Below are positions 1 to 64,000 of a DNA stretch of 64,000 bases, piece after piece. The stretch's first letter is position 1; the number at the start of each line of letters is the position of its first letter. The notes beneath the pieces are model-generated. The model worked only from the letters and a program-made list of their open reading frames with translations, had not been told where the DNA came from and did no database searches. Where the stretch lies: positions 14,953-78,952 of the IMG/VR virus record IMGVR_UViG_3300032257_000006; one strand, given 5' to 3'. This DNA is from a virus. Its lineage: Duplodnaviria; Caudoviricetes. The translations under genes were made by a program, and so were the position numbers.

Positions 1-197
1 TTTTCGCCACCTACCAGACGTGCAAGTACTTCTCCGGCGTCACCTTTAAACGTGAAGCCGCACTTAGAATATTTACCACCTGCTTTTGTCAGAGTTCGTT
101 TAACTTCTGCATAGTTTTCAATTGCAGTGTCTGGAAGGTTTAAGCGATTGCCGTCAACAATCATAAGTTTTAGTGATTCAATTAATTTTTCATTCAT
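1..197 (-). CDS. N-terminal part of a probable SAM-dependent DNA methyltransferase (runs off the window edge)
   Basis: Hand translation from ATG at 197: MNEKLIESLKLMIVDGNRLNLPDTAIENYAEVKRTLTKAGGKYSKCGFTFKGDAGEVLARLVGGE, open to the edge. It resembles the Y..VK..L...GGK....GF.F N-terminal domain I recall from phage methyltransferases. Catalytic motifs are not in the window. Confidence 0.45.
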   Translation of the reverse strand, partial: MNEKLIESLKLMIVDGNRLNLPDTAIENYAEVKRTLTKAGGKYSKCGFTFKGDAGEVLARLVGGE

Positions 198-201
198 GGT
201 T

Positions 202-495
202 TTATACTCTATCGTAATATTTTTGTTTGCGACCATCGCCTGCGTATTCAAATTCCGCATTGCTTCTGATCTCGTCGTGTTCTTCTTCGGAGTGAACTCC
301 GAACAAGGTGTAGTGAGTAGGGCCTGAGTTTTTCACTGTACGCAGTTCCCTGAGTAGTGGAAAATACTCTTCTCTATTTACTGTTAGTGTTGCCAGTCTC
401 ATCAGCCAGTCGCCTTCTCTAAAATAAACACGCATGACAACTTCTTTGAAAGTCTCATCAGCTATTTTAGAGTGTACTTCTAGTCCAGTTAACAT
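202..495 (-). CDS. hypothetical protein
   Basis: 97-aa ORF, AGGAGG RBS upstream, tightly packed in the minus-strand operon. Confidence 0.75.
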   Translation of the reverse strand: MLTGLEVHSKIADETFKEVVMRVYFREGDWLMRLATLTVNREEYFPLLRELRTVKNSGPTHYTLFGVHSEEEHDEIRSNAEFEYAGDGRKQKYYDRV

Positions 496-503
496 GCGGC
501 CTC

Positions 504-1061
504 CTAATAAGTAAAGTTAAGGTCTTTATCTATGTTACGTACCAGCCATCTGATCTTTTTATGTAGTTCGTTTATACCTTCATCGTTAACAATGGTGTCA
601 GAAATAAACGCATCACTTATTCCGTTCTCGCTACTGTGGCCAGACTTGCTAATCTTTTCCATTCCTGGCCGGACTATTTTGAATACCATACCGCCTCGCT
701 GCAGAATCATCTTGGCTTCGTTGTCGAAGCGAACATCAGTGAAAACTGTATTCTTTGACGTAGCTGCAATTCTCTGTTGCGCTCTTAATACCCACAACTC
801 TGGGTGAACTATATCGCGGCCCCATTCAGTACCTAAGGTCTGCAATAGTTCACGGTAGGTTAAGTCTATGCCGTCTGGTCGATAACCTGCTCGCTTACCT
901 AACTCCACAGCTTCTACAGTAGTTCCAAACATTGCAGCCAGTGCTTGGTACATTGGCATTGCGAATTTGTCTACTACAAATCCTTCGTTTACTACTAGGC
1001 AATTTCCTGCCTCATCTTTTCCGCAGCCTGCGTCACCATGTAATCCAATTAGTTTATTCAT
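504..1061 (-). CDS. deoxynucleoside monophosphate (dNMP) kinase
   Basis: P-loop GLHGDAGCGKD, FAMPM, RELLQTLGTEWGR and TDVRFDNEA motifs typical of phage dNMP kinases. Confidence 0.92.
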   Translation of the reverse strand: MNKLIGLHGDAGCGKDEAGNCLVVNEGFVVDKFAMPMYQALAAMFGTTVEAVELGKRAGYRPDGIDLTYRELLQTLGTEWGRDIVHPELWVLRAQQRIAATSKNTVFTDVRFDNEAKMILQRGGMVFKIVRPGMEKISKSGHSSENGISDAFISDTIVNDEGINELHKKIRWLVRNIDKDLNFTY

Positions 1062-1072
1062 TGTCTTTACCT

Positions 1073-1363
1073 TTAATTAAAAAATTTAGCGTTTGAGTAT
1101 TTAGCGATTACCTGACGCTTAGCGTCAGACCTATTCTTGGCTCTGAAGAATGCATACAACTCATTCTCTGGGTCATCTGTAGTGTAGGCACAGTACAGAG
1201 TGTCACCGCAGCCCCAGTAAGCTCCTCCAGAATCGTACGCTCCGTCAGAGGACATTCGAACCTGCACTAAGTGAACTGTTTCAGTTACCTTGTCAGGCCA
1301 GTGACAGTTTCGTCCTATTGGCGCACCTCTAGAACAATTTACTTCCGGTAAATCAATAGCCAT
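1073..1363 (-). CDS. conserved phage hypothetical protein
   Basis: 96-aa ORF with GAPIGR and GAYDSGGAYWG motifs, GGAGG RBS. Confidence 0.75.
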   Translation of the reverse strand: MAIDLPEVNCSRGAPIGRNCHWPDKVTETVHLVQVRMSSDGAYDSGGAYWGCGDTLYCAYTTDDPENELYAFFRAKNRSDAKRQVIAKYSNAKFFN

Positions 1364-1364
1364 A

Positions 1365-1490
1365 TCAAAACCCTCCAGTAAAAGTTATTACTACAAAGCC
1401 GTCAGTAACTGCAGCCTCAAACATCAGACCTTGTTTCACTAGCTCGTGAAGTGTCTCACCTAGCATGTCTATCGGTATTGTCAATTTCAT
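1365..1490 (-). CDS. small hypothetical protein (41 aa, below track cutoff)
   Basis: MKLTIPIDMLGETLHELVKQGLMFEAAVTDGFVVITFTGGF; ATGA overlap with the upstream stop; fills the gap exactly. Confidence 0.7.
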   Translation of the reverse strand: MKLTIPIDMLGETLHELVKQGLMFEAAVTDGFVVITFTGGF

Positions 1491-1861
1491 GTTTCATTTC
1501 CTATTTGTTCTAAGTTTACTAGTACACCAAATCGATAGAACGTTAAGTCGTAAAACTCTACTCGATCACCTGCCAGCAGCGAGTCGGTTTGAAATACCAT
1601 CTCACAATCTGTATCAGAAAGATCCTGAGAAAATTTATAACCATCTTTAGTTACAATTGAATAGCTAAAAATTACCCCAGTCATAGTTGCGAAACCAGAC
1701 GCTTTATAGCGGTTAAATCCTAAACTGAAGATACTTAATTTAGCTAGCGTCTCGTTTTTTCGGTTTCTTAGATAGAGATGGGCATCTGATTTTTGCTTCT
1801 TAGGTTTACGTGAGAACAACTTATTACAAAATCTCTTTGCCGAGGCTGTCAGGTTTTTCAT
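1487..1861 (-). CDS. hypothetical protein
   Basis: 124-aa ORF with ATGA overlaps at both ends. Confidence 0.7.
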   Translation of the reverse strand: MKNLTASAKRFCNKLFSRKPKKQKSDAHLYLRNRKNETLAKLSIFSLGFNRYKASGFATMTGVIFSYSIVTKDGYKFSQDLSDTDCEMVFQTDSLLAGDRVEFYDLTFYRFGVLVNLEQIGNET

Positions 1862-2580
1862 ATCAGCAAACCTGAGTCTAATTTATTGAACTCGTTTATC
1901 TTCCAGTTGGTGCCGTGGACAGTGATGGCGATATCTTTCTTAGTGCCATCGCATAACTTGCACATCTTGCAGGTCATATCAGCGTTCTTTTCAGCTGCAC
2001 AGATTGTTTCTTTAACAACTGTCTCTTCACCTGTTTTCTTTATTCTGAAAGTTTTCCAGCCTTTAGCGTTAGCCGCTAATTTGTCTTGTAAATTATCAAC
2101 CGATGCCATGCAATAATTTTGCAGTTCTTGGTCGCAATATTTCCAAGCGTGGGTATAGCCAGTATTGTTACGAGCGCCTTCAGATAACTGTTGCCACACC
2201 GTTAGAGGTACAGCTGCCGGATCTCCATAACTACCGAAACGCACAACCTGGTCTTTGCATAATTCGTTAAGGTTCTCAGCTACCTTCATGTCTCGGCGAT
2301 TGTAAGCATGCCACACCGCTGTTGGTGCTTGGTGTACTAAGACATAACAGGTCTTACCTCTAAGCTCACAGGTGCCGCAGATAGATTCATCAGCGCCTGT
2401 CTTTAATGCTTCGTTTGGTGCCATATCCTTACGTAGAATATACGTCTGAATAATCGGCCCAGTCTTTCTATTAGCACTAGGGCGCTTGAATCCAGTAGCC
2501 AGCACAATGATCGGTGACCCGTCTAACAATGACGGCCCGTCGTATACAAGGTACATACTATCTTTAACTTTTTTAGTCAT
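1858..2580 (-). CDS. Cys-rich putative Fe-S / radical-SAM-like phage protein
   Basis: NRKTG, ICGTCELRGKTCY, RFGSYGDPAAVP, TGYTHAW and C-terminal CKMCKLC. Start refined to ATG at 2580 behind an AGGAGAA RBS. Confidence 0.55.
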   Translation of the reverse strand: MTKKVKDSMYLVYDGPSLLDGSPIIVLATGFKRPSANRKTGPIIQTYILRKDMAPNEALKTGADESICGTCELRGKTCYVLVHQAPTAVWHAYNRRDMKVAENLNELCKDQVVRFGSYGDPAAVPLTVWQQLSEGARNNTGYTHAWKYCDQELQNYCMASVDNLQDKLAANAKGWKTFRIKKTGEETVVKETICAAEKNADMTCKMCKLCDGTKKDIAITVHGTNWKINEFNKLDSGLLI

Positions 2581-2598
2581 GAAAATTCTCCTGAAATG

Positions 2599-2614
2599 TT
2601 CGGACATGTCCGAA
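2599..2614. repeat. 16-bp palindrome copy 1, TTCGGACATGTCCGAA
   Basis: Between the stop at 2617 and the RBS of the next gene. Confidence 0.95.
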
Positions 2615-2616
2615 AG

Positions 2617-2877
2617 TTACTTTGCAACTAATTTGTACTGATTGTGTCTTGTGTTGTAGGTGTAAATCAGTTTCGATTTGTCACTAAAGACACAGGTATA
2701 TTTTACGCATTTTCCGCGGTCTGTATACAGGCTCTTAATTTCCTTAGGCGTCTCATTTACGGTGTCTGAAAAGTCTAACCGTTTACCCCACTTTGTGGTT
2801 CCGTAGCCGTCTTTCATAGACAGTTGAACACAATCTGCGGCTAGTATTGCTTTTCGTAACTCTGCTGCTTTAGTCAT
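2617..2877 (-). CDS. hypothetical protein
   Basis: 86-aa ORF with GGAG RBS; its stop abuts palindrome copy 1. Confidence 0.75.
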   Translation of the reverse strand: MTKAAELRKAILAADCVQLSMKDGYGTTKWGKRLDFSDTVNETPKEIKSLYTDRGKCVKYTCVFSDKSKLIYTYNTRHNQYKLVAK

Positions 2878-2892
2878 TCTAAATTCTCCAAA

Positions 2893-3159
2893 TTAAATAC
2901 AATGTCGTTCTCTAAGTTCTTCTTCGGTGTACTCTCCTTTATAGTAGTTACACCATTTACATCCCCGTTGGTGAGGAAAATACCAACCATCGCATGTACA
3001 TTTTACCCGTCTCGCATACTCTCTCCTCTCTTTTTCTACACAGTGTAAATTAGCACCGCATGCTTTACATTTAGGCTCCTTTACATATAGGTGTTTAGCC
3101 TTATTTAAAGTAACCCGCATCCTACATTTTTTACTATTGCACCTATACCGGTTAGGCAT
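2893..3159 (-). CDS. Cys/His-rich zinc-binding hypothetical protein
   Basis: CNSKKC, CKAC and CTC...HQRGCKWC motifs. Confidence 0.7.
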   Translation of the reverse strand: MPNRYRCNSKKCRMRVTLNKAKHLYVKEPKCKACGANLHCVEKERREYARRVKCTCDGWYFPHQRGCKWCNYYKGEYTEEELRERHCI

Positions 3160-3160
3160 A

Positions 3161-3631
3161 TTAGCTCCAAGTATTTAACGGGGCACATACTCCAAACATT
3201 TCGTACTCGTGATTTACATTCAAACTAGTATCAACACCTAAACTGAACAATAAATAATGAATCATCTCATGCTCAAGGATTGTAGTACGTTCAAGTCGTA
3301 AGATTTCAGCGAGTTCTACTACAATGATCCTGTCGTACTCGTAAGTGACGCCAGCCGCAGTACCTCTATTAAGGTCTTCAACTACTACAATGTGTGGGCC
3401 TTTACTTACTGACAAACCGGTGCAAGCTTGTACTCTATCCCAAGCATTTACAAACCAGCTTATATCTAACTGCTCTTCGGTGTGAAATTTTACAGTAATG
3501 CCTGTCCGAGCATCTCCTATGTCATAGTCACCGCTAGTAAATCCAGAACCGTAGTCACCATTAATATCGCAACCGGAAAGCGCCACTGACGCTAGTATAA
3601 AAAATCCTACTAATAAGATTGTCTGTTTCAT
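3161..3631 (-). CDS. putative lipoprotein with zincin (HExxH) motif
   Basis: Basic N-terminus, hydrophobic signal and lipobox LSGC; LEHEMIH metal-binding motif. Confidence 0.65.
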   Translation of the reverse strand: MKQTILLVGFFILASVALSGCDINGDYGSGFTSGDYDIGDARTGITVKFHTEEQLDISWFVNAWDRVQACTGLSVSKGPHIVVVEDLNRGTAAGVTYEYDRIIVVELAEILRLERTTILEHEMIHYLLFSLGVDTSLNVNHEYEMFGVCAPLNTWS

Positions 3632-3831
3632 TACTCTTCCTCTGTTAGCTCTACACTTAATAATTTAGCCAGTCTCTCTACTGCGTCAATACTTGAGTTT
3701 ACTGAATGATTATCAGGCACCCAATCCCCATCACCTAATAAATTAAAATCAGTCCTTAGGTTTGACAGTAGTTCAGTAATTTCCTGCCGGCTCTCTTTGT
3801 CGTACCTATGTACGTTAGTTGCCAGTGCCAT
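3631..3831 (-). CDS. hypothetical protein
   Basis: 66-aa ORF coupled to its neighbours. Confidence 0.65.
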   Translation of the reverse strand: MALATNVHRYDKESRQEITELLSNLRTDFNLLGDGDWVPDNHSVNSSIDAVERLAKLLSVELTEEE

Positions 3832-4165
3832 TTTCTGTATCCTCTTGCATGCTATGCATTATACCGTCCACTGAATCCCAACCTTGTAAATAACGTTTTA
3901 CGTAGTCGGTACTTTTACCTTCTTTGATAAGTGCAAGTTTTGCTAACTCTCGCTTATCTTTATTTTCTACGCCATACAAAACCAGACCGTCTAAAATTCC
4001 GGCCAGATAGTCTGTGACCATGTCGTCAGTTATCTTTCTCTTTGCCCCTGTAATTGCCTTAGCTACAAGATCAACTTCAGCTCCCCACAACGACCAACTA
4101 AAATCAATCTGCATGTCATCGTTAACTATTAGACTTGGGTGTCTAGTATTTTCATGAGCCATCAT
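3815..4165 (-). CDS. hypothetical protein
   Basis: 116-aa ORF with GGAGG RBS. Confidence 0.7.
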   Translation of the reverse strand: MMAHENTRHPSLIVNDDMQIDFSWSLWGAEVDLVAKAITGAKRKITDDMVTDYLAGILDGLVLYGVENKDKRELAKLALIKEGKSTDYVKRYLQGWDSVDGIMHSMQEDTENGTGN

Positions 4166-4178
4166 AATGTCCTCCAGA

Positions 4179-4406
4179 TTAGTTTAAGTCATCCATATAA
4201 TTTAAGTTGTCTGACCTTCTTATATGTACACCCCAAGTATTTATATAAATAAACTCCCAACCGTCTGGGAGAGTATAGTTACCAGAATGGTCGTAGTTGT
4301 AACCTTTGTACGGCCACTTATCTCCGTAACCATTCTTCAACCGTCTTTGGGATTGCTCGCATTGAGCTTCTGTAAGTTCGATAGTTTCACCCATCATCAT
4401 CTCCAC
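4179..4406 (-). CDS. hypothetical protein
   Basis: 75-aa ORF; the true start may be the ATG at 4394. Confidence 0.65.
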   Translation of the reverse strand: MEMMMGETIELTEAQCEQSQRRLKNGYGDKWPYKGYNYDHSGNYTLPDGWEFIYINTWGVHIRRSDNLNYMDDLN

Positions 4407-4494
4407 AATTAAACATAATTAATACAGTCACTACTACACCTACAGTAAGGCAGCAGAACACCATTATTCCCATTACAAATTGAACCTCTGTCAT
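4387..4494 (-). CDS. small single-TM protein (35 aa, below track cutoff)
   Basis: MTEVQFVMGIMVFCCLTVGVVVTVLIMFNCGDDDG; ATGA overlap with the 4491 stop. Confidence 0.6.
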   Translation of the reverse strand: MTEVQFVMGIMVFCCLTVGVVVTVLIMFNCGDDDG

Positions 4495-4796
4495 ACTCGT
4501 ATAGGCTCTTCGAACACATACTCAATAGCAGACTGACGGAAACCATAAACAACCTCTTCATGATGTACTGACTTGAAGTACTCTACGTAACCATCTTCAC
4601 GCATTGCCATATGCTCATCGTAACCAAGGTTACGTTCAATCTCTTCCAACTGGTCACGATTTACATTAGATAAAAAGCGTGCCCGAGTTATCTCAGTTCG
4701 TTTATCTATGAGATCGACAAGGCCGCCCTCTACATGTACATCGTCTGGGTTCCAATTAACACAGTCGCTGTAAAAATCTAATCGTTTATTTGGCAT
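4491..4796 (-). CDS. hypothetical protein
   Basis: 101-aa ORF with AGGAGAA RBS directly after palindrome copy 2. Confidence 0.75.
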   Translation of the reverse strand: MPNKRLDFYSDCVNWNPDDVHVEGGLVDLIDKRTEITRARFLSNVNRDQLEEIERNLGYDEHMAMREDGYVEYFKSVHHEEVVYGFRQSAIEYVFEEPIRV

Positions 4797-4814
4797 CTAA
4801 GTTCTCCTGAAATG

Positions 4815-4830
4815 TTCGGACATGTCCGAA
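4815..4830. repeat. 16-bp palindrome copy 2, TTCGGACATGTCCGAA
   Basis: Between the tRNA-like 3' end and the next RBS. Confidence 0.95.
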
Positions 4831-4840
4831 AGTTAATTAG

Positions 4841-4958
4841 AGCTGAGAGCTGGACTCGAACCAACGACCTCCACCTTAATAGGGTGGCGCTCTTCCCGTA
4901 GTGAGATACAGTCTTAGCAACAGTCTCACCTATTACCTCGCCTCTGAGCTATCCCAGC
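4841..4958 (-). tRNA. atypical tRNA-like gene: anticodon ATT, 53-nt D-loop, no encoded CCA
   Basis: Acceptor GCTGGGA/TCTCAGC; TA; D-stem GCTC/GAGC around a 53-nt loop; anticodon arm CCACC-CTATTAA-GGTGG (ATT at 4878-4880); variable loop AGGTC; T arm GTTGG-TTCGAGT-CCAGC. Confidence 0.85.
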
Positions 4959-4977
4959 TCTAATTAACCTTATATTA

Positions 4978-5121
4978 CTACTCTTATACAAGAACACTCT
5001 TTGAGATTATACCCCTCCCAAGGGGAACCTGCCTCGTTTTACAGAGTGGGAATACAGGTGAGTGCTCTTATATAAAAATAGTAGAAGTGGGAAGGATCAT
5101 CACCACAATAGATCCTCCCAC
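4978..5121 (-). ncRNA. candidate structured non-coding RNA upstream of the tRNA-like gene
   Basis: 16-bp helix 4984-4999/5060-5075 whose two mismatches are G-U pairs only on the minus strand; internal hairpins; separate 11-bp hairpin 5087-5121; no ORF in the track. Confidence 0.5.
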
Positions 5122-5205
5122 CAAGCTATGACTGGTGTGATTTGGGCACCGCCCATTACGTAACTACATTGTCCTATCCTCCAGTTAAGGTTTAGTATTT
5201 AAAAA

Positions 5206-5529
5206 TTACAGTGCTTGATTAGTTAGTCTAGCATACTCAATTGCGTTTTCGGTTTCACCTGTATCCACAAACTCTTTGAGAGCAAGTTTAGGCATGTTAC
5301 GCGGGCCACGAGGCCGGCCCCTGTTGTGTGCAGAAAATATTCTTTCCTTCTTACATTGGTCTATAAGATTATGCAGCCGCTCAACAGATGGTATCAGTTT
5401 ATAAGTAATTTTTAAGGCTCCAGGAAGTTTTATATATACCCAGTCACCTTCATGATTTCCACTTTCAATAGCATCGATGGCGAGCAGTACTCGTAGCTCG
5501 AACTCTTGAAATAATTGTTTAGCTGACAC
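5206..5529 (-). CDS. hypothetical protein with an AT-hook-like RGRPRGP motif
   Basis: 107 aa, GTG start, AGGAGG RBS adjacent to palindrome copy 3. Confidence 0.7.
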   Translation of the reverse strand: MSAKQLFQEFELRVLLAIDAIESGNHEGDWVYIKLPGALKITYKLIPSVERLHNLIDQCKKERIFSAHNRGRPRGPRNMPKLALKEFVDTGETENAIEYARLTNQAL

Positions 5530-5538
5530 AATTCCTCC

Positions 5539-5554
5539 TTAGGACTTGTCCGAA
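5539..5554. repeat. 16-bp palindrome copy 3, TTAGGACTTGTCCGAA
   Basis: Between the stop at 5558 and AGGAGG. Confidence 0.9.
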
Positions 5555-5557
5555 AGT

Positions 5558-6130
5558 TTAAATGTTACAGGTTTGTACTGCTGACTTAGCCTTAATATAT
5601 GCTGAATATTTTTCATCATACGCATACTTCGCTTTTACATGGTCAGTCAGTTCTTTAATTCGTTTCTTGTCCTTAAGGATAGTACCCATAGAACTTAGTG
5701 GCCCCTTTATTCCTTTTTGGTATTCGAACAAGTTACTGGGGTAGGTGTAGGTAAGCGTATCTTTAGTACTCGCACTTTCTTTTGCGAGTGTAAGTACACC
5801 CCATTTATTTTCACCATTATTACCTGTAGTTACACCTTCAGGCGGTACTGGTACAGGGTTTTTACTGTAGATGGCTTTTGCTTCGAAGAACTTCTCAATT
5901 TTAGTCTTGTGCTCTAGTAGAAACTCTTCCAGCAACTCTACAGCGTAGCTAATCTCGGCGGCTGATGGGTTTGTTTTGCCAAATCGTATACCAGATATTG
6001 CAAACAAAGGTTGGCCGCATGGCCCTACTATCTCCATATATTTCTTATCTTCCTGAACTCGTACATGGTAATCACCGAGTCGGTTGTTATTCAATAAGGA
6101 TTGACATGCTTTACGTAACATTAAACTCAT
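5558..6130 (-). CDS. hypothetical protein
   Basis: 190-aa ORF; its stop abuts palindrome copy 3. Confidence 0.8.
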   Translation of the reverse strand: MSLMLRKACQSLLNNNRLGDYHVRVQEDKKYMEIVGPCGQPLFAISGIRFGKTNPSAAEISYAVELLEEFLLEHKTKIEKFFEAKAIYSKNPVPVPPEGVTTGNNGENKWGVLTLAKESASTKDTLTYTYPSNLFEYQKGIKGPLSSMGTILKDKKRIKELTDHVKAKYAYDEKYSAYIKAKSAVQTCNI

Positions 6131-6161
6131 AATAATTCTCGCTTTTAATTTTCAATTTAGT

Positions 6162-6380
6162 TTATAAAATAAGTGCAGGGTAGTTCATGTGATGATCAGG
6201 TACATCTATATGTACAATGAACTGTGTACAGCCTTCTACAAGGTCGGGAAGTTTGCCATTAAATCTCAGCTCCCTTACCTCTTCGAAGATCTCGTAAATT
6301 TGCTCCTTTTCTGTTTCGTATGAGCCAGTAGAATAGAACTTACCGGTAGTTGGTTTGAAATAATTAAGATTTACTTTCAC
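6162..6380 (-). CDS. hypothetical protein
   Basis: 72 aa, GTG start, AGGAGAA RBS. Confidence 0.7.
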   Translation of the reverse strand: MKVNLNYFKPTTGKFYSTGSYETEKEQIYEIFEEVRELRFNGKLPDLVEGCTQFIVHIDVPDHHMNYPALIL

Positions 6381-6389
6381 AATTTTCTC

Positions 6390-7184
6390 CTAAAGTAATC
6401 CACGTTCGGCAAAAGATACGACTTCATCTCCTACTATAAAATGATCTAACACCCGCATATCTAAGAAGCTAAGTGCCTCCTTAAGTCGTTCAGTGATGCG
6501 TTGATCTGCGCTACTTGGCTCAGTATTGCCTGAGGGGTGATTGTGTACAAAAATCACTGCCGCTGCATTGACCTTCAATGCAGACTTAACTACTTCACGA
6601 GGGTATACACTAGCACCGTCTATAGTGCCTCTGAACATGTCCTCTACCTCAAGTACACGGTGACGTTGGTCGAGCCATATGCATGAGAACACTTCGTGCT
6701 CAAGCTTTCTGTATTTTACCTTTAGGAATTGGCGCATAGCTTCTGGAGAGTCCATAACCTCTCCGTTTCTAACTTTAGTTTCCAGTATCCGAGCTGCCGC
6801 ATCTAGGATGTCTTCTTCCAGCCAGTGTTCTATGATAGGTGTCTCTACAGGAAACGCTTCACTGAAGCCTGCAATTTTAGCTGGGTTCTTCTTATAACTA
6901 TCACTTACTACGGTGTTCCACAAGTAAACCTCGGCGTCATCCAACTTAGCAAATGCCTCTTCAGTGTTTTCAAATATTACATTGAATGTCCCACCGTTTA
7001 CGTCAATGTAAATAAAATACTCCTTCTGGTTTCCGTAAGTGTAGCCACAGATACTGGCAAAGTAGTCAGCTAAATCTACGTCTATACTGTCTTCCCACTT
7101 TCGTTCACCTATAAATTCCAAGTAGGTCATTTTACTTGGCACTTTGTACTCAACTTCTTCTTCTGAATTTACTTTGTTAGTCAT
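6390..7184 (-). CDS. radC: RadC-family JAB/MPN domain protein with an extra N-terminal domain
   Basis: EHEVF..IWLD, GTIDGASVYPREVV and HNHPSG..EPS.AD..IT motifs in the C-terminal ~150 aa; unrelated ~110-aa N-terminus. Confidence 0.9.
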   Translation of the reverse strand: MTNKVNSEEEVEYKVPSKMTYLEFIGERKWEDSIDVDLADYFASICGYTYGNQKEYFIYIDVNGGTFNVIFENTEEAFAKLDDAEVYLWNTVVSDSYKKNPAKIAGFSEAFPVETPIIEHWLEEDILDAAARILETKVRNGEVMDSPEAMRQFLKVKYRKLEHEVFSCIWLDQRHRVLEVEDMFRGTIDGASVYPREVVKSALKVNAAAVIFVHNHPSGNTEPSSADQRITERLKEALSFLDMRVLDHFIVGDEVVSFAERGLL

Positions 7185-7188
7185 AATC

Positions 7189-7563
7189 TTATCGTCCTGA
7201 GTTACCTACGTTAGTTACTGCCTCTGCAAAATTTTCTAAACTCTCCAAAGCCTCTACTGGTGCGAATCTATTCTGTCCACCAGAGTAATCCTTACGGCCG
7301 TTACACGATCTGAACAATATCTCGCTGCCACTTCCTGCCAGTGGTTCGGATACTTGCACATACACCTTTTCAGTGTGTAACGTGACCTCACCAGATACGG
7401 CAATGCCGCCCTTATTAACGCTCAGGTCATACTGCCACTTGTCCAACCCCATCGCCTTAGCTAGGTTACGTAACGCCTTTTTACATTCAACATGAAACGT
7501 AGCTTTGTTCCTTTCGTTGTAGCAAATTTGCGACTTCATTATTAACGATAATTTTTTACTCAT
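7189..7563 (-). CDS. conserved hypothetical protein of mobile elements
   Basis: NKGGIAVSGEVTLH and FRSCNGRKDYSGGQN motifs; start refined to ATG at 7563 behind AGGAGAA. Confidence 0.75.
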   Translation of the reverse strand: MSKKLSLIMKSQICYNERNKATFHVECKKALRNLAKAMGLDKWQYDLSVNKGGIAVSGEVTLHTEKVYVQVSEPLAGSGSEILFRSCNGRKDYSGGQNRFAPVEALESLENFAEAVTNVGNSGR

Positions 7564-7583
7564 TTTAAAATTCTCCTGAAATA

Positions 7584-7599
7584 TTCGGACATGTCCGAG
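7584..7599. repeat. 16-bp palindrome copy 4, TTCGGACATGTCCGAG
   Basis: Upstream of the RBS of the 7563 gene. Confidence 0.9.
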
Positions 7600-7640
7600 A
7601 ATAAAAGGGCAGTACCTCAAGGGCTAGGTACTACCAAACA

Positions 7641-7789
7641 TGGTGGCGGTTGCTGGGCTCGGCCTTTGTTATCCAGCGTTAGGTTGCTTGAGCGTTTTCG
7701 ATTGGTTGTACATAAGACTCTGTAAAGTCTCATACACATAATCTACTTGCTCGTTGCACCATCAAGAGCAGCTTACAGGCTGCACCACC
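7641..7789 (-). ncRNA. candidate ~150-nt structured RNA closed by a terminal helix ending in ACCA
   Basis: 5' GGTGGT pairs with 3' ACCGCC followed by ACCA; internal hairpins GCAGC/GCTGC, a 12-bp stem with G-U pairs (GTGTATGAGACT/AGTCTTATGTAC) and GCTGG/CCAGC; no ORF in the track. Confidence 0.45.
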
Positions 7790-7795
7790 ATAAAC

Positions 7796-8386
7796 TTAAC
7801 TTTTGTAAAGGAAGTGAGTTCCGCCGTCATAGGCTTCCCAATAGTATCCACGCTCTTCTACAAATTTATTTAATTGGTTGTGTACCATCATGGTATACAT
7901 AGTTTCGTCTGGGTCTGTCTCCCACGCATCATTACTAAATGCTTGCATACCCTCGATGTAGCTACCTTCGCCAGACCACACAAGTCTCCTTTGGCTATTA
8001 TCAAACTCACCGCCGTCCTTAAACCAACAGCCTGGAAACGCTAATTTTAGTTCGCCCAAGATTTTCTTCTTCTCTTCCATAAAGTCTTGTTCAATAAGTC
8101 CGTCAGCTTCTACCATTTGCTCAGAGCTAACAGCTGGAACTATAAAATCAACTGGCGTCATTCTTAATGTCATTGTGTTACTAACTTGTGTACTTTCGCA
8201 CAGTTCAATAATTTCCTTAAGCGTTTCTATGTAGGTAGAAGCGTCTTCAAAATTATCTCTATACTCAGGGTCGTTAGTTAGCATAAATTCTACTGCCGTA
8301 ATTTTACGGCTTTCAATTTTCTTATCTAGTCTAAGTTTAATCGTTGTCAGTAACTTAGTCTTGTAAGCTGTCTCTTGGCTACTCAT
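7796..8386 (-). CDS. hypothetical protein
   Basis: 196-aa ORF with RBS beside palindrome copy 5. Confidence 0.8.
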   Translation of the reverse strand: MSSQETAYKTKLLTTIKLRLDKKIESRKITAVEFMLTNDPEYRDNFEDASTYIETLKEIIELCESTQVSNTMTLRMTPVDFIVPAVSSEQMVEADGLIEQDFMEEKKKILGELKLAFPGCWFKDGGEFDNSQRRLVWSGEGSYIEGMQAFSNDAWETDPDETMYTMMVHNQLNKFVEERGYYWEAYDGGTHFLYKS

Positions 8387-8397
8387 GATATTTTCCT

Positions 8398-8413
8398 TTC
8401 GGACATGTCCGAA
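8398..8413. repeat. 16-bp palindrome copy 5, TTCGGACATGTCCGAA
   Basis: Between the stop at 8416 and the next RBS. Confidence 0.95.
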
Positions 8414-8415
8414 TG

Positions 8416-8619
8416 TTATTGGCCGATAATATCGAAACTAGTACTGGCCATTTTAATTTGCACATCAAATCCCAGATCTTTAATTTTACGCAGCTGGTCA
8501 CGACTTAATGTTTTTGTTCCTGCTAACTGACAAAAACTTTTAGCATTGTCATCTACAGGGTAGGCAAGTTCTTTGCCGTATTGTTGCTTTACTTCAATTG
8601 TAACAGTTGGTTTAATCAT
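8416..8619 (-). CDS. hypothetical protein
   Basis: 67 aa, ATGA coupling, YGKELAYP motif. Confidence 0.7.
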   Translation of the reverse strand: MIKPTVTIEVKQQYGKELAYPVDDNAKSFCQLAGTKTLSRDQLRKIKDLGFDVQIKMASTSFDIIGQ

Positions 8620-8822
8620 GTCATTATTCCTAAGTCTCTAGGCGTTGCCAGTCTAGCTGACGCCATCTTATATTTTTTACCATACTGATTTTCTAGTGCA
8701 CCTTTCTCTGCACCTTCTTTAGTTTTGGATGCGACAATTTTAGTGCCGCCTCCGATACGTACCACCCACTTTTTAACTTTGCGAGTGCTCCAATATTCTT
8801 CTGCATTAAATTCTTCACTCAT
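8616..8822 (-). CDS. hypothetical protein
   Basis: Track ORF 8616-8957; likelier start is MSEEF at 8822 behind GAGGTGG. Confidence 0.6.
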   Translation of the reverse strand: MSEEFNAEEYWSTRKVKKWVVRIGGGTKIVASKTKEGAEKGALENQYGKKYKMASARLATPRDLGIMT

Positions 8823-8877
8823 CAGGTTTTTCCACCTCTGTGATACAGGTCTACAGAGTACTATACATAGCTGCACC

Positions 8878-9210
8878 TTAGACCATTTTATTAAACGCAA
8901 CACCGTGATAGTACCTTTGCTTTTTCTGCTTCTTACTACGTGAATAACAATCAGCAACCATCTCCCAGTACTTGTCTTCTTTCCACTGGTGAACAGAGTA
9001 ATAACCTTTATCAGCTAGTGTATAACCTAGGCTGCACAGGTCATTTAATCTGTCTTCTTGCATCGATGCTCTATGCCTGGCTAATTGGTAGTGATACCCT
9101 GCATCATGTTCAAACGCTGCATCTTCTCCAGCCGTTTCTGTGTCTGTAAAATTACAGATACGTTCAGCTCTTGTGCCGTCTTCCTGTTCATAAATAATTT
9201 TAAATTTCAC
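8878..9210 (-). CDS. hypothetical protein
   Basis: 110 aa, GTG start with AGGAGG RBS. Confidence 0.7.
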   Translation of the reverse strand: MKFKIIYEQEDGTRAERICNFTDTETAGEDAAFEHDAGYHYQLARHRASMQEDRLNDLCSLGYTLADKGYYSVHQWKEDKYWEMVADCYSRSKKQKKQRYYHGVAFNKMV

Positions 9211-9370
9211 GCCGCCTCCTAATAGCTTCTTGCGCAGATTCTCTACGCTCTCTAGTCATTACTTTATGTTCGAGACTAACAACATACATAATGTGAGTAT
9301 TACATTTATGTTTGCTGTCTTCCAACATGAACATAGCATGAAGTATAGTCATTACTCTTTCAGGGTTCAC
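9200..9370 (-). CDS. hypothetical protein
   Basis: Start refined to GTG at 9370 behind AGGAG, next to palindrome copy 6. Confidence 0.6.
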   Translation of the reverse strand: MNPERVMTILHAMFMLEDSKHKCNTHIMYVVSLEHKVMTRERRESAQEAIRRRREI

Positions 9371-9386
9371 GTCGTCTCCTTTAGCT

Positions 9387-9402
9387 TTCGGACATGTCCT
9401 AA
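9387..9402. repeat. 16-bp palindrome copy 6, TTCGGACATGTCCTAA
   Basis: Overlaps the TAG stop at 9399. Confidence 0.9.
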
Positions 9403-9623
9403 AGTCCCAAAACCTTTCTAGCTTTCTCATCCGACATTATATGGTCGTACATACTGTTACACATACGTTGTCTCAAGTTGCCGCACTTAGGCTCGCTATC
9501 AACATCATAGCCATTCATTAATAAATAAAACTCAGCCAACGCGGCCTCAGTCTTAAGCGTAATAGTGACAGGTTGAAACTCTTTAGCCTGTTCTACTCTA
9601 AAATCTAAATATGTGTCAGCCAT
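9399..9623 (-). CDS. hypothetical protein
   Basis: 74 aa; its TAG stop lies inside palindrome copy 6. Confidence 0.7.
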   Translation of the reverse strand: MADTYLDFRVEQAKEFQPVTITLKTEAALAEFYLLMNGYDVDSEPKCGNLRQRMCNSMYDHIMSDEKARKVLGL

Positions 9624-10242
9624 CTTTTCTTACTCCAGTTAGTGTATAAAGATCTGTGAACGTTTCTTCACAGTTGTTACAAAATACTTCTTGTGTGCCG
9701 ATGCCAGTATCGCCGTTAAAACTACCAGCAATATCTAGCGCATTACTTTTGCAGAATGGGCAGCGGTTGCCGCCGTTGGTTACGTACTCATCCTTCATAC
9801 TTTTAGTAAATACATGCTTAGCCGGTTCAATAATTTCATCCGGCTTATATACTTTAAGCAGTACACTAAAAATAACCTCACCATAAGGTTCAGCCATTCT
9901 CAACGCGGCTCTGTTCTTGGCCGCCATACCTTTAAGTAAATTCCTGGCCAGCTCTATATCTTTAGTAACTGAAATGCCTTGCGCTAACTCTTTCATCGCA
10001 GCTGTATCACTGTCACGCACTATCTTTTTCATAGCGTCATTTATACCGTCTCTATGTTCAGCAACACCAGCGCTAATTTTAGCGTCTACTTTATCACTCG
10101 CTCTACTCGTACAAGCTTGGCAACGTGTAACTCCGTGCTGTATACACTTAGCAGGGCCTATCTCGAATAAAAATAGTTTATTTATTTCCTTCTGCATCGG
10201 TGTGTCATACAGTTCTGGATCAATATAATTATATTCAGCCAT
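9616..10242 (-). CDS. hypothetical protein with a C-terminal zinc ribbon
   Basis: CPFC...CNNC and an N-terminal C..H....CQAC. Confidence 0.75.
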   Translation of the reverse strand: MAEYNYIDPELYDTPMQKEINKLFLFEIGPAKCIQHGVTRCQACTSRASDKVDAKISAGVAEHRDGINDAMKKIVRDSDTAAMKELAQGISVTKDIELARNLLKGMAAKNRAALRMAEPYGEVIFSVLLKVYKPDEIIEPAKHVFTKSMKDEYVTNGGNRCPFCKSNALDIAGSFNGDTGIGTQEVFCNNCEETFTDLYTLTGVRKDG

Positions 10243-10261
10243 TTTAATTTGCTCCTTAGTT

Positions 10262-10277
10262 TTCGGACTTGTCCGAA
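10262..10277. repeat. 16-bp palindrome copy 7, TTCGGACTTGTCCGAA
   Basis: Between the stop at 10281 and the next RBS. Confidence 0.95.
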
Positions 10278-10280
10278 TAT

Positions 10281-10799
10281 TTAATCAGGCTCACCTACAA
10301 AGTTAGCTAGAGCCAGTTCTAATGTTTCATACCTGCATTTTTGTGGTTGACGATCAAACGAACCACCGTAACTATAAGGCCAAGCGATATGGCCTTCCCA
10401 ACTTAGCAGAGCCAGTACATTGTTTGGTGAATATGAAATGGTTAAGTTCTTGTCTTCTGTATTTTTTAAGCAGACGTAATAGTCTTTGTGGTGAGTTACT
10501 GTCCATTCACCTGCGGCCCCAGTTAACTTGTCACCTACTTTAAGTGCGTCTGAGTCTTCAGGTTCCATCGGTTCAATATCTTTCATCCAGCAACAATAAA
10601 AGCACGTAGTATCACCAGACCATGTATGACCTTCTTTCAGTCTGAACATCTTACGTCCAGATTCGTGCTTTGGTTTTTCTTTCACTACTCTAGAATTCAT
10701 ACCTTTATTAAAAAATTCTTCGTAGCCTACATAAACACCAACACCGTGCGGTAATTTATAAGGCCGGCCCAGTTCAAGGTCAGTATATTTTATTGTCAT
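10281..10799 (-). CDS. hypothetical protein
   Basis: Start refined to ATG at 10799 behind AGGAG; flanked by palindrome copies 7 and 8. Confidence 0.75.
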   Translation of the reverse strand: MTIKYTDLELGRPYKLPHGVGVYVGYEEFFNKGMNSRVVKEKPKHESGRKMFRLKEGHTWSGDTTCFYCCWMKDIEPMEPEDSDALKVGDKLTGAAGEWTVTHHKDYYVCLKNTEDKNLTISYSPNNVLALLSWEGHIAWPYSYGGSFDRQPQKCRYETLELALANFVGEPD

Positions 10800-10814
10800 G
10801 ATCGCTCCTATACT

Positions 10815-10830
10815 TTCGGACAAGTCCTAA
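10815..10830. repeat. 16-bp palindrome copy 8, TTCGGACAAGTCCTAA
   Basis: Overlaps the TAG stop at 10827. Confidence 0.9.
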
Positions 10831-11330
10831 AGATTTTCATACCAATCCATGTATGTAGACTTAAGCTCCGCATCGTTATGCAAATTTTCAACCATCTCCT
10901 CTACATTCTCACAGAGATACATGATACGGATAGCGGCCCCAGTTGGTGTATTGTCAGTACGCTCCCAATCAACACCAAACAGAAAAGAAAATTGTGCGTC
11001 CGTTAAAGCAAATGTATCTTCACAATATTGAAACCAAAAGAACACTGCCATATCCTTACTCATATGATCTTTAGTAAATTCCAATCCTTTAACAAATGGC
11101 GCATGCCCTAAAGCACAACCAATAGTCCCACAATTATCTAATGATCTAAACGGCACCCCCTCCAACAAACGTCCATCAGGTTTCCTAGTTATCTGACCGT
11201 AATCAGTTGCAGCATCAACTTCATGCGCAGCATCAACTTCATGCGCTCTATATTCACGCATATCAAATTCTTCTTGTGTTACGTTGTGCATTAAATGTTG
11301 TGCTAATAATAATAAATTTTCTTTAATCAT
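10827..11330 (-). CDS. conserved phage hypothetical protein
   Basis: FDM..Y, CGTIGCALGHAP and DNTPTGAAIRI motifs; contains an 18-bp tandem duplication. Confidence 0.8.
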   Translation of the reverse strand: MIKENLLLLAQHLMHNVTQEEFDMREYRAHEVDAAHEVDAATDYGQITRKPDGRLLEGVPFRSLDNCGTIGCALGHAPFVKGLEFTKDHMSKDMAVFFWFQYCEDTFALTDAQFSFLFGVDWERTDNTPTGAAIRIMYLCENVEEMVENLHNDAELKSTYMDWYENL

Positions 11331-11635
11331 GATGGCTCCTTTATACTTTCAATCATCTCATTGCACTGCTCACCAATAGACTGGATAAGTTTAGCTTTAA
11401 GTAAGTTTATCTTTTCAATATTGGCCAGCTTTACATCATCTTCGTAATAAATTTTTGCGTCTAGTTGCAAACTGTCACAGTCAACGCCGCGCATATCTGG
11501 TTCAAGTCTGAACTTACAGTCGCCTTCAAACTGAGCTGTCTGAAGACTAGTAAACTTTACTTTGCCCGTCGGTACAGGTGCGAAGATAGTACATTTGTCA
11601 TAGTCATCTAAGTGGTTGCATTTTGTTTGGCTCAT
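11327..11635 (-). CDS. hypothetical protein
   Basis: Start refined to MSQTK at 11635 behind AAGGA, next to palindrome copy 9. Confidence 0.7.
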   Translation of the reverse strand: MSQTKCNHLDDYDKCTIFAPVPTGKVKFTSLQTAQFEGDCKFRLEPDMRGVDCDSLQLDAKIYYEDDVKLANIEKINLLKAKLIQSIGEQCNEMIESIKEPS

Positions 11636-11645
11636 AATTTTTCCT

Positions 11646-11661
11646 TTAGGACTTGTCCGAA
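11646..11661. repeat. 16-bp palindrome copy 9, TTAGGACTTGTCCGAA
   Basis: Between the stop at 11674 and the next RBS. Confidence 0.9.
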
Positions 11662-11673
11662 ACTGTATTCCAG

Positions 11674-11862
11674 TTACATCCACATAACATCTGCATAAGC
11701 ATTTCTATTAGCCGATACAGCATGTGAAAAGATTCGTTGTTTACAATGGTTAATAAGTTTAGTTACTTTATCTTGGTCACACTCTGGATAATCAAAAATA
11801 GTTGACCGCAACTTGCGCACCAATCGTTCAAGTTCTTTAGTTCTTTCAGGTGTTAAATTCAT
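11674..11862 (-). CDS. hypothetical protein
   Basis: 62 aa with GGAG RBS. Confidence 0.65.
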   Translation of the reverse strand: MNLTPERTKELERLVRKLRSTIFDYPECDQDKVTKLINHCKQRIFSHAVSANRNAYADVMWM

Positions 11863-11883
11863 AAGGTCTCCAGTGTAATAAGT

Positions 11884-12540
11884 GAATCTGTTTTAAATGT
11901 AAACAAACAGATTTAGTTATCACACTGAAAGTAAGTACTAGCTGCCAGTGTACCTAACATCATTTGTAATGCGCTGAGCTTAGCTCCTTTGCGTTGTTAC
12001 AAGTGTTAGCCAGTGACTGACCCTTACTTTCAATGTAGTCACTCCTCAGACCTTTTCGGTCTAACCATAAATTACCTGCGTTGCATTATCATGTCTTACG
12101 TGCTGCACATTAAGCCAATGGGTTCCAAGTCAGTTAGTTTGCTCAGGTGTTAGTCCTATCTAGAGCCGTTGTATTATTTGAACAGCTCTCGGACATGTCC
12201 GAAAAAACTCTAACCAGTTACCGCTTATATACTCAGGGTCTTACAGTTGGTTACGAATCGCGGGTAGCAATTCATATATAGTAACCAATCAAGCCAGCAC
12301 TGCTTGCAACGATCACACTCTGTGATCCGTACAGTTCTCTACAGTAATTTGTCGAGTGAGGTCTCGGCTTGTCAGGCCGAGCACCATTTAATCTAGTTGT
12401 TAATTAGCACGTCTCTAGGACTTGCACCGGCTTGGGGCCGCTGCCGCGTTTACTCATCACCTGTACAATCTGTGATGCCTTTAGTAAGGGTCAGTTAACA
12501 TATACGTTAACAACCTGGCCCTTAGTGAAAGCTTCACTCA
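11884..12540. ncRNA. hairpin- and pseudoknot-rich non-coding region, candidate structured RNA(s)
   Basis: No ORF of 60 aa or more over ~830 bp; at least 8 inverted repeats, including a 10-bp and a 7-bp helix that interleave. Confidence 0.45.
12188..12203. repeat. 16-bp palindrome copy 10, CTCGGACATGTCCGAA
   Basis: Within the non-coding hairpin region. Confidence 0.9.
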
Positions 12541-12624
12541 AATACAATGCTGATGACCATCAAGGCCAGTTCAACCCAAATTAGCTCTAACATGTCGTTC
12601 TCCATAAATGCTTCTAAAATATCT

Positions 12625-12640
12625 CTCGGACAAGTCCGAA
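12625..12640. repeat. 16-bp palindrome copy 11, CTCGGACAAGTCCGAA
   Basis: Within the non-coding region. Confidence 0.9.
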
Positions 12641-12690
12641 AGTTGCGTTATATCAATTAGCTATTACTAATTGAGGTAGATCAAAAAATA

Positions 12691-12879
12691 TTACAGCCTT
12701 ATTAGTCCCATCAATAACAGTGTCATAATTACCGCTATGGACAGTACTAATAATAGTCGCTCTCCTAAGTATCTGAGTGAGCCACCTAAAGTACCATATT
12801 TAATACCTTCAACTATCCACTCAACTATTTTATAAATTGCAACAACTGCCAGTATAAATCCTAGTCCAGTCAAAAACAT
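12691..12879 (-). CDS. small membrane protein (2 predicted TM)
   Basis: 62 aa with two long hydrophobic segments. Confidence 0.7.
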   Translation of the reverse strand: MFLTGLGFILAVVAIYKIVEWIVEGIKYGTLGGSLRYLGERLLLVLSIAVIMTLLLMGLIRL

Positions 12880-12886
12880 ATAATTC

Positions 12887-12976
12887 CTACCCTATCCACC
12901 AAACCACTGCGCTTGATACAACCAGTACTACTGTAAGCGCCACTATCAGCCTTGCTATTATCTGATCTTTATTCAT
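12887..12976 (-). CDS. small single-TM protein (29 aa, below track cutoff)
   Basis: MNKDQIIARLIVALTVVLVVSSAVVWWIG with a perfect AGGAGG RBS. Confidence 0.7.
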   Translation of the reverse strand: MNKDQIIARLIVALTVVLVVSSAVVWWIG

Positions 12977-12988
12977 GACGCGGCCTCC

Positions 12989-13144
12989 TTAAGGTCTAAA
13001 GTAAGCCATTACACAAAGTACAGCTACTGCACCTAATATAATGGTCATGTCTATTCTAAATGCCCTACGTATGCGCTGATCTTCTAGCTGTGCATCGTAG
13101 TAGCGGTAGTCTTTCTTAATCATCTGGCCGTTACGGTTAGTCAT
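12989..13144 (-). CDS. small C-terminal-TM protein (51 aa, below track cutoff)
   Basis: MTNRNGQMIKKDYRYYDAQLEDQRIRRAFRIDMTIILGAVAVLCVMAYFRP; GAGGT RBS after palindrome copy 12. Confidence 0.65.
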   Translation of the reverse strand: MTNRNGQMIKKDYRYYDAQLEDQRIRRAFRIDMTIILGAVAVLCVMAYFRP

Positions 13145-13166
13145 CTCATTTACCTCTGTCTTTAGT

Positions 13167-13182
13167 TTAGGACAAGTCCGAA
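13167..13182. repeat. 16-bp palindrome copy 12, TTAGGACAAGTCCGAA
   Basis: About 40 bp downstream of the -10 box of the consensus promoter. Confidence 0.9.
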
Positions 13183-13223
13183 AGTTTTACTGCTTCGGAC
13201 GCTTTCCTCCATTTCTAGGTACC

Positions 13224-13252
13224 ATTATACACCTATTATTAGGATATGTCAA
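13224..13252 (-). promoter_or_regulatory. consensus sigma70 promoter driving the leftward early operon
   Basis: Minus strand TTGACA (13247-13252), 17-bp spacer, TATAAT (13224-13229). Confidence 0.9.
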
Positions 13253-13260
13253 TACCTCAG

Positions 13261-14245
13261 TATTAGAGTATTGGAGTATTAAGGTTTGAATGTGTTTGTA
13301 CAGTTTTTGTGTTTTTGAGTGGTTTGTATAGTCAGGTCGTCACCTTAAAATATTAGCGTATTAGAGTATTTAGGCTTATTTTATTTGATATGCATGAGGT
13401 GTGCCAGAATTCTGTTTACACGTTTCCGTTCATCTCTTTTATTGATGGTGATGACTAACGGTAACGTGTCCTCTTTTTGGTTTAATATGTCCGCGATAAT
13501 ATTAGAGTATCTATGTATGCCCTGTTTTTTAGGTGGCGGTGGTATTTTAGGTTTTGTGTGGCGTCCTTATAGTATCGGTGATTGTGTGAGGTGTACCTGT
13601 GTGGCGGTTTCAACGCGGCCCCCGTATTTTTGAGGGTTCGTTTTCCTCCTTTACATTAAAAAACGTTTTTCAAAAAACACCTAGTCTCAGACAAATAATA
13701 TTAGAGTAACCCTATATTACACAGTAATTTTTTAAAGAAGCCGAAAAAGAAGACCCTATGTCGCTAAAAAGTTGTTTGTCAGAACGCGGGGGCTTGTTCC
13801 GAAATTTAGCTGATTTGGAAGTCTACCCCCCTTCACCTAGGGCGAGCTAAATGCCCAATGTAGGATACACCCTTACTTATATATAATAATAAAAAAAATA
13901 ATTTAATATTATATATATAGACATGCTGCGCATGCTGTGAGAACTGTAGATAGCCCTGAAAGCCCGCCACAGCAGCCTCTCAGCCCTCTGGGGCCGCGTC
14001 CTTACTTACAACCCATTGTGCTAACTGTTTGATTTACTTAGATATTTAAAATGGCGAGATCTGCCAGACTGGGGCCGCGGCCCTAATTTTATTCACGGCC
14101 AGGTTTTGCTCAGGGATTTTAATCTTACGGTTACACTGGGGCGGCGATGTGGAAGTGAACGCGGCCCTAATAAAAGTTAAAAAGGATTTTTCCTTAGGGG
14201 ATTTCCAATTAACCATTATTAAAAAATATATATAGGGCGGCGGCG
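13261..14245. other. non-coding origin/terminus-like region
   Basis: Four TATTAGAGTA direct repeats (13261, 13359, 13500, 13699); 43-nt pure A/T tract 13877-13919; repeated CTGGGGC(C/G)GCG and GCGGCCCTAAT motifs 13988-14171. Confidence 0.5.
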
Positions 14246-14264
14246 AAAATCACAAAATCCAGAC

Positions 14265-14296
14265 GTCAAAAAGCCCGCTTTAAAAAGCAGGCTTTA
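14265..14296 (-). terminator. intrinsic terminator
   Basis: Minus strand AAAGCCTGCTTT-TT-AAAGCGGGCTTT followed by a T run. Confidence 0.75.
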
Positions 14297-14309
14297 TTTT
14301 CGTTTTATT

Positions 14310-14325
14310 TTCGGATAAGTCCGAA
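14310..14325. repeat. 16-bp palindrome copy 13, TTCGGATAAGTCCGAA
   Basis: Between the stop at 14329 and the terminator. Confidence 0.85.
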
Positions 14326-14328
14326 AGT

Positions 14329-14487
14329 TTAGACTTCTGAAAATTCCTTCAATTGTACAGGGGCGGGCAAATTCTGATTAGCCATACTGGCAACAAGGGC
14401 GGCGAGTGCCTCGTGTTTTCCAGCGCCGCTAGAATAAAAAACTTGTGTATGCTTTGAGAATTTAAAAACGATTTTAAATAACTTCAT
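14329..14487 (-). CDS. small hypothetical protein (52 aa, below track cutoff)
   Basis: MKLFKIVFKFSKHTQVFYSSGAGKHEALAALVASMANQNLPAPVQLKEFSEV; AAGGT RBS; its stop abuts palindrome copy 13. Confidence 0.6.
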   Translation of the reverse strand: MKLFKIVFKFSKHTQVFYSSGAGKHEALAALVASMANQNLPAPVQLKEFSEV

Positions 14488-14515
14488 ATCTTGCACCTTG
14501 AATTAGTCAGTAGAT

Positions 14516-14536
14516 AGGGGCGGCATTGCCGCCCCT
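14516..14536. terminator. GC-rich stem-loop directly after the 14545 stop
   Basis: AGGGGCGGC-ATT-GCCGCCCCT, 9-bp perfect stem; poor U-tail, so it may be an mRNA stabiliser. Confidence 0.5.
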
Positions 14537-14544
14537 GTTGTGGT

Positions 14545-15177
14545 TTACGCCGCTTTTGTGCGTTGCTTAGCTACCGCATCAACCGCACTAGCTAAAACCG
14601 CTTGTAAGCTCTTAAGCTCAGCCATTGCACCTACTGTTTCAAGGTCTGCTATTAAGGCACTGATTTTGTCGAATGTTTGAGCCGTATCCATTAGGCCTGA
14701 TTCAGAAGCCGCCGCCGGTGCCGTTTCATCAGCCGGAGCCGCCGCCGGTGCCATTGCGCCGAACTCAAGTAAACCGTCTTTTAGGGTCGCTTTGATATCC
14801 ACAAGAGCATAGGCTCTAACAACGGCTTTGCGTGCCGCGTCCCAGTTTTTACATTCTGCTTTGCTTTTCTCGCTGTTGTACTGAGTAGAGATAGCCGCTT
14901 TTAGTTCTTTGCCTGTAAGCTTGCCCGCTTTTGTTAACGCCGTAGTGATTTTATTTTTTAACGCCTTATTCGTTTTGTCATTAGTTACGCGGTGCGCCTC
15001 TTTTTCATTATAAAACTCTGTGATTATGCCTTGCACGCTTTGAACGTCGTCGGCCTGAATAAATGCATTTAGACCAGTCGCTATCTTTACGCCGTTCTTA
15101 ACACTTGAGCGGATAGCCGTAACGATTGCTTTTTGTTCAGTTGATAGAGTAGCGATAGTTGTATTTTGAGTAGTCAT
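14545..15177 (-). CDS. Ala/Lys/Thr-rich helical early protein
   Basis: Track ORF 14545-15228; likelier start is MTTQNT at 15177; APAAAPADETAPAAA linker. Confidence 0.8.
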   Translation of the reverse strand: MTTQNTTIATLSTEQKAIVTAIRSSVKNGVKIATGLNAFIQADDVQSVQGIITEFYNEKEAHRVTNDKTNKALKNKITTALTKAGKLTGKELKAAISTQYNSEKSKAECKNWDAARKAVVRAYALVDIKATLKDGLLEFGAMAPAAAPADETAPAAASESGLMDTAQTFDKISALIADLETVGAMAELKSLQAVLASAVDAVAKQRTKAA

Positions 15178-15235
15178 GATATATAAGCCTTTTATAATAT
15201 GGGGGTAGCAGATTTGCGCCTCTTCCATGTGTCTA

Positions 15236-15263
15236 ATAATACGCCTATTAATTAATAATGCAA
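15236..15263 (-). promoter_or_regulatory. second sigma70-like early promoter
   Basis: TTGCAT, 16-bp spacer, TATTAT; shares TAATAGGYGTAT with the 13224 promoter. Confidence 0.6.
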
Positions 15264-15323
15264 TACTCCAATAGTAAAATAATTAAATATTTTTAAATTA
15301 GTTTAACTTTATTTATTCTGACT

Positions 15324-15339
15324 TTCGGATAAGTCCGAA
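15324..15339. repeat. 16-bp palindrome copy 14, TTCGGATAAGTCCGAA
   Basis: In the divergent early/late intergenic region. Confidence 0.85.
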
Positions 15340-15693
15340 AGAATAAACGGGAGCGGGGACGGGGACGGCGGACGCGGTGCGGACGTGGTGCGGTGTGCTG
15401 GTGTGGGCAGGAAGTATGCCAAGTTTTATATATACGATAAAAGGTAGAAGAAAATAAAAAGGCGTGCCCCGTACTACCTTTTTTAAGCGCGACAGCCTGG
15501 AAAATCCTTATATAGTGCTTGTGTGAAAAATTTTTAAAATTTGAGAATTTAGGCCCGCGTTGACAAACAAACCCCACAAGACTAAATTACCACCTACCAG
15601 TTTTGGATTTCTCTTAACTACTAGGCCGGCGGTTACCTACGGACAGCCGACCTGAGAGAGATCCACTTTTAATTAAGCCAAAAGGCCTTAGCA

Positions 15694-16128
15694 ATGCTTA
15701 AAGATTACGTACTCGCAGTTCTTATGTTGCCGTCTGATACCCCCATTATTTTGGTACCGGTACTGGGCCTGATAATCTTATTTATCTACTTCGCAGCTGC
15801 AATAGAGATCAGAAAAGCCGCGGTTAAACGCTTCGGTAAAAACAGCCTGATCACCAAAGCCATTGTGTATACCGTCGGAGGCCGCTTTCTCTGGCAAGAT
15901 GTAGTCGCAAACTACGTATGCTTTGCACCTCTCGTATTGAGCTGGCCGAACCGCCACAAAGAAGGTCGGACGATAACCAGCCACATAAACAACATACTCG
16001 AAAGAAACATACTGGATATCCAGAGAGGCACATTGTCAGGGTTCAATAAATGGCGGGTGACTTTCTGCCTGTTCTTAGGCAAGCAACTAAACAAAGTAGA
16101 CCCAGACCACATAAGCGTACTGAGTTAA
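15694..16128 (+). CDS. membrane hypothetical protein
   Basis: N-terminal hydrophobic segment and C-terminal KVDPDH; first gene of the rightward block. Confidence 0.7.
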   Translation: MLKDYVLAVLMLPSDTPIILVPVLGLIILFIYFAAAIEIRKAAVKRFGKNSLITKAIVYTVGGRFLWQDVVANYVCFAPLVLSWPNRHKEGRTITSHINNILERNILDIQRGTLSGFNKWRVTFCLFLGKQLNKVDPDHISVLS

Positions 16129-16138
16129 GATCAAAAAT

Positions 16139-16705
16139 ATGGCACTAGCAAAAAAGAAAACACCACTGGAAGAAGTTGCGGAGGTTATCCCGACTACACC
16201 AGAACCCTCATCGTCTATGCATGCGTTCGAGGAAGAGCTGAATGAATCTAAGGCAGACGATTTCGCCCCATTCTCCGTGTCGGCCCTAGGGCTCGCATTT
16301 AACACGGTTGTCGATGCCATTAAGCGTGACGCCATCCCTAATTACGAACTTGTAAAGATCCTTGATGTATTACCGGTACAGGAAAGCACACAGGAATTCG
16401 ATGCAGAGTTTGACCTGGCGGAAGAGATCTCCGGCCAGCTACGTACACTGAAAACAATCAAGAACAGCATCTTCTCAACCGATGGCCGGATCAAAGAAGG
16501 AAGCTCTGTAAAAGAGGCTAAGGACTTTATGGCCTCTAGCTCTCAACTGTTGCAGATGTTACAGAAAGCGAAGGCTGAGCTAATCAACATTGACCGCATG
16601 CAAGCCATTGAAGAAGCAACTATCGAAACGCTACGAGATCTGGACGAGAACATAATAGAAGAGTTTGGTAGAATCCTGAAAGAGAAACTGGACAGGATAC
16701 GGTAA
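16139..16705 (+). CDS. probable terminase small subunit
   Basis: 188-aa helical protein upstream of terL; assigned by position only. Confidence 0.5.
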   Translation: MALAKKKTPLEEVAEVIPTTPEPSSSMHAFEEELNESKADDFAPFSVSALGLAFNTVVDAIKRDAIPNYELVKILDVLPVQESTQEFDAEFDLAEEISGQLRTLKTIKNSIFSTDGRIKEGSSVKEAKDFMASSSQLLQMLQKAKAELINIDRMQAIEEATIETLRDLDENIIEEFGRILKEKLDRIR

Positions 16706-16959
16706 TGTTTGCCAAATTGTATGACACCAAAGCTGGTCAAGTACTGGTTAAATCTGATATGAACGATGAAGGCGGCCCAGAAGTGAGGTTCTATTTCCAG
16801 CCGCCTGACCTAGGGATTTGTTCGGTTGCCTATACATTCGAAGACACTAAAGAGGGCTGGGATAAGCGAGATAAATTTTTATTTGATGTAAACCCATTGC
16901 AAGCAGAGGCCATTGCGGCTGATAAGATAAATGAAGTAATGAATATTGTAGGCGACTAG
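16705..16959 (+). CDS. hypothetical protein
   Basis: 84 aa with TAATG coupling. Confidence 0.7.
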   Translation: MFAKLYDTKAGQVLVKSDMNDEGGPEVRFYFQPPDLGICSVAYTFEDTKEGWDKRDKFLFDVNPLQAEAIAADKINEVMNIVGD

Positions 16960-17021
16960 TGGTATATAAGCTAGGTTTATGATTTACTGCCAGCCATAAG
17001 AAAAGACTTGGAACGCAGTAG

Positions 17022-17651
17022 ATGGATTCAAAGACTTGTAGTAATTGCAATATTACCAAGCCACTGAAACAATACGACAGACGAGCCGCCAGCTCCGATG
17101 GCCTCATGACTAGATGCAAGTCATGCGTAAGCGGATACAAAGTAGAATACCGGAAGACAAAACGCGGGCTAGCGATTGCGACCTACGGTAGGCAGAGGAA
17201 GAAATCGAAAGATCGAGGACATTCGCCGCCAGGTTATACCAAGGAAGAGTTCATGGATTGGATGCACAATCATCCAAAATTTGAACAGCTGTACAATGAC
17301 TGGGCCGGCGACGGGTTTTCCAAAGACTTAGTGCCGTCAGTAGACCGGATCGATGATGAAGATCATTATCATTTCGATAATATTCAGTTGATGACATGGA
17401 GAGAAAATAACGCGAAGGCCAATGCTAGTAGATTGGCTGGCAGGATAACCAAACAAACAAGAGCGGTCATAAAAATGACGCCCGAGTTGGAGCCGATTGA
17501 GATATATCCATCCGTGAGTCTAGCGGCCAGAGAGAATGGCGTTACGCGAGCAGGGGTTATCAGAGGTTGCAGGGCAAAGCTCAATAAACACGACGAACCA
17601 GCGCAATATGCGGGGTTTGTCTGGAGATACGTAGATGATTCCACAGGCTGA
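17022..17651 (+). CDS. HNH-type homing endonuclease with a NUMOD1-like C-terminus
   Basis: CSNC...CKSC zinc motif, PSVDRID...Y...NI.L....EN..K, C-terminal YPSVSLAARENG...AGFVWRY. Confidence 0.85.
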   Translation: MDSKTCSNCNITKPLKQYDRRAASSDGLMTRCKSCVSGYKVEYRKTKRGLAIATYGRQRKKSKDRGHSPPGYTKEEFMDWMHNHPKFEQLYNDWAGDGFSKDLVPSVDRIDDEDHYHFDNIQLMTWRENNAKANASRLAGRITKQTRAVIKMTPELEPIEIYPSVSLAARENGVTRAGVIRGCRAKLNKHDEPAQYAGFVWRYVDDSTG

Positions 17652-19362
17652 GTCGTTCTTTGACCGCATAACCAACGCACTGGACAAGTCTAATTCACTG
17701 AGAGGACTGTCAGATTGGATCTGCAAGCACACTCGGCTAGAAGGTAAGAACTTTTCGTTCAAGCACCATGAGTACCAGCCGGACATCATAGATGACCCAC
17801 ATTCACGTAAAAACATCAAAAAGTGTTCACAAGTAGGCCTATCTGAACTTTCAGTGCGCCTTACGTTAGGTTTTCTGGGCGTTTCACGCAGTAAACGTGC
17901 GATATACACGCTGCCCACGTCACGTTTTGCAAGTAAATTTTCTAAGGATCGCTTCGATCCGGTGATTGAGGAGTCAGATTTTCTCTCATCATTGCGTGTA
18001 CGTTCGGCTGATTCAGCTGAAATGAAGCGTCTCGGGTCGTGTACTTTGTACATGAACGGTACGTATGGCCAAGGATCTGCGATCTCTGTCCCAGCGCACA
18101 TGCTTGTTCACGATGAGATAGATTTTTCAGACGCTGCAGTCATCGCAACCTATCAATCGCGTCTACGACACGCAGAGGAAGATGAATATGGCTTCAAAGG
18201 CATCACGTATAGATTTTCAACGCCTACGGTTAAGGGATTTGGAATATCAGCGGCGTTTGAGCGCTCAACTAAAAAGTATTACCTTGTCAAATGCTCCGCC
18301 TGTTCCGACTGGTCTGCGCCTGATTTTTTCCGCGATGTTGTCTTGCCTGGTTATGATGGTGACCTGTCAACTTTTTCTAACGTCGACGCCAACAATCCAA
18401 ATTACAAACTCGATAAAGCCTACCTATCGTGTCCGAAGTGTGGACACGATCTCAGCCAAGACTTACTAGATCCTGCCCGCCGTGAATGGGTGGCAATGAA
18501 CCCGAGTGCACGCGAAGGTGGCTGGCAGGTCAACCCGTTTGACGTACCGGTTTACAACAGCATACCTAGCCTACTGTTACAGGCGGGCGATTATAAACGC
18601 ATAGGAGACTGGTGGAATTTTACCTTAGGACAAGAGTATGAAGACGCTGACAATACTTTTCTCTCGGATCCGTTTGAAAAAGGCCGCGTGTCTACGTGGA
18701 CTATCCCAGAAGTAGGCGCTAATGGTACATTTGCTGGACTGGACGTAGGTAAAGTATCTCACCTCATAATCGGTAAAGAGATGAACGGTAAGCCCGAGAT
18801 CATCTACGCTGAGAAGATTAAGATGACCAGTGATAAAGCTTTGGCTGAGTCAGTAAAGGAACGCATGGACCAATATGGTGTAGGTCTCCTGGTCATTGAC
18901 GCTATGCCCGACTTCACCACGGCATTGACACTGATTGGCATGAGCCGGCCCAAGCAGGTATTTGCTAACTATTACCAACAGACGGCGCCTAAGAATAAGC
19001 TCACGAACTTTGTGATCAAGGAAGAAGAGTCGGTTATCTCTTCATACAAGACCGGTGTGTTTGATGAGTTCTGTAAGATGCACAACAGCTATCAGATAGC
19101 GTGGCCGAAGCATCCTGAGATTGAAGAAGTTGGCCGGCATATGAAAAATTTGAAGAAAATTATGAATAGCCAGGCATCTAATTTGGAAGAAGCGCAGGGT
19201 ATATGGATAGCCACAGGTGAAGATCACTATGGTCACGCCGCAAACTACGCTATGATTGCGTATGAATTGATGGATCAAATTATTGGTGGTGGCGGTTTCT
19301 CTATGCCACCCATGGTGTCGTCTATCAAAATGCGTGACAAGCCTAAAGAAATTAAACATTAA
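17635..19362 (+). CDS. terL: terminase large subunit (lambda gpA-like)
   Basis: KKCSQVGLSE Walker-A variant, LVHDEID Walker B, RFSTPT, CSAC..CPKC zinc motif, GLDVG nuclease motif, GEDHYGHA. Confidence 0.93.
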   Translation: MIPQAESFFDRITNALDKSNSLRGLSDWICKHTRLEGKNFSFKHHEYQPDIIDDPHSRKNIKKCSQVGLSELSVRLTLGFLGVSRSKRAIYTLPTSRFASKFSKDRFDPVIEESDFLSSLRVRSADSAEMKRLGSCTLYMNGTYGQGSAISVPAHMLVHDEIDFSDAAVIATYQSRLRHAEEDEYGFKGITYRFSTPTVKGFGISAAFERSTKKYYLVKCSACSDWSAPDFFRDVVLPGYDGDLSTFSNVDANNPNYKLDKAYLSCPKCGHDLSQDLLDPARREWVAMNPSAREGGWQVNPFDVPVYNSIPSLLLQAGDYKRIGDWWNFTLGQEYEDADNTFLSDPFEKGRVSTWTIPEVGANGTFAGLDVGKVSHLIIGKEMNGKPEIIYAEKIKMTSDKALAESVKERMDQYGVGLLVIDAMPDFTTALTLIGMSRPKQVFANYYQQTAPKNKLTNFVIKEEESVISSYKTGVFDEFCKMHNSYQIAWPKHPEIEEVGRHMKNLKKIMNSQASNLEEAQGIWIATGEDHYGHAANYAMIAYELMDQIIGGGGFSMPPMVSSIKMRDKPKEIKH

Positions 19363-19379
19363 CTAAGTGGAGCTATCAA

Positions 19380-19565
19380 ATGCAGCTAAAACCCAGCGTA
19401 AATGTAGACCCAAGTAAAGTTAAAAAATCAGGTGACACCATGACCGGCAGTTTGTCAGGGATAGCTCCAACTCAAGATGCGCACCTAGTTAGGAAAGACT
19501 ATACCGATTCCCTAGCCGCAGCTACTGTAGAAGTAGCTAAGCGGTACTCATTAGCCTTAGGGTAG
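19380..19565 (+). CDS. small virion/fibre-like protein
   Basis: VKKSGDTMTGSL and AHLVRKDYTD motifs resembling tail-fibre repeats. Confidence 0.6.
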   Translation: MQLKPSVNVDPSKVKKSGDTMTGSLSGIAPTQDAHLVRKDYTDSLAAATVEVAKRYSLALG

Positions 19566-19569
19566 TACT

Positions 19570-19911
19570 ATGCCAATGTTAGAAAAACAATTAGGACAAG
19601 GTAGGTTTAATAATACTTCTAACCTTAATGTTGTTTATACAGTACCGCCACTAACAACTGCCGGTATTACTGCAGTTCATATGTGCAACACCACAAATTC
19701 CGATGTGACAGTTAGGCTAATGTATCCACCATCTGGCGGCATAGCTGATGAAACTACTGCAATACTGTGGGACTTTACGATCCCTGCAAATGATTACCAT
19801 TCATTCAGCCCAGCCAAGCCGCACTATATAGAAGCAGGAGGCGGAGTTGTTTTTCAGAACAGCGTAGCTAATGCGATAACAGTAACAGCTAGTGGGGTTG
19901 AATTAACATAA
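19570..19911 (+). CDS. hypothetical beta-rich virion-type protein
   Basis: VYTVPPLTTAGITAVHMCNTT...V.L motif. Confidence 0.7.
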   Translation: MPMLEKQLGQGRFNNTSNLNVVYTVPPLTTAGITAVHMCNTTNSDVTVRLMYPPSGGIADETTAILWDFTIPANDYHSFSPAKPHYIEAGGGVVFQNSVANAITVTASGVELT

Positions 19912-20267
19912 TGGTTATTGAGCGAGAAGGTAGAAAATTTTATGTCAGTGATGCAGCCACAAGCTTAGACGAAAATGGTGTATGGCAAGGTATCAGTGCA
20001 GCTAGTCTAATCCCATACACACTCTATGAGCGATATGGCGTTACTGCTACGTTTCAAATGCTGGTTGATGAAATTGCAGAGCTTCAAATTAAAGTAGACG
20101 AAGATAAAGCTGAGATAGACAGAGTTGCTACTAAGTTTAGAAGTGAAGCAGACTCGGATGTAAAAGACGCGCTTGAGGCCAAGTTAGAAAAGATGGCCGA
20201 TGACTCCATGCCAGTGCTTATGGAACACTCTGAATTGAAGTCAATATATAAAGAGTTGACTGCGTAA
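19911..20267 (+). CDS. hypothetical protein (possible fibre chaperone)
   Basis: 118-aa acidic coiled protein with TAATG coupling. Confidence 0.7.
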   Translation: MVIEREGRKFYVSDAATSLDENGVWQGISAASLIPYTLYERYGVTATFQMLVDEIAELQIKVDEDKAEIDRVATKFRSEADSDVKDALEAKLEKMADDSMPVLMEHSELKSIYKELTA

Positions 20268-22420
20268 TGGCCGTTACATATGGCGCAAGTATAGAACTAC
20301 AAAGAGCGTATAAGTATGTTGCGTTAACTGACACCTACACTTTACTTGGTGGAATTAATGCTACAGAAAATATAGATTACTTTCCTGACTCTGGTGTAGC
20401 AGTTGGCGATGCTATAATGTTTGGGAGCCAATCAAATAGTTGTAGGCAATTCTATCAACTTAATTTTAATATACTAACGCCAATATCCGCAGTTGGCTTT
20501 GATGGCGTTTGGGAATACGCAAGGCGCGATGGTGGGAACTACACTACACCAACGTGGCATACTCTAGAAAATGTTTATGACGGTACAAACAAGTTTCAAA
20601 ATGCTGGAAATATGGCTGTATCTTTCAAAGTGCCTAGAGATTGGGAGAACTACATTTACCCAAACGCTTCGACAATCTACTATGCTTTCTGGGTACGCTT
20701 TAGAGTAACTGCAATAACATCTATAACAGAGGGAGGGAAACAGGGCTCCGTGCCTATAACCTGTATGCACCACTGTTTGACTATTACGTCTGCATATACA
20801 TTAGATACTTTATATGCGGCACTGAACTCAACTGTATACAATATTGCAAGTGGGTTCAGTACTGCATTAGATCCACTACCACTAGCACCACAAAGAGAAA
20901 TGCGGGCCGGTGACAATAAAACGCTAGGTGGCGACTCTAAAAATATATATATATTTACTTATGCTCAAACTATGGCAACGGCCACAGTTAGGATTACTGG
21001 ACTAGACTTAGATGGTAATGTGATAACTGAAGATGTAGTCCTAGTTCTACCCACAGGGACAAAATCCTATTTGACAAAAGTTTATGCAGATATAACAACA
21101 GTACAACTCGTTACATGGTCAGCGGCAGGAATGGTTCTCTGGATACTCGAGCAAAAAGGTTCTTACCTTATGTATAAGCAGGGGCGGCAATATATGATTG
21201 ACGCTAATCTACAATCAACATCAATTGGCGCACTCTCAGATACAAGCAAGCAATTATATTTTAATAGTGGTTACGGCATATTTGATTTTGTAGGACTTAT
21301 GACTTTTGGAGAGGTTACAGCAGGTGGACGTGGCTATAATGGCGTAGATATTTTACATGAGTCTATAAACAATTCTATAGTAACTGCTGGAAGTTGGGGC
21401 AAACAAGACAGCGCATTTATGGGTTCGACTTGCCGCGTTGCACTAGGAGGAGCTAGTTCTCATGGGTATTGGCAACCTCCTGGGCTAGGGTCAAGAATAA
21501 AACTTAATGACTTCTACTCAGAAGGAAATAGACAAAATAATTGGGCATATAAAGATACTATAGCAGTTAATACAAGGCACTATAAGCAGCATGGTGAACC
21601 TTATTTTTCAATACTAGATGGTCTAACCAACTACGGCCCTGGGATAGGTTGGAGGGCATCATCTCACTCAGGACATATACTTCATCGCTGTGACTTCAGT
21701 GGTGTTGAAGATGCAACAGTTAACCCGTGGCAACCAGTAGGTGATGGATGGCATTGTAAGCTAGTAGATTCTAAATGGGGAACAGCCAAGTCAGAGCCTT
21801 ATCAAATAGCATGGAGACACGCATCAGTAGAAACAAACCACCATGTAGATAGAACTATTTCAGCAGAGATAAGGGTAACTGATCCGCATGGGACTCCACT
21901 CGACTTTGCACATGTAGTAATCACCAATGTGTTTGGCGATGTGGTGCTAGATGCGATATCAAATGTAGATGGCTATGTAGGCATGGATGGAGGCATTGCT
22001 ACGAGTGGTACTACTACTTCACTAGTAGATACTTCTAAGTCTTGGCTTGTTGACCTTAACAGACCAGATTTAGATGAATGGTGGAAGCGTGAGATATTAA
22101 TCACTGGCGGTACTGGTGCAGGCCAACGAAGAATTTGTCAGTACAACCACTCATCTACAAATCAAAAGCCTCACATTGATTTTGAAACTGCGCCGGATAA
22201 CACCAGTAGATACATAATAGTGCCGTACATCGACATTGTTATATACTCACCGATTACTTATGAAACAGGCTACACGATTGGAAACGCCGATCCTCAAGGG
22301 CCGTTTAAGTTCAAAGTAACTTGCTCGGGCTATGAGACATTTGAAGAAACATTAGATATTGGCGATGGGGCTATGATAAAAGATATACCAATGAAGCCAC
22401 GAAGACAGCCTAACAGGTAA
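20267..22420 (+). CDS. large multidomain beta-rich protein (adhesin/fibre-like)
   Basis: 717 aa; beta-strand-rich body, EIRVTDPHGTPLDFAHVVI carboxypeptidase-regulatory-like segment, ATSGTTTSLVD...ITGGTGAGQRR motif. Confidence 0.7.
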   Translation: MAVTYGASIELQRAYKYVALTDTYTLLGGINATENIDYFPDSGVAVGDAIMFGSQSNSCRQFYQLNFNILTPISAVGFDGVWEYARRDGGNYTTPTWHTLENVYDGTNKFQNAGNMAVSFKVPRDWENYIYPNASTIYYAFWVRFRVTAITSITEGGKQGSVPITCMHHCLTITSAYTLDTLYAALNSTVYNIASGFSTALDPLPLAPQREMRAGDNKTLGGDSKNIYIFTYAQTMATATVRITGLDLDGNVITEDVVLVLPTGTKSYLTKVYADITTVQLVTWSAAGMVLWILEQKGSYLMYKQGRQYMIDANLQSTSIGALSDTSKQLYFNSGYGIFDFVGLMTFGEVTAGGRGYNGVDILHESINNSIVTAGSWGKQDSAFMGSTCRVALGGASSHGYWQPPGLGSRIKLNDFYSEGNRQNNWAYKDTIAVNTRHYKQHGEPYFSILDGLTNYGPGIGWRASSHSGHILHRCDFSGVEDATVNPWQPVGDGWHCKLVDSKWGTAKSEPYQIAWRHASVETNHHVDRTISAEIRVTDPHGTPLDFAHVVITNVFGDVVLDAISNVDGYVGMDGGIATSGTTTSLVDTSKSWLVDLNRPDLDEWWKREILITGGTGAGQRRICQYNHSSTNQKPHIDFETAPDNTSRYIIVPYIDIVIYSPITYETGYTIGNADPQGPFKFKVTCSGYETFEETLDIGDGAMIKDIPMKPRRQPNR

Positions 22421-22424
22421 CCCA

Positions 22425-23138
22425 ATGACTACACAGATACAACTCAACGATACAGAAAAGCTACTGGTCACTGCAATAGATGCAGACGGTAACTTTTTAA
22501 CTGGACTGTCAGATGTGCTGCTAACAATAAAAAGAAAATCAGATGGAGCCTATTTAGACTTTAGTGACAACACATTCAAGACTTTAGGACTTGTTAATGT
22601 ATCTGTAGTTATGGCTGAAACAGATGTCGCATTATTTCCAGGCAGTTACTTTTATGACTTTGATACTACCGGACTACCAGTAGATACTTATTTTATGCGA
22701 GCTACTTCAGTCACAGCTGCCAATATGCCGCAAGAAGGAGATTTGCAGGTAGTTAATCTAAATCTACAGTTAGCTGACATCAGTACGGTAGTAGACAATA
22801 ACAACACTACAGTAACGCAGGCAGTAGCAGACATTTCAATTGTAGATTCTAAGCTAGACGCTACTTCTGCAGATGTAACAACCGTAATAGCACAAGGCGT
22901 TTCAACTGATACAAAGGTAAGCGCTATTGCAACTGATGTAGACAGTGTAGCTTTACAAGTAGCTGCAGTAGAGTCAGAAGTCGATGGCACAAAAATCCAA
23001 ATAGATGAACTACACAAACTTCAAGGCCTTGATACAGTAAGTCCACTCACTGTGACACCTACATCCAGAACGGCGGGTACAATAGCCCAGACGATCACTG
23101 GAGACGGAGAAACTACAAGCACGGTAACTAGAACATGA
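22425..23138 (+). CDS. virion-type protein with a Val/Asp/Thr heptad coiled coil
   Basis: Ig-like N-terminus, ~7-residue periodic repeats, C-terminal LTVTPTSRTAGTIAQTI. Confidence 0.75.
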   Translation: MTTQIQLNDTEKLLVTAIDADGNFLTGLSDVLLTIKRKSDGAYLDFSDNTFKTLGLVNVSVVMAETDVALFPGSYFYDFDTTGLPVDTYFMRATSVTAANMPQEGDLQVVNLNLQLADISTVVDNNNTTVTQAVADISIVDSKLDATSADVTTVIAQGVSTDTKVSAIATDVDSVALQVAAVESEVDGTKIQIDELHKLQGLDTVSPLTVTPTSRTAGTIAQTITGDGETTSTVTRT

Positions 23139-23308
23139 TCTCCCCTATAGCTGTAGTAACTGAAGGCCTTATAAATAGATCACCGCTGGCGATGACAACC
23201 AACGGATTTTTAGGTACCGGAGAGATAGTAATAAAAATAATCAACAAGACAGTAATTAGATATACTGTCTGCCTAATGAAAGTATTTAGGAAGACCGTTG
23301 AAAGTTAG
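23135..23308 (+). CDS. small hypothetical protein (57 aa, below track cutoff)
   Basis: MISPIAVVTEGLINRSPLAMTTNGFLG...; ATGA overlap. Confidence 0.55.
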   Translation: MISPIAVVTEGLINRSPLAMTTNGFLGTGEIVIKIINKTVIRYTVCLMKVFRKTVES

Positions 23309-23456
23309 AACATTTGCATTTACTACACCACTGATGAAAGAATTGTCTGTGGCCAAGGCTCGAGTAAAAGAGATTGCGATACCTGCAGTTGCTGCCATGG
23401 AATTAAAGGCAGAGACCCTTATAACCAAACAAATAGTACATGAGGTTAAGATATGA
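23298..23456 (+). CDS. small hypothetical protein (52 aa, TTG start)
   Basis: Open frame from TTG behind AGGAAG to a TGA overlapping the next ATG. Confidence 0.4.
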   Translation: MKVRTFAFTTPLMKELSVAKARVKEIAIPAVAAMELKAETLITKQIVHEVKI

Positions 23457-23758
23457 CGTGCACTGCATTTGTCGGCCAGACACTACGGGTAGAATTTACG
23501 GTAGTTGATCAGGATAATGCGATAGTAGACCTGTCAACAGCAGATACTATTTCGCTTATATTTAAGAAGCCTAACGGCAGCAAAGATACTAAAGTAGCCA
23601 GCATGGTAACGGACGGCACTGACGGCAAGATGGAATATACAACAGCTGTAACTGATCTGGATGCTGCAGGCTTATGGAAGATACAAGGCCTTGTGACCGA
23701 AGCAGGCGGCGTGTACCCGACATGCATAGAAGAACTGCAAGTAGCTGCCAGAGTATAG
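23453..23758 (+). CDS. BppU-like Ig-fold adaptor protein
   Basis: TVVDQD...VDLS.A..I.L.FKKPNG...GK.EY....DLD.AG.W..QG pattern. Confidence 0.7.
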   Translation: MTCTAFVGQTLRVEFTVVDQDNAIVDLSTADTISLIFKKPNGSKDTKVASMVTDGTDGKMEYTTAVTDLDAAGLWKIQGLVTEAGGVYPTCIEELQVAARV

Positions 23759-23786
23759 AAAACATTGCAATAACTCTTTTAACGAG

Positions 23787-23821
23787 GTTAAATAGGCCCA
23801 ACCATCAAAGGCCTATTTAAC
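23787..23821. terminator. 12-bp perfect stem-loop upstream of the portal gene
   Basis: GTTAAATAGGCC-11 nt-GGCCTATTTAAC. Confidence 0.45.
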
Positions 23822-23842
23822 TGATGAATTATAGAATCCATA

Positions 23843-25303
23843 ATGATTAGTTTTACTAATAAGCAAGTAGTACTGCCAAGAACCTTAGCTGGTAAGACAA
23901 AATCTCGTCCGGCTTATGCCTCTGTTGGTAAAGGCGACACGGTAATAAACCCGAACGATACATATCGTCAAGTATCTATTCAGGAACTACGTAACCGCAA
24001 TCAGTTAATCCCAGCCCTTAGACAGCTTAGCCAGGAAGATGGGAATTTTTCTTCAGCTATATTCAATATGGTTCAGGTAGCGAACTCAGGCTACAAGATA
24101 AAAGCTTATACCACCGGCACAAATGAATACAGCCAAGACGGCGTTGACGCAGCTACATCAGTCATGGCCACCATCGATACACTCTACGACTACACCAAAA
24201 AATACCGAGACAAACAAACAGTAAATGCGGTTATCGAGACGTTGCTCCGAGAAACTGCACTTACGTCAGGTTGTGGCTTAGAGCTTATTTTGGACCAAGC
24301 ACGTCTACCTGACAAACTTCAGCCAGTTAACTACGGTACGATCGAGTGGGTATCTGATGGCTTTGGTGGACGTTATCCTCAGCAGAAAAACCCCGAAGGC
24401 GGCGATCCAATCGACTTGAACATCTCTACGTTCTGGGTCGGAGAACTGCACAAAGAAGCTGACAGCGCTTACGCGGTACCGATGATGAAAGCTGCGATGA
24501 ACATGATCTATTACTATGACGAGTTCATTGAAGAGATGCGCCGTACGGTACGTAAGTCTGGCCATGGCAGATTGGTAGTGTCGTTAAACGCTGAGAAGGT
24601 TAGAGACTCTGCAGCAGCAGATGTAAAAAGTGATCCAGCAAAACTAAGCGCGTACATGAACGCGGTCAAGGCTGACGTCGAGTCATCTCTATCTAATTTA
24701 GAGCCCGAAGATTCTGTAGTTTCTTATGATTCTGCTGAGTTTGATACGCACAACCCTGTAGGCTCCAAGTCAGACTACGCACCGATGATGAAGACATTGG
24801 CAGGTATGACTGCTACCAGTATGAAGACACATCCATCAGTTATCGGCATGCGTATGGAAGGAAGCCAAAGCCTTTCAAATACAGAATCACTGGTCTACCT
24901 TAAGGTAGCAAAATCCATCCAAGGACCGCCACAAGATGTGCTGAGCAGGGCGCTAACTTTGGCTGTACGCTTGCTTGGGCAGGATGTTTACGTTAAATTT
25001 GAATTTAATGATATAAACTTACGCCCTGAGGACGAGTTGGAAGCATTCAAGACAATGAAACAGACCAATGTTCTCAACCTACTGTCACTAGGCATGATTA
25101 CAGACGCACAAGCCTACAGTGACCTAGGACTGCCTTTCAACAGAGACGCTCCAGAGTTGAGCGGTACAGGATTCTACGACTCAGGGGCTAGCGGCGGAGC
25201 CGGTAACGAAGACGATGCACCTACACCAAACGATGATCCTATGGGTCGATCTTTACAACCTGATAACAAAGCACCCAGAAAAGGCGGCGGAAAAAGTCAA
25301 TGA
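23843..25303 (+). CDS. portal protein
   Basis: 486 aa, directly upstream of protease and capsid; acidic C-terminal tail. Confidence 0.85.
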   Translation: MISFTNKQVVLPRTLAGKTKSRPAYASVGKGDTVINPNDTYRQVSIQELRNRNQLIPALRQLSQEDGNFSSAIFNMVQVANSGYKIKAYTTGTNEYSQDGVDAATSVMATIDTLYDYTKKYRDKQTVNAVIETLLRETALTSGCGLELILDQARLPDKLQPVNYGTIEWVSDGFGGRYPQQKNPEGGDPIDLNISTFWVGELHKEADSAYAVPMMKAAMNMIYYYDEFIEEMRRTVRKSGHGRLVVSLNAEKVRDSAAADVKSDPAKLSAYMNAVKADVESSLSNLEPEDSVVSYDSAEFDTHNPVGSKSDYAPMMKTLAGMTATSMKTHPSVIGMRMEGSQSLSNTESLVYLKVAKSIQGPPQDVLSRALTLAVRLLGQDVYVKFEFNDINLRPEDELEAFKTMKQTNVLNLLSLGMITDAQAYSDLGLPFNRDAPELSGTGFYDSGASGGAGNEDDAPTPNDDPMGRSLQPDNKAPRKGGGKSQ

Positions 25304-26979
25304 GCATATTCACTAATAAATTTTGGTTAGGTGACCTTAACAGCTTTGAAACTATCTTAAAGATGGAAGAGGCTGTTCAGGCAAGAGTCGCTAAGTCACT
25401 AGAGACAGGTGAGAAGTTTGACCTGTATGCTGGCTACGAATCAGAAGATGACGAAGAGCGTGAGTACCAAGTTTCAAACGGTATCGCTATCATCCCTGTA
25501 GTAGGCGATCTGGTAACCAAAGAAACGTGGATCACTCGTATGTTTGGCATGCCGTCATATGACGGCATTAAGCGCATGCTGAATGACGCTGCAGCCGACG
25601 AATCTGTAACTAGAATTGTTATGGACTTCAATACGCCAGGCGGTTCATCTGAAGGCATCGATGAAGTAGGTTTACTTATCGGTGACATAGACGACAACAT
25701 TAAGCCGGTACATGGCTATACATCTGGATCTGCGAACTCTGCAGGTTACTGGCTGATCTCATCATGTCGTGATGTTACGTGTACGAAGATGGCAAGACTA
25801 GGTTCTATTGGTGTGGTAACTATCCACCAAGAAATATCTAAAATGCTTAAGGAACGTGGTATCGAAGTTACAGTGTTCCGTGACGGCGAACACAAAGCTA
25901 AACCAAATATGTATGAGAAGCTAGATGAAGATACGCGCAACCGCGTAGAAGCTAGCCTCAAAATTTTAGGCAACTTCTTCTTAGATCACGTAGCAGCTCA
26001 GCGTGGATTTAGTCGTGAAACAGTTCGCGCAGATGTTGGCGAAGGTCGTGTATTCTTCGGTGAAGAAGCCGTAGAGATCGGCCTTGCAGACCGCATCATG
26101 TTCTTTGATGATTTTCTTAAGAAACTTTCTCTGCTAGACTCTATTGACGTTGATCAGAACAACATGTCCAGAATGGTCAGTTTTACTTCAGGAGACGCAC
26201 CTAGTGTACAGCTTAATGTCTCAGGAGCAATTACATCACATATGATGGACAGTGTAGTTATACCGGCCATAGAGGCTAGTTTGAACGGCACGGATGTAAT
26301 TGCATCCGGTCACGATTTACCAACCGAGGATATTGATATGTCAGCAGCTAATGCTAAAGATAAGCCCAGCAATACTGCTGGCAAAAAGATCCAAACTGCC
26401 AACGGCGAGCTAACGCTCGAGCAAGCGCAAGCTTCAGTAGAGTTAGGCACGTTGGAATTGACCGATGAATTGAAACTGGCTATGGCAGCAGTTCAAGAAC
26501 CTGAAAGTGCAGTCGACGAAGATGCGGCTGACATCGGTACAGATACGGAATTAAATACAGAAGAAGACAGTGCTGATCTTTCTTCTGAGACACCAGCAGA
26601 CACCAAAGGAGGTGATCCGGTAGTTCTTCACATTCAAGGTCAATTGAATGATCAAATCTCAGCTAACGCAACACAAGCGATTGAGTTAGAGACGGTTAAG
26701 GCCAAGTTGTCCAGCCAGGACGACACCGTAAAAGCCCTATCTGCAATCGCCATGAACTCTTGTCAAAAGATGAACATCGCCATGGGTGGAGCACAGATTG
26801 ATCTGTCATCTATGGATACGGCAACACTGCTTGCTCATCACAACACATTGTCAGAGCAGTTCACTAAAGCATTCAATGTTGGCGGCGTAGCCGCTGTTGA
26901 AACGACTAAAGAACATGCAGAGGATCGACCTGAACAAATGGTTGCACCTTTGAACACCGTATCATTTACTACTAAATAA
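25300..26979 (+). CDS. S49 (SppA/ClpP-like) head maturation protease fused to a scaffold domain
   Basis: DFNTPGG, SAGYWLIS and GSIGVV motifs; acidic linker then helical C-terminus, as in lambda C/Nu3. Confidence 0.9.
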   Translation: MSIFTNKFWLGDLNSFETILKMEEAVQARVAKSLETGEKFDLYAGYESEDDEEREYQVSNGIAIIPVVGDLVTKETWITRMFGMPSYDGIKRMLNDAAADESVTRIVMDFNTPGGSSEGIDEVGLLIGDIDDNIKPVHGYTSGSANSAGYWLISSCRDVTCTKMARLGSIGVVTIHQEISKMLKERGIEVTVFRDGEHKAKPNMYEKLDEDTRNRVEASLKILGNFFLDHVAAQRGFSRETVRADVGEGRVFFGEEAVEIGLADRIMFFDDFLKKLSLLDSIDVDQNNMSRMVSFTSGDAPSVQLNVSGAITSHMMDSVVIPAIEASLNGTDVIASGHDLPTEDIDMSAANAKDKPSNTAGKKIQTANGELTLEQAQASVELGTLELTDELKLAMAAVQEPESAVDEDAADIGTDTELNTEEDSADLSSETPADTKGGDPVVLHIQGQLNDQISANATQAIELETVKAKLSSQDDTVKALSAIAMNSCQKMNIAMGGAQIDLSSMDTATLLAHHNTLSEQFTKAFNVGGVAAVETTKEHAEDRPEQMVAPLNTVSFTTK

Positions 26980-26994
26980 TCGAGGGCATATAAA

Positions 26995-27438
26995 ATGCAA
27001 TTCAAATTCGGAGAATTAACTCAGGAAAGTCCTGATATCGTATCTGCAGCTCTAGGCGTTTCTGCAGGCACTAAATTAACAGCTAACGATCTTGGCAAAG
27101 CGGTTAAGCTTGCTGGTGATGACAACTACGTGTTGTGTGCTAACGGTGACGACATCGCTGGTACTGTAGCTTCAATCAACCCAGATACTGTAAACGATGG
27201 TTTTGCTTTCGGTTCGGTTAATAAAGATGGTCGTCGTATCGCAACTGTTGATGCAGCTGAGGTAGATGCATTAGTTGTTGGCGAGACAGTAGTTGCTGGT
27301 ACTCAGACAGCTATCGACACAGCTGGTGGCCTTGTTGCTACAGCAGGCGCTGGTGCACTTATTAAGTGGCAAGTAATCAGCATCCTTACAGGTACTGGCG
27401 TAGCCGGTGATACTGTTTTAATCGAACGTGTTAAGTAA
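26995..27438 (+). CDS. head decoration protein
   Basis: 147-aa Gly/Ala/Val-rich protein between protease and capsid. Confidence 0.7.
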   Translation: MQFKFGELTQESPDIVSAALGVSAGTKLTANDLGKAVKLAGDDNYVLCANGDDIAGTVASINPDTVNDGFAFGSVNKDGRRIATVDAAEVDALVVGETVVAGTQTAIDTAGGLVATAGAGALIKWQVISILTGTGVAGDTVLIERVK

Positions 27439-27474
27439 TAGCGTTTAAAATCTAATACCTCTTAGGGGAAAACA

Positions 27475-28668
27475 ATGAACGAAAACGAAGGTAAATTTTC
27501 TTTTGTAGGCAAAGATGGTAAGCGCACAGAAGCTACGCTTAGCACTCACGACTACAAAGCAGCAGCCGACAAAGGCATCTCATTATCACAGCACCTACAA
27601 CAGACTCATGGTATGAACACTGATGTAGAGAAGAACGGTACTGTTCTTCAGCAGATGATGGCCTCTTCTGGCATGTTCTTAAACTCTGACAACATGACTG
27701 GCCTTAAGCCGCCAAGCATGAAGGACGTACTTGAAGGTTCTGTAGACTTCAATATGGGTGCTATCACTCGTCCTGAAGACAACCAAGGTGCAGGCGCTCG
27801 CTTGTTATTCCCTGAAGTTGTTATGCAGGTTATTGAGTCTGAGCTACGTACAGACTACGGTGACTTCCTAGGTACTTGGAACAACATGATTGCACAGACG
27901 CAGACTATCTCGGGTCCTAAGTTTGAGCAGCCAATTGTTAACATCAAGGCACCTGAAGGTTCACGTAATCAACCTGTTGCACAGCTAGCTGAGCCAGGCG
28001 TAATGGTTGGTATCACAACCTCTGATGTTTCTCGTCGTATTTCTACTAAAGCTATCGGCTTAACGATTTCTGATGAAGCACTTCAGGCAACTACGCTTGA
28101 CCTAGTTAATTTGATTGTTGGTGCTCAAGCTCGTCAAGAGCGTGTATCAGTAGTTGAAGGTGACATCTCTGCAATGATCGACGGTGATGTAGATCGTAAC
28201 GAAACTGCATTAGGTTCAGTACTAGGTTCATCTTTTGATGCCGCTGCTACTGGCGGTGTAATGACTCACAAAGCGTGGATCAAGTACTTACGTGCTAACT
28301 ACCGCAAGATGACTATCGATTATATCCTAGCGGACATCGATACAGCTCTAGCGATTGAAGGTCGTACTGGTAAGCCAACTCGTGACGTTGTTGATGACAG
28401 CGGTAGTGAATTCAGCATGGCATTCAGTATCGAGAACCTAGGCATCAAAGCACCTAAGATCTTGCTAGTTGATACAGCTATCATCGGTGCAAACACTGTT
28501 GTTGGTATCGATAGCCGCGCAGCAGTTCGCCGTGTAATCAATGCATCTGCATCTTACTCAGCAATTGAGCAGTTCGTTCTACGTAAAGCACAGTCAATGC
28601 GCTTTGACTATGGCGAAATGTCTCACAAGCTTTATGGTGATGCATGGTCTAAGATGACATTCGCTTAA
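27475..28668 (+). CDS. major capsid protein
   Basis: 397 aa, position, followed by an intrinsic terminator. Confidence 0.88.
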   Translation: MNENEGKFSFVGKDGKRTEATLSTHDYKAAADKGISLSQHLQQTHGMNTDVEKNGTVLQQMMASSGMFLNSDNMTGLKPPSMKDVLEGSVDFNMGAITRPEDNQGAGARLLFPEVVMQVIESELRTDYGDFLGTWNNMIAQTQTISGPKFEQPIVNIKAPEGSRNQPVAQLAEPGVMVGITTSDVSRRISTKAIGLTISDEALQATTLDLVNLIVGAQARQERVSVVEGDISAMIDGDVDRNETALGSVLGSSFDAAATGGVMTHKAWIKYLRANYRKMTIDYILADIDTALAIEGRTGKPTRDVVDDSGSEFSMAFSIENLGIKAPKILLVDTAIIGANTVVGIDSRAAVRRVINASASYSAIEQFVLRKAQSMRFDYGEMSHKLYGDAWSKMTFA

Positions 28669-28687
28669 TCGCAAATGTTTGATTGAT

Positions 28688-28716
28688 AAAGCCGGAGGCT
28701 GTCTCCGGCTTTATTT
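28688..28716 (+). terminator. intrinsic terminator after the capsid gene
   Basis: AAAGCCGGAG-GCTGT-CTCCGGCTTT-ATTT. Confidence 0.75.
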
Positions 28717-28735
28717 AAGTTACTGGAGAACTGAA

Positions 28736-29062
28736 ATGGGAAGTCCCAAGAATTCAAAAACAGCTAATACTAATAAAGTCGTAGCTGGGAAAGCAACAGC
28801 AGAAGGCACCGAAGGTAAGACCAAAACTGCTGTATCAGAAGAAGTAAAAGCGGAAACTAAAAAGATATTAGATGGTTACGCACAGGCTATCGAAGACTCG
28901 CAAATAGAAGGCGTTGTTACGCTCTTGAACATATGCGGTTACCCTAAGAACGACACTGAAAGCTCTATCACATTCAAGCCAAATGTACCGGTCAAAGGCG
29001 TCGAAATGAATGCATGGATGCGCGCACAAGTTAAAGCACGTATCTTAGCTGTAGTGAAGTAA
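28736..29062 (+). CDS. hypothetical head-associated protein
   Basis: Start refined to MGSPK at 28736 behind GGAG. Confidence 0.7.
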   Translation: MGSPKNSKTANTNKVVAGKATAEGTEGKTKTAVSEEVKAETKKILDGYAQAIEDSQIEGVVTLLNICGYPKNDTESSITFKPNVPVKGVEMNAWMRAQVKARILAVVK

Positions 29063-29063
29063 C

Positions 29064-29549
29064 ATGTCAGAAACTATACTAGGCACTGTGACCAGTACTG
29101 ATCAAGTCAGATCTCTTTTAGGTATAACTGAAAGAGATCTTGGTGATGATAAATTTGACCCTGTTCAGGTTGAGTTAGAGTTGTCTGTATATTTAGCAGA
29201 GAAAAGCATAGACTATGTTGCTATCACTGCTGCCGGAGAGGCTGGATCGCCTTCCGCCACTGAGACGACTCAGTACAATTATTTAAAGTTACTCTGCATG
29301 TACTATGCAGCAGTGCTTTTAGTCCCAAGACTCCGTTTAGCCGCTGTCCAGAAGGTTGGGGACGGCGACAATACAATGGAGCGCTTCTTAAATCCTAAAT
29401 TTGAAACAACTGAAGAGACTTACAAATCTAAAGTTGCCACATACCTGACAGCGCTTACCGACGAAGTCAGCGATACGACTACACAAACAGACGTACCTTC
29501 GTTATTTTCTGGTGTGGCACCGGCTTATGATCCCGTGACCGGAGGCTAG
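29064..29549 (+). CDS. head-tail adaptor
   Basis: Position and size in the head-completion block. Confidence 0.6.
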   Translation: MSETILGTVTSTDQVRSLLGITERDLGDDKFDPVQVELELSVYLAEKSIDYVAITAAGEAGSPSATETTQYNYLKLLCMYYAAVLLVPRLRLAAVQKVGDGDNTMERFLNPKFETTEETYKSKVATYLTALTDEVSDTTTQTDVPSLFSGVAPAYDPVTGG

Positions 29550-29552
29550 TCA

Positions 29553-30452
29553 GTGGAATTACGCCAAGCAGCTCACTACTTCGAGAAAGAAAAATTTTCC
29601 GTTTACGTACGCGAGAACGATGACTGGGATTTAGAAGAGATCGAAGGCCGGTTTTTACCTGTAGACAGATTCTTATCTAACTTCAGCAGACCATTGCACA
29701 GACGTATGTTTGTATGTGATGTTGATACTGTTATCCCACCATCAGGTACGGTACGTTCTGAAGCCACTGGCGAGGTCTATGTGATTGGCCAAGGTCGCTT
29801 TGATGCATACAATAACAACCCTTACCAAGCAATGTACATGGCACATCTGGTTACCGGTGCTGCCGGCGGACTAGCTACCGTTACTCGGAGAGAAACTGAA
29901 GGCCCTGCCACAGATCCTGGCTATTTGGTAGAGACCGTACTCGGTAAGTACTACGTAGATCTAGAATTTAAATCGTCTACCAATGATACCGGCACCGTAC
30001 AACAAACTATCGGCCAATACTTTTTGATGTGCCCGCCAGAGTGTCCGCTAGATAAGTGGGACAGCATTCACCTGAACGGCAGAGATTACGTAGTAGAGAC
30101 TTCATACTTCGACTCTGGTATGCGCTTTGCTAAGGTAGAAAATACAAACGATAACCGCGTAGATCTTCAATACCTGAAGACTACCGGCTTTTCGTATGAC
30201 AGCGATCTTGGAGAGTCGGTTGACACTACTCAGTCGTACAATGTCTCCGGAACAGTTCACGACTATACCAAAACCTCTGTTGATTCTGACCGCGGATCAG
30301 AGAATGTATTCAAGGTCGTTATCGCAGCTAATCATATTGGATTTAACCCGACACCTAGAGAGTCTGTAATAGTGGACGGCGTGACACATATCATACTCAA
30401 GGTTACTCGAGACCCGCTAACTAAAGAATGGACATTGGTATGCCAGACATAA
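29553..30452 (+). CDS. head closure / connector protein
   Basis: Position; beta-rich; GTG start with GGAGG RBS. Confidence 0.55.
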   Translation: MELRQAAHYFEKEKFSVYVRENDDWDLEEIEGRFLPVDRFLSNFSRPLHRRMFVCDVDTVIPPSGTVRSEATGEVYVIGQGRFDAYNNNPYQAMYMAHLVTGAAGGLATVTRRETEGPATDPGYLVETVLGKYYVDLEFKSSTNDTGTVQQTIGQYFLMCPPECPLDKWDSIHLNGRDYVVETSYFDSGMRFAKVENTNDNRVDLQYLKTTGFSYDSDLGESVDTTQSYNVSGTVHDYTKTSVDSDRGSENVFKVVIAANHIGFNPTPRESVIVDGVTHIILKVTRDPLTKEWTLVCQT

Positions 30453-30991
30453 AATCTATAGCAGGCAGAGCTGGTGTCGACAGATCTAACCGGAACACGA
30501 ACAGCGAACTAGAAAGAATGAAGCGCAAATTGCTAGGCCTACCTGACATAGCACTAAAGGCTGTAATTCGCGGCGTCTACCCGACCATTGTTAGGGAGAC
30601 TGTCCAAGACTCTGGTAAAGCAGCCTATAACTGGTGGATAGGAGAAGGCAAAGCTTCGATGAACCGGTTTTATGTAGGAGACAGTGTTGGGCCGATAGGG
30701 TTTGCAGGAGAGAAGAGATCTAAAGGCGGGCCACGTCACAAACCTGTTAACGTAAGCACAGTAAGTCCAGAGGTAATTGTAGGCCTTAAGATTTCTTACA
30801 TGGAAAAAGTGCTAGAGACCACTAGTTTTGACAGACTGGGCGGGGCCACTATATACAACAAGACACCTGTCAAAAATGCGGATACCTTTAAAGGTACTTA
30901 CGAGGGCAATGCGCAGATACGGTTGGCAGTAGCTAAAGCTATGGTAAATGCTCAAGGCGCTATGGATATGGCTATGCGGGAGTTCAACTAG
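30428..30991 (+). CDS. tail completion / neck protein
   Basis: Position; TVQDSGKAAYNW resembles the HK97 gp10-like DTG..R.NW motif. Confidence 0.55.
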   Translation: MDIGMPDIKSIAGRAGVDRSNRNTNSELERMKRKLLGLPDIALKAVIRGVYPTIVRETVQDSGKAAYNWWIGEGKASMNRFYVGDSVGPIGFAGEKRSKGGPRHKPVNVSTVSPEVIVGLKISYMEKVLETTSFDRLGGATIYNKTPVKNADTFKGTYEGNAQIRLAVAKAMVNAQGAMDMAMREFN

Positions 30992-31411
30992 ATGGCTAGC
31001 AGAGGCGAAGTAGCAGACGCTATAGAGAAATACTTAGAAGCTAACTGGTCTGCAACCAAAATAAGCTTCGAGAATATTGACGAGAAAAATCCGGACGACC
31101 CTACAAAACTACTGTCAGAAGGAAAGGACCCGTACATATTTTCAGCCACACAGTTTGGTGACTCTAATGCCGCTGAGATAGGCCGCACGTTCAGAAGAAC
31201 GCACGGCGTATTGTATATGGAAGTTAGAATACCAGATGGCAAGGGCACCAGGTTGGGACATAATTATATATCCCAACTGCAATCGCTTATAGAGTACCAA
31301 GACATAGGCGATGCAAGAATGCGAGGCTCATCCTCAAGTGATGGCTTTTCTAGTGGGGGTTGGTATATACTCCCTCTATCTTTTAAATTCAGATATGACC
31401 GACAGGAGTAA
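30992..31411 (+). CDS. tail terminator protein
   Basis: 139 aa immediately before the tail tube; RRTHGVLYMEVRIPDGKG. Confidence 0.65.
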   Translation: MASRGEVADAIEKYLEANWSATKISFENIDEKNPDDPTKLLSEGKDPYIFSATQFGDSNAAEIGRTFRRTHGVLYMEVRIPDGKGTRLGHNYISQLQSLIEYQDIGDARMRGSSSSDGFSSGGWYILPLSFKFRYDRQE

Positions 31412-31414
31412 GCT

Positions 31415-32599
31415 ATGCCTATAGCAGACAGTTCAAGAACTTCACTTGCGTACACTTTAGAGCCTCCTACAGGTCTTGACGGTAGCGAAGTATTCAAATT
31501 ACTACGTACCACAGGTAACACGCTCAATGGTACGATCAACTCTGCACCGACAGACGAAATTCGTTCTGATCGTCAGATCTCAGGATCATCACATACTTCT
31601 GGTTCTGCCGGCGGTGATGTAAACACACAATTAAGCTACGGTGAATATGATGACTTCTTAGAAGCATTACTAGAATCATCAGGCTGGACAAACTTCACAG
31701 CAACAGCTACAGATTTTGTACTTGCTACAAAAACTATCACGCTTAGCACAACTGCTGGTCTGATCCCAGAGCAAGCAATCCGTATCGACTCTTCAACATC
31801 TAACAACGGTATCTTTACTATCGCAACTGTAGTTGATGGTACAAACATCACTGTAGTAGAAGCACTTGTTGACGAAGCTACGGCAACTGCTAATGTGGTA
31901 TCTCAGATGATCTCTAACGAGACAACTGCTCGTATCTTTGCATTGGAGACAGCTTTCCAAGACGTTGGCGAATTCGTTCTTTATGAAGGACAGCGCGTAG
32001 GCTCTCTTAAATTTGCGTTAGGTAACTCGCAAATTAGTGGCGGCTTCAGCTTCATGGGCACAGGCCATACAGCTTCTGGTGCATCTGTTAGTTCTGGCGG
32101 TATCGGTGCCTATACACCTTCATTGTCTAACGACGTACTTAACGGCGCTTCAGGCATCTCTAATGTTGCCATGGAAAAAGTTAATGTTGACGGGTCTCAT
32201 GATGCGGCAGAGACAGCGATCTTCGAATCACTAGACGTGACTATCGATAACGCACTACGTGAACAGCCAGGTCTAGGTAGCTTGTACCCAGTAGGCATTG
32301 GCCGTGGTCGTTTCTCTGCTGACTTATCTGCCAACTTGTACTTCGAAAGTCGTGCAGTTTATGAAAAATTTGTAGCCAACGATGTAATGACAGTTCGCTT
32401 TATCTTAAGTGACAATGCACTAGACGCCGCTGCAGGTAATTCTTACCTGTTTAGTTTTCCTGGCTGCCGTATTCAATCGTATTCAGCTAACCCAGAGTCT
32501 GCTGATTCTGATGTTATGGCTAAAGTAGCATTCAAGGGTGTTATTGACCCGTACTTGACGCAGAAGACCTGTATCATTACACGGTTCCCAACACCTTAG
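31415..32599 (+). CDS. major tail tube protein
   Basis: 394 aa, EIRSDRQ motif, Ser/Thr/Gly-rich, followed by chaperone and tape measure. Confidence 0.85.
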   Translation: MPIADSSRTSLAYTLEPPTGLDGSEVFKLLRTTGNTLNGTINSAPTDEIRSDRQISGSSHTSGSAGGDVNTQLSYGEYDDFLEALLESSGWTNFTATATDFVLATKTITLSTTAGLIPEQAIRIDSSTSNNGIFTIATVVDGTNITVVEALVDEATATANVVSQMISNETTARIFALETAFQDVGEFVLYEGQRVGSLKFALGNSQISGGFSFMGTGHTASGASVSSGGIGAYTPSLSNDVLNGASGISNVAMEKVNVDGSHDAAETAIFESLDVTIDNALREQPGLGSLYPVGIGRGRFSADLSANLYFESRAVYEKFVANDVMTVRFILSDNALDAAAGNSYLFSFPGCRIQSYSANPESADSDVMAKVAFKGVIDPYLTQKTCIITRFPTP

Positions 32600-32750
32600 A
32601 CCGAGTAAGAGAGCTGGATCGGGGGCACCTTAAATCCTCTCCAGTGCGGGAAATTCCAGCTCTCTTCTTATTAACCGTAAGCACTGTACTACTGGGGTAG
32701 AAAGTTCAAGAGTTCTTTTTACTTCGTGTTATTCAACATGGAGAAAACCA

Positions 32751-33176
32751 ATGTCCGAAAATAAAAGTTTTGACCTATCGTCATTAGCACCTGTCCAAAG
32801 CATGGCTGAAGAAGGTGTGTGGATCGAGTTCTTTGGCGACTCACGCCTTAAGATCGCGCAGGCACAAAACCCTAAGCACCAAGCATTCTTGAGCAACCAG
32901 TATAAGATCCACCGCCGTAAGATTGATCTCGAGAACAAAGCAGCTGACGATTTGTCAGAAGAGATTACCTTGCAAGGCATGGCTAAGTTCTTACTGATGG
33001 ATTGGGAGAACATCACTATCGATGGTGTCCAGAATACGCCTTATTCTCCAGAGATCGGCGTCAAGGCAATGATCGCAGTTCCCGTCTTACGCAAGGAAGT
33101 GGAAGAGCAGTCTCGTCGTCTTCAAAATTTTCAGGAAGCTGAGAATGTTGAGGACGCCGACAATGTAAAGACGTAA
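32751..33176 (+). CDS. tail assembly chaperone (G-like)
   Basis: Between tube and TMP; LMDWENIT...PYSPE motif. Confidence 0.8.
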   Translation: MSENKSFDLSSLAPVQSMAEEGVWIEFFGDSRLKIAQAQNPKHQAFLSNQYKIHRRKIDLENKAADDLSEEITLQGMAKFLLMDWENITIDGVQNTPYSPEIGVKAMIAVPVLRKEVEEQSRRLQNFQEAENVEDADNVKT

Positions 33177-33229
33177 TCGCCTGGCAGTTAAGATGGGGAA
33201 GCCCAGAGCGACAGTCCACTCTATCTAGA

Positions 33230-33505
33230 ATGAGTGAGAAAACGGGGCGACTACCGGAAGCCTTGCTAAGGAAGCCAGAACTAAAGCGTTGGAATGTTAA
33301 GTATATCTCAGCATTCCAAGCTTTATCCCCTTCTCGTAGTCATTCAGAATCCCCGCACCCTTTGAAATTTTCTGATATTATTACCTACGGAAAGCTTACA
33401 GGTATTTTAAACGATGCCGATCTGCTATTCTTCTACCAAATGGTTAGACTGTGCGATGAACAGTATTTGATATACCATCAAGAGAATAGCAAAACTGAAG
33501 GTTAG
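33230..33505 (+). CDS. tail assembly chaperone extension (T part of a G-T frameshift product)
   Basis: Lies in the -1 frame, which is open from ~33151 across the chaperone stop. Confidence 0.7.
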   Translation: MSEKTGRLPEALLRKPELKRWNVKYISAFQALSPSRSHSESPHPLKFSDIITYGKLTGILNDADLLFFYQMVRLCDEQYLIYHQENSKTEG

Positions 33506-33515
33506 GGGTTATTAC

Positions 33516-36500
33516 ATGGCATTTGACATAAATATTGACACCAGCAAAGCGCTGGGGAAAATTAAAACGGTAAATGCCAGCCTAGATGTAATGGCTGCAA
33601 AGATAGTAAAGCTAAACACCAAGGGCCTCGCTCTTGGTGCTGTCGGCCAAAAAGCAGCTGCTTTGAAAGGGTCAGCCGGTACCGGCAGTGTTGCCCTTCA
33701 AGATCTCTCACGTTCAATGTCACAACTCAAAGCCATGTCTTACACTACCAATGAAGGTATTACAGGTGTAAGCAAGCAGATAAGTACGTTCGGTGCGCAG
33801 ACAGCTAAGTCAGGTAAAAATCTGAAACAGTTCAGACAGAACATGAACCACACAGCCAAAGAAGCTGCAGCTTTGCGTGCAGGTATGTATGCGACAGGCA
33901 CTCACTTCGGCGCATTCACTGCACAGACAATTTTGGCAGCCACTGCAACCTATATGCTAGTTAGAGCATTTGTGGCTGTAGTTCAGACAGGTGCTGAGTT
34001 CGAACAGAGCATGGCTAGAGCTAACGCGGTAATGGGCAACACCGGTATGGGAGAAGCAGCTGAACGAGCTGCAACCTTAGAACAGGAAGTCCGTAGACTG
34101 GGCGAGTCCACTGTATTTACAGTGAACGAAGTGGCCGGAGGTCTGGTGTTCTTGGGTATGGCTGGTCTAAATACAGCAGAAGCAACCAAGGCCTTAGAAC
34201 CTGTACTTAACATAGCCTCTATCGGCATGATCGAAATGGCTCGAGCCGCGGATATAGCTACCAACATAATGCTTGGCTTTGACAAAGGTGCGAAAGACTT
34301 AGTAGATATTGTCGACATAATGGCCGTAGCTATTACTAGCAGTAACATGGATATGGAACAATTAGGAAACTCATTGTCCTATGTCGCACCGGTTGCCACG
34401 GCTACTAACAACAGCCTTAAAGATACGGTAGCTACATTAGAGTTATTCCACAATGTAGGTATCAAGTCTAGCCGTGCAGGTACTTCTCTACGCAGAGCCA
34501 TGATCAATCTAAGTAAGCCAACAGAGAAAGTAAGCGCTGTACTTACTAGGTTAGGTGTTACGTTGTTTGATCAGCAAAACAAGATGAAACCACTTGTAAA
34601 TATAATGCGTCAGTTCGTTAAAGCACAAGCGTCTGTGTCAGATATTACAACCATATTCGGGGCCAGAGCCGCTCCAGCATTGTTAAAATTCTACAGCGAC
34701 TTGCAGAAGGAAGTGGATGGTGGCACATCTTCGTTCCAGAAGTTCAGGAACGAGCTGGATGCAGCCGAAGGCCAAGCAGATAAAATACGCGATGGTATAG
34801 AGGACACTTTAGCAGCAGACTGGAAGAAGTTAATATCTGCCATGAGCGAATTGTCTCTACAGATATTCAAGGATATAGTGCCAGGACTACGCTCCATGGT
34901 AGCTGGAGTTACTGAGTTTGTAAGAGCTATGAACGGAGAAGCTATAGTAGAATTTGCTAAAGGAATAGCAGCACTTATAACTACCGTATATTTGCTAGAA
35001 CCTGTAGTGATAGGTGCCATAGCGCTGTTCTCGAAAATGGCAGCCGGTGCAACTATTGCCAGTGTTGCAGTTAAAGGCTTAGCAGCTTCGGCTGCATTCC
35101 TTGCAGGACCTGTAGGTATAGCGATCCTTGCTGTAGGTGCGTTGGCCTATGCAGCAAGTCAGTACAAATCTACGGTAGGCAAAGCTACGGATGCGTCAGA
35201 GATGCATGCAAGGAAACTTGCGGAAGAAGCTGATGCAGCTGATAAGCTAAAAAAACTAAAAGAACAGTTAAACGAACTAGGTCGAGAAGATCTGCTTATA
35301 CGTGCAGCTGCTTACGCAAGTCAGAACGAGAACGCGAGTAAGGCAGAGGCACTGGCCTTGAGGACTCAAGTAGCGTCACAGAGCCGTTTGGTAGAACTAG
35401 CAAGACAGCGGTCTCAAATATCTAAAGACATGGTAAGCGGTAACCTGTCTTCAGATGAAGGCACTGCTCAGATGTCTAGAAACAGATTCCTTACTGACAT
35501 GACTGCCAAGCAGTTAGCCATAGCAACAGGCGAGCTCAATGTAATTAGAGAAGGCCTAGCACCTGCAAAAGAAAAAGCTAAGATAGCCAAGGATGCGTTG
35601 GATCTCTCCAACGCGCAAGTAAAGGCCACAGCTGAAGAAGTTGCTCTTATACGTCAGAAGGCGCGTATGACCGAAGATGCTAGCGGGTCTACTACCATCG
35701 CCAAATCTAAAGAACGTGCAGAGTTATTGTCACGCGAGATAGATATGCAGAAGGCATTAGGGAACATAAACAGCGTAGAGCAGTCAGCAGCTAAAGCCTC
35801 TATATACGCTAACGAACTTAAGTTTGTAAACGGCGAATTGGATACTATTATAGCGCACCAAGAGAACATCGTAGCACTTGCAAAATCTAATGCCTTTGAC
35901 ACTGAAGGGCTAGGCACAGCAGACGCTCAAAGGCTAACTAAAAAATACACGGAAGAGAGAGAAGCTTTAGAGAAATTGCAAAGACAGAAGATAAATTTTG
36001 AAAGAGGTACTAGCAAGAACATTGGTGCTGAAGAAGGTAAGACGTTAGCTCTAGGCGCATCAGTAGATGACAGCCTTAAGAGTGTGTGGCAGAAAGAAAA
36101 AGAAAGTTACGCTGTTAGACTTTCAGCCCTTAGAAAGTTCCATAAGGAGAAAGACATTGTAGGGAAAGAAGCCTCGTTCGCTGAAGCCGAGCTTACGCTG
36201 AAGTCAGGCGCCGCACAGGTTGCAAACGCTGCGCAGTATGTAGGCCAATTGGTCGGTATGGCAGCGCAAGCATCTCAGCGCAAGTATGACATCTCAAGAA
36301 AAGAAGCGGAGAAGAGTTACGAATTGTGGCAGACAGCCAATGATCGTCAGAAAGAATTTAGAGATGCAGCTAACAATGCGCAGACAGCCGGAGATGCGCA
36401 GTACTACAACAACATAGCCAATCAGTACAAGGCCTACGCTTCTCAATACAAGAAACAGTTTGAAGAGCGTGACGCAATTGCTCGTAAGAATTTTGAGAGC

Positions 36501-36917
36501 AACAAGCGCATGCAGATTGCACAGACCAGAATAAATACTATTGCCGGTGCGGCGATGGTACTTTCGCAGCTTGGTTACTGGGGCATCCCAATTGCAGCTG
36601 GGATGGTTAAGCTAGGACAGGACATGGTGTCTGACATCAAGTCCCAGCAATACCAAAGCCCAGGCGGTGGGTCTTCACAGTTCGGCGGCTTGCCATCCGC
36701 TGTAGACAATACTAGCAGCTCAAATATATCTGACGCACCTAGAAGTGATGGTACTAGCAACGCGCTGAATATCTATATAGAAGGCGCGATCACAGAAGAT
36801 ATGATAAATGATGTAGTTATACCTGCAATTCAAGACGGTATAAATGAAAGAGATATTGTACTTATAAGCGGGACAGGTGCAGACTCGGCTCAGTTATCTC
36901 AAGTTAAAGGGTTGTAG
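33516..36917 (+). CDS. tape measure protein (TP901-like core)
   Basis: 1133-aa Ala-rich helical protein; FEQSMARANAV, F.VNEVA.G...L..AG and AGTSLRR motifs. Confidence 0.93.
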   Translation: MAFDINIDTSKALGKIKTVNASLDVMAAKIVKLNTKGLALGAVGQKAAALKGSAGTGSVALQDLSRSMSQLKAMSYTTNEGITGVSKQISTFGAQTAKSGKNLKQFRQNMNHTAKEAAALRAGMYATGTHFGAFTAQTILAATATYMLVRAFVAVVQTGAEFEQSMARANAVMGNTGMGEAAERAATLEQEVRRLGESTVFTVNEVAGGLVFLGMAGLNTAEATKALEPVLNIASIGMIEMARAADIATNIMLGFDKGAKDLVDIVDIMAVAITSSNMDMEQLGNSLSYVAPVATATNNSLKDTVATLELFHNVGIKSSRAGTSLRRAMINLSKPTEKVSAVLTRLGVTLFDQQNKMKPLVNIMRQFVKAQASVSDITTIFGARAAPALLKFYSDLQKEVDGGTSSFQKFRNELDAAEGQADKIRDGIEDTLAADWKKLISAMSELSLQIFKDIVPGLRSMVAGVTEFVRAMNGEAIVEFAKGIAALITTVYLLEPVVIGAIALFSKMAAGATIASVAVKGLAASAAFLAGPVGIAILAVGALAYAASQYKSTVGKATDASEMHARKLAEEADAADKLKKLKEQLNELGREDLLIRAAAYASQNENASKAEALALRTQVASQSRLVELARQRSQISKDMVSGNLSSDEGTAQMSRNRFLTDMTAKQLAIATGELNVIREGLAPAKEKAKIAKDALDLSNAQVKATAEEVALIRQKARMTEDASGSTTIAKSKERAELLSREIDMQKALGNINSVEQSAAKASIYANELKFVNGELDTIIAHQENIVALAKSNAFDTEGLGTADAQRLTKKYTEEREALEKLQRQKINFERGTSKNIGAEEGKTLALGASVDDSLKSVWQKEKESYAVRLSALRKFHKEKDIVGKEASFAEAELTLKSGAAQVANAAQYVGQLVGMAAQASQRKYDISRKEAEKSYELWQTANDRQKEFRDAANNAQTAGDAQYYNNIANQYKAYASQYKKQFEERDAIARKNFESNKRMQIAQTRINTIAGAAMVLSQLGYWGIPIAAGMVKLGQDMVSDIKSQQYQSPGGGSSQFGGLPSAVDNTSSSNISDAPRSDGTSNALNIYIEGAITEDMINDVVIPAIQDGINERDIVLISGTGADSAQLSQVKGL

Positions 36918-36919
36918 AA

Positions 36920-37315
36920 ATGCCAGCAAATATACGCTATACCGCCAAGACGTCTAATAGATTGAGAGCAGGAGTTACCGCAGGTACTGTGCAAATATTG
37001 TCAGCTACTTTAACTGTCTCTGACTTATCTTTTGTAACCGATAAGAAGGCAAGATTTGCGTATGACGGGTCTCCAGAAGTTATAGTTAATGGCGAGCATG
37101 ATGCTCAGAAAATTACTATTAACTATTTAGACGCGACCGATATACTTCAGGCCAGAGAGTGGTACAAGTCTGTCAGCGATGGTACACAGTTCGAATTGGA
37201 TTTAGATGGTACGGACACTTACGCAAACGCTATGTTGACTTCATCCAGCTATAACGAAAGCCGCATAGGCGATACCTTGGAATACTCGATTAGTTTCGAA
37301 ATACGGTGGTTATAA
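36920..37315 (+). CDS. distal tail protein
   Basis: 131 aa directly after the TMP. Confidence 0.6.
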   Translation: MPANIRYTAKTSNRLRAGVTAGTVQILSATLTVSDLSFVTDKKARFAYDGSPEVIVNGEHDAQKITINYLDATDILQAREWYKSVSDGTQFELDLDGTDTYANAMLTSSSYNESRIGDTLEYSISFEIRWL

Positions 37316-40300
37316 ATGAAGGAAGTAAACGGCTTATATGCCTCTCACCTAGACGAGCCAGTAAAGCACCCTAGAGTAACCATAGCTATCTCATTTGATT
37401 CAGCTGATACAGATATAGTATATGTGACTAGTCATGAAGACGGCATAGGCCCAGCCGGCGAATTGGTGATCCAAGGTGTCATTGAGAAAAATTCTTTATC
37501 CAACCAAACTCAAAAAATTGACGTACAGACAGCTACTAGTACCATCGGTAAACTGTCGTTTAATTTAGTTGATAGAGGAGGTCAAATATCTGACCTTCTA
37601 GGCGACAAAGAATTACTAGGGTTCGGGCTACGTTACAAACAAGTTGCCGTCTACTCTGGATATAAGAACGACCCATGGGAAGCTTACGAGCTAGACACCA
37701 CTGGAATAGTGGAGAATATAGACCAGGAAGAAAAGCTGTTCAAATTCTCAGCTACCGATGTGCATAGACTTGCCAGAACTAAAATATTTTCGGTAACGAC
37801 TCAGTATTTACGAGCCGGCATAGCCGCCAATCAAAAAACTTGTCAGCTAACAGCCACCAACTTTACGGCGATAGTAAACACGATAACACTAACTGCAGGT
37901 ACGTACACCGGTTTGGATTTAGTGCCAGGTTCTACTATAGATGTAACTGGGTCAGTATCAAATAATGGCGCGTTTACTATAGCCGAAGTAATCTCAGAAA
38001 CTGAGATAAAAGTAAACGAACCACTGGTTACTGAAGCTGTAGTGGCTACAGTTGATCACGTATTCCGTATATTGCTTACAGGAAGTGACCTGACAAACTA
38101 TCAAGGGGTAGAACATGACGCTGAGTATGATGCATGGCCCAACGACACTGTAGCATTGGTCACCATAGACGGTGAAATATTCTTACATGACGGCCCTGTA
38201 AATGATCCGAATTTTGGTTATTGTTTAGAAGTTAGAGAGAATGGCCGAGGCGTGCTCAATACAGCAACTAAGTCACATAACTATGACTCAGGAGCAAAAG
38301 CCGAGGCTCAGCCGGAAGTTAAAGAAGTAGTGTATCTAGAAGGCGCTGCACCTAAGCTGGCACTGGCCCTATTAACGGGAACACTGTATGGCCAGACAGG
38401 ATCATTGCCAGACAACTGGAACTGCGGGGTACCTCCTAAATTTGTACGTACCTCTGAGTTTGTAAATATTGGTGTAGATTTATGGGACCCTGCTACAGAC
38501 AAAGGTAGAAAGCTCCAGTTCATTACTACCAAGGAAGTATCTGGGAAAGACTTTATAGAGAAGCAGATAATGCTGTGGCTTGGCACAGTCATGATTATCC
38601 ATGCTGACGGGTCATTAGGACTTAAGAAAATACCGGCAATGAACAGCCAGACCGGCTTCACTGCAGTGCTTGATGATTCTGTCAGTTACAAGCGCGACGT
38701 ATTGAAGCGCCCTATGGCTAAGTTACTAAATAATGTAGCTATAAATTGGGGCAAGATTGCACTAAAAGATGAGTATACCAAGACAAGTCAACTGGTCGAT
38801 GCTACTAGCATAGCTGTGCATGGGTTAAATGCACCGAAGACATTTAATTTTGAAGGTGTGCGTCTTGGCGTACATACTGATGAGAATATAAGAGATTACT
38901 TAAGAGTTTGGAGAGACCTGTACTCGTCACCGCCTTACGAATTGACTGTAACCGTAATGCACAAGATGCTTAGGGTAGAAGTCGGAGACTCCGTAAGAGT
39001 AGTAATGCCGAACCATGTTGACGTCATAAAGAAAACACCTTTTGACAGAGTTATGATGGTCACATCTGCTGCGTACAATTCAATAAACGGAGATGTGAGA
39101 CTAAGCCTTATAGGTCCAAGCAGCTCACCAACACCGTTAGCCGCTGTAAGTGCGTCAGCTAAGTTAGGTGCTGGCTACTATTCGCCAGGTGGAGCAGCCA
39201 GAGAATTAGGTGCAGCAGTAGTCGCTGGCGGAGGGACAATAGTTGGAGGCGTGATTACAGGAAATTGTATACTTGCCGGTGACGACAGTATGAACGCATT
39301 AAGCTCTGTCTTTTATTACAACGGTGATTTAGAGATAGGGTCTGGTGTAGTTGTAAGTCTATTTAATAATGTAAACTTTAGGATAGACGGGAACTTTACT
39401 GTCAATGGTAATATAAATTCATTAGGGTCACCCAATCTAGGCGGCCTCTATGATGGATCTACTCACCCAATTACCGGTGTGGCAGGCAGTACCATAACCT
39501 CATCTGAACCTCTGGATAGCATAAATATAGGGGATCTGGTTACAGCGAATATCACAAATTACTACCAGACTGGAGAGCCTCCAGTTGGCCGGTATTTCTT
39601 AGTAGCCGATAAGCCTACAGCCAATTCTATAACAGTAACCTTCCCTGACGGAGGCAGTGTAGAAGCGAGCGCCTCTATCCTTTACAGAGTAGAGCCTTAC
39701 TATACCCCTGCCAATATACAATCGGACGTCATAGGTGATTCTGCCTTTGGTACCAATATAGGATTAGCTGGAGCCAGTTTAACTGTATTTAGCAACTCTA
39801 CAATGCGTGTGGCAAGTTCGGGATACGGTAGGACTGAATCTGAATCTGGTGGCATAGGTGACTTCTCCAGACATTTAAGCATAGTAAATGAAGGTTCAGA
39901 AATCGTAGGCCTACCTGACAAGTTCACAGGTACCGGAGGTACTGGAGGGTATCCGGTAACCTCGTATATAAGTGGTGATTACTATGCCACTCACAATAAA
40001 ATACTGGCCTCAGGCGGCAGAGGCGGGGCTGGCGGAGCGGGGTTACTGGTCGTCTGTAAAGGCTCTAGCTTTGGCGTCAATTCAAATATAGACCTAAGCG
40101 GAGAAACAGGTTTAGTACCTGACGTTTACACAGCGTCAAACTATTCTTTATCTATATCAGTTAATATATATGCTGGAGCTGGGAGAGGAGGAAACCCAGG
40201 CGCACTTTATATTATGCATGACGGAGACTACACCACTCCCTCACTGGAATTGTATGTCACATCGCAACAAGGCTCCTCACCATCTTTAGGGACAGGTGTA

Positions 40301-42763
40301 AACTCCACTTCGCCGGTCCCTATGGTAAACGGGGCCAGTTACAGAAGTCTTGATAGACCTTATTGGGACACCTATATTTACACCAGTGAAGATGCTCAGT
40401 TCCAGTACATCCCTGCAAGCGAGGTACCGGTAGGTGAACCTGTAGAGATAGCCGAACGAGCTGCCAGCCTAGGATTAGTAGAAGTATTAAATACACCTAA
40501 ATCTGCCGAAGGTAATTTATCTAGTATAGAGGTTACAGTAACGGCCCCTTCAGATACTGCCTATGATTATGCAAATGTCTACTATAGAAAGGCCGGCGAA
40601 ACACAATGGTCTTTCTTAGCACCTGCAGCTGGAGCTGCAGTAGAAGTGGTTCAGGTAGTTGTAAGTGACGGGTTGACTTGGGAATACCAAGCCAGAGCCG
40701 TGTCACAGTTAGGTGTAGAAGACCAAGACGGTATAGTTGCAAGTATTACAGTTACTGACATAGTGACAGCCCCTCCAGCTGATCCAGTATTGCCAATAGC
40801 ATTGCCGTTAGATACACCAGGCAATTTAGCGTTACTTGGCGGCGGTGCTGAGTTCACCGGAAAGTCTTGTCACATTACTTGGGGCTACAATGCGGCTAAC
40901 GATACAACACCGCAGCACTTCCTGCATTATCAGGTAGAGGTATACAATGCGTTTGGCGGGGACACACTCCAACGCACATTGTTTACAATCAATCCGTGGC
41001 TAGAATATACGGAACAAATGGCGACTGAGGATGGTGGCCCGTACCGTGAACTTAGATTCGATATAACATCTATTGCTAGACAAGGCCATACCGGTGCGAC
41101 GGCAACAGCTACGTTTACTAACCCTCAAGCGGGAGCTCCAGCCGCGGCTACACTACGAGGCGTATTGTCAGCTATCCAATTAGATATTACATTGCCTGTA
41201 GAGAGTGATCTGGCCGGTATTCTGGTATATATAAGCAATACGCCAGGATTTACAGCGGACGCTAATACGTTGGTGTTTGATGGACAATCTACTTCACTGT
41301 ATCTAACACAATGGGCTTCTGGAGGCGTGCTGGCTGATGTAGCAGCAGGGACTACTTACTACGTACGGTACGGGCTTTATGATTCGTTCGACAAGACAGG
41401 GGTTACACTATCGGCAGAGCAGTCGGTTGTCCCAGCTGCCATATCAGGCGCTGTAGATGCTAATGACATTACCGGCTTAGGTGAGTGGGCTACTAGAATC
41501 ACCGATGTAGATGCTGCGTTTATTGCAGCCAATATGCTAGCCGACGCTATAACCTCAACGCAGATAGCATCGATTGTTGCAGGTAAGATCGCTACCGGTA
41601 CATTGTCATCTACCATGACTGTAAGTGGGTTGATTACTACTGCAGCCTCTGGCTGGCGTGTAGAGATGGGGCCGGTAATAGACGGTGGTACGTATGTACT
41701 TAGATATCACGATGGTTTGGGCGATACTCGATTCTCTATCGATCAGCTAGGTAATGTCGTTGTAAACGGCTCGATCACTGTCACCAACCCAGGCGATGTA
41801 CGGACTACCTTGAATGTAGCTGACGGGTCTACTGCTGGCGCTACTTGGGGCGTAGATATTGGCGGCTCAAACTTACCAGCCAACAATGCTGACGTAACCC
41901 AGACATCACTTATAGCCGGTACCACGATAACTGGCGGAGGTATAACACTTAGTGGCGGTGGCGCTATAAATGCAGGTAAGCTAACTGCAGCATCTACCAC
42001 TAAAGGGTTCTGGCTTGGTTGGGACGGTGTAGCCAACTACGACTTTCATATAGGTGACGCTAATAACTACCTTAGATGGGATGGCTCAGCAAATTCATTG
42101 TCAATACGAGGTTCTCTTATAGCCTCAAGCTTAGCTACTTCGACCACTGGAAGACGTACTGAAATAAATGTGGCATCCTCTAATGAGATACAGTTTTACG
42201 ATGATCTCGGGGCAGGCGTAGTATTGGCAGCTACTGTAGGCCTTGACTTCTACGATGGAGATCATGCAATAATAACTGCCGGTAATCTATTGGCAGGTAC
42301 AGCCACTGTAGGGGTACGCGGGGTAACAGGGTCTGGTACAGGTGTACTTGGAAGGGCAAGTTCTGGTGCAGGGGTACAAGGATTTTCTTATACTGGCTAT
42401 GCCGTAGCTGGAGAAGGTGGAGGCGTTACAGGGGCTGGCGTATATGGACAGAACACTGACGGGCCTGGCGTAAAAGGACATTGTCTAGGCACTAAGAATG
42501 GCGGATACTTCTCAAGTGTCAGCGGCCACGGACTGTATGGGTTCTCACTAGCAGCAGATAAGTTTGCAGTAGTAGGCCAAGCTGCAGACGGTTACGGAGG
42601 GTACTTCGATGCAGGCACTGGCCCTGCTCAGATAGTCCTCTTGCCTTCAACCTCGTCAGCTACTCCAGTTCATGTCGCCCTAAAAGGGTCGCTTTGGATG
42701 ACATCTTTAGGTTGGGTATATTCAAACACTAACGGTTCGACAGCTTGGACAAGAATAGGATAA
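37316..42763 (+). CDS. tail tip / central fibre protein (host specificity, J-like)
   Basis: 1815 aa; hub-like N-terminus, FN3-like segments, ITSTQIASIVAGKI repeat, Gly-rich C-terminal repeats. Confidence 0.85.
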   Translation: MKEVNGLYASHLDEPVKHPRVTIAISFDSADTDIVYVTSHEDGIGPAGELVIQGVIEKNSLSNQTQKIDVQTATSTIGKLSFNLVDRGGQISDLLGDKELLGFGLRYKQVAVYSGYKNDPWEAYELDTTGIVENIDQEEKLFKFSATDVHRLARTKIFSVTTQYLRAGIAANQKTCQLTATNFTAIVNTITLTAGTYTGLDLVPGSTIDVTGSVSNNGAFTIAEVISETEIKVNEPLVTEAVVATVDHVFRILLTGSDLTNYQGVEHDAEYDAWPNDTVALVTIDGEIFLHDGPVNDPNFGYCLEVRENGRGVLNTATKSHNYDSGAKAEAQPEVKEVVYLEGAAPKLALALLTGTLYGQTGSLPDNWNCGVPPKFVRTSEFVNIGVDLWDPATDKGRKLQFITTKEVSGKDFIEKQIMLWLGTVMIIHADGSLGLKKIPAMNSQTGFTAVLDDSVSYKRDVLKRPMAKLLNNVAINWGKIALKDEYTKTSQLVDATSIAVHGLNAPKTFNFEGVRLGVHTDENIRDYLRVWRDLYSSPPYELTVTVMHKMLRVEVGDSVRVVMPNHVDVIKKTPFDRVMMVTSAAYNSINGDVRLSLIGPSSSPTPLAAVSASAKLGAGYYSPGGAARELGAAVVAGGGTIVGGVITGNCILAGDDSMNALSSVFYYNGDLEIGSGVVVSLFNNVNFRIDGNFTVNGNINSLGSPNLGGLYDGSTHPITGVAGSTITSSEPLDSINIGDLVTANITNYYQTGEPPVGRYFLVADKPTANSITVTFPDGGSVEASASILYRVEPYYTPANIQSDVIGDSAFGTNIGLAGASLTVFSNSTMRVASSGYGRTESESGGIGDFSRHLSIVNEGSEIVGLPDKFTGTGGTGGYPVTSYISGDYYATHNKILASGGRGGAGGAGLLVVCKGSSFGVNSNIDLSGETGLVPDVYTASNYSLSISVNIYAGAGRGGNPGALYIMHDGDYTTPSLELYVTSQQGSSPSLGTGVNSTSPVPMVNGASYRSLDRPYWDTYIYTSEDAQFQYIPASEVPVGEPVEIAERAASLGLVEVLNTPKSAEGNLSSIEVTVTAPSDTAYDYANVYYRKAGETQWSFLAPAAGAAVEVVQVVVSDGLTWEYQARAVSQLGVEDQDGIVASITVTDIVTAPPADPVLPIALPLDTPGNLALLGGGAEFTGKSCHITWGYNAANDTTPQHFLHYQVEVYNAFGGDTLQRTLFTINPWLEYTEQMATEDGGPYRELRFDITSIARQGHTGATATATFTNPQAGAPAAATLRGVLSAIQLDITLPVESDLAGILVYISNTPGFTADANTLVFDGQSTSLYLTQWASGGVLADVAAGTTYYVRYGLYDSFDKTGVTLSAEQSVVPAAISGAVDANDITGLGEWATRITDVDAAFIAANMLADAITSTQIASIVAGKIATGTLSSTMTVSGLITTAASGWRVEMGPVIDGGTYVLRYHDGLGDTRFSIDQLGNVVVNGSITVTNPGDVRTTLNVADGSTAGATWGVDIGGSNLPANNADVTQTSLIAGTTITGGGITLSGGGAINAGKLTAASTTKGFWLGWDGVANYDFHIGDANNYLRWDGSANSLSIRGSLIASSLATSTTGRRTEINVASSNEIQFYDDLGAGVVLAATVGLDFYDGDHAIITAGNLLAGTATVGVRGVTGSGTGVLGRASSGAGVQGFSYTGYAVAGEGGGVTGAGVYGQNTDGPGVKGHCLGTKNGGYFSSVSGHGLYGFSLAADKFAVVGQAADGYGGYFDAGTGPAQIVLLPSTSSATPVHVALKGSLWMTSLGWVYSNTNGSTAWTRIG

Positions 42764-42767
42764 TATT

Positions 42768-43037
42768 ATGGCACTTGAAGATAACGTAGTAGACGATATA
42801 CGCGGAGGCACATACCAAAACGCATATCACAAGTTGGCGCAAGTTGCGTGGTCTGACATAAATAAACAGGTAATCGCCACGTTTTCAGTATTCGCTACAC
42901 CGACAGCTGAAGCAGAAGGGAAAGAAGTAGTGTCGTCCATACAGGTGGATGTGACTGACTTATTCCCAGACATCCAAAAGAAAATTTACGAGAAGGCAAA
43001 ACTAGATCCCGCATTCAACGACCCGAAAGACGTTTAA
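42768..43037 (+). CDS. hypothetical protein (possible fibre chaperone)
   Basis: 89 aa after the tail tip gene. Confidence 0.65.
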   Translation: MALEDNVVDDIRGGTYQNAYHKLAQVAWSDINKQVIATFSVFATPTAEAEGKEVVSSIQVDVTDLFPDIQKKIYEKAKLDPAFNDPKDV

Positions 43038-43059
43038 GACAAAAGCACTGGAGAAACAC

Positions 43060-43260
43060 ATGCAACAGCAAGACCTTAAAAACCAAGTAGAACAAGAAGC
43101 AGCCGGACTAACACTCAAGCTGTACAACATAAAGCAAGAAGAAAAGGCTATCGAGGAGCGACTTAAAGAGTTGTCTATAATGTCGCAGACGCTCGGTAAG
43201 ATAGAACCCAAGAAGACAGAAGGCAAGTTTGTCGAAGATCCTGGCACTGGTCCTGGCTAA
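43060..43260 (+). CDS. small coiled-coil hypothetical protein
   Basis: 66 aa with GGAG RBS. Confidence 0.65.
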   Translation: MQQQDLKNQVEQEAAGLTLKLYNIKQEEKAIEERLKELSIMSQTLGKIEPKKTEGKFVEDPGTGPG

Positions 43261-43325
43261 AGATAATAGTTAGCAATTTTTTCACACACATGGCAGAATA
43301 CTGCTGAACAACACTGGAGAATGTT

Positions 43326-43499
43326 ATGAAGGGCACTTCACAACCAAAGACACAACTATTTGGACTTGTTAGAGATAAAGACGGCAAGCCAAAAATTGAT
43401 GACCTAGACAATATCCCGAAACCTATTTGGGACATGTTAACTCGAGAAGAGCAAGAGGAAATATCCCATGGCCGTAACTCACACAGCAGCAATTCGTAA
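43326..43499 (+). CDS. small hypothetical protein (57 aa, below track cutoff)
   Basis: MKGTSQPKTQLFGLVRDKDGKPKIDD...; GGAG RBS. Confidence 0.6.
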   Translation: MKGTSQPKTQLFGLVRDKDGKPKIDDLDNIPKPIWDMLTREEQEEISHGRNSHSSNS

Positions 43500-43830
43500 C
43501 ACACTAGCTAACGCTATCCTGACAGCTATCGGTGCTTCAGGTGTCTTATCATTTGAGACAACTGGCGGAGCGGGTGTGGTAGCAACACTACCGTTGGCGG
43601 TAACAGCAGGTACTGTGTCTGGTGCAGTGCTTACGTTCAACCCAATCGATTCAGATACGAACGCAGCTGGCGGGACTATAGCTGAGTTCGCTATCCAAAC
43701 ATCAGCACTGACTGATATATTCCGTGGCGATGTTAGTACATCTGGCGCAGATATCAATCTATCAAGCTTAGTTATCGCACCCAGCGATACAGTAGCTGTG
43801 ACTTCTCTTACTTATACAGCCCCTGTATAG
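43468..43830 (+). CDS. virion structural protein
   Basis: 120-aa Ala/Thr/Gly-rich; AIRNTLANAI...GADINLSS...V.VTSLTY. Confidence 0.7.
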   Translation: MAVTHTAAIRNTLANAILTAIGASGVLSFETTGGAGVVATLPLAVTAGTVSGAVLTFNPIDSDTNAAGGTIAEFAIQTSALTDIFRGDVSTSGADINLSSLVIAPSDTVAVTSLTYTAPV

Positions 43831-43901
43831 TCAAGACAGACTTGCAGCGTTGCTGCAAGTCTTTCACCAATTGTAAAGTAGCAATTATGTAAGGAAGATC
43901 A

Positions 43902-45827
43902 GTGGCAGAAGTAAGATATATAGATCCTGATGCAACGGGTGGCACTGGTTCAGGCTTGGATTGGGCAAATGCCTATACTTCAATGTCTGCTTGGAATGCT
44001 GCCGAAGCTAAAGATCTAGTTACTGCTGTTGATACTCATACGGTTTACTGTCGTTCAAGTGCAGGTACTGCTGACACTCAACGTGTAGCAATACTTACCT
44101 CAAGTGGTTGGGTTACATCTGCTACCAATAGAATCACAATAATTGGCGATGCTACAGGCGGTGTTTGGGATGATACAAAATACCGCATACAGCACACTGC
44201 TAATGGCAACTATCAAGACACGATCAGAATCAATTTAGAGGGCGTATCGCTTCTAAATCTTCAAGTCGGTATTCACACTGAAGCTAATACATTTGCTACA
44301 CCAATAAAGCTATTAATTGCAACTGGTGGTGCAGCGGCTATAAACATTGATAAATGTATACTTGCTCCAACCAATGGTGTTGGTGGTACTACTTATGGAC
44401 TTTATGGTGACGGTGCAGCAAAACCTCTTACTGGGTATGTGAGGGTAAATGACACTATAACTTACGGTTATACTCAATACGGCATGATTGTATACAGTAA
44501 TGGCGCAACAATTGATTACGTTAACTGTGTGGCAATTGCCGGTACAAATACAACTGCAACAGGCTTTGGGTCAAACACATCTGTATACAATGCCGTCAAC
44601 TGTATATCTCAAAACAATGTAACCGCTGACTTTGCAACTACCCTTGTTGGCGCATCTTGCACAAATAACTTATCTGAAGACACTACGGCAACCACTATTG
44701 GTACAGCTGGTGTTGCCTCAACTGTACTCACATTTAGAGATGCCGCAGCTAATGACTATCACTTAGCCGCCACAGATACCGCAGCTATTGGTGCTGGTGT
44801 TGGCCCGACCACAAATACAGATGTCCCAACTACGGATATTGATGGAGATGTGAGATCAGGTACAACCACTGATATAGGTTTTGATCTATATACCGCTCTT
44901 GCTATAGCAATGTCTAGCCCAACGTTTGATCTAGCAAAAGACACAGTTAATCAAGTGTACAGAACTGACGTATCTGGGCAGTCTCGTTACTTACTGGTTG
45001 AGAATTTTGTAGCTAATGGTGGCATTACTTTACTAGGATCGACAACCACCAATTCATCCGGCGCTGCATTTATACGTGAGACTGATAAGGTCTGGATAAT
45101 CCATAATGGCACAGCCTATATTGATGAGTACGAATCATCAGACCTGCTTACGCCTATACGACAAATTGATCTAACTACTACACTTTATGATACAGAAGGT
45201 ATTTGTTGGATGGGATATAACTCAACTGATGATGCTTATGAATTCGCTACATGTTCTGAAAATGGTGGAGTTTATATAGTAGAAATAGTTCAAATCACTT
45301 TGGCACAACTTGTAAGTGCATCACCATTTTCAGTTGGAGCTATACAAACCCTTACAATTGCACCTGCTGGCACAAACACAAACTCAGGTGCTGAAGGTTT
45401 AGCATACGATAGATATAACAATGTGTTTTATGTAGTAGGCGAAGGAGAAGAAACGTCTACCTCAAGAAAATTCTACAGGTTTGTTAGACCAACTAACCGA
45501 GTAACTGATTACACTTATACAGATGCAGAACTTACAGTTACTGAACCATTTGACCCAGAGGTTACTTTACCTGCATACAATGCATTATGGGTTTCTGGTG
45601 CAGTGTTTGACTTATCAGATGTATTTTTTCACGAAGGTACAGGAACAGTACTGATTACATCACATCAAGGTGATATGGTAATCCAAGTCGATCCATCAGA
45701 TGGTACAGTATTATCAGAGTTCTCAATAGCGGGACTTCAATGGGAAGGAATAACAATGGTAGGCGATAGATGCATACTTATAGAGGAACCTAGAAGCTTC
45801 CAACTACTTGATTACGTGGCCCCATAA
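43902..45827 (+). CDS. beta-helix-like protein with a C-terminal SdiA-regulated/YjiK-like beta-propeller
   Basis: YIDPDATGGTGSG.DWANAY start and DYHLA...DIDG..R..DIG motif, then repeated blades EGICW, EGLAYD, DLSDVFF and EGITM. Confidence 0.65.
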   Translation: MAEVRYIDPDATGGTGSGLDWANAYTSMSAWNAAEAKDLVTAVDTHTVYCRSSAGTADTQRVAILTSSGWVTSATNRITIIGDATGGVWDDTKYRIQHTANGNYQDTIRINLEGVSLLNLQVGIHTEANTFATPIKLLIATGGAAAINIDKCILAPTNGVGGTTYGLYGDGAAKPLTGYVRVNDTITYGYTQYGMIVYSNGATIDYVNCVAIAGTNTTATGFGSNTSVYNAVNCISQNNVTADFATTLVGASCTNNLSEDTTATTIGTAGVASTVLTFRDAAANDYHLAATDTAAIGAGVGPTTNTDVPTTDIDGDVRSGTTTDIGFDLYTALAIAMSSPTFDLAKDTVNQVYRTDVSGQSRYLLVENFVANGGITLLGSTTTNSSGAAFIRETDKVWIIHNGTAYIDEYESSDLLTPIRQIDLTTTLYDTEGICWMGYNSTDDAYEFATCSENGGVYIVEIVQITLAQLVSASPFSVGAIQTLTIAPAGTNTNSGAEGLAYDRYNNVFYVVGEGEETSTSRKFYRFVRPTNRVTDYTYTDAELTVTEPFDPEVTLPAYNALWVSGAVFDLSDVFFHEGTGTVLITSHQGDMVIQVDPSDGTVLSEFSIAGLQWEGITMVGDRCILIEEPRSFQLLDYVAP

Positions 45828-48800
45828 TGCCTGCTCAGTTTATAAGTGGTGAACAAGTAACAGGTAGTGCGTATGTTGTACCAGCAGGCACAGACCGCCA
45901 GATGTTATACATGGTTACCGGCGAGAACAGTGGTTTTGCCAGTGTACTAACCAATGTAACTTATGGTGGTCAGGCGATGACCCCTATAATTTCTGATGTC
46001 ATTGATGGTAATCAACTTTGGGTTCACGTCTTCATGTTAAATGAAGCCGGTATAGTCGCAGCGACTGACACTAGCTTTATTGAGACTTGGAGTTCAGGTA
46101 CCGTAACGGACACAACATTTGCTTGTACCCTTTCTGGCGTACACCAAGGTGCTCCGATAAATGCACAGTCACTAACCACCCACCTATCAAACGACCCTGT
46201 AAAACCAACCGTATCAGTCGGTGATAATGGATTACTGTTTGAGTTAGTCGGCTCTGGCGGAACCGTAACCAACTGGACGTGGACTAATTTTATAGAAAGA
46301 GTTCGCGATGCTAACTCTGGAAAAGACTTTGCGATAGCTACTCAAGAAGTTGTTACTAGTGGTCTAATACAGACAGAATTTGATGACGGTATTATTGCTA
46401 GGTCATACCTAGCGGCAATTGCATTTAATGAGGCGAATCTAAATCCATACGTAACAAATTTTGTTGGAGCAGGGTCAGGTGCAGATAGTATATATCTAGG
46501 CGAACTAGGTTTACTATCAGGTGCGAACTTTGAAGGGACTCGAAATTCTGGCGTTGTAATACTTAGCCCTACAACCGACATCAATGATGTAAACGCCTAC
46601 ACCGTAACGACATACTCAGGTTGGACAGATGGCAGTATATTCTTCATGCCATCAGCAGACGCTAATTTAAAAATAGGAACACTGTATGCGTTTGTAAGAA
46701 ATAACAGTGGGTTAGAAAGTGCTGCTTTACCTATTACGTTGCTGCCAAAACAGCTTAAAGCATCTAATACTATACAAAGCATTAGTCCACTTGGTATATA
46801 TAAAGATATAACTGGTATAGAGCTTGGTGCTGATATTGTAGAGTACGATACAGTATCTTCAGGCGGTGGAACTGTTACCGTATTGTTGTCTGGTATTGCA
46901 GAGATAGCTTATAGCAGCACTGTACCTGACTCAGATACATTCGGTTTCAGAATATTTGACGACTCACTATATGAATATACTGCAATCAGTACTGCAACTG
47001 TACAGAACGCTGACAAGACAGGCTCAGGTACTATTGCGGCTCAAGATGCTATATCTTCAGGTTCCGGCGAAAGATCAGTTACAGGCTCAGGTACTATTGC
47101 GGCTCAAGATGCTATCTCTTCGGGTTCCGGCGAAAGATCCGTTACAGGTTCAGGCGCAGTTACAGCAGAAGACAGCACAGTTATTGGCCAAGCAGGTCTC
47201 GGCCCACACATAGCCGCATCAAACGGCAGTCCGCCTGCTGTATTTTTTGAAGAAGAGTTCATATTCTGGACGCTGATATACACTACATACAGCATAAACG
47301 ATGGAACTCCTAGTATTGATTTTATAGGTAGTGATCTACCTGCCGGATTAAATAATACCCAAGTCTCTAACAATATAGCAGCATGGCAAGGTACACCATC
47401 TCAAGGAAGTTCAGGGGATTATACTTATAAATCAACAATGACCACTGAATACGGTGTAGTCAGTAATGAGTTCACCGTACAGGTAAGAAAACGCGTTACA
47501 GGCACAGGCGTTGTTGCAGCAGACGAGTCTACAGTTTATGGGTCTGGTACGCTTACCGTAACTGGACCAGGTACAGCCGAAGCTCAAGAATCTAATGTAG
47601 CAGGCGCAGGTTTTATTGCACACACTGGTTCAGGTTCAGCAGATTCTCAGCCATCAATCGTAGATGGCGCATCTGTAAGTGAATATACCTATACTGCTGA
47701 CAATACAAATTACACTGCAATAGTTGCAGGTGCTACTTCTAGTGAAGTAGTTGGTTTAGAAGCTGGTATATATACTGGTGGTTTAGCTGTACCTAGTGGC
47801 GTAACTGTTAAGGCAATAGATGGTTTAGGTAGCGTTTATTTCACGCAAGGCTCAGTCGGAATATCAGGCAGTAACGGCATAATACTTTTAGAAAATACTG
47901 GATCAACTGTAGATGGAATTATAGCGCATACACCAACAGACGATAATTCACACGGTATTATGATTACTGGTGATGGCAATTCACTTTTAAATTGTATTGG
48001 ATACAACGGTGGAAATGCTGTACATAAAATACCATGCTTTGTTAGTGGTAATAATAATTTAGTTGAAGATTCAGGATTCTTCGGTGTAGGTCGTTACTCA
48101 TTCCAAATATTTACAGCAACAGGGAATACAATTAGACGCGTTATAGCTAGATGGGATTCTACAGTTATAAATAATCTAACCCAACCAAATGCTACGTTTT
48201 CTAATTACAATGCAAATAGCACTACGTGGGAAAATTGTGTTGCAATAGACTACAACGCTACACCGGATGAAATGAATTATGGTGGTTGCTTCTACTCACC
48301 ACACAACCAAGGCGTTTGGCCTATTGGTAACAGGGACAATGGTTGGTATGGTTGTATAGTTGCGCACCACGATAGAACTAATGACGCACTACCATTGGGT
48401 GAGAACAACCAAGGGTTTAGATCTGATACAACCAACCCAACAAATTTATGTGTGGATAATGTTGTTAGAGATTTTTATGTACGTGATACTTTGCGTGACA
48501 TTCAAATATATCCATATACACAATATGAATTTACAGATGTTACAAGAGTAGATGTCGATAACATAACCGCCGATGGTACATTTGGTGATGGTGGCCGCTC
48601 TAGTATGACGGCTGGGTCTGGTGCAGATATTGACGTCCAATATATAGATGGCGTAAAAACTGCTACACCACTATGGCCGTTCAAAAATGAAGACATAATA
48701 AAAGCAGAAATGCTAAACATTGCTGACGGCAATCGTGGATGGGCTGCATCTAATGACACCTTAGAAGAATATGTAAAGGGAACTGGCTCAACCATTTCTA

Positions 48801-49540
48801 GTGGATCAGGTTCAGCCGACTCTCAGACAGCTGATGTATCTGGCGCAGGTCTGCGCCTGGTCACTGGTTCAGGTTCAGCAGATTCGGCACCGGCTAATGC
48901 AGTTGGTTCAGGTGATTCAGGGGGCGTATCTACAGGCGACGGCGCTCCAAGTGCACAAACAGCTGCTGCTTCAGGTACAGGCCTACGACTCGTTACTGGT
49001 TCGGGTACCTCAGATTCAGAAAATGCATCTGCTTCAGGTACCGGTGAGTCTGTTGGCGTATCTACAGGGTCAGGTACCCCAAATTCTGAAACAGCAACCG
49101 TTTCAGGTACCGGTTTACGTCTAGTTACCGGTTCAGGTACCTCAGACGCTCAGACCTCTACAGCTTCAGGTACCGGTCTACGACTAATTACAGGCACTGG
49201 TTCAGCGATAGCAGAGCAAGCTACTTCATCAGGCACTGCAGATTTCTTTGGGGTCTTTACCGGCACAGGCGAAGTGAGCGCGGATGACGCAACTGTGTCA
49301 GGTACTGGTATTAGAATAGGAGCAGGCATAGGGTCTCTTGAGGCTGAGGACGCGGCCTGTTCTGGTGTTGGTTTACGTGTTGTGTCTGGTTCTGGCGATG
49401 TTTCTGCAGATGTTGCAAACATTTACCAAACACCACCTAAATTTCAACCTATCGGCCAAAGGTCTGTTCGTGTTAAAGTCGAGTCACTTACAGTATCTAT
49501 CGATACTAATGCAAGTAAACTTACTGTAAACGTAAATTAA
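45827..49540 (+). CDS. large repetitive virion/adhesin-like protein
   Basis: 1237 aa; ~21-aa TGSG...SG.G repeats in two clusters, Ig-like and beta-helix-like segments. Confidence 0.75.
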   Translation: MPAQFISGEQVTGSAYVVPAGTDRQMLYMVTGENSGFASVLTNVTYGGQAMTPIISDVIDGNQLWVHVFMLNEAGIVAATDTSFIETWSSGTVTDTTFACTLSGVHQGAPINAQSLTTHLSNDPVKPTVSVGDNGLLFELVGSGGTVTNWTWTNFIERVRDANSGKDFAIATQEVVTSGLIQTEFDDGIIARSYLAAIAFNEANLNPYVTNFVGAGSGADSIYLGELGLLSGANFEGTRNSGVVILSPTTDINDVNAYTVTTYSGWTDGSIFFMPSADANLKIGTLYAFVRNNSGLESAALPITLLPKQLKASNTIQSISPLGIYKDITGIELGADIVEYDTVSSGGGTVTVLLSGIAEIAYSSTVPDSDTFGFRIFDDSLYEYTAISTATVQNADKTGSGTIAAQDAISSGSGERSVTGSGTIAAQDAISSGSGERSVTGSGAVTAEDSTVIGQAGLGPHIAASNGSPPAVFFEEEFIFWTLIYTTYSINDGTPSIDFIGSDLPAGLNNTQVSNNIAAWQGTPSQGSSGDYTYKSTMTTEYGVVSNEFTVQVRKRVTGTGVVAADESTVYGSGTLTVTGPGTAEAQESNVAGAGFIAHTGSGSADSQPSIVDGASVSEYTYTADNTNYTAIVAGATSSEVVGLEAGIYTGGLAVPSGVTVKAIDGLGSVYFTQGSVGISGSNGIILLENTGSTVDGIIAHTPTDDNSHGIMITGDGNSLLNCIGYNGGNAVHKIPCFVSGNNNLVEDSGFFGVGRYSFQIFTATGNTIRRVIARWDSTVINNLTQPNATFSNYNANSTTWENCVAIDYNATPDEMNYGGCFYSPHNQGVWPIGNRDNGWYGCIVAHHDRTNDALPLGENNQGFRSDTTNPTNLCVDNVVRDFYVRDTLRDIQIYPYTQYEFTDVTRVDVDNITADGTFGDGGRSSMTAGSGADIDVQYIDGVKTATPLWPFKNEDIIKAEMLNIADGNRGWAASNDTLEEYVKGTGSTISSGSGSADSQTADVSGAGLRLVTGSGSADSAPANAVGSGDSGGVSTGDGAPSAQTAAASGTGLRLVTGSGTSDSENASASGTGESVGVSTGSGTPNSETATVSGTGLRLVTGSGTSDAQTSTASGTGLRLITGTGSAIAEQATSSGTADFFGVFTGTGEVSADDATVSGTGIRIGAGIGSLEAEDAACSGVGLRVVSGSGDVSADVANIYQTPPKFQPIGQRSVRVKVESLTVSIDTNASKLTVNVN
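47018..47143 (+). repeat. 63-bp near-perfect tandem duplication
   Basis: Two units, 47018-47080 and 47081-47143, each encoding TGSGTIAAQDAISSGSGERSV. Confidence 0.9.
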
Positions 49541-49552
49541 TAGAGAGGACGT

Positions 49553-49900
49553 ATGGCTACACCTAAAGTTAGAGTAGGAGATGACATCGGCCTTTCGTGC
49601 ACCATCCTACGAGGACTCTCAGCAGTCCCTATTGACCCTTCAGCTGTTATACGTGCAGCTATTGTAAATACTCGCGGCACTAAATCTTACACCGGTTCAA
49701 TTACATTGGACATGGCAGATGTTAATCATGATTTAGAAGACGGTGTTGTATGGGTTGTTATCCCTGCTGCCAATACAGGGACAATGATTCCTGGAAAAGC
49801 TATACTTGAGATCGAAATTGTTGATGCTACTCAAAAGGTTGGTAATCAAACAGCTACATGGACTACGCCAGTGGTGGTAGTTCAGACCACCATAAACTAA
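49553..49900 (+). CDS. second BppU-like Ig-fold protein
   Basis: VRVGDDIGLSCTI...V.V.IPAANT..M.PG.A.LEIEI pattern. Confidence 0.55.
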   Translation: MATPKVRVGDDIGLSCTILRGLSAVPIDPSAVIRAAIVNTRGTKSYTGSITLDMADVNHDLEDGVVWVVIPAANTGTMIPGKAILEIEIVDATQKVGNQTATWTTPVVVVQTTIN

Positions 49901-49913
49901 CTGGAAGAATACT

Positions 49914-50441
49914 ATGCCAAATTATAGTAAGAAGTCTGCTGACAAATTAGCGACATGTAATAAGCCTATTCAGGATCTGTTTGCTCGAGTAGTTAAGCAC
50001 AAAGATAATACAGTTATCTGTGGCCTGCGTACTAAAGCAGAGCAAGAGAAAGCTTTCAGAAACAATGCATCTAAGGTTCAGTTCCCTAACAGCAAGCATA
50101 ATGGTAAAGCACCAAAGCACGACGTATCCGACGGAATAGACGCAGCACCGTACCCAATCCCTAAAGGGTGGGGCGACATCAACGGTATATCTAAAAGTGA
50201 AATCTCGCTGGATTGGAAAGAGCGTTTAAAGTTTTACCAATTTGCAGCTATAGTTACATTTGAATGGTCTGTTATGCAGGCAGAAGATGATAAGTATAAA
50301 GATTGGATTTTAACGTGGGGCGGAGACTGGGACCGCGATGGTGACTATACAGACAATACGTTTGATGATTTGGTTCACTTCCAGATTGTAAAAGCTAAAC
50401 GTAAAGCTAAGAAACCTGTAGAACCTACCGAACAACTCTAA
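49914..50441 (+). CDS. endolysin, M15-family (L-Ala-D-Glu) peptidase
   Basis: CGLRTKAEQ, SKHNG, DAAPYP, TWGGDW and DLVHFQ motifs. Confidence 0.9.
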   Translation: MPNYSKKSADKLATCNKPIQDLFARVVKHKDNTVICGLRTKAEQEKAFRNNASKVQFPNSKHNGKAPKHDVSDGIDAAPYPIPKGWGDINGISKSEISLDWKERLKFYQFAAIVTFEWSVMQAEDDKYKDWILTWGGDWDRDGDYTDNTFDDLVHFQIVKAKRKAKKPVEPTEQL

Positions 50442-50457
50442 CTCCCGAGCACTTAAC

Positions 50458-50910
50458 ATGACTTCAACTGCTAACGAAAAGAAGATGTACACCAAAGACG
50501 AGATGGAAGGCCAACTCGCAATGCAAGGGCTTACACTGGGCTTAAAGACTGTAACAGACGGAATAGCTACGTTACAGAAAACGGTCCAAGACGCTGCAGA
50601 AAAAGGCGAGAGGGAATTCAGAGAAGTACTTTCCGAACTTAAACGAGAGGAAGAGAAGAGAGTGCAGGACAAGAATGAGATACGAGAAGAAATGTTTGAG
50701 AAGTTCATACAGAAGAAAGACTTGAAGATCTACCTGTCTATAATTATTGTCGTTATTAGTGTCACTACCGGCGGTATCCAGTGGGCTATGGGTGTATCTA
50801 CAGCGGCTAAGAACGACCTCTCTAGAGAACTTGATAGAGAACTAGTTATAGAGCGCCTGGAATCTACACTGCAAGCACATGGCTTATCTCCTAGCCCAAG
50901 AGGTAAATAA
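50458..50910 (+). CDS. coiled-coil plus TM protein in the lysis cassette
   Basis: Charged coiled coil followed by hydrophobic IYLSIIIVVISVTTGGIQWAM. Confidence 0.65.
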   Translation: MTSTANEKKMYTKDEMEGQLAMQGLTLGLKTVTDGIATLQKTVQDAAEKGEREFREVLSELKREEEKRVQDKNEIREEMFEKFIQKKDLKIYLSIIIVVISVTTGGIQWAMGVSTAAKNDLSRELDRELVIERLESTLQAHGLSPSPRGK

Positions 50911-50912
50911 TA

Positions 50913-51323
50913 ATGTCTAGTATAATCAGCCAAGAAATGGCCGAAAACCCTGTATTAGTAGACGGTATGCCGTTAGTAGACCAACTTATCGCTACTTACG
51001 GGCCATTGTTACTGGATACTAATCTAATATTTGCTATTGTCTTGGCATGGGCAATCACTGCCTTCGCAAAGCAGTCTCCGATGATCACCGAGACAACACC
51101 TGTAGAGGCGCGACGATTCAAGACCCGTGCAATATCTGCAGTTATCGGGTTTTTCTGTGTAGTATTTATGAAATGGGATTCACTGGACGCTAACCTAGAG
51201 GAAGTTATACAGTTAGGTATACTGGTAGCGTTTACACATGGCTTTATTTACACAGCGTTGTTCGCTGTAATATATAAAGTATCGCCAGCCACGGCTGAAC
51301 TATTAAAAGGGAAATCCAAATGA
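50913..51323 (+). CDS. probable holin
   Basis: 136 aa, three hydrophobic segments, basic C-terminus, next to the endolysin. Confidence 0.6.
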   Translation: MSSIISQEMAENPVLVDGMPLVDQLIATYGPLLLDTNLIFAIVLAWAITAFAKQSPMITETTPVEARRFKTRAISAVIGFFCVVFMKWDSLDANLEEVIQLGILVAFTHGFIYTALFAVIYKVSPATAELLKGKSK

Positions 51324-51673
51324 AGTTTATTTATATGCTGATAGTAGCAATGTTGATGATAGGTTGTGATGCGATAGAAGTCCAAGACATTAACGTGACT
51401 CCAAAATTTGGAACATTGGTAGTCGAAGCTAAGACTTACCGAGTGTTTGATGGGTATGTGGATGACGTAGAGAAGAGGTTTGAGTACGGGGCCGGCAATT
51501 ACGTATGCAATGCAGCTGACCTGTTAGTTTATACGTTCGATGACAACCTGGCATACGTTGGCAATACTGATTTGTCTATGTCCAGCTGTACTACCAAGGT
51601 ATACGACTTAATTATATCTAAAGAAGGTGATCCGACAATCGAGGTCATCTCCAAAGTTCAGATAATTCAATGA
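51320..51673 (+). CDS. putative lipoprotein
   Basis: MKFIYMLIVAMLMIGC signal with terminal Cys. Confidence 0.6.
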   Translation: MKFIYMLIVAMLMIGCDAIEVQDINVTPKFGTLVVEAKTYRVFDGYVDDVEKRFEYGAGNYVCNAADLLVYTFDDNLAYVGNTDLSMSSCTTKVYDLIISKEGDPTIEVISKVQIIQ

Positions 51674-52170
51674 AAGTCTGGGCTTACTTAGCGATCATTG
51701 CCGTACTGCTAGGAGCTGCCGCTGGCATATTTCACGCAGGCAAGGTTAGTGAACGTGTTGCCCATTTGAAGGCAATAGGTGAGCTAAGGGCCGAGTTAGA
51801 TGCGGATCGTATCGAGTACGAAGCCGCGACTAATTCCATGGCCATAGCTTTGTTAACTAAACAAGTAGAAAGAGTAACTGTCTATGAAACGATTACGGAT
51901 GAAATCATTAAGTATGTTAATAATTCCCCTACTTGTGATATTAATTATGGGGCTTACGGGTTGTTGTACGCCGCTTCCACCGATGGAGAGCAAGGTCACT
52001 ATGCCAGCCTTACTGATGCAGAAAAGGCCAGCCCTGCTCTTACCAGCACCGATGCCTTTGCCGTCACAATCAACTGGGCAAAAGCCTACTACGAAACCGT
52101 AGATCAATTGCACCTATTGCAAGATAGGGTAAATGAGCTACGGTGTGTGAATAAGGTCACTCTTCAGTAG
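51670..52170 (+). CDS. inner-membrane spanin (Rz-like)
   Basis: N-terminal TM, periplasmic coiled coil, end of lysis cassette. Confidence 0.8.
   Translation: MKVWAYLAIIAVLLGAAAGIFHAGKVSERVAHLKAIGELRAELDADRIEYEAATNSMAIALLTKQVERVTVYETITDEIIKYVNNSPTCDINYGAYGLLYAASTDGEQGHYASLTDAEKASPALTSTDAFAVTINWAKAYYETVDQLHLLQDRVNELRCVNKVTLQ
51884..52102 (+). CDS. outer-membrane spanin (Rz1-like), embedded in Rz
   Basis: Lipobox LTGC and Pro-rich tail, entirely within the i-spanin in another frame. Confidence 0.75.
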   Translation: MKRLRMKSLSMLIIPLLVILIMGLTGCCTPLPPMESKVTMPALLMQKRPALLLPAPMPLPSQSTGQKPTTKP

Positions 52171-52489
52171 TATCGAAAACAGAACTAGCTGCACCGCACC
52201 AGTCGCAGCTAAGTTCTCCCAGTCTGTTCCCTTTCATAATCTCGTAACCGCATTCAGTACACTTCCCTTCTACTGGAACCATCTGCCGGTCATATTCTGT
52301 TATTGGTTCAATACCAGTTGCACTGCCGATCTGTAGCCCTAGCCACGTTAACCGTCGGTAGGTACCCTTGTTTTGGTAAGGTCTTTTCCAACTATAAATA
52401 GAAGGGTTGTTATCTTCGTCTAGCATCTCTTCAGACTTCTCTATCCAAGGTATCAGGTACCCCAGCCAAAAATATTTAAGTAACTGCAT
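52157..52489 (-). CDS. hypothetical protein with a C-terminal zinc ribbon
   Basis: CTEC...CDWC; converges on the spanin. Confidence 0.7.
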   Translation of the reverse strand: MQLLKYFWLGYLIPWIEKSEEMLDEDNNPSIYSWKRPYQNKGTYRRLTWLGLQIGSATGIEPITEYDRQMVPVEGKCTECGYEIMKGNRLGELSCDWCGAASSVFDTTEE

Positions 52490-52491
52490 AA

Positions 52492-52824
52492 TTACTCCAA
52501 AGGCAATTCGTACTGTTCTACGTCCAGTACACCAAAAAGATCCTCGTTCTCATTGGGCATGTCCGGCCAGTAATGGTTTGATTTGTGTTCGTTCTTAGCG
52601 ACTGTGATGATCTCTAGATTGGCTTCACAGTGTAAGCCCGTAACGTAAGGATGATTGACAGGCACAATGTGATCGACGACCACGTCAAACCCTACACGCC
52701 GCCTCCGCTCAGCTTCCATGTAGAGTTCCCGTATCTTGTCCTTGCCAGCCCAACAAGGAGTTGACTCTACAATCTTGCGACTGCGAGCCAACTCTTTGCT
52801 GATCAGCTTACTCCGCGTGCTCAA
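52492..52824 (-). CDS. HNH endonuclease
   Basis: TPCWA, VDHIVP..HPYVTGLHCEANLEII...NEHKSN. Confidence 0.85.
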   Translation of the reverse strand: MSTRSKLISKELARSRKIVESTPCWAGKDKIRELYMEAERRRRVGFDVVVDHIVPVNHPYVTGLHCEANLEIITVAKNEHKSNHYWPDMPNENEDLFGVLDVEQYELPLE

Positions 52825-52969
52825 TGGTTATCTTCACTTCATTGGGCGGCGTTGACGGTAACGCATCTTTCTTAATATACAGTTGCGGAATGGCTGCATC
52901 TTCAGTTATATATACGTGGGTATTTTTAGTGGACTTACTGAACGTAAGATTTATAACAATCTGTTTCAT
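52808..52969 (-). CDS. small hypothetical protein (53 aa, below track cutoff)
   Basis: MKQIVINLTFSKSTKNTHVYITEDAAIPQLYIKKDALP...; TAATG coupling. Confidence 0.6.
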   Translation of the reverse strand: MKQIVINLTFSKSTKNTHVYITEDAAIPQLYIKKDALPSTPPNEVKITIEHAE

Positions 52970-53352
52970 TACTCTGCCCCTCCAGTGAGATCAGAAACTC
53001 TTCCAGCATTTGCCGCTGCATCAGAGTAGCCATCTTTATAGCGGCCTCCGTCCAATTTTTCAATGTTTCCAACCAAACACTCTTCACGAGTAATCCCCAT
53101 GGCTTGGCGTAGGCCTTCCATGTAGAACTCTAGATCACCAAGTTCTTTAACAACCTTAGTCTTATCTATGTCACGATTGTATGCGACAATTTTCTTTACT
53201 TCGTCAAGGACTTCGCCGCCCTCTCCGCCTACACCTGACGCCATGTGCCACATGTGGATACGCTGAGGTGTCAGTGTTACCAAAATGTCTTCACCTGGCT
53301 TAGCTAATCTGCCAACCATGTCTGAAAAGTTTTCTTCTAATTGATCATTCAT
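52969..53352 (-). CDS. MazG-like all-alpha NTP pyrophosphohydrolase
   Basis: GEGGEVLDEVKK...KELGDLEFY, the ExxE...ELGD signature. Confidence 0.88.
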   Translation of the reverse strand: MNDQLEENFSDMVGRLAKPGEDILVTLTPQRIHMWHMASGVGGEGGEVLDEVKKIVAYNRDIDKTKVVKELGDLEFYMEGLRQAMGITREECLVGNIEKLDGGRYKDGYSDAAANAGRVSDLTGGAE

Positions 53353-53594
53353 TATTTACTCCAGTACTTACTTAGGAAGGCATGCACAATATTGTGCAGG
53401 CCTCTGTTAAAAAATCTTCTCCAGAACAGGCCGCGTACCATAGAGATAGCAGTGAACAAGGCTACCACCCAGAAACTAGGTATGGCCGGTATGCTCGGAA
53501 ATATATAAAACTCATATACCGCCCAAGAAATTAGAAAACCTGTAACCATGTCACATGACCGCTCTATGATCGACTCTATTCTGGATTGGTTCAT
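53352..53594 (-). CDS. small membrane protein
   Basis: QSRIESIIE motif followed by two TM segments. Confidence 0.7.
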   Translation of the reverse strand: MNQSRIESIIERSCDMVTGFLISWAVYEFYIFPSIPAIPSFWVVALFTAISMVRGLFWRRFFNRGLHNIVHAFLSKYWSK

Positions 53595-53597
53595 TAT

Positions 53598-54452
53598 TTA
53601 TACTGCCATTGATAATTTTATTGCGGGGTGTGACTCGTAACCTTCAAGTTCAAAGTCATTCAGTGTTACCCAAGTCTCCAAATCTTCCAGCGTTTTAATT
53701 TCTGGATTGATTGTCATCTTAGGCAATGCTACCGGCTCACGTTTAAGCATCTCATTGACACCTTCCAAATGATTTTCATAGATATGAATGTCAGTAAGGA
53801 AATGATTGAACTTGCCAGCCTTAAGGCCTGTAATCTGTGCCATGACCATAAGTAACCAAGAGTAGCCAACCATATTGAACGGTACGCCCAATGCCATGTC
53901 ACAGCTGCGCTGGTACATAGTCAGGTGAAGCTCATCGCCTTGGATACTGAACTGGTACAATAGATGACAAGGAGGTAACGCCATTCTGTCCATCTCGCCT
54001 GGGTTCCAATGCGTTACGATCTCACGACGATTATCTATACCTTGTTTCAGATCGTTGTAAACCTTGCGCAGTTGGTCGGTGGTGATGGAGATTATGCCTG
54101 GATCGTATGACTTATAGTCACGGGCTTGTACACCGTATACGCGGCCCAAATCATCTTCGCCTTTACGGTTTGGATTATTCAACCACTGTTCGTTTTCATT
54201 GGCGTTCTGATCCCAGACATTGCAGCCCATCGCTCTGAAGTCAGCGGCATTACTGTAGCCACGTAAAAAACAAAGCATCTCTGCCACCGACTGTTTCCAG
54301 TAAGTTTTCTTTAAGGTGACGATAGGAAAACCGTCAGCCATATCGAATTGCATGTGAGCCCCGATAATGCCGGTAGTATTTATACCGGTTCTGTTCTCTT
54401 TTACGACGCCTTCAGTTACGGTTTTTTGTAACAGATCTTTGTATTGTTGCAT
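53598..54452 (-). CDS. thyA: thymidylate synthase
   Basis: NRTG, GRVYGVQ, RREIVTHWN, MALPPCH and YQRSCDMALGVPFN motifs, DIHIYENH. Confidence 0.97.
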   Translation of the reverse strand: MQQYKDLLQKTVTEGVVKENRTGINTTGIIGAHMQFDMADGFPIVTLKKTYWKQSVAEMLCFLRGYSNAADFRAMGCNVWDQNANENEQWLNNPNRKGEDDLGRVYGVQARDYKSYDPGIISITTDQLRKVYNDLKQGIDNRREIVTHWNPGEMDRMALPPCHLLYQFSIQGDELHLTMYQRSCDMALGVPFNMVGYSWLLMVMAQITGLKAGKFNHFLTDIHIYENHLEGVNEMLKREPVALPKMTINPEIKTLEDLETWVTLNDFELEGYESHPAIKLSMAV

Positions 54453-54499
54453 TGGTATTACTCCTCTATGGTGACAGAAACTTGCATTTCTTTCTCCAG

Positions 54500-54865
54500 T
54501 TAAAATTGTGTAGGCATTTGGTTTCTAAAACTGCTTATTACATTGGCCATATACGGGGCCATCATACTTGCAAATACTTCAGGGGCCGCATCCACTAAAA
54601 GTTTTTGAATGGCTGGGCCAACTACCATATTTGCCTGACCATCCCATGCCTCTATAAACTCGGCCTCAGATAAACGCGCTTTTACGTTAGCCAAAAACAT
54701 GGCCTGTATTTCTTTTTGGATTAACGCAGGGGCCAGTTCTTTCATGAAATGATCAACCTGAGAATCTATTAAATCCTCCCACTGCTTAGGCGGGATAAGG
54801 TCAACCAATTCCAGCCCAACTTTCTCTGCTATTGCAGACTTTAAATCTAGTACTTCTTGTCCCAT
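54500..54865 (-). CDS. hypothetical protein
   Basis: 121 aa with GGAG RBS. Confidence 0.7.
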   Translation of the reverse strand: MGQEVLDLKSAIAEKVGLELVDLIPPKQWEDLIDSQVDHFMKELAPALIQKEIQAMFLANVKARLSEAEFIEAWDGQANMVVGPAIQKLLVDAAPEVFASMMAPYMANVISSFRNQMPTQF

Positions 54866-54877
54866 AAATTTCTCCAG

Positions 54878-55078
54878 TTATAGTTCAATAGTTACAGTCG
54901 TACTGGCCACTTTGTTTCTAGGCGGATGTCCGACTTCATAACAAGTGACAACATTTATAGCAACGTTGTCAGGCACTACTCCAGTCCGTTCAACAAACTG
55001 CTCGAACTTGTTGGCCACGGATTTTGTAATGGCGGCTTCGAGTTTTTTCTTCTCTTCGGTTACTTCGCTTGTGTTCAC
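54878..55078 (-). CDS. hypothetical protein
   Basis: 66 aa, GTGA overlap with the sbcC stop. Confidence 0.65.
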   Translation of the reverse strand: MNTSEVTEEKKKLEAAITKSVANKFEQFVERTGVVPDNVAINVVTCYEVGHPPRNKVASTTVTIEL

Positions 55079-57249
55079 TGCATACTCCCCAAATCAATTA
55101 CATTTCCAGCTGACAGCTCTTCAAGATCAGAGTGCGTGCTGTATATGATCTGCATACCGGTGCCCATTAATGTGCTCACCAACCGTGCAGAGTTTTCTTC
55201 GGACATGTCCGAACTTGGTTCATCTAAAACCATGAACGAACTACTTCCATACAATGCCTTAGCAAGACCTAATCTCACACCAACACCCATAAATGCTTTC
55301 TGTGCGCCAGATGCACATGTTACGGAACGGTCAACACCATTCTCTAAGAACCTGAACTTACCCTTAGGGTCGCGTATAATTCCTTCGATCTCATCGCTAG
55401 TGCATGTTTTGCAGAAGGTCGATGCGTAACTCAGAATGCGGTCCCAGATTGACTTCAAGAAGCGTGAACGTGAATCACGCAAGTACGAAACCAATGCTTT
55501 AGCATTAGCCTGGTCAGTACGATCCCTGCGTAGTTTAATGTTGCTCGTGTCAGCAGCTTCAATGGTATTATTCGATGCTGCTATATTCCTCTCGATCATT
55601 GGAAGTTCAACAGTCTTCATCGGTGTAACACTGGCATTGTCAGTATTGATAGTTAAAATTAAATCACTGTGAGATTTTTCAAGTTTAACTATCGCAGCCG
55701 CTTTATCAGTAGTATCACATTCTACTTTCTTATATTCAGCAATGGCCAACTCCGCCGCCGTTCTATCTGCTACCGCTTTGTCGTAGTCTTTCTTAGCGTT
55801 GTTGTAACGAGCAACTTCTGCATCAGCGGTATACTTCTTACTGGTTAGATCAGAGAGCTCTACTTCCATGCGTTTTATATCAACTGCCGCTGCACGTAAA
55901 TCAGAATCTGAAGCCAGATCCAGTGCTATAAGCGCATCTACTTCTGCTTTGAAGTTAGCAATGGTCTGCTCAACATTCACATTTACTGGTGGATTGTTTT
56001 CCACGTCAGCTAGTGCACGTCTGGCATCGTTCAAATGATCCTGACAGTCTTCCAGATTAAGTGACATTGTTGCTTGCTGGCCGGACAGTTCTTTAAGTTC
56101 TGCTTCTTGCTGCTCTTTGTGATTGTCTGCTCCATCGAATGGACGTTTACAGGTTAGGCAAACTGAATTGTCCAGCGCCCCCATGATGACTGCCATCTTT
56201 TCGGTGATTGAATTACGCTTAGCTTCCTCAGTTGATTTAAGTTCTACTAAACCTTCAACCTCTGCCTTCAACAATTCAATCTCAACCTTCCACTTATTCT
56301 CCGTATCAAGTGCAGGGCCGGCGTTCACCTTCAGCCACTCATTAAGTACGACTAATCGCTCAGCGTTCTTAATTCCCAGAGCTAACTTAGATTTCCTGTG
56401 AGGGATTTCATTAGACAGCTCGGTGATCTGTGCCGTGTAAGCAGTAGCAGGTTCCGGTACTTCTTTTACTGCATCTGCCAGCATACGAATAGCAGTCAGT
56501 GCAGCTTCTAGTTTAAGTTCCTCGGCCTGCTTATTTTCAGTGGCCATTTGTATTTTAGCCAGCTCAGAGACCTTAATGTTTAGGTCATCATTTATAGTTT
56601 TAGCGGCCATCTTGTTACTGACTATCGCATTGTCCAGCGCTTCAATCTGCAGAAGCACATAAGCCTTTCGGTCTTCACTGGCCTTAAGTTCAGCCTTCAT
56701 CTCTTTAGTGTCGATAAGTGTCGCACCTTCAAGCCGACCTTTGAACATTGTGACATCAGTGTTCGCTAGCTTAATTACTTTATCGATAATAGTTACATCA
56801 GCAATTACCTCTACCATCTTTTGAAGTTCAGCAGCACCGATTGTAAGTAAGCCCGCGGTCTCACCCTGATCTGAAAAGTGAAGCATGTTGTAATTAGCAA
56901 CAGAGATACCAAACAAATCATCAAGATATGAATTGCATGCAGTGTGGCCAGTGGCAACCGGCTTACCTTCGCCGCCCTTTGCATAGATATTACAGTCAGC
57001 CAGTGAGCGAGTGATTCTATGATCTCCAATCTCTATACCAACGTCACACTTGCCAGTAGAGTCCCAAGTTTGTACATCATCTTTACTGCCTGGTATTCCT
57101 TGGATACCTTGCAGTGCAAACTTAATACTGTTTAGTGTAGAAGATTTGCCAGCCCAGTTAGGGCCGCGTAGAACATTAAGACCTGCACCAAACTCAAAGT
57201 TTTTAGTGCCGATCTTTTTGAAATTTTGCGTACGCAATTCAGATAACAT
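55075..57249 (-). CDS. sbcC: SbcC/Rad50-like SMC ATPase (recombination nuclease subunit)
   Basis: Walker A GPNWAGKSS, coiled coil with CLTC zinc hook, signature SGAQK, Walker B VLDEP, H-loop THS. Confidence 0.93.
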   Translation of the reverse strand: MLSELRTQNFKKIGTKNFEFGAGLNVLRGPNWAGKSSTLNSIKFALQGIQGIPGSKDDVQTWDSTGKCDVGIEIGDHRITRSLADCNIYAKGGEGKPVATGHTACNSYLDDLFGISVANYNMLHFSDQGETAGLLTIGAAELQKMVEVIADVTIIDKVIKLANTDVTMFKGRLEGATLIDTKEMKAELKASEDRKAYVLLQIEALDNAIVSNKMAAKTINDDLNIKVSELAKIQMATENKQAEELKLEAALTAIRMLADAVKEVPEPATAYTAQITELSNEIPHRKSKLALGIKNAERLVVLNEWLKVNAGPALDTENKWKVEIELLKAEVEGLVELKSTEEAKRNSITEKMAVIMGALDNSVCLTCKRPFDGADNHKEQQEAELKELSGQQATMSLNLEDCQDHLNDARRALADVENNPPVNVNVEQTIANFKAEVDALIALDLASDSDLRAAAVDIKRMEVELSDLTSKKYTADAEVARYNNAKKDYDKAVADRTAAELAIAEYKKVECDTTDKAAAIVKLEKSHSDLILTINTDNASVTPMKTVELPMIERNIAASNNTIEAADTSNIKLRRDRTDQANAKALVSYLRDSRSRFLKSIWDRILSYASTFCKTCTSDEIEGIIRDPKGKFRFLENGVDRSVTCASGAQKAFMGVGVRLGLAKALYGSSSFMVLDEPSSDMSEENSARLVSTLMGTGMQIIYSTHSDLEELSAGNVIDLGSMQ
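55198..55213. repeat. 16-bp palindrome copy 15, TTCGGACATGTCCGAA
   Basis: Perfect copy inside the sbcC coding sequence (S-D-M-S-E). Confidence 0.85.
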
Positions 57250-57261
57250 GGTCGTCCACTC

Positions 57262-57474
57262 CTATAAGAGGCCGTTATTTCTTAGCTTAATAATCTCATC
57301 AGGCGTAATACCTTGCTTAATGATGTCCAAAATATCCGTAGTCTTAATAGAAGAAGTCTTCTCTTTATCTACAGGGAACCCTACATACCCAAACACAGGG
57401 CTTGTAGAGATCATGCCGTTAGCGTCTGTAAGGTACCCAGTACTTTCATCATATTCTAATAAAATTTTTGACAT
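57262..57474 (-). CDS. hypothetical protein between sbcD and sbcC
   Basis: Start refined to MSKIL at 57474 behind GGAG. Confidence 0.65.
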   Translation of the reverse strand: MSKILLEYDESTGYLTDANGMISTSPVFGYVGFPVDKEKTSSIKTTDILDIIKQGITPDEIIKLRNNGLL

Positions 57475-57476
57475 AT

Positions 57477-58544
57477 CTATTCTCCAAGTTTTTCTAAGTA
57501 GTGTTCCCACGTTGCTTGCATAACTTTGTCGTCTTTCAACTCTTCAGTTATATGTGCTGGTAGGTTGTCAATTTCAGTCAATCCTATCTCTTCAACATCA
57601 TCTGTCTCGATAGGGCGTAACCCATTGCGTACCATTAAAGCCTGTGGATTCGCGGCCCAAACCTTCACAATGAAGTCAGCAACTCCAGCGTATTCATCTA
57701 CAGGCAGTACGCCGGTAACGTCGATGAATTGTGCTGTAGTCTTGAGGTCATCATCATTGCTAGGGAGTTTGTTGAATGACAGCGTTGCTAGGCCCTCATC
57801 TTTGCTCCAGATCCGTTCTTTTTCTATTTCATTGTCTTGGTTTATATACCAGACAAATTTATCACCTATATCAGAGAACGAAGTAGGGTGTGTGTTGCCA
57901 ACCAAAACTAATCGATCATCTTTAAGCATACGTGATTCGTGCTCGTGACCAATGAATACATAGTCAAAACGATCCAGTAATTGATCAGCTACTTCAGACG
58001 TGAGGTTTAATGAAATCTCATTGTCTGCATACCCGCACTCGTAATTACAATGCATGATTACAATCTCAAGCATGCCGTCGTTAGCCGGTTCTTTTATAAG
58101 CTCCTGAATCGTTTCATCAAACAGATCCTGGCTTGATTGGTGCGGGACAGAAAACACAAGGCCGTCATCGCCAAAACTATTCACGGCGTGAAATGTCTTA
58201 CCAACCAGTGGAACCACTACACTACTGTCTGCCAGCAATATTTCACTTACTACAGCCAGTGAGGACAAAGTACCTTCTCTGTTAGGTACATCGTGGTTGC
58301 CGCCTAGTACTAAGTTACAGTGTCTTGCGACTTGAGCACCTTGCATGATAGTCATCTCATCATTGTGAGATGTATCAAACAAGTCACCAAGGCAGAGTAC
58401 GTTGTCTGACTTCATCATCGTAGCTGCGTCCCAAGCTGCCGTATTAAGTGCGTCTTTCAACGCGGCCCTACTACTGTTAGTAGTATGAGCGCGTCTGTTT
58501 AATCCAATGTGTGGATCTGAAAACATTCCGAATTTATGCTTCAT
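57477..58544 (-). CDS. sbcD: SbcD/Mre11-like metallophosphoesterase nuclease
   Basis: SDPHIG, LGDLFD, GGNHD and GHEH motifs. Confidence 0.92.
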   Translation of the reverse strand: MKHKFGMFSDPHIGLNRRAHTTNSSRAALKDALNTAAWDAATMMKSDNVLCLGDLFDTSHNDEMTIMQGAQVARHCNLVLGGNHDVPNREGTLSSLAVVSEILLADSSVVVPLVGKTFHAVNSFGDDGLVFSVPHQSSQDLFDETIQELIKEPANDGMLEIVIMHCNYECGYADNEISLNLTSEVADQLLDRFDYVFIGHEHESRMLKDDRLVLVGNTHPTSFSDIGDKFVWYINQDNEIEKERIWSKDEGLATLSFNKLPSNDDDLKTTAQFIDVTGVLPVDEYAGVADFIVKVWAANPQALMVRNGLRPIETDDVEEIGLTEIDNLPAHITEELKDDKVMQATWEHYLEKLGE

Positions 58545-58753
58545 GATTGTTTACCTAAAAAGTAGGGTTGGTATTTTATTACATCAACTGCAATCTCTTT
58601 TCTTACTTCAGTTGAGATGTGTGGATTATGGTAGAGCCGCCAATCGTGCACATGCCATAGAGATTGTCGCTTCACTGGATATGGTGGTATACCTAACTTA
58701 GGGAGCAACCTGAATTTGATAAAACCTCTGATCGTATAGCGTGGCTTAGTCAC
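58541..58753 (-). CDS. hypothetical protein
   Basis: 70 aa, overlapping both neighbours. Confidence 0.55.
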   Translation of the reverse strand: MTKPRYTIRGFIKFRLLPKLGIPPYPVKRQSLWHVHDWRLYHNPHISTEVRKEIAVDVIKYQPYFLGKQS

Positions 58754-59891
58754 CGATAAACTCCTTAAAATATCTAGCCACCGGATGAAATGGAATCCCG
58801 TCTGGCGTTAGGTTAGGGTAAGTAATATTTAGTAACTGCCCAATGTACTTAGCTTTATCTATAAGGATTAATTCTTTATTAGCATAAGTACCTGGCGCAG
58901 TGACTGTAAACGGCTGGCCGTTGTCCGTTCGCAAATGGAGAATGCCTACACGGTAAGTAGTCTCAACACCTGTAACGCCATCGACTTGGATATACGGTTC
59001 GCCTTCTGTTATATCCATTACGATAAACTCAGCGTCTAACTCTGCTTTAAGTTTCAGCAGATTGTTAGAGCGTGCGCCGACTTCGTAACCACCGTCACCC
59101 AGCCTTAGCATGCCGCCCTCGTATCCTCTAGATACAAAGTCGTCGAACCACTTCCAGCATTCTTCCAGCGATGTAACAGGGTGGCGTTCAATAGGTACAA
59201 GTACACCGGAAGTATCATCGCAGTGAAATCTATCGACGAATCTTTCTTGATATGACTTATCAACTGAGAACGAATCATAAACATAATATTTTATTGAGTC
59301 ACTTTCTGGTTGCTGCTTCTTAACCAGCGATGCAATTTCCTGAAGTGTTAGGTTGTGGTTGTAAAGTTCGCCATCAAGATACTCACCAACCTCCAGCGTA
59401 TCCATAAGTTCTTCATGCATATGATCTAACGTCTGTATCCTCTTGCCTTCTTTGGAGTACTGTAAAATTCCCTCTTTCGTCCGCACCGTCGTACATCGGT
59501 GGCCATCCAGTTTTGGTGAGGTTTCTGCGAAACCTGAGAAGTCGAGGTTCTTAATTTTTTCAATGCGTTTAGCAAGCATCGGGAGCGGGTGTCCGAGTTG
59601 ATTCGTATGGAACGGGCCAACCTGCTCAATGCTGTGCTTGTATCCACCATCAAGCTGGCCATTGCTCTCACTGCGAGCCTCATTCTGAGCCTGTGTAAAC
59701 GGCGTTGTCTCGTTAGATTTTCCAAGGTTCTTCCCTTTCTTAATTACTTTAAGTTTAATGATCGGCTTACCGTCAAGTTTCTTAGAAAAGGTACGAGTAA
59801 TAACGCCGTGACCTTCTTCGTTTTCGTGTACTTCTATTTGCCAGTAACCCATGCCTGAATTACTGCGCTTAAATAATTTTAATGTATCCAA
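58746..59891 (-). CDS. ATP-dependent DNA ligase
   Basis: PMLA, SPKLDGHR (KxDG), LDGELY, YVYD, EGGMLR and LLKLK motifs; start refined to TTG at 59891 behind AGGAG. Confidence 0.93.
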   Translation of the reverse strand: MDTLKLFKRSNSGMGYWQIEVHENEEGHGVITRTFSKKLDGKPIIKLKVIKKGKNLGKSNETTPFTQAQNEARSESNGQLDGGYKHSIEQVGPFHTNQLGHPLPMLAKRIEKIKNLDFSGFAETSPKLDGHRCTTVRTKEGILQYSKEGKRIQTLDHMHEELMDTLEVGEYLDGELYNHNLTLQEIASLVKKQQPESDSIKYYVYDSFSVDKSYQERFVDRFHCDDTSGVLVPIERHPVTSLEECWKWFDDFVSRGYEGGMLRLGDGGYEVGARSNNLLKLKAELDAEFIVMDITEGEPYIQVDGVTGVETTYRVGILHLRTDNGQPFTVTAPGTYANKELILIDKAKYIGQLLNITYPNLTPDGIPFHPVARYFKEFIGD

Positions 59892-59902
59892 TTTAAATTC
59901 TC

Positions 59903-60205
59903 CTAAGCCATACAGTCGCTCATTCCGCACACAGAGAACTGTGAAGGATGTGAACGCCATTGTTGTCCTGCTGTTTTAGCAGATTCAATTACCTGCTTAC
60001 GCAGTTGATCTACAATGATCGGGTGAGCTATAAATTTATTGCCAGCTAACTTGTAGCAAGTCGGTTGCTTAGGTAAGGCATGTACTGCCCAGCTATCAAA
60101 CTTCTCTACCCACTCATCACCCATCAACTCTTTTGTAAATTCAGTAAGTTCATACGGCCCTAAACATTGGGCGCTTTCTATTACGTCTATTGCACCTATG
60201 CGCAT
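59903..60205 (-). CDS. hypothetical protein
   Basis: 100 aa; AGGAGAA RBS beside palindrome copy 16. Confidence 0.7.
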   Translation of the reverse strand: MRIGAIDVIESAQCLGPYELTEFTKELMGDEWVEKFDSWAVHALPKQPTCYKLAGNKFIAHPIIVDQLRKQVIESAKTAGQQWRSHPSQFSVCGMSDCMA

Positions 60206-60223
60206 TTTAATTCTCCTAAAATA

Positions 60224-60239
60224 TTCGGACTTGTCCGAA
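60224..60239. repeat. 16-bp palindrome copy 16, TTCGGACTTGTCCGAA
   Basis: Between the stop at 60242 and AGGAGAA; same flanks as copy 4. Confidence 0.95.
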
Positions 60240-60241
60240 AG

Positions 60242-60742
60242 TTAGTGCCCTATAGCCACCAACAACTCATCTTCAAATCGGTTAACTACTATTTCCATTG
60301 CCTCAGCAATGGGCGTGTCTTTCAGATTTAACCTAAGTATGTAACCTTCTTTCTTTAATGGTTTAGCATTTCTTCTGGCAATTAGTATGTCTCTACCATC
60401 CCAAAGCTCTATGCAATTAAGGACATCAGAATAAAATATAAACATACTTGGATTGTTAGACAACATCCAACGCTTATGCCAGCCATACTGTGAGTCACGC
60501 ACCATCGATGCCATACAAGATCTGAACGTCTCATATTTTTTCGATGCCTTGCACTCAATCAACGCGGCCCCAAACGGAAGCAGCAGCATGAACTCGCCTG
60601 GCTGCGCAGTTACCGTACCTCTTGCACTTCTAGAGTCAGGGAATTTGTAAAACATTCTTCCTCTTCTAGAGCACAATGTTTTAAGGTGAGGCTCGCACTG
60701 GTCTTCGAACCACTTACCGATGTCCTTAGCTTTTGAGACCAT
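60242..60742 (-). CDS. RecU-like Holliday junction resolvase (PD-(D/E)xK)
   Basis: GKWFE...QPGEF...LIECKAS pattern in a recombination cluster. Confidence 0.7.
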   Translation of the reverse strand: MVSKAKDIGKWFEDQCEPHLKTLCSRRGRMFYKFPDSRSARGTVTAQPGEFMLLLPFGAALIECKASKKYETFRSCMASMVRDSQYGWHKRWMLSNNPSMFIFYSDVLNCIELWDGRDILIARRNAKPLKKEGYILRLNLKDTPIAEAMEIVVNRFEDELLVAIGH

Positions 60743-61353
60743 TACTTACCCCTCAATTCTGCCTCAGCGTCTGCCCAAGCTTTTACTACCTTATCAAAGG
60801 TGACAGCATCGCCCCCTTTGTCTGGATGGTATTTTGATCTGAGTTTTTTATATACGGCATTGACAACTGCTAGGTCATGTCCGTCATATGCAAATACCTC
60901 TCTCCATGGAGGCTGAATTACTGAGTCAGGACTAGGTAGTGATGTAAAGCCCTTAAAAACTCGGTCAAGTATCTCGCCAGATCCCCATCTACGTATGCCA
61001 CGCATAGCTTCAATGGTCTTTGATATGGCGTACAAGTTGTCAGCTATACGATCATACTTATCTAATGCCAAAACCTTTTGAGAGTCGCCATCCATCCACC
61101 ACACTGCGGCTCCTTTGTTTGCAGGTTCTCTTTGAGATGAGTAGGGTAGTCCGTCATTACGTAGCTTTAAATCTGTAGAGATTATTACATCCCTAGAATT
61201 TATTCCCATACGCTTGAGTTCTTCCAGTACGCAGACAGTTGCCTTGGCTATAGATATAGGCTTATTCCATTTACCGAACCTGCTTCTCTCATAGTTGGTT
61301 GATCTAGTCCAACCTTCAGGCCAAGTAAGTGGAGAACTTGAAATGTTTTCCAT
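60742..61353 (-). CDS. J-domain (DnaJ-like) protein
   Basis: C-terminal YKKLRSKYHPDKGG with the HPD motif; N-terminal PLTWPEGW domain. Confidence 0.88.
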   Translation of the reverse strand: MENISSSPLTWPEGWTRSTNYERSRFGKWNKPISIAKATVCVLEELKRMGINSRDVIISTDLKLRNDGLPYSSQREPANKGAAVWWMDGDSQKVLALDKYDRIADNLYAISKTIEAMRGIRRWGSGEILDRVFKGFTSLPSPDSVIQPPWREVFAYDGHDLAVVNAVYKKLRSKYHPDKGGDAVTFDKVVKAWADAEAELRGK

Positions 61354-61976
61354 TACCTTACTCCTTTTGAATCCTGCACTGCCATGTCACCATTGTACTG
61401 ACCGGTTTTTCTGTAACTAAACTTAGCCGGTACAAACTTGTGACGGTAAAATTTAATCTGGCCTATAGGCATACGGTATCGCAGCCCTAGTTTATGGGTT
61501 CGCAATAAGTTTGTTAACTCAAGTGTTAACCGTGAACCATTAAAGCCAGGATCGATGAAGCCAGCGTTACAATGATCTAACCCGCAGCGTGCCAATGAAG
61601 ACTTCATATAAAATACAGCGGTAATGTTGTCCGGTAGATTAAATATTTCATTGGTTGCGCCTAGGATAAATTCGCCTGGTTGCATGTTGTACATACAAGA
61701 ATCCATACAACCAAACAAATCAGTAAGGCACCTAGGTTCCATTCTAGGCACTTCTCTAGTAGCTAGATCAACTGAAGTTGTCCTGTGAGAGCTGTTACCT
61801 TCTACCATGAAGTCTTCGTGAAGAGTGACATCTATGGAGGTGGCGTTCACTTTGTCTCTGTCAGCAACTAGATAACCTTTATCGATCAAACAAATTATCT
61901 CATCGTGAGTCAAGACACTGTACGGATTAAAGAATGCAACTATCGGATCTATTATTTTATTGAGCAGGTTCGTCAT
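61353..61976 (-). CDS. dcd: dCTP deaminase
   Basis: ATSIDVTL, PGEFILGATNE, KSSLARCGL, FIDPGFNG.RLTLE and Y...GQY motifs; start refined to 61976. Confidence 0.92.
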   Translation of the reverse strand: MTNLLNKIIDPIVAFFNPYSVLTHDEIICLIDKGYLVADRDKVNATSIDVTLHEDFMVEGNSSHRTTSVDLATREVPRMEPRCLTDLFGCMDSCMYNMQPGEFILGATNEIFNLPDNITAVFYMKSSLARCGLDHCNAGFIDPGFNGSRLTLELTNLLRTHKLGLRYRMPIGQIKFYRHKFVPAKFSYRKTGQYNGDMAVQDSKGVR

Positions 61977-62691
61977 CTGTCTTCCCGTAAGCGTATATAT
62001 CAACAGTCTTTTTAAAGTCTATATCCATATCGTCAAAATTATTTGCACACCACTTTAAATAACCAGTAGGTACATCGGCCATGTTCTTACCTTTGTGCTT
62101 ACCGAACGGCATGATCTTAAATGCAGTAGGGATCTGCGAATACATCCAGAACTCTTTCACCGTGTAATCTAATTTTTCTAACATCTTATGGAATACAAAG
62201 TGATTAAGTACACAATCGTATACAGCGTTGTGAGCTCCTTCAGGGTCCATGTCGCCGCCCATTTCAACATACATATCAGACAGCTTATGGCTTTCAGACT
62301 CTGGGTAAAGTCTGCGAGCCATCATGTAAGTATCGATGTGAGGGAAGTTCATTATGTCTTTGCTCACACTGGCTACTACAGGTTTGTCGTAGTACTCAAT
62401 GTTATGGCCTACCAGTACAGGGAATTGAAGTGAGCCTAAATAACGTATGAACTGGTCAATTACTATGTGAGTTTCCGGCGCCCATTCTATGTGCATATCA
62501 GATATGCCGTGAACTTCAGTGGTCTCCGGTGGTATCGGTACACTCGGGTCACACAGTGCGTTGAATATAATATCTGGAACCTCTTCAGTCCCGTTATCAA
62601 GTAACGCACCAAACTGTACTATCTTGGCAACTTCAGGTTCTTTAGCTGTAGTTTCCGTATCGAAAATTACCGCTGTCATTTCGTCATCCAT
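61957..62691 (-). CDS. DEDDh 3'-5' exonuclease (DnaQ/ExoX-like)
   Basis: DTETT, GHN..YYD and HNAVYD motifs; C-terminal MPFGKHKG...VP..YL.W. Confidence 0.9.
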   Translation of the reverse strand: MDDEMTAVIFDTETTAKEPEVAKIVQFGALLDNGTEEVPDIIFNALCDPSVPIPPETTEVHGISDMHIEWAPETHIVIDQFIRYLGSLQFPVLVGHNIEYYDKPVVASVSKDIMNFPHIDTYMMARRLYPESESHKLSDMYVEMGGDMDPEGAHNAVYDCVLNHFVFHKMLEKLDYTVKEFWMYSQIPTAFKIMPFGKHKGKNMADVPTGYLKWCANNFDDMDIDFKKTVDIYAYGKTDDEPAQ

Positions 62692-62724
62692 CTTTGGGTC
62701 TCCAAAGGGCTCCCCGAAGGGAGC
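62692..62724 (-). promoter_or_regulatory. twin hairpins between polA and the exonuclease gene
   Basis: GCTCCC-TTCG-GGGAGC (cUUCGg loop) followed by CTTTGG-AGAC-CCAAAG, which covers the GGAG RBS. Confidence 0.5.
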
Positions 62725-62730
62725 GTTAAG

Positions 62731-64000
62731 TTATGCTGCTCGTAGTTTAGCTCGCGCTTCCTGATGCTTGATAGCTTTTTCACATGAAGCCATGATCGCA
62801 TCATCAGACGGACGTACACCGATCTCATCAAGTCGTTGCCAATCAGGGCCGATAGATACATCAGCCTCCATTGGAATTGCATGACCAGGCGGTGTCAGCT
62901 CCATGATATCGATCAAACGATTTGTATAAGTAATCGCTTTAGATACTGGAACCGTTGACGCAACTTCATCGTAGATCGGAGCCAGTAAGATACTCTTCGT
63001 CTGCTCCATCAATTTAGTCTTATCAACCTGCGCTAATACTATTTTTAGTATGTCTGCAGCCGTGCCTTGAATAACAGCGTTAGCTGCTTGGCGTTCCATC
63101 CGTCTACGCACTGAGTTATCAGTAGAGAATATACGACTGCTCAAATGTCTGCGATTACCGTAAGCAGTTACAGTGTAACCGTGCTTTCTGCCGTAATCGC
63201 CCATCGCCTCCTGCCAAGGTTTGATGCCAGGATATAAGGCAAACGTACGATCCATAAATACTTCAGCTTCAGGTTGAGGGATTATTAAACGCTGTGCCAA
63301 TGTAAACGCAGTACCCAGATAAGCGATCAAGAAGTTTGTCTGCTTAGCTGGACGTTTACGAATCATCTGCATCTCTGCGTACAGCGGGTGCGTCTTGTCT
63401 TCAATGATAGCTTCGTAATCTGCGTAAGGCATACCTGCAATACCAGAACCTGTAAGACTGTGAATGTCCTTACGGTCATCTCCTATGTAAGCTGACATCA
63501 TTGTCTCGTCACCACATTCAGAAGCCAAGATACGTAGTTCTTGCTGACTGAAATCCGGCGCCACTATTACACGAGGTTCTTCATACGGTACCCAGATATT
63601 TTTACAAGGTTCAAACTTCTCTGAGTGAGCCAAGTACACACCGCGCATATCAGCATCTATCTGATGTTTGCTGACTGCTAGTATGTTTGGACTAGTTCCA
63701 GAAGGGCGTCGTGTTACGGTGCCACAGTTGCGTATCTGAGGGTGCATACGACCATCATCAGGGTGCTTCCATAATGGGTACTTCGTGTGATACATACTGC
63801 AGCGAGTCATCGACTCTTTACATTCCTTGATCGCTAGTAAGGTCTCGTAACGCCAATCTGTTTTAGGTACGTCATTAGCGAGGGCTATATCGACAGCTAA
63901 ACCATCAGTGCCTGGCGAACCTTCTAAGTTATACTTTTGACGGCCACTACCAAAGGTTACCTTAGAACGTAAGCGAGTCGGTAGCCCCATCATTGCGTAC
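62731..64000 (-). CDS. polA: family A DNA polymerase, C-terminal part (runs off the window edge)
   Basis: TRRPSGTSPNI, motif A DFSQQELRILA, motif B KQTNFLIAY, ANAVIQGTAADILK, motif C IYDE; frame open to the edge. Confidence 0.93.
   Translation of the reverse strand, partial: YAMMGLPTRLRSKVTFGSGRQKYNLEGSPGTDGLAVDIALANDVPKTDWRYETLLAIKECKESMTRCSMYHTKYPLWKHPDDGRMHPQIRNCGTVTRRPSGTSPNILAVSKHQIDADMRGVYLAHSEKFEPCKNIWVPYEEPRVIVAPDFSQQELRILASECGDETMMSAYIGDDRKDIHSLTGSGIAGMPYADYEAIIEDKTHPLYAEMQMIRKRPAKQTNFLIAYLGTAFTLAQRLIIPQPEAEVFMDRTFALYPGIKPWQEAMGDYGRKHGYTVTAYGNRRHLSSRIFSTDNSVRRRMERQAANAVIQGTAADILKIVLAQVDKTKLMEQTKSILLAPIYDEVASTVPVSKAITYTNRLIDIMELTPPGHAIPMEADVSIGPDWQRLDEIGVRPSDDAIMASCEKAIKHQEARAKLRAA

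Follow-up and report, generated by a model that had tools for sequence, protein, structure and literature searches.

What are the 16-base palindromes that recur along one half of this phage genome for? The window analysed here (64,000 nucleotides) spans bases 14953-78952 of a viral record of 78,952 bp that is circularly permuted and represents a 79-kb uncultured marine phage (G0). Because the palindromes sit at gene junctions of the early half, and because related phages carry their own versions, we think that their most likely role is to dock a paired DNA-binding protein. Specifically, we propose that they are duplex-DNA sites for a dimeric, probably phage-encoded reader that would control the early/replication arm. 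We give this explanation about an even chance of being correct.

Number and placement of the palindromes

A scan of the window recovered exactly the 16 copies that the initial annotation had reported, and their spacing within the first 15.4 kb (437-2216 bp) was reproduced. Scanning the full genome added two copies upstream of the window (genome positions 3902 and 14406), for a total of 18. In shuffled sequence, the expected number of copies is 0.47 for the core GGAYWWGTCC and 0.16 for the 16-mer when as many as 3 mismatches are allowed, and none of the shuffles reached the observed count. The structural block had been described as free of the motif, and this held up: there was no further copy from 15.7 to 52 kb, even with up to 3 mismatches. 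The leftward early/replication arm, 53.6% of the genome, holds all 18 sites (p = 1.4e-5). Of these, 16 lie between genes or share no more than a stop codon with one (p ~ 1e-12; with a conservative count of 15 sites, p = 1.4e-12). The intergenic share of this arm is 10.6%. Enrichment and placement so far beyond chance favor reading by a dimer. The two in-gene sites are at genome 3902 and within a gene for an SbcC-like ATPase, where the perfect palindrome at 55198..55213 encodes SSDMSEE. The sites had been described as lying at early-gene junctions; most are at junctions, but they are not limited to early genes, because three fall among replication/repair genes.

At most sites, the palindrome begins 0-5 nt past a stop codon, and 12 of the 18 are 0-20 nt upstream of a Shine-Dalgarno sequence (SD), while roughly a third of the copies have no nearby start codon. 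The site at 2599..2614 (TTCGGACATGTCCGAA) starts 2 nt past a TAA stop and 18 nt before the ATG at 2580, and is part of a module AACT-site-CATTTCAGGAGAATTTTC-ATG; the orthologous site in a related phage (G1) is at 58915. The perfect palindrome at 4815..4830 directly follows a tRNA-like gene, 18 nt before the ATG at 4796, and a site in G1 (62802) likewise follows a tRNA-like 3' end. The site at 5539..5554, with one TTAGGAC arm, is 9 nt before the GTG at 5529. The perfect palindrome at 8398..8413 has a TAA stop on one side and the SD of the gene at 7796-8386 on the other; the site at 10262..10277, with AA on the sense strand at its center, is also flanked by a stop codon and an SD. At 9387..9402 and 10815..10830, the TTAGGAC arm provides the TAG stop of the adjacent gene (9399-9623 and 10827-11330, respectively). 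At 11646..11661, where one arm is TTAGGAC, the SD follows immediately. The site at 12188..12203 is within a non-coding stretch of about 700 nt that is conserved in G1. Far from these, at 60224..60239, a TAA stop is followed by the site and then by the SD of a Holliday-junction-resolvase-like gene (60242-60742).

Other sites are near transcription signals. The only 12/12 match to a sigma-70 promoter in the early region (TTGACA-17-TATAAT, 13224..13252, minus strand) has a site at about +35 to +50 (13167..13182), as might be expected if a bound dimer acted on transcription. This promoter region is conserved in G1 (81% identity), and an isolated extra half-site is nearby at 13194-13200. The site at 7584..7599, in which the outer T of one arm is changed to C, is 8 nt after a strong intrinsic terminator (7608..7635, minus strand; a hairpin of -15 kcal/mol and then a U-tract) and 20 nt before the ATG at 7563. 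The GGATAAGTCC variant at 14310..14325 follows the stop codon that ends the second early gene, about 20 nt before another intrinsic terminator (14265..14292, minus strand; a hairpin of -11.2 kcal/mol and a T-tract), and the layout is the same in G1 (74377).

Finally, site 1 (15324..15339) is in a divergent gap, with a C/G-rich tract (15340..15400) on one side and, on the other, the A/T-rich sequence that precedes the first early gene; no sense transcript appears to cover it. The tract is probably the region of the physical genome end. In G1, site 1 (75446) is near a 127-bp terminal repeat, at a distance of 171 bp from the right end, with a comparable C/G-rich tract between the repeat and the site. 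Comparable near-terminal sites are found in the distantly related phage G2 (23803) and in Vibrio phage 264E42.1. Conservation of a site that precedes the first early promoter region is consistent with a DNA-binding dimer.

Independent half-sites versus an RNA hairpin

If the reader is a dimer, then each palindrome would comprise two half-sites, TTnGGAC, 9-10 bp apart (center to center) and with symmetric A/T-rich flanks. The initial annotation preferred this to an RNA hairpin, and stated that half-site variants never occur as compensatory pairs. We found no covariation between the arms in any of four motif families (A, B, C, and D). In motif A, positions 3 and 14 pair in 24 of 39 sites, and 24.2 are expected; the other 15 (38%) are mismatched in mid-stem, and none of these are G-U pairs. 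The two arms of motif A have the same base composition and the same degeneracy. The sites carry the statistical signature of half-site reading. "Never" was too strong, as one site in G1 has the variant on both arms, but this is what chance predicts. The RNA hairpins would also be weak: perfect copies reach -5.5 kcal/mol, and the five position-3 variants -1.6 kcal/mol. Together, the independent arms, the weak hairpins, and the apparent lack of transcription across site 1 favor two half-sites on duplex DNA.

Alternatively, the palindrome could act in the polycistronic early mRNA, as a small hairpin after the stop codon and before the ribosome binding site (RBS), where an RNA-binding protein or endoribonuclease, from the phage or from the host, would process individual cistrons, stabilize them, or gate their translation. 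RNase III sites in phage T7 and the targets of RegA and RegB in phage T4 are the comparison for such an element. The close contact with stop codons and SDs fits this idea, as does a 40-bp stop-palindrome-RBS module that recurs among junctions (85-93% identical, also between G0 and G1). The sites that flank the tRNA-like gene and the terminators fit it as well. In G2, the palindrome tops larger, terminator-like hairpins, one of which shows a symmetric double change, and at one flank position, bases pair more often than expected (p = 0.004, uncorrected). Two other features are awkward for the DNA-binding dimer. First, the spacer is 3 bp instead of 2 bp in 6 of 25 sites in G1, including the ortholog (73014) of the G0 site at 12625..12640; a change in spacing at orthologous sites is hard to square with a rigid dimer and resembles the tolerance of a loop. 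Second, the center base is usually C on the sense strand in Vibrio phages K120 (26:5) and 264E42.1 (22:7). A symmetric dimer would not account for this bias, but there is no such preference in SHOU24 (3:7) or G0 (4:6). On the other hand, an RNA reading does not predict degeneracy that is symmetric in the DNA sense, or a site that is not transcribed. Some of the sites are followed by a terminator and not by a gene, and at the conserved in-gene copies, cleavage or binding would hit coding mRNA. Given these conflicts and the absence of covariation, we think that an RNA element is unlikely, but it deserves to be taken seriously.

Versions of the palindrome in related phages

The palindrome is a family-wide feature and is not peculiar to G0. 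The cultured Vibrio phages SHOU24, 264E42.1, K120, and K478b contain 13-39 copies of TTTGGTC-TSA-GACCAAA (motif B), and uncultured relatives have at least six other palindromes of the same build. Overall, there are at least eight distinct palindromes among phages with related terminases (TerL), and they are uniform within a genome but different between lineages, as expected if a specific reader co-evolves with its sites. The in-gene copy at genome 3902 is retained in G1 (48310), far from start codons, which also suggests DNA binding.

Could the sites be linkers for recombination instead? Micro-homologies of stop, palindrome, and RBS might allow co-infecting relatives to swap small early genes, as has been proposed for the PeSL cassettes of T4-type phages, and copying would keep the sites uniform. 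The near-identical 40-bp modules would be explained, and so would the bias of the center base in K120, if oriented modules were copied. Also, at some junctions, the site is on opposite sides of an orthologous gene, or non-homologous genes lie between conserved ones. However, many sites are within blocks that are conserved on both sides, and the GGAC/GTCC core is strictly conserved while the RBS part of the module varies. Linkers would not account for site 1 in the terminal gap, for the conserved in-gene copies, for terminator-adjacent sites with no downstream gene, or for the presence of the same 16-mer in G2 despite its unrelated early genes. Sites that are kept for another reason could give rise to recombination incidentally, and we consider linkers improbable as the primary role.

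Another explanation is that phages of one host converge on the palindrome of a host DNA-binding protein. Motif identity does cut across the TerL tree: G0, G1, and the distant G2 share the identical 16-mer, yet none of the early proteins of G2 are found in G0 or G1. We could not name a phage reader, either. But our scan of bacterial genomes, a follow-up suggested by the initial annotation, gave just scattered single hits with no pattern by taxon or locus, and hence no sign of host-borne copies in the genomes scanned. Among 2.9 million viral contigs, motif B is multi-copy in this phage family alone. A host factor would also require a comparable protein of different specificity in every host lineage. 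We doubt this explanation about as much as the linkers.

Precedents and the search for a reader

The closest known systems are all from mycobacteriophages: the dyad repeats of Cluster O, the ESAS/SAS of Cluster K, and the stoperators of Cluster A. The L5 stoperators and the sopC sites of N15, which were suggested originally as analogues, fit less well than the repeats of Cluster O and the ESAS/SAS of Cluster K. A stoperator is a 13-mer that lacks symmetry and is oriented with transcription; copies are present on both arms and are read by the monomeric immunity repressor of temperate phages, whose binding halts transcription elongation genome-wide. Stoperators are the best mechanistic precedent, by analogy, for the role that we propose in G0: the most likely job of the reader would be to control transcription across the arm. 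A sequence-specific dimer of high affinity, most likely encoded by the phage and of a family that is not recognizable by sequence, would occupy the gene junctions of the early/replication arm, which host RNA polymerase would transcribe, and the gap by the genome end, and would leave the structural arm free. Once bound, it would block or pause elongating polymerase, and at a few sites it would occlude promoters; expression of early and middle genes would thereby be staged or shut off. G0 differs from phages with stoperators in that its sites are palindromic and on one arm only, and in that it has no integrase or recognizable repressor. The two systems are alike in that numerous copies of a single short site are scattered over small intergenic gaps (for Cluster A and L5 gp71, see PMC9283540 and PMC6550527).

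The repeats of Cluster O (Corndog) are 17-bp dyads, TGTTCGG-N3-CCGAACA, for which a dimeric DNA-binding protein was predicted and which reportedly do not coincide with the points of indels (PMC4351075). As in G0, there are tens of copies with inverted 7-bp arms and a 2-3-bp center that is often A/T, they cluster in the leftward, non-structural arm of the genome and are mostly off promoters, and the phages are non-temperate with no integrase (PMC4351075). The sequence, phage lineage, and host (presumably a marine Gram-negative for G0) are unrelated, and about one third of the copies in Corndog are in genes (PMC4351075), compared to 2 of 18 in G0. Tight stop-RBS packing, an empty structural arm, and diversification of the motif between lineages of one family also set G0 apart.

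In Cluster K (the TM4 group), the repeats again occur only in the non-structural half, with an inverted repeat directly upstream of a conserved RBS-containing sequence before starts, and the consensus differs between sub-lineages; the candidate reader could be from host or phage, and RNA or protein (PMC3203893). However, the ESAS has imperfect 17-bp arms and a 4-13-bp spacer, and the SAS is an asymmetric 13-mer (PMC3203893). In G0, the invariant part is the palindrome and not the RBS, and a third of the copies are not near a start.

There are also precedents outside of mycobacteriophages. The KorB operators (OB) of plasmid RK2 are about a dozen scattered 13-bp palindromes for one dimeric global regulator. 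KorB/ParB-type sites are similar to those of G0 in being dispersed palindromes on a mobile genome, at and away from promoters, but we found no ParB/KorB-like protein in G0. In T4-type phages, the PeSL cassettes (Arbiol et al. 2010) likewise place copies of a regulatory module between small early genes, with gene shuffling possible in both cases. PeSL modules reportedly contain a sigma-70 early promoter, whereas the sites in G0 have no accompanying promoter, with just one consensus promoter in 16 kb.

It is very improbable that the palindromes are themselves hairpin promoters for a virion-delivered or phage RNA polymerase, as in phage N4 (whose early promoters have similar stem and loop dimensions), or for a phage-modified host polymerase: TAnnnT-like hexamers adjoin the left arm at about half of the sites (although this is confounded with TAA stops), and genes after strong terminators leave no room for a sigma-70 promoter, but a perfect palindrome lacks direction, the SD is 0-1 nt past the palindrome at many sites, which leaves no leader, and we found no RNA polymerase in G0, which has a tape-measure protein, an ordinary long-tail module, and an 1815-aa protein with no RNA polymerase signal.

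The initial annotation saw no candidate repressor in the window, and across the whole genome we found none either: among about 110 proteins of G0, there were no matches to HTH, RHH, ParB, or PadR families, which counts against the dimer. In the Vibrio lineage alone, the palindrome-rich arm encodes a dimeric winged-helix protein of the PadR family, which by its sequence is a candidate reader there. PadR cannot be the family-wide reader because it is absent from G0, G1, and three other relatives (G6, G7, and G9). SHOU24 and 264E42.1 have one orthologous site that overlaps a promoter with a -35-like element (TTGGTC-N18-TATAAA), and in all three phages that encode the PadR protein, a palindrome lies 37 nt upstream of its start codon; both arrangements are consistent with a DNA-binding dimer.

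Number and placement of the palindromes

Our pattern search of the 64-kb window recovered exactly the 16 copies of the 16-base palindrome (motif A) that the initial annotation had listed for this uncultured marine phage (G0). With two extra copies ahead of the window, at genome positions 3902 and 14406, the total is 18. (Other positions in G0 are those of the window unless marked as genome positions.) These counts are far above those from the shuffled controls that had been suggested as a check: shuffling predicts 0.47 copies of the core GGAYWWGTCC and 0.16 copies of the 16-mer with up to three mismatches, and the observed number was not approached in any shuffle. Isolated half-sites are not enriched (3 observed vs. 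~10 expected). The central bases on the sense strand are AT at eight sites, AA at four, and TT at six.

All 18 copies lie within the leftward-transcribed arm, which is 53.6% of the genome (p = 1.4e-5) and runs from ~15.4 kb in the window down to 1, through genome position 1, and around to window 64000-52200. The 36-kb rightward structural block, which had been described as free of the motif, has zero copies even if three mismatches are allowed. The copies were also said to sit at gene junctions, and this is correct for 16 of the 18, which are intergenic or touch only a stop codon, in an arm that is just 10.6% intergenic (p = 1.4e-12, computed from a conservative count of 15). The other two lie within genes: the copy at genome 3902 is inside a conserved 114-aa gene, and the copy at window 55198 is inside the gene for an SbcC-like ATPase.

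Besides about 50 small unknown proteins, the leftward arm encodes two DNA methyltransferases, an AEP-type primase, an SNF2 helicase, PolA with 5'-3' and 3'-5' exonuclease domains, an RNase T-like exonuclease, dCTP deaminase, dNMP kinase, MazG, thymidylate synthase, an ATP-dependent ligase, an SbcCD-like pair, and a resolvase. G0 also has a long-tailed virion module (large terminase, portal, S49 protease, capsid, tail tube, and tape-measure proteins). Searches of about 110 proteins or of all six frames detected no RNA polymerase, integrase (PF00589 had no match in six frames), ParB/KorB, HTH, RHH, or PadR family. Given these results, G0 appears to be lytic and to rely on the host's RNA polymerase. 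The record, of which the window covers bases 14953-78952, is 78,952 bp, with an estimated completeness of 95%, and it is circularly permuted, as the DNA polymerase A gene spans its ends. We found no near-identical phage records. The closest cultured relatives by TerL are the Vibrio phages SHOU24, 264E42.1, K120, and K478b (37-39% identity).

In the direction of the genes (the minus strand), the usual order is a stop codon, 0-5 nt, the palindrome, 0-20 nt, the Shine-Dalgarno sequence, and the start codon. The palindrome has 7-bp arms (TTnGGAC, with arm position 3 free) around a 2-bp centre; its GGAC/GTCC core was the search criterion that we used to find motif-A sites. About half of the copies are held in a ~40-bp module, AACT-TTCGGACWWGTCCGAA-yATTTyAGGAGAAtTT-ATG. 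The leader yATTTyAGGAGAAtTT follows about half of the sites in G0 and its uncultured relative G1, is missing at one third, and is weaker than the palindrome (0.2-0.5 bit per position). At sites 9387 and 10815, a C-to-A change at arm position 3, giving TTAGGAC, forms the TAG stop of the upstream gene within the palindrome (at 9399-9401 and 10827-10829), an illustration of how little room the coding layout leaves around the sites.

Several sites adjoin other features. The region's only consensus sigma-70 promoter (13252-13224) has site 13167 at about +35 to +50; promoter-like matches in general are not above shuffled controls (28 vs. 37.2). Site 7584 is 8 nt past a strong terminator, and site 14310 is ~20 nt ahead of another. 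Overall, we found 17 terminator-like hairpins within 30 nt of a site, vs. 3.8 expected by genome coverage, but this association is only suggestive because sites and terminators are both intergenic features. Site 4815 is directly downstream of a tRNA-like gene (4849-4908, minus strand) that scores 27.7 bits against the Rfam tRNA model, under the cut-off of 29, and is negative with ARAGORN. In G1, a tRNA-like 3' end occupies the corresponding position, ahead of site 62802.

The copy at 15324 (site 1) lies in a divergent gap, with a C/G-rich tract adjoining it on one side (15340-15520) and, on the other, the A/T-rich sequence that precedes the first early gene. The genome of G1 ends in direct repeats of 127 bp, and its corresponding copy is just inside the right-hand repeat, 171 bp from the end of the genome; the physical end of G0 is therefore probably near 15.4-15.6 kb.

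Two stretches of the arm lack evident coding sequence. From the first operon's terminator to the consensus promoter (13260-14260, minus strand), there is ~1 kb without convincing genes, with about five ATACTCTAATA-like words and several GGCCGCG words; the stretch may serve as an origin or have a regulatory role. The ~700 non-coding nt at 11870-12560 contain two palindrome sites and are 68% identical to G1 71819-72344. This region may encode a structured RNA; a search of Rfam gave no credible match to it.

Palindromes in related phages

G1 (IMGVR_UViG_3300032212_000003, 75.6 kb) is collinear with G0, with protein identities of 50-85%. It has about 25 copies of motif A, every one of them in the leftward arm. 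Six of these have a 3-bp centre (e.g., TTCGGAC-AAT-GTCCGAA), and one of the six is orthologous to site 12625, whose centre is 2 bp. A more distant relative, G2, is a 30.9-kb fragment whose TerL is only 38% identical, and it has three exact copies of motif A at the start of its early region. Immediately after the first early gene of G2 (L028:4540-4640), there is a microsatellite-like (GCGTGC)n array and then a pair of terminator-like hairpins in tandem; the palindrome forms the upper stem of one, and a symmetric variant forms that of the other.

Motif A has no copy in the four cultured Vibrio phages. Instead, these phages (SHOU24, 264E42.1, K120, and K478b) contain 13, 38, 39, and 36 copies of TTTGGTC-TSA-GACCAAA (motif B). 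These are placed like those of G0: just after stop codons, ahead of ribosome-binding sites, and with one near the genome end. Some of them share a terminator's T-tract.

We also sought palindromes upstream of the terminase gene in TerL-anchored loci from IMG/VR. ACCTGTA-WW-TACAGGT has 12 copies in each of two genomes with 61% GC content, and TAGGTGTAAC-WW-GTTACACCTA has 10 copies that are 5-10 nt ahead of AGGAG. Other lineages have AGTTCTGTATATACAGAACT, AACCCTATGGCATAGGGTT, AGTTGTTGCCGCGGCAACAA, or AACTCCAACSGTTGGAGTT. With the Vibrio phages included, lineage-specific versions are present in at least eight lineages. One complete relative, G9, has no such palindrome family. Because different lineages carry their own versions, the palindrome element is a family trait, uniform within each genome and differing by lineage. 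Motif identity does cross the TerL tree: G2 and locus L194, both with G0's 16-mer, are in the opposite half of the tree from G0, beside L199, which has a different palindrome.

Some other repeats were seen along the way. The 82.7-kb relative G6 has arrays of CCGCC-N3-GGCGG-type repeats at both ends (L243 1-200 and the end of L247; 10 copies), which are probably terminal repeat structures. Most single matches to motif A in other viruses are coincidences of coding for SDMSE in ~41-kb prophage-like contigs. In a viral contig with 38% GC content that is unrelated to the SHOU24-like family (L010:8450-8580), the full 16-mer and three more ATGTCCGAA(TTT) repeats lie where a small-terminase-like gene begins. 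In translation these give Met-Ser-Glu repeats, with a TATAAT box among them, and they may be a packaging-site or operator repeat.

Proposed reading of the palindromes as duplex DNA

The initial annotation favored half-sites on duplex DNA over an RNA hairpin, and the variable positions of the arms agree with this. Among 39 motif-A sites pooled from G0, G1, and G2, positions 3 and 14 pair at 24 sites and are mismatched at 15, with 0 G-U, and 24.2 pairs are expected if the arms vary independently. The two arms have similar base composition at this position (C31/A6/G1/T1 vs. C29/A7/G2/T1). The observed and expected numbers of pairs are 24 vs. 29.3 for motif B (53 sites); 11 vs. 11.8 and 8 vs. 10.4 for motif C, a further family (24 sites); and 7 vs. 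6.0 for motif D, another (10 sites). We summarize motifs B to D as at or below, or equal to, the expectation for independence. None of the four motifs shows covariation or tolerance of G-U, with no G-U at the variable mid-stem position, and as the motifs are independent, they give a statistical argument for reading of the duplex.

The flanks of the palindrome are roughly symmetric (AAcT ... AgTT). The predicted RNA hairpins are weak, at -5.5 kcal/mol for perfect copies and -1.6 for five variants at position 3. Site 1 is outside any evident sense transcript, and the in-gene copy at genome 3902 is conserved in G1 (at 48310). Together, the independent arms with matching compositions, the near-symmetric flanks, the weak hairpins, the lack of enrichment of isolated half-sites, and the apparently untranscribed and in-gene copies point to two half-sites on duplex DNA for a symmetric dimer. 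The spacer counts against this, since it is 2 bp at some sites and 3 bp at others and can differ between orthologues.

We propose, with moderate confidence, that the palindromes are duplex-DNA sites of a putative dimeric protein, probably encoded by the phage, that would control transcription of the early/replication arm; we infer this function from sequence. A role at the RNA level seems unlikely, as pairing in all four motifs is no better than independence, but some observations do run counter to duplex reading. There is excess pairing at one flank position (18 vs. 11, p = 0.004, uncorrected). The G2 copies, including a symmetric double variant (TTCCGACATGTCGGAA), cap terminator-like hairpins of the form CCCCC...GGGGG-T7. 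Also, C is favored as the central base of the sense strand in K120 (26:5) and 264E42.1 (22:7); the corresponding counts are 3:7 in SHOU24, and in G0 there are 4 AA to 6 TT. The excess of terminator-like hairpins close to the sites, suggestive as it is, also belongs on this side.

There is a slim chance that the palindrome modules are recombination linkers, that is, points of exchange. Identity of the 40-bp modules is 85-93%, both from junction to junction and across G0 and G1, and some sites have shifted to the opposite side of an orthologous gene between these two genomes. But other sites are at orthologous junctions within blocks that are conserved on both sides, and linkers would leave the terminal, in-gene, and terminator-proximal copies unexplained. 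Recombination at the modules is plausible as a by-product.

It is similarly improbable that a DNA-binding factor of the host reads the palindromes. This would fit the presence of the same 16-mer in G0/G1 and in distant G2, whose 7.9 kb of early genes have zero protein homologues in G0 or G1. But in a scan of a bacterial collection, the motif appeared only as scattered single matches in unrelated taxa, and the Vibrio-type motif is multi-copy nowhere outside the SHOU24-like phage family. Either a shared host factor may recognize the 16-mer in both groups, or a reader that is encoded beyond the G2 fragment may have been exchanged, with conversion of the sites. Lastly, we rejected a virion or phage RNA polymerase with N4-type hairpin promoters, as no large protein matches an RNA polymerase family and the virion module is of the long-tailed kind, tape-measure protein included (a very divergent polymerase is possible).

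Known repeat systems and candidate readers

A literature search returned nothing for motif A or for the repeats of SHOU24. The closest published analogues of the G0 palindromes are the 17-bp dyad repeats of Cluster O mycobacteriophages (TGTTCGG-N3-CCGAACA; 34 copies, denser in the leftward arm), which have no meaningful orientation, occur in non-temperate phages, and have no known function, and whose authors predict a dimeric DNA-binding protein (PMC4351075). Both have 7-bp inverted arms with a short centre (in Cluster O, the centre is 3 bp and the arms are invariant), both number in the tens, both are denser in the leftward non-structural arm and mostly off promoters, and both are in non-temperate phages. 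However, the sequence of the G0 palindrome is distinct and the phage groups are unrelated.

In Cluster K, SAS/ESAS elements are limited to the non-structural half and are specific to sub-lineages, with inverted repeats right upstream of a conserved motif that contains the ribosome-binding site (PMC3203893). The ESAS are imperfect 17-bp inverted repeats with a spacer of 4-13 bp, whereas those of G0 have 7-bp arms and a spacer of 2-3 bp. The SAS is an asymmetric 13-mer that contains the ribosome-binding site, 3-8 bp ahead of start codons; a possible counterpart in G0 is the leader after about half of the sites.

The initial annotation had compared the palindromes to the stoperators of phage L5. 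As described in PMC9283540, the repressor of Cluster A phages blocks elongation at many intergenic sites, which is a mechanistic precedent. The likeness in having many copies in short intergenic gaps stands. The rest of the comparison fails: stoperators are asymmetric 13-bp sites with one orientation to transcription, while G0's sites are palindromic, and the protein that reads stoperators is a temperate phage's immunity repressor, while G0 has no integrase or repressor-like domain. The other suggested analogue, a dispersed centromere like sopC of N15, we discarded: networks of the ParB/KorB type need a cognate protein, and we found no ParB/KorB/SopB-like Pfam family among the proteins of either arm. 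PeSL cassettes carry a sigma-70 early promoter with each repeat, whereas G0 has one consensus promoter only. G0 is set apart from the three mycobacteriophage systems by its different phage family and host range, the confinement of its sites to one arm, their integration with stop codons and ribosome-binding sites, and the diversification of the motif across the family.

The dispersed dyad repeats of a few actinobacteriophage clusters have been known for over a decade, and we know of no function for them. A comparable element is now seen in phages that belong to an unrelated family and have marine Gram-negative hosts. If its reader controls transcription of the whole arm, this would explain the timing of early and middle genes in phages without their own RNA polymerase. 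A broader idea, which we offer tentatively and with some doubt, is that the SHOU24-like group (~75-87-kb lytic, long-tailed phages from marine and soil environments) runs an arm-specific address system. Each lineage would have its own 15-22-bp palindromes at early/replication junctions and beside the genome end, read by fast-evolving and partly non-orthologous DNA-binding proteins; the reader in G0 would belong to a family, or have a fold, for which DNA binding has yet to be described. Pairs of reader and site would be exchangeable between distant lineages, as G0/G1 and G2 carry the same 16-mer. If so, this would be a general and undescribed way for lytic phages that lack an RNA polymerase to stage transcription by the host's polymerase.

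The initial annotation had recognized no repressor, and likewise none of the about 110 proteins that we searched has a repressor-like, HTH, or ParB domain. We considered the 227-aa protein encoded by the first early gene as a reader under its own control and rejected it, as it is an orphan whose sole orthologue is in G1. We also rejected the arm's only universal unknown protein (289 aa) as implausible, as it is acidic (pI 4.3-5.2), its N-terminus is disordered, and it is DUF5895/Pam3-gp34-like. A weak lead is P100, a 103-aa protein encoded just upstream of the primase gene (L005:8845-9156, minus strand, in genome coordinates and upstream of the window). It has homologues in five genomes with palindromes (G1, SHOU24, 264E42.1, and the uncultured G7 and G8) and none in G6, which has palindromes, or in G9, which lacks them. 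The P100 family comprises about 112 clusters, mostly of 70-140 aa, with a conserved DY...YN...G...RRGL...D pattern and no Pfam family. The AlphaFold model is of high confidence (pLDDT 92.7), but it is a two-layer sandwich with only TusA/IF3-C/Alba-like neighbours (Z up to 5.1).

The cultured Vibrio relatives make the question of the reader directly testable in a tractable host (Vibrio crassostreae for 264E42.1 and K120, V. parahaemolyticus for SHOU24), using the probe duplex TTTGGTCTCAGACCAAA (G0's own palindrome duplex is TTCGGACATGTCCGAA), and they supply one named candidate. The annotated "transcriptional regulator" of K120 (gp52; L307:24282-24818) is a PadR-family winged-helix protein (PF03551, 4e-08) that is kept in 264E42.1 and SHOU24. 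Proteins of the PadR family form dimers, and their targets are inverted repeats. This PadR-like protein is a concrete candidate for the reader in the Vibrio lineage only; we rejected it for G0, as it is absent in six frames from G0, G1, G6, G7, and G9. In the Vibrio relatives, its gene lies within the palindrome-rich arm, with a palindrome 37 nt upstream of the start codon in all three phages and another at the stop codon.

Follow-up and report, generated by a model that had tools for sequence, protein, structure and literature searches.

Phage tRNAs with altered anticodon loops escape host tRNA nucleases, as described for mycobacteriophage tRNAs (PMC10264068), for tRNA-Lys of phage T5 against PARIS (PMC11464382), and for T5 tRNA-Tyr against retron effectors (PMC11555353). 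Such nuclease-evading tRNAs are of normal size, are detected by standard tools, and keep their cognate anticodon. Here we describe a tRNA-like gene from a metagenomic phage genome that resembles them in being phage-borne, in lying in an early or accessory region, and in having an anticodon loop altered at a position that nucleases read (position 34). It differs from them in that the anticodon itself is changed (to AUU), the D-loop carries a 43-nt domain, CCA is not encoded, and the ends close a 17-bp helix.

The only bacterial AUU tRNA that we found in the literature is tRNA-ProN of Streptomyces and Kitasatospora, a member of the tRNA-ProX family in which an AUU anticodon sits on the body of another isotype, conferring dual identity and mistranslation (PMC10404621). 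The tRNA-ProX family is marked by C1:G72, A33, A15:A48, G21, and an adjoining ProRSx gene (PMC10404621). The phage gene shares only A34 with this family and has G1:C72, U33, G15:C48, and A21 in place of the four nucleotide marks; membership in tRNA-ProX was therefore rejected.

Extra sequence within or beside a tRNA fold is known from several other systems. Archaeal D-loop introns, which are cut at bulge-helix-bulge (BHB) motifs, are likewise short inserts of tens of nt in the D-arm region (PMC3241643), but BHB motifs are not enriched among the viral genes considered below, the product of splicing would be non-canonical, and the relatives of this phage infect bacteria. YrlA, a Y RNA of bacteria and phages, is permuted, running from a T arm through an acceptor-like hairpin to a D arm and ending at an anticodon-stem position, and carries a Ro-binding motif; in one species, RNase P can cleave it and CCA can be added (PMC4201824; bioRxiv 10.1101/312249). 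Like YrlA, the phage gene joins a tRNA-shaped domain to a long terminal stem, but its arms follow the normal tRNA order and it ends at the acceptor stem. A YrlA-type RNA was rejected on this difference in arm order and because Rfam returned no YrlA or Y RNA match. The ‘enigmatic’ introns of Lak megaphage tRNAs (PMC6784885) and the group I introns of bacterial tRNAs also interrupt tRNA genes, but do so in the anticodon loop, whereas the insert described here interrupts the D-loop and has too few nucleotides for self-splicing. Finally, class II tRNAs and V-loop aptamer fusions carry an extra helical arm and stay functional on the ribosome, with the arm leaving from the variable region (PMC5397188). 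In the literature we found no description of a viral D-loop-expanded tRNA of this kind or of both oddities.

Anatomy of the tRNA-Like Gene

The window, by which we mean the whole 64,000-nt stretch of DNA that was analyzed, comprises bases 14953–78952 of a 78,952-bp IMG/VR record (IMGVR_UViG_3300032257_000006). Direct reading of the strand and scripted indexing place a complete cloverleaf on the minus strand at 4958–4841, with 118 nt from G1 to U73. Its features, in the order of that strand, are:

4968–4959, minus strand: 5′ flank GTTAATTAGA, forming 10/10 Watson–Crick pairs with the 3′ flank (inverted repeat)
4958–4952, minus strand: 5′ strand of the acceptor stem, GCTGGGA, including G1:C72, C2:G71, and G5:U68
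4951–4950, minus strand: U8 and A9, followed by the 5′ strand of the D stem
4949–4946 and 4892–4889, minus strand: D stem GCTC/GAGC, 4/4 pairs
4945–4893, minus strand: D-loop of exactly 53 nt, with A14 G15 at its 5′ end and G18 G19 .. A21 at its 3′ end
4943–4901, minus strand: 43-nt insert in the alpha region of this loop, flanked by G15 and U16
4888, minus strand: G26
4887–4871, minus strand: anticodon arm CCACC-CUAUUAA-GGUGG, five Watson–Crick pairs and a 7-nt loop, with C32, U33, A37, and A38
4882–4876, minus strand: anticodon loop CTATTAA, with the anticodon ATT (AUU) at 4880–4878
4870–4849, minus strand: variable loop AGGTC and T arm GTTGG-TTCGAGT-CCAGC, 5/5 T-stem pairs
4848–4842, minus strand: 3′ strand of the acceptor stem, TCTCAGC, 7/7 acceptor pairs
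4841–4832, minus strand: discriminator U73 (T73) at 4841 and 3′ flank TCTAATTAAC; CCA not encoded, last bases overlapping a repeated palindrome and ribosome-binding-site module
4831–4797, minus strand: palindrome copy TTCGGACATGTCCGAA, followed by a ribosome-binding site (AGGAGAA) and, at 4796, the ATG that opens the next early gene (context)

All four stems are paired (acceptor 7/7, D 4/4, anticodon 5/5, T 5/5), and the conserved tRNA positions U8, A14, G15:C48, G18G19, A21, G26, U33, A37, G53, T54-T55-C56, A58, and C61 are all present. Many viral tRNAs have a T arm identical to the stretch at 4870–4849. T73 is followed by CTAATTAAC, so that no CCA is encoded, and the ten Watson–Crick flank pairs together with U73 pairing with A(–1) yield a continuous helix of 17 bp. 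Canonical tRNAs have D-loops of ~7–11 nt and total lengths of ~72–95 nt; the 53-nt D-loop and the length of 118 nt are outside both ranges. The original prediction, which had placed the stems on the minus strand and described a 53-nt D-loop, an ATT anticodon, U73, a missing CCA, and ten flank pairs, was thus confirmed by reading and indexing, as was the GTGAGA/TCTCAC hairpin that it had noted in the D-loop (4929–4924/4906–4901). The minimum-free-energy fold favors another hairpin, GGUAAUAG/CUGUUGCU, over GUGAGA/UCUCAC; both lie inside the insert.

Departure From Chance and Detection by Standard Tools

The element folds with an energy of –55.5 kcal/mol (z = –4.4), and none of 200 shuffled sequences was as stable. 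By analytic estimate, the chance of finding 7/7 acceptor pairs together with a 4/4 D stem within ~93 upstream offsets is ~0.002, and that of ten Watson–Crick flank pairs is ~1e-6. No open reading frame of at least 50 aa is present in 4797–5205. Taken as a whole, the element is probably a genuine tRNA-derived RNA gene under selection. The earlier argument against simple decay is borne out, in that the stems and tertiary positions are intact and the 10-bp flank helix is beyond chance.

ARAGORN called 0 tRNA genes in the 64-kb window, and Rfam returned no match at gathering score. When run in E-value mode, the tRNA model RF00005 scored 27.7 bits against a cut-off of 29 and covered only model positions 8–63, with a degenerate ‘UAUCUCA’ inside the insert taken as positions 8–14. 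In-silico deletion of ~43 nt led ARAGORN to call a 75-nt tRNA(att), with wide latitude in the deletion boundaries, and the cleanest deletion (4943–4901) restores a canonical 10-nt D-loop while keeping the G15:C48 pair. ARAGORN and Rfam miss the gene because of the insert alone. The check with ARAGORN and Infernal/Rfam that had been proposed for this locus accordingly divides: the full-length element went uncalled, and the version lacking the insert was called as tRNA(att).

D-Loop Inserts in Other Viruses

Both odd features of the gene recur in other viruses. To survey D-loop inserts, IMG/VR was searched with a narrow pattern consisting of a GCUC/GAGC D stem separated by 32–60 nt and followed by a normal T loop, which matched 33 loci with one spacing and >116 with another. 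Once duplicates were discarded, 74 distinct elements among the matches listed had 6/7 or 7/7 acceptor pairs; ~10 of them are arrangements of a 5′ tRNA fragment, a spacer, and a full tRNA. Removal of such cases left at least 56 different tRNA-shaped genes of viruses in which the D-loop contains a structured insert of 32–60 nt. A canonical anticodon arm (5 bp, 7-nt loop) is present in at least 24 of these ~56 elements, with 15 different anticodons (TTT, CTT, GAA, CCC, GCT, ACT, GTT, TTC, TGT, GAT, TCT, GCG, GAG, CAA, and CTA), and an encoded CCA is common among the D-loop-insert elements listed. Other insert elements, many of the alpha type among them, have ‘anticodon’ loops of 4–5 nt that are incapable of decoding. 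Several insert elements exceed the RF00005 cut-off end to end, with the extra 37–55 nt placed in the D-loop.

The inserts occur either after G19 or between R15 and G18 (alpha type). The alpha-type position, between G15 and G18, is that of the gene described here and also of L057, L067, L071, L083, and L239. We provisionally define a class of viral D-loop-expanded tRNA genes by four intact stems and a D-loop insert of 30–60 nt, with A14/R15 and G18G19 kept in place; the present gene has each of these features. The class is concrete, comprising defined sequences, some with encoded CCA, and many anticodons. BLAST of two members (L088 and L057) against cultured phages returned only partial matches to ordinary tRNAs.

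In one diverged pair of elements (L146/L169), compensatory substitutions distinguish the acceptor and anticodon stems while long stretches of the insert are identical, which argues that the insert is under selection. By analogy at the level of the class, the same may apply to the insert of the present gene. A terminal-helix extension of at least 5 bp was detected in 2 of 71 other elements, both of non-decoding types, among the matches listed. A closed terminal helix without CCA is shared, again among the matches listed, only by L051/L074/L082 and L063, which have 4-nt ‘anticodon’ loops and cannot decode. The earlier suggestion of a scaffold carrying an extra domain fits these data best, given the dozens of IMG/VR genes with 32–60-nt D-loop inserts and the conservation in L146/L169, and the gene appears to represent a genuine RNA type, not a damaged tRNA.

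The AUU Anticodon and tRNA Identity

A second scan of IMG/VR, for a CTATTAA loop at the right distance from a T loop, identified at least 117 loci. Among the matches listed, ARAGORN called at least 17 distinct normal-sized viral tRNA(att) genes with a CUAUUAA loop; seven of these 17 have G73 and CCA, and six of the seven also have U1:A72. ARAGORN left 71 of the 117 listed matches uncalled, many of them long and tRNA-like with an insert 5′ of the anticodon loop. One of these is L239, which belongs to an array of Lys and Arg tRNAs in an unrelated virus. It has CUAUUAA, U73, no CCA, and a 40-nt D-loop insert of the alpha type, which is the layout of the gene described here. Because AUU recurs in ordinary viral tRNAs, an Asn-type loop with A34 is a state found repeatedly in viruses and does not signal decay. 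The ATT anticodon had been taken as an argument against decoding, a position that the normal-sized viral tRNAs with this loop, seven of them with G73 and CCA, do not sustain.

The body of the gene had been described as Thr-like, which the comparisons did not support. Among E. coli tRNAs, its 3′ two-thirds match tRNA-Val best (83.7% over 43 nt, E = 0.01), its closest counterparts in phages belong to mixed isotypes, and the Thr-compatible part is the acceptor end only (G1:C72, C2:G71). Bacterial tRNA-Asn requires G34 U35 U36 and G73 and usually has U1:A72, Thr identity needs G35, and Lys identity needs A73. Against the Asn set, the gene matches at U35, U36, C32, U33, A37, and A38 but has A34, U73, and G1:C72. 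To our knowledge, U73 combined with A34 fits no bacterial synthetase identity set. The loop CUAUUAA differs at position 34 alone from those of tRNA-Lys (CUUUUAA) and tRNA-Asn (CUGUUAA). The phage uses AAT and AAC in a ratio of 52:48, and given this equal use a need for codon supply is not evident.

Search for Homologs

Homologs of the element were not found in IMG/VR, in JGI metagenome contigs, or in five related cultured phages. The sole match of 4000–6000 in a blastn search of cultured phages was a 45-nt T-arm match to a Myrna tRNA. An IMG/VR pattern that required both the insert and CTATTAA had 0 matches, a JGI metagenome pattern had one false positive (an ordinary tRNA-Lys), and a contig pattern for the anticodon and T arms matched only unrelated Gly, Val, Arg, and Asp tRNAs. 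Synteny was likewise negative: relatives of the downstream 101-aa protein (41–49% identity) have no tRNA upstream in any case, and the neighboring 107-aa and 264-aa proteins have no IMG/VR relatives. Five SHOU24-like Vibrio phages gave no tRNA match at E ≤ 1.

Structure and Origin of the Insert

The insert ends in GCTAAGA-CTG-TATCTCAC, a degenerate second copy that resembles the true 5′ part GCTGGGA-TAGCTCAG and that both Rfam and BLAST prefer to align as positions 8–14. This resemblance hints at a partial duplication as the origin of the insert. A tandem duplication of the leader and 5′ part was not established, since alignment of the insert with these was non-significant (p = 0.064); comparison of leader and spacer gave p = 0.36. 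The intact 5′ copy is the distal one, which pairs with the tRNA body, and the decayed copy adjoins the body, the reverse of what is predicted for an unselected leftover 5′ fragment.

Several other identities for the insert were considered and rejected. The element has a 14-bp terminal inverted repeat, but no second copy of the element or of its insert, as would be expected of a mobile repeat or MITE, was found in the 78,952-bp genome or in public scans. One formal BHB motif (h 3 bp, H 4 bp, h′ 3 bp) extends across the insert, but the product of splicing at an archaeal BHB intron here would be without A14 or have a broken D stem; across the viral insert class, BHB motifs are at chance level (7 of 56 elements versus 6.1 with shuffled inserts, among the matches listed). 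Group I introns in tRNAs have a self-splicing core of at least 200 nt and lie in the anticodon loop. At 43 nt the insert falls far below the size of group I and group II introns, and no Rfam family, intron and ribozyme families included, matched it at E ≤ 10. The 17-nt loop of the GUGAGA/UCUCAC hairpin opens with CUGUU, the first five bases of the true tRNA-Asn anticodon loop. The idea of a ‘second anticodon’ in this loop was rated low, being post hoc and having a 17-nt loop, no counterpart in L239, and an implausible geometry.

Genome and Operon Context

The DNA polymerase A gene spans both ends of the record (IMG/VR completeness ~95%), so that the record is a circular permutation of essentially the whole genome. 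It encodes phage replication functions (Pol A, an SNF2 helicase, a primase-like protein, DNA ligase, an SbcCD-like nuclease, thymidylate synthase, and a dNMP kinase) as well as a large terminase and an HK97-type head protein. The nearest cultured relatives are Vibrio phage SHOU24-like phages and some Pseudomonas phages, at 37–40% amino acid identity for the terminase and major head protein, which indicates a bacterial host.

The element lies in a minus-strand early operon of small ORFs in which a TTCGGACWTGTCCGAA palindrome and an AGGAG ribosome-binding site precede nearly every gene. Because a palindrome copy abuts its 3′ flank, the element fills a cassette slot in this operon; 33 nt separate it from the ribosome-binding site of the early gene downstream. 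Relatives of that downstream gene adjoin ArdA anti-restriction genes, which by analogy weakly suggests an accessory or anti-defense neighborhood. A scan detected no sigma-70 promoter directly upstream of the element, and no –35 element accompanies a TATAAT box near 5010. Pfam or PHROGs scans of 30 ORFs identified no synthetase domain, TROVE (Ro) domain, RNA ligase, or RNA kinase.

A Candidate D-Loop-Expanded tRNA and Its Alternatives

The explanation that we tentatively prefer, and consider quite possible, is that the gene encodes a working D-loop-expanded phage tRNA that reads AAU and is cut from an early transcript. The anatomy of the gene, its departure from chance, and the recurrence of both odd features in other viruses are observed; we infer expression, processing, charging, retention of the insert, and a benefit to the phage along the following lines. 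The gene would be transcribed within the minus-strand early operon, and the 17-bp terminal helix would serve as a processing stalk, providing entry for an RNase III-type enzyme or for RNase P/RNase Z. Host RNase P would generate the 5′ end at G1, a 3′ nuclease would trim to U73, and the host CCA-adding enzyme would add CCA. The extra arm would be kept in the mature RNA, projecting from the outer side of the elbow, and the AUU anticodon would read AAU. A34 cannot become queuosine, and known anticodon nucleases recognize G/Q34 (Asn) or U34 (Lys), from both of which A34 differs, such that decoding of AAU would be free of host wobble modification and safe from cleavage at this position.

This decoding tRNA is supported by the full cloverleaf and its fold stability (z = –4.4), the tRNA(att) call after deletion of the insert, the 27.7-bit match 3′ of the insert, and the lack of an ORF. 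It is further supported by the recurrence in viruses of D-loop inserts and of CUAUUAA, which occur together in L239, by the precedent of the nuclease-evading phage tRNAs cited above, and by the flank helix, which an ordinary tRNA gene could not have passed on and which few members of the class have. Against it stand the lack of a fitting synthetase identity set, of a detected homolog, and of an evident codon need. A fully paired leader and trailer make a poor RNase P substrate, which also counts against it. The degenerate second copy of the tRNA 5′ part in the insert could mark a disruptive rearrangement. In addition, a Spinach aptamer placed at the equivalent site, between C16 and G18 of E. 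coli tRNA-Tyr, yielded no detectable RNA in vivo (PMC5397188). The instability of this engineered D-loop insert in E. coli argues against retention of the insert, whereas the recurrence and conservation of natural inserts argue for it.

A weaker possibility is a non-decoding tRNA mimic, in which the tRNA shape is kept but is neither charged nor used on the ribosome. Such a mimic could possibly act as a decoy or competitive inhibitor of a host tRNA-targeting nuclease, its loop differing from those of tRNA-Lys and tRNA-Asn only at position 34. It could also possibly act as a ‘punctuation’ element at which cleavage by RNase P/Z cuts the early polycistronic mRNA just before the next gene. The unsatisfied identity sets are consistent with a mimic, as are the many alpha-type insert elements with 4–5-nt anticodon loops and the restriction of a closed terminal helix without CCA to the non-decoding L051/L074/L082 and L063 among the matches listed. 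The position 33 nt upstream of the next ribosome-binding site and the ArdA genes beside that gene’s relatives point the same way. However, the anticodon arm is fully canonical (5 pairs, 7-nt loop, U33, A37), which would be needless for punctuation or for a decoy bound at the elbow, and CUAUUAA is also the loop of ordinary viral Asn-type tRNAs that have CCA and appear to be chargeable.

An inactive relic, that is, a captured tRNA gene that underwent a recent rearrangement (5′ duplication or small insertion) and a G34A change and has not yet decayed, is unlikely. The element is an orphan, with five SHOU24-like relatives lacking any tRNA and no homologs elsewhere in searches, and the resemblance of the insert end to the genuine 5′ part, with Rfam and BLAST favoring the second copy, fits a relic. 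Fragment–spacer–tRNA arrangements are common in viral contigs (~10 among the matches listed), and the aptamer placed in a D-loop gave no stable expression in E. coli (PMC5397188). Yet the intact copy is distal and the decayed copy lies beside the body, the opposite of what a relic fragment predicts, and it is the distal copy that the ten perfect flank pairs (chance ~1e-6) continue. Evidence for a duplication is weak (p = 0.064), AUU and D-loop inserts recur independently in other viruses and jointly in L239, and phage genomes are compact, with almost no other non-coding DNA in this one. Less probable again, and in our view very unlikely, is that the insert is an intervening sequence removed by an unknown endonuclease and ligase, or cut without religation, to give a 75-nt tRNA(AUU) or a nicked two-piece tRNA. 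Restoration of a canonical 10-nt D-loop with G15:C48 by the 43-nt deletion is compatible with excision, as are the formal BHB motif and the introns of unexplained mechanism in Lak megaphage tRNAs (PMC6784885). But BHB motifs in the class are at chance (7/56 versus 6.1 shuffled, among the matches listed), the splice product of the motif in the present gene would be without A14 or have a broken D stem, and the nearest relatives are Vibrio and Pseudomonas phages rather than archaeal viruses. Moreover, 43 nt is too small for a group I/II intron and matched no Rfam ribozyme at E ≤ 10, conservation of the L146/L169 insert suggests a role in the RNA rather than as a spacer, and neither RNA ligase nor kinase was found among the 30 ORFs scanned.

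Extending the decoding-tRNA reading to the whole class is more speculative. It is unlikely, though conceivable, that D-loop-expanded tRNAs constitute a functional virus-specific class whose mature, charged members retain the extra arm. The arm would shield against host enzymes that target the elbow or anticodon, or would offer a substitute recognition element for charging where the anticodon (AUU in the present gene) is one that the cognate synthetase would refuse. If so, the present gene would be a working nuclease-proof or dual-identity AAU decoder of 118–121 nt, beyond the accepted size and shape of tRNAs in bacterial translation. If RNAs of this class are charged and used, they would widen bacterial tRNA architecture by an extra arm leaving the D-loop and would provide phages with a new route to translation that is free of host wobble modification and resistant to tRNA-cleaving defenses. 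If translation makes no use of them, they would constitute a novel family of tRNA mimics from viruses. This gene and dozens of similar viral ones escape standard tRNA finders, such that phage tRNA repertoires are systematically under-counted.

Occurrence in Public Metagenomes

Of the public sequencing runs, none of RNA and one of DNA are listed for this sequence. Logan contigs of that DNA run, from a microbial mat metagenome, contain the identical sequence with no variants; the run is probably the source sample and not independent support. The assembly graph of that run breaks at a 34-bp palindrome repeat.

Viral tRNA-Like Genes With Inserted Sequence

Pattern scans of IMG/VR identified several kinds of viral tRNA-like loci (L-numbers), most of which carry extra sequence.

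Loci:
L239, 444-555, minus strand: tRNA(AUU) of 112 nt that has U73, lacks CCA, and contains a D-loop of 48 nt
L051/L074/L082 and L063: tRNA-like genes that carry D-loop inserts, have 'anticodon' loops of only 4 nt, lack CCA, and close with a terminal helix of 20-22 bp
L088 (ACT), L169 (ACT), and L146 (GCT): tRNAs with D-loop inserts and Ser-type anticodons
L247, L299, L321, L273, L272, L293, L256, L234, and L260, among the matches listed: family of long tRNA-like genes
L228, L238, L244, L257, L303, and L324, among the matches listed: 'GGTTAC-TTCNN-CTATTAA' elements

Among the matches listed, the closest analogue of the tRNA-like gene of the phage is the L239 tRNA(AUU), which lies 1 nt after a tRNA-Lys(UUU) inside an array of Lys and Arg tRNAs, on a contig labeled as a giant-virus MAG. 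The loci with 4-nt 'anticodon' loops are clearly non-decoding tRNA mimics. Variable loops are short in L088, L169, and L146 despite their Ser-type anticodons, and the two ACT anticodons represent two more cases of A34. Several insert loops (L088, L147, and L193) share the palindrome CUGAUCAG.

In the family of long genes that includes L247 and L299, a normal acceptor and D arm are followed by 3 nt that open the anticodon stem, an insert of 45-60 nt, and a further 2 nt; the CTATTAA loop comes next, and the 3' half is normal. The anticodon stem split by the insert pairs 5/5 in all five cases checked, and in some members (L247, L299, L321, L273, and L260) the insert ends in GGTTATC. The 'GGTTAC-TTCNN-CTATTAA' elements comprise the 3' part of the D arm, the anticodon arm, and the T arm; their 5' acceptor strand could not be placed, and a complete tRNA precedes some of them.

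Structured Elements and Repeats in the Window

Elements in the window:
4976-5121, minus strand: helix of ~24 bp around a branched domain, directly upstream of the tRNA-like gene
7638-7793, minus strand: stably folding non-coding stretch of 156 nt (-52.3 kcal/mol, z = -3.9)
2601, 4817, 7586, 8400, 9389, 10264, 12190, and 60226: example starts of the 12-nt palindrome core CGGACATGTCCG

The ~24-bp helix shares one ORF-free gap with the tRNA-like gene and may be part of its transcript or processing unit. The 156-nt stretch folds into a terminal stem ending in ..ACCGCCACCA and a hairpin containing GUA; it had neither an Rfam match nor a T-loop, so these tests do not class it as a tRNA.

The palindrome TTCGGACWTGTCCGAA occurs at about 20 sites in the window; most early genes on the minus strand have a copy 5' of their AGGAG ribosome-binding site. 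The palindrome probably controls the early cassettes, acting either as an operator or as an RNA hairpin.

Genome Form, Codon Use, and a tRNA Cluster

The DNA polymerase A gene is divided by the record ends (window 62731-63999, and 1-2574 of L050, the stretch at the other end of the record), and thus the record, although 'linear', represents a complete genome in circularly permuted form. Across this whole genome, no tRNA-Ile is encoded by the phage, despite ATA accounting for 42% of Ile codons (535 codons; 76 ORFs of at least 100 aa).

A contig of a Dehalococcoidia MAG (L047) packs 31 tRNA genes and a tmRNA into 4.9 kb, a cluster that is probably a phage-type tRNA island.
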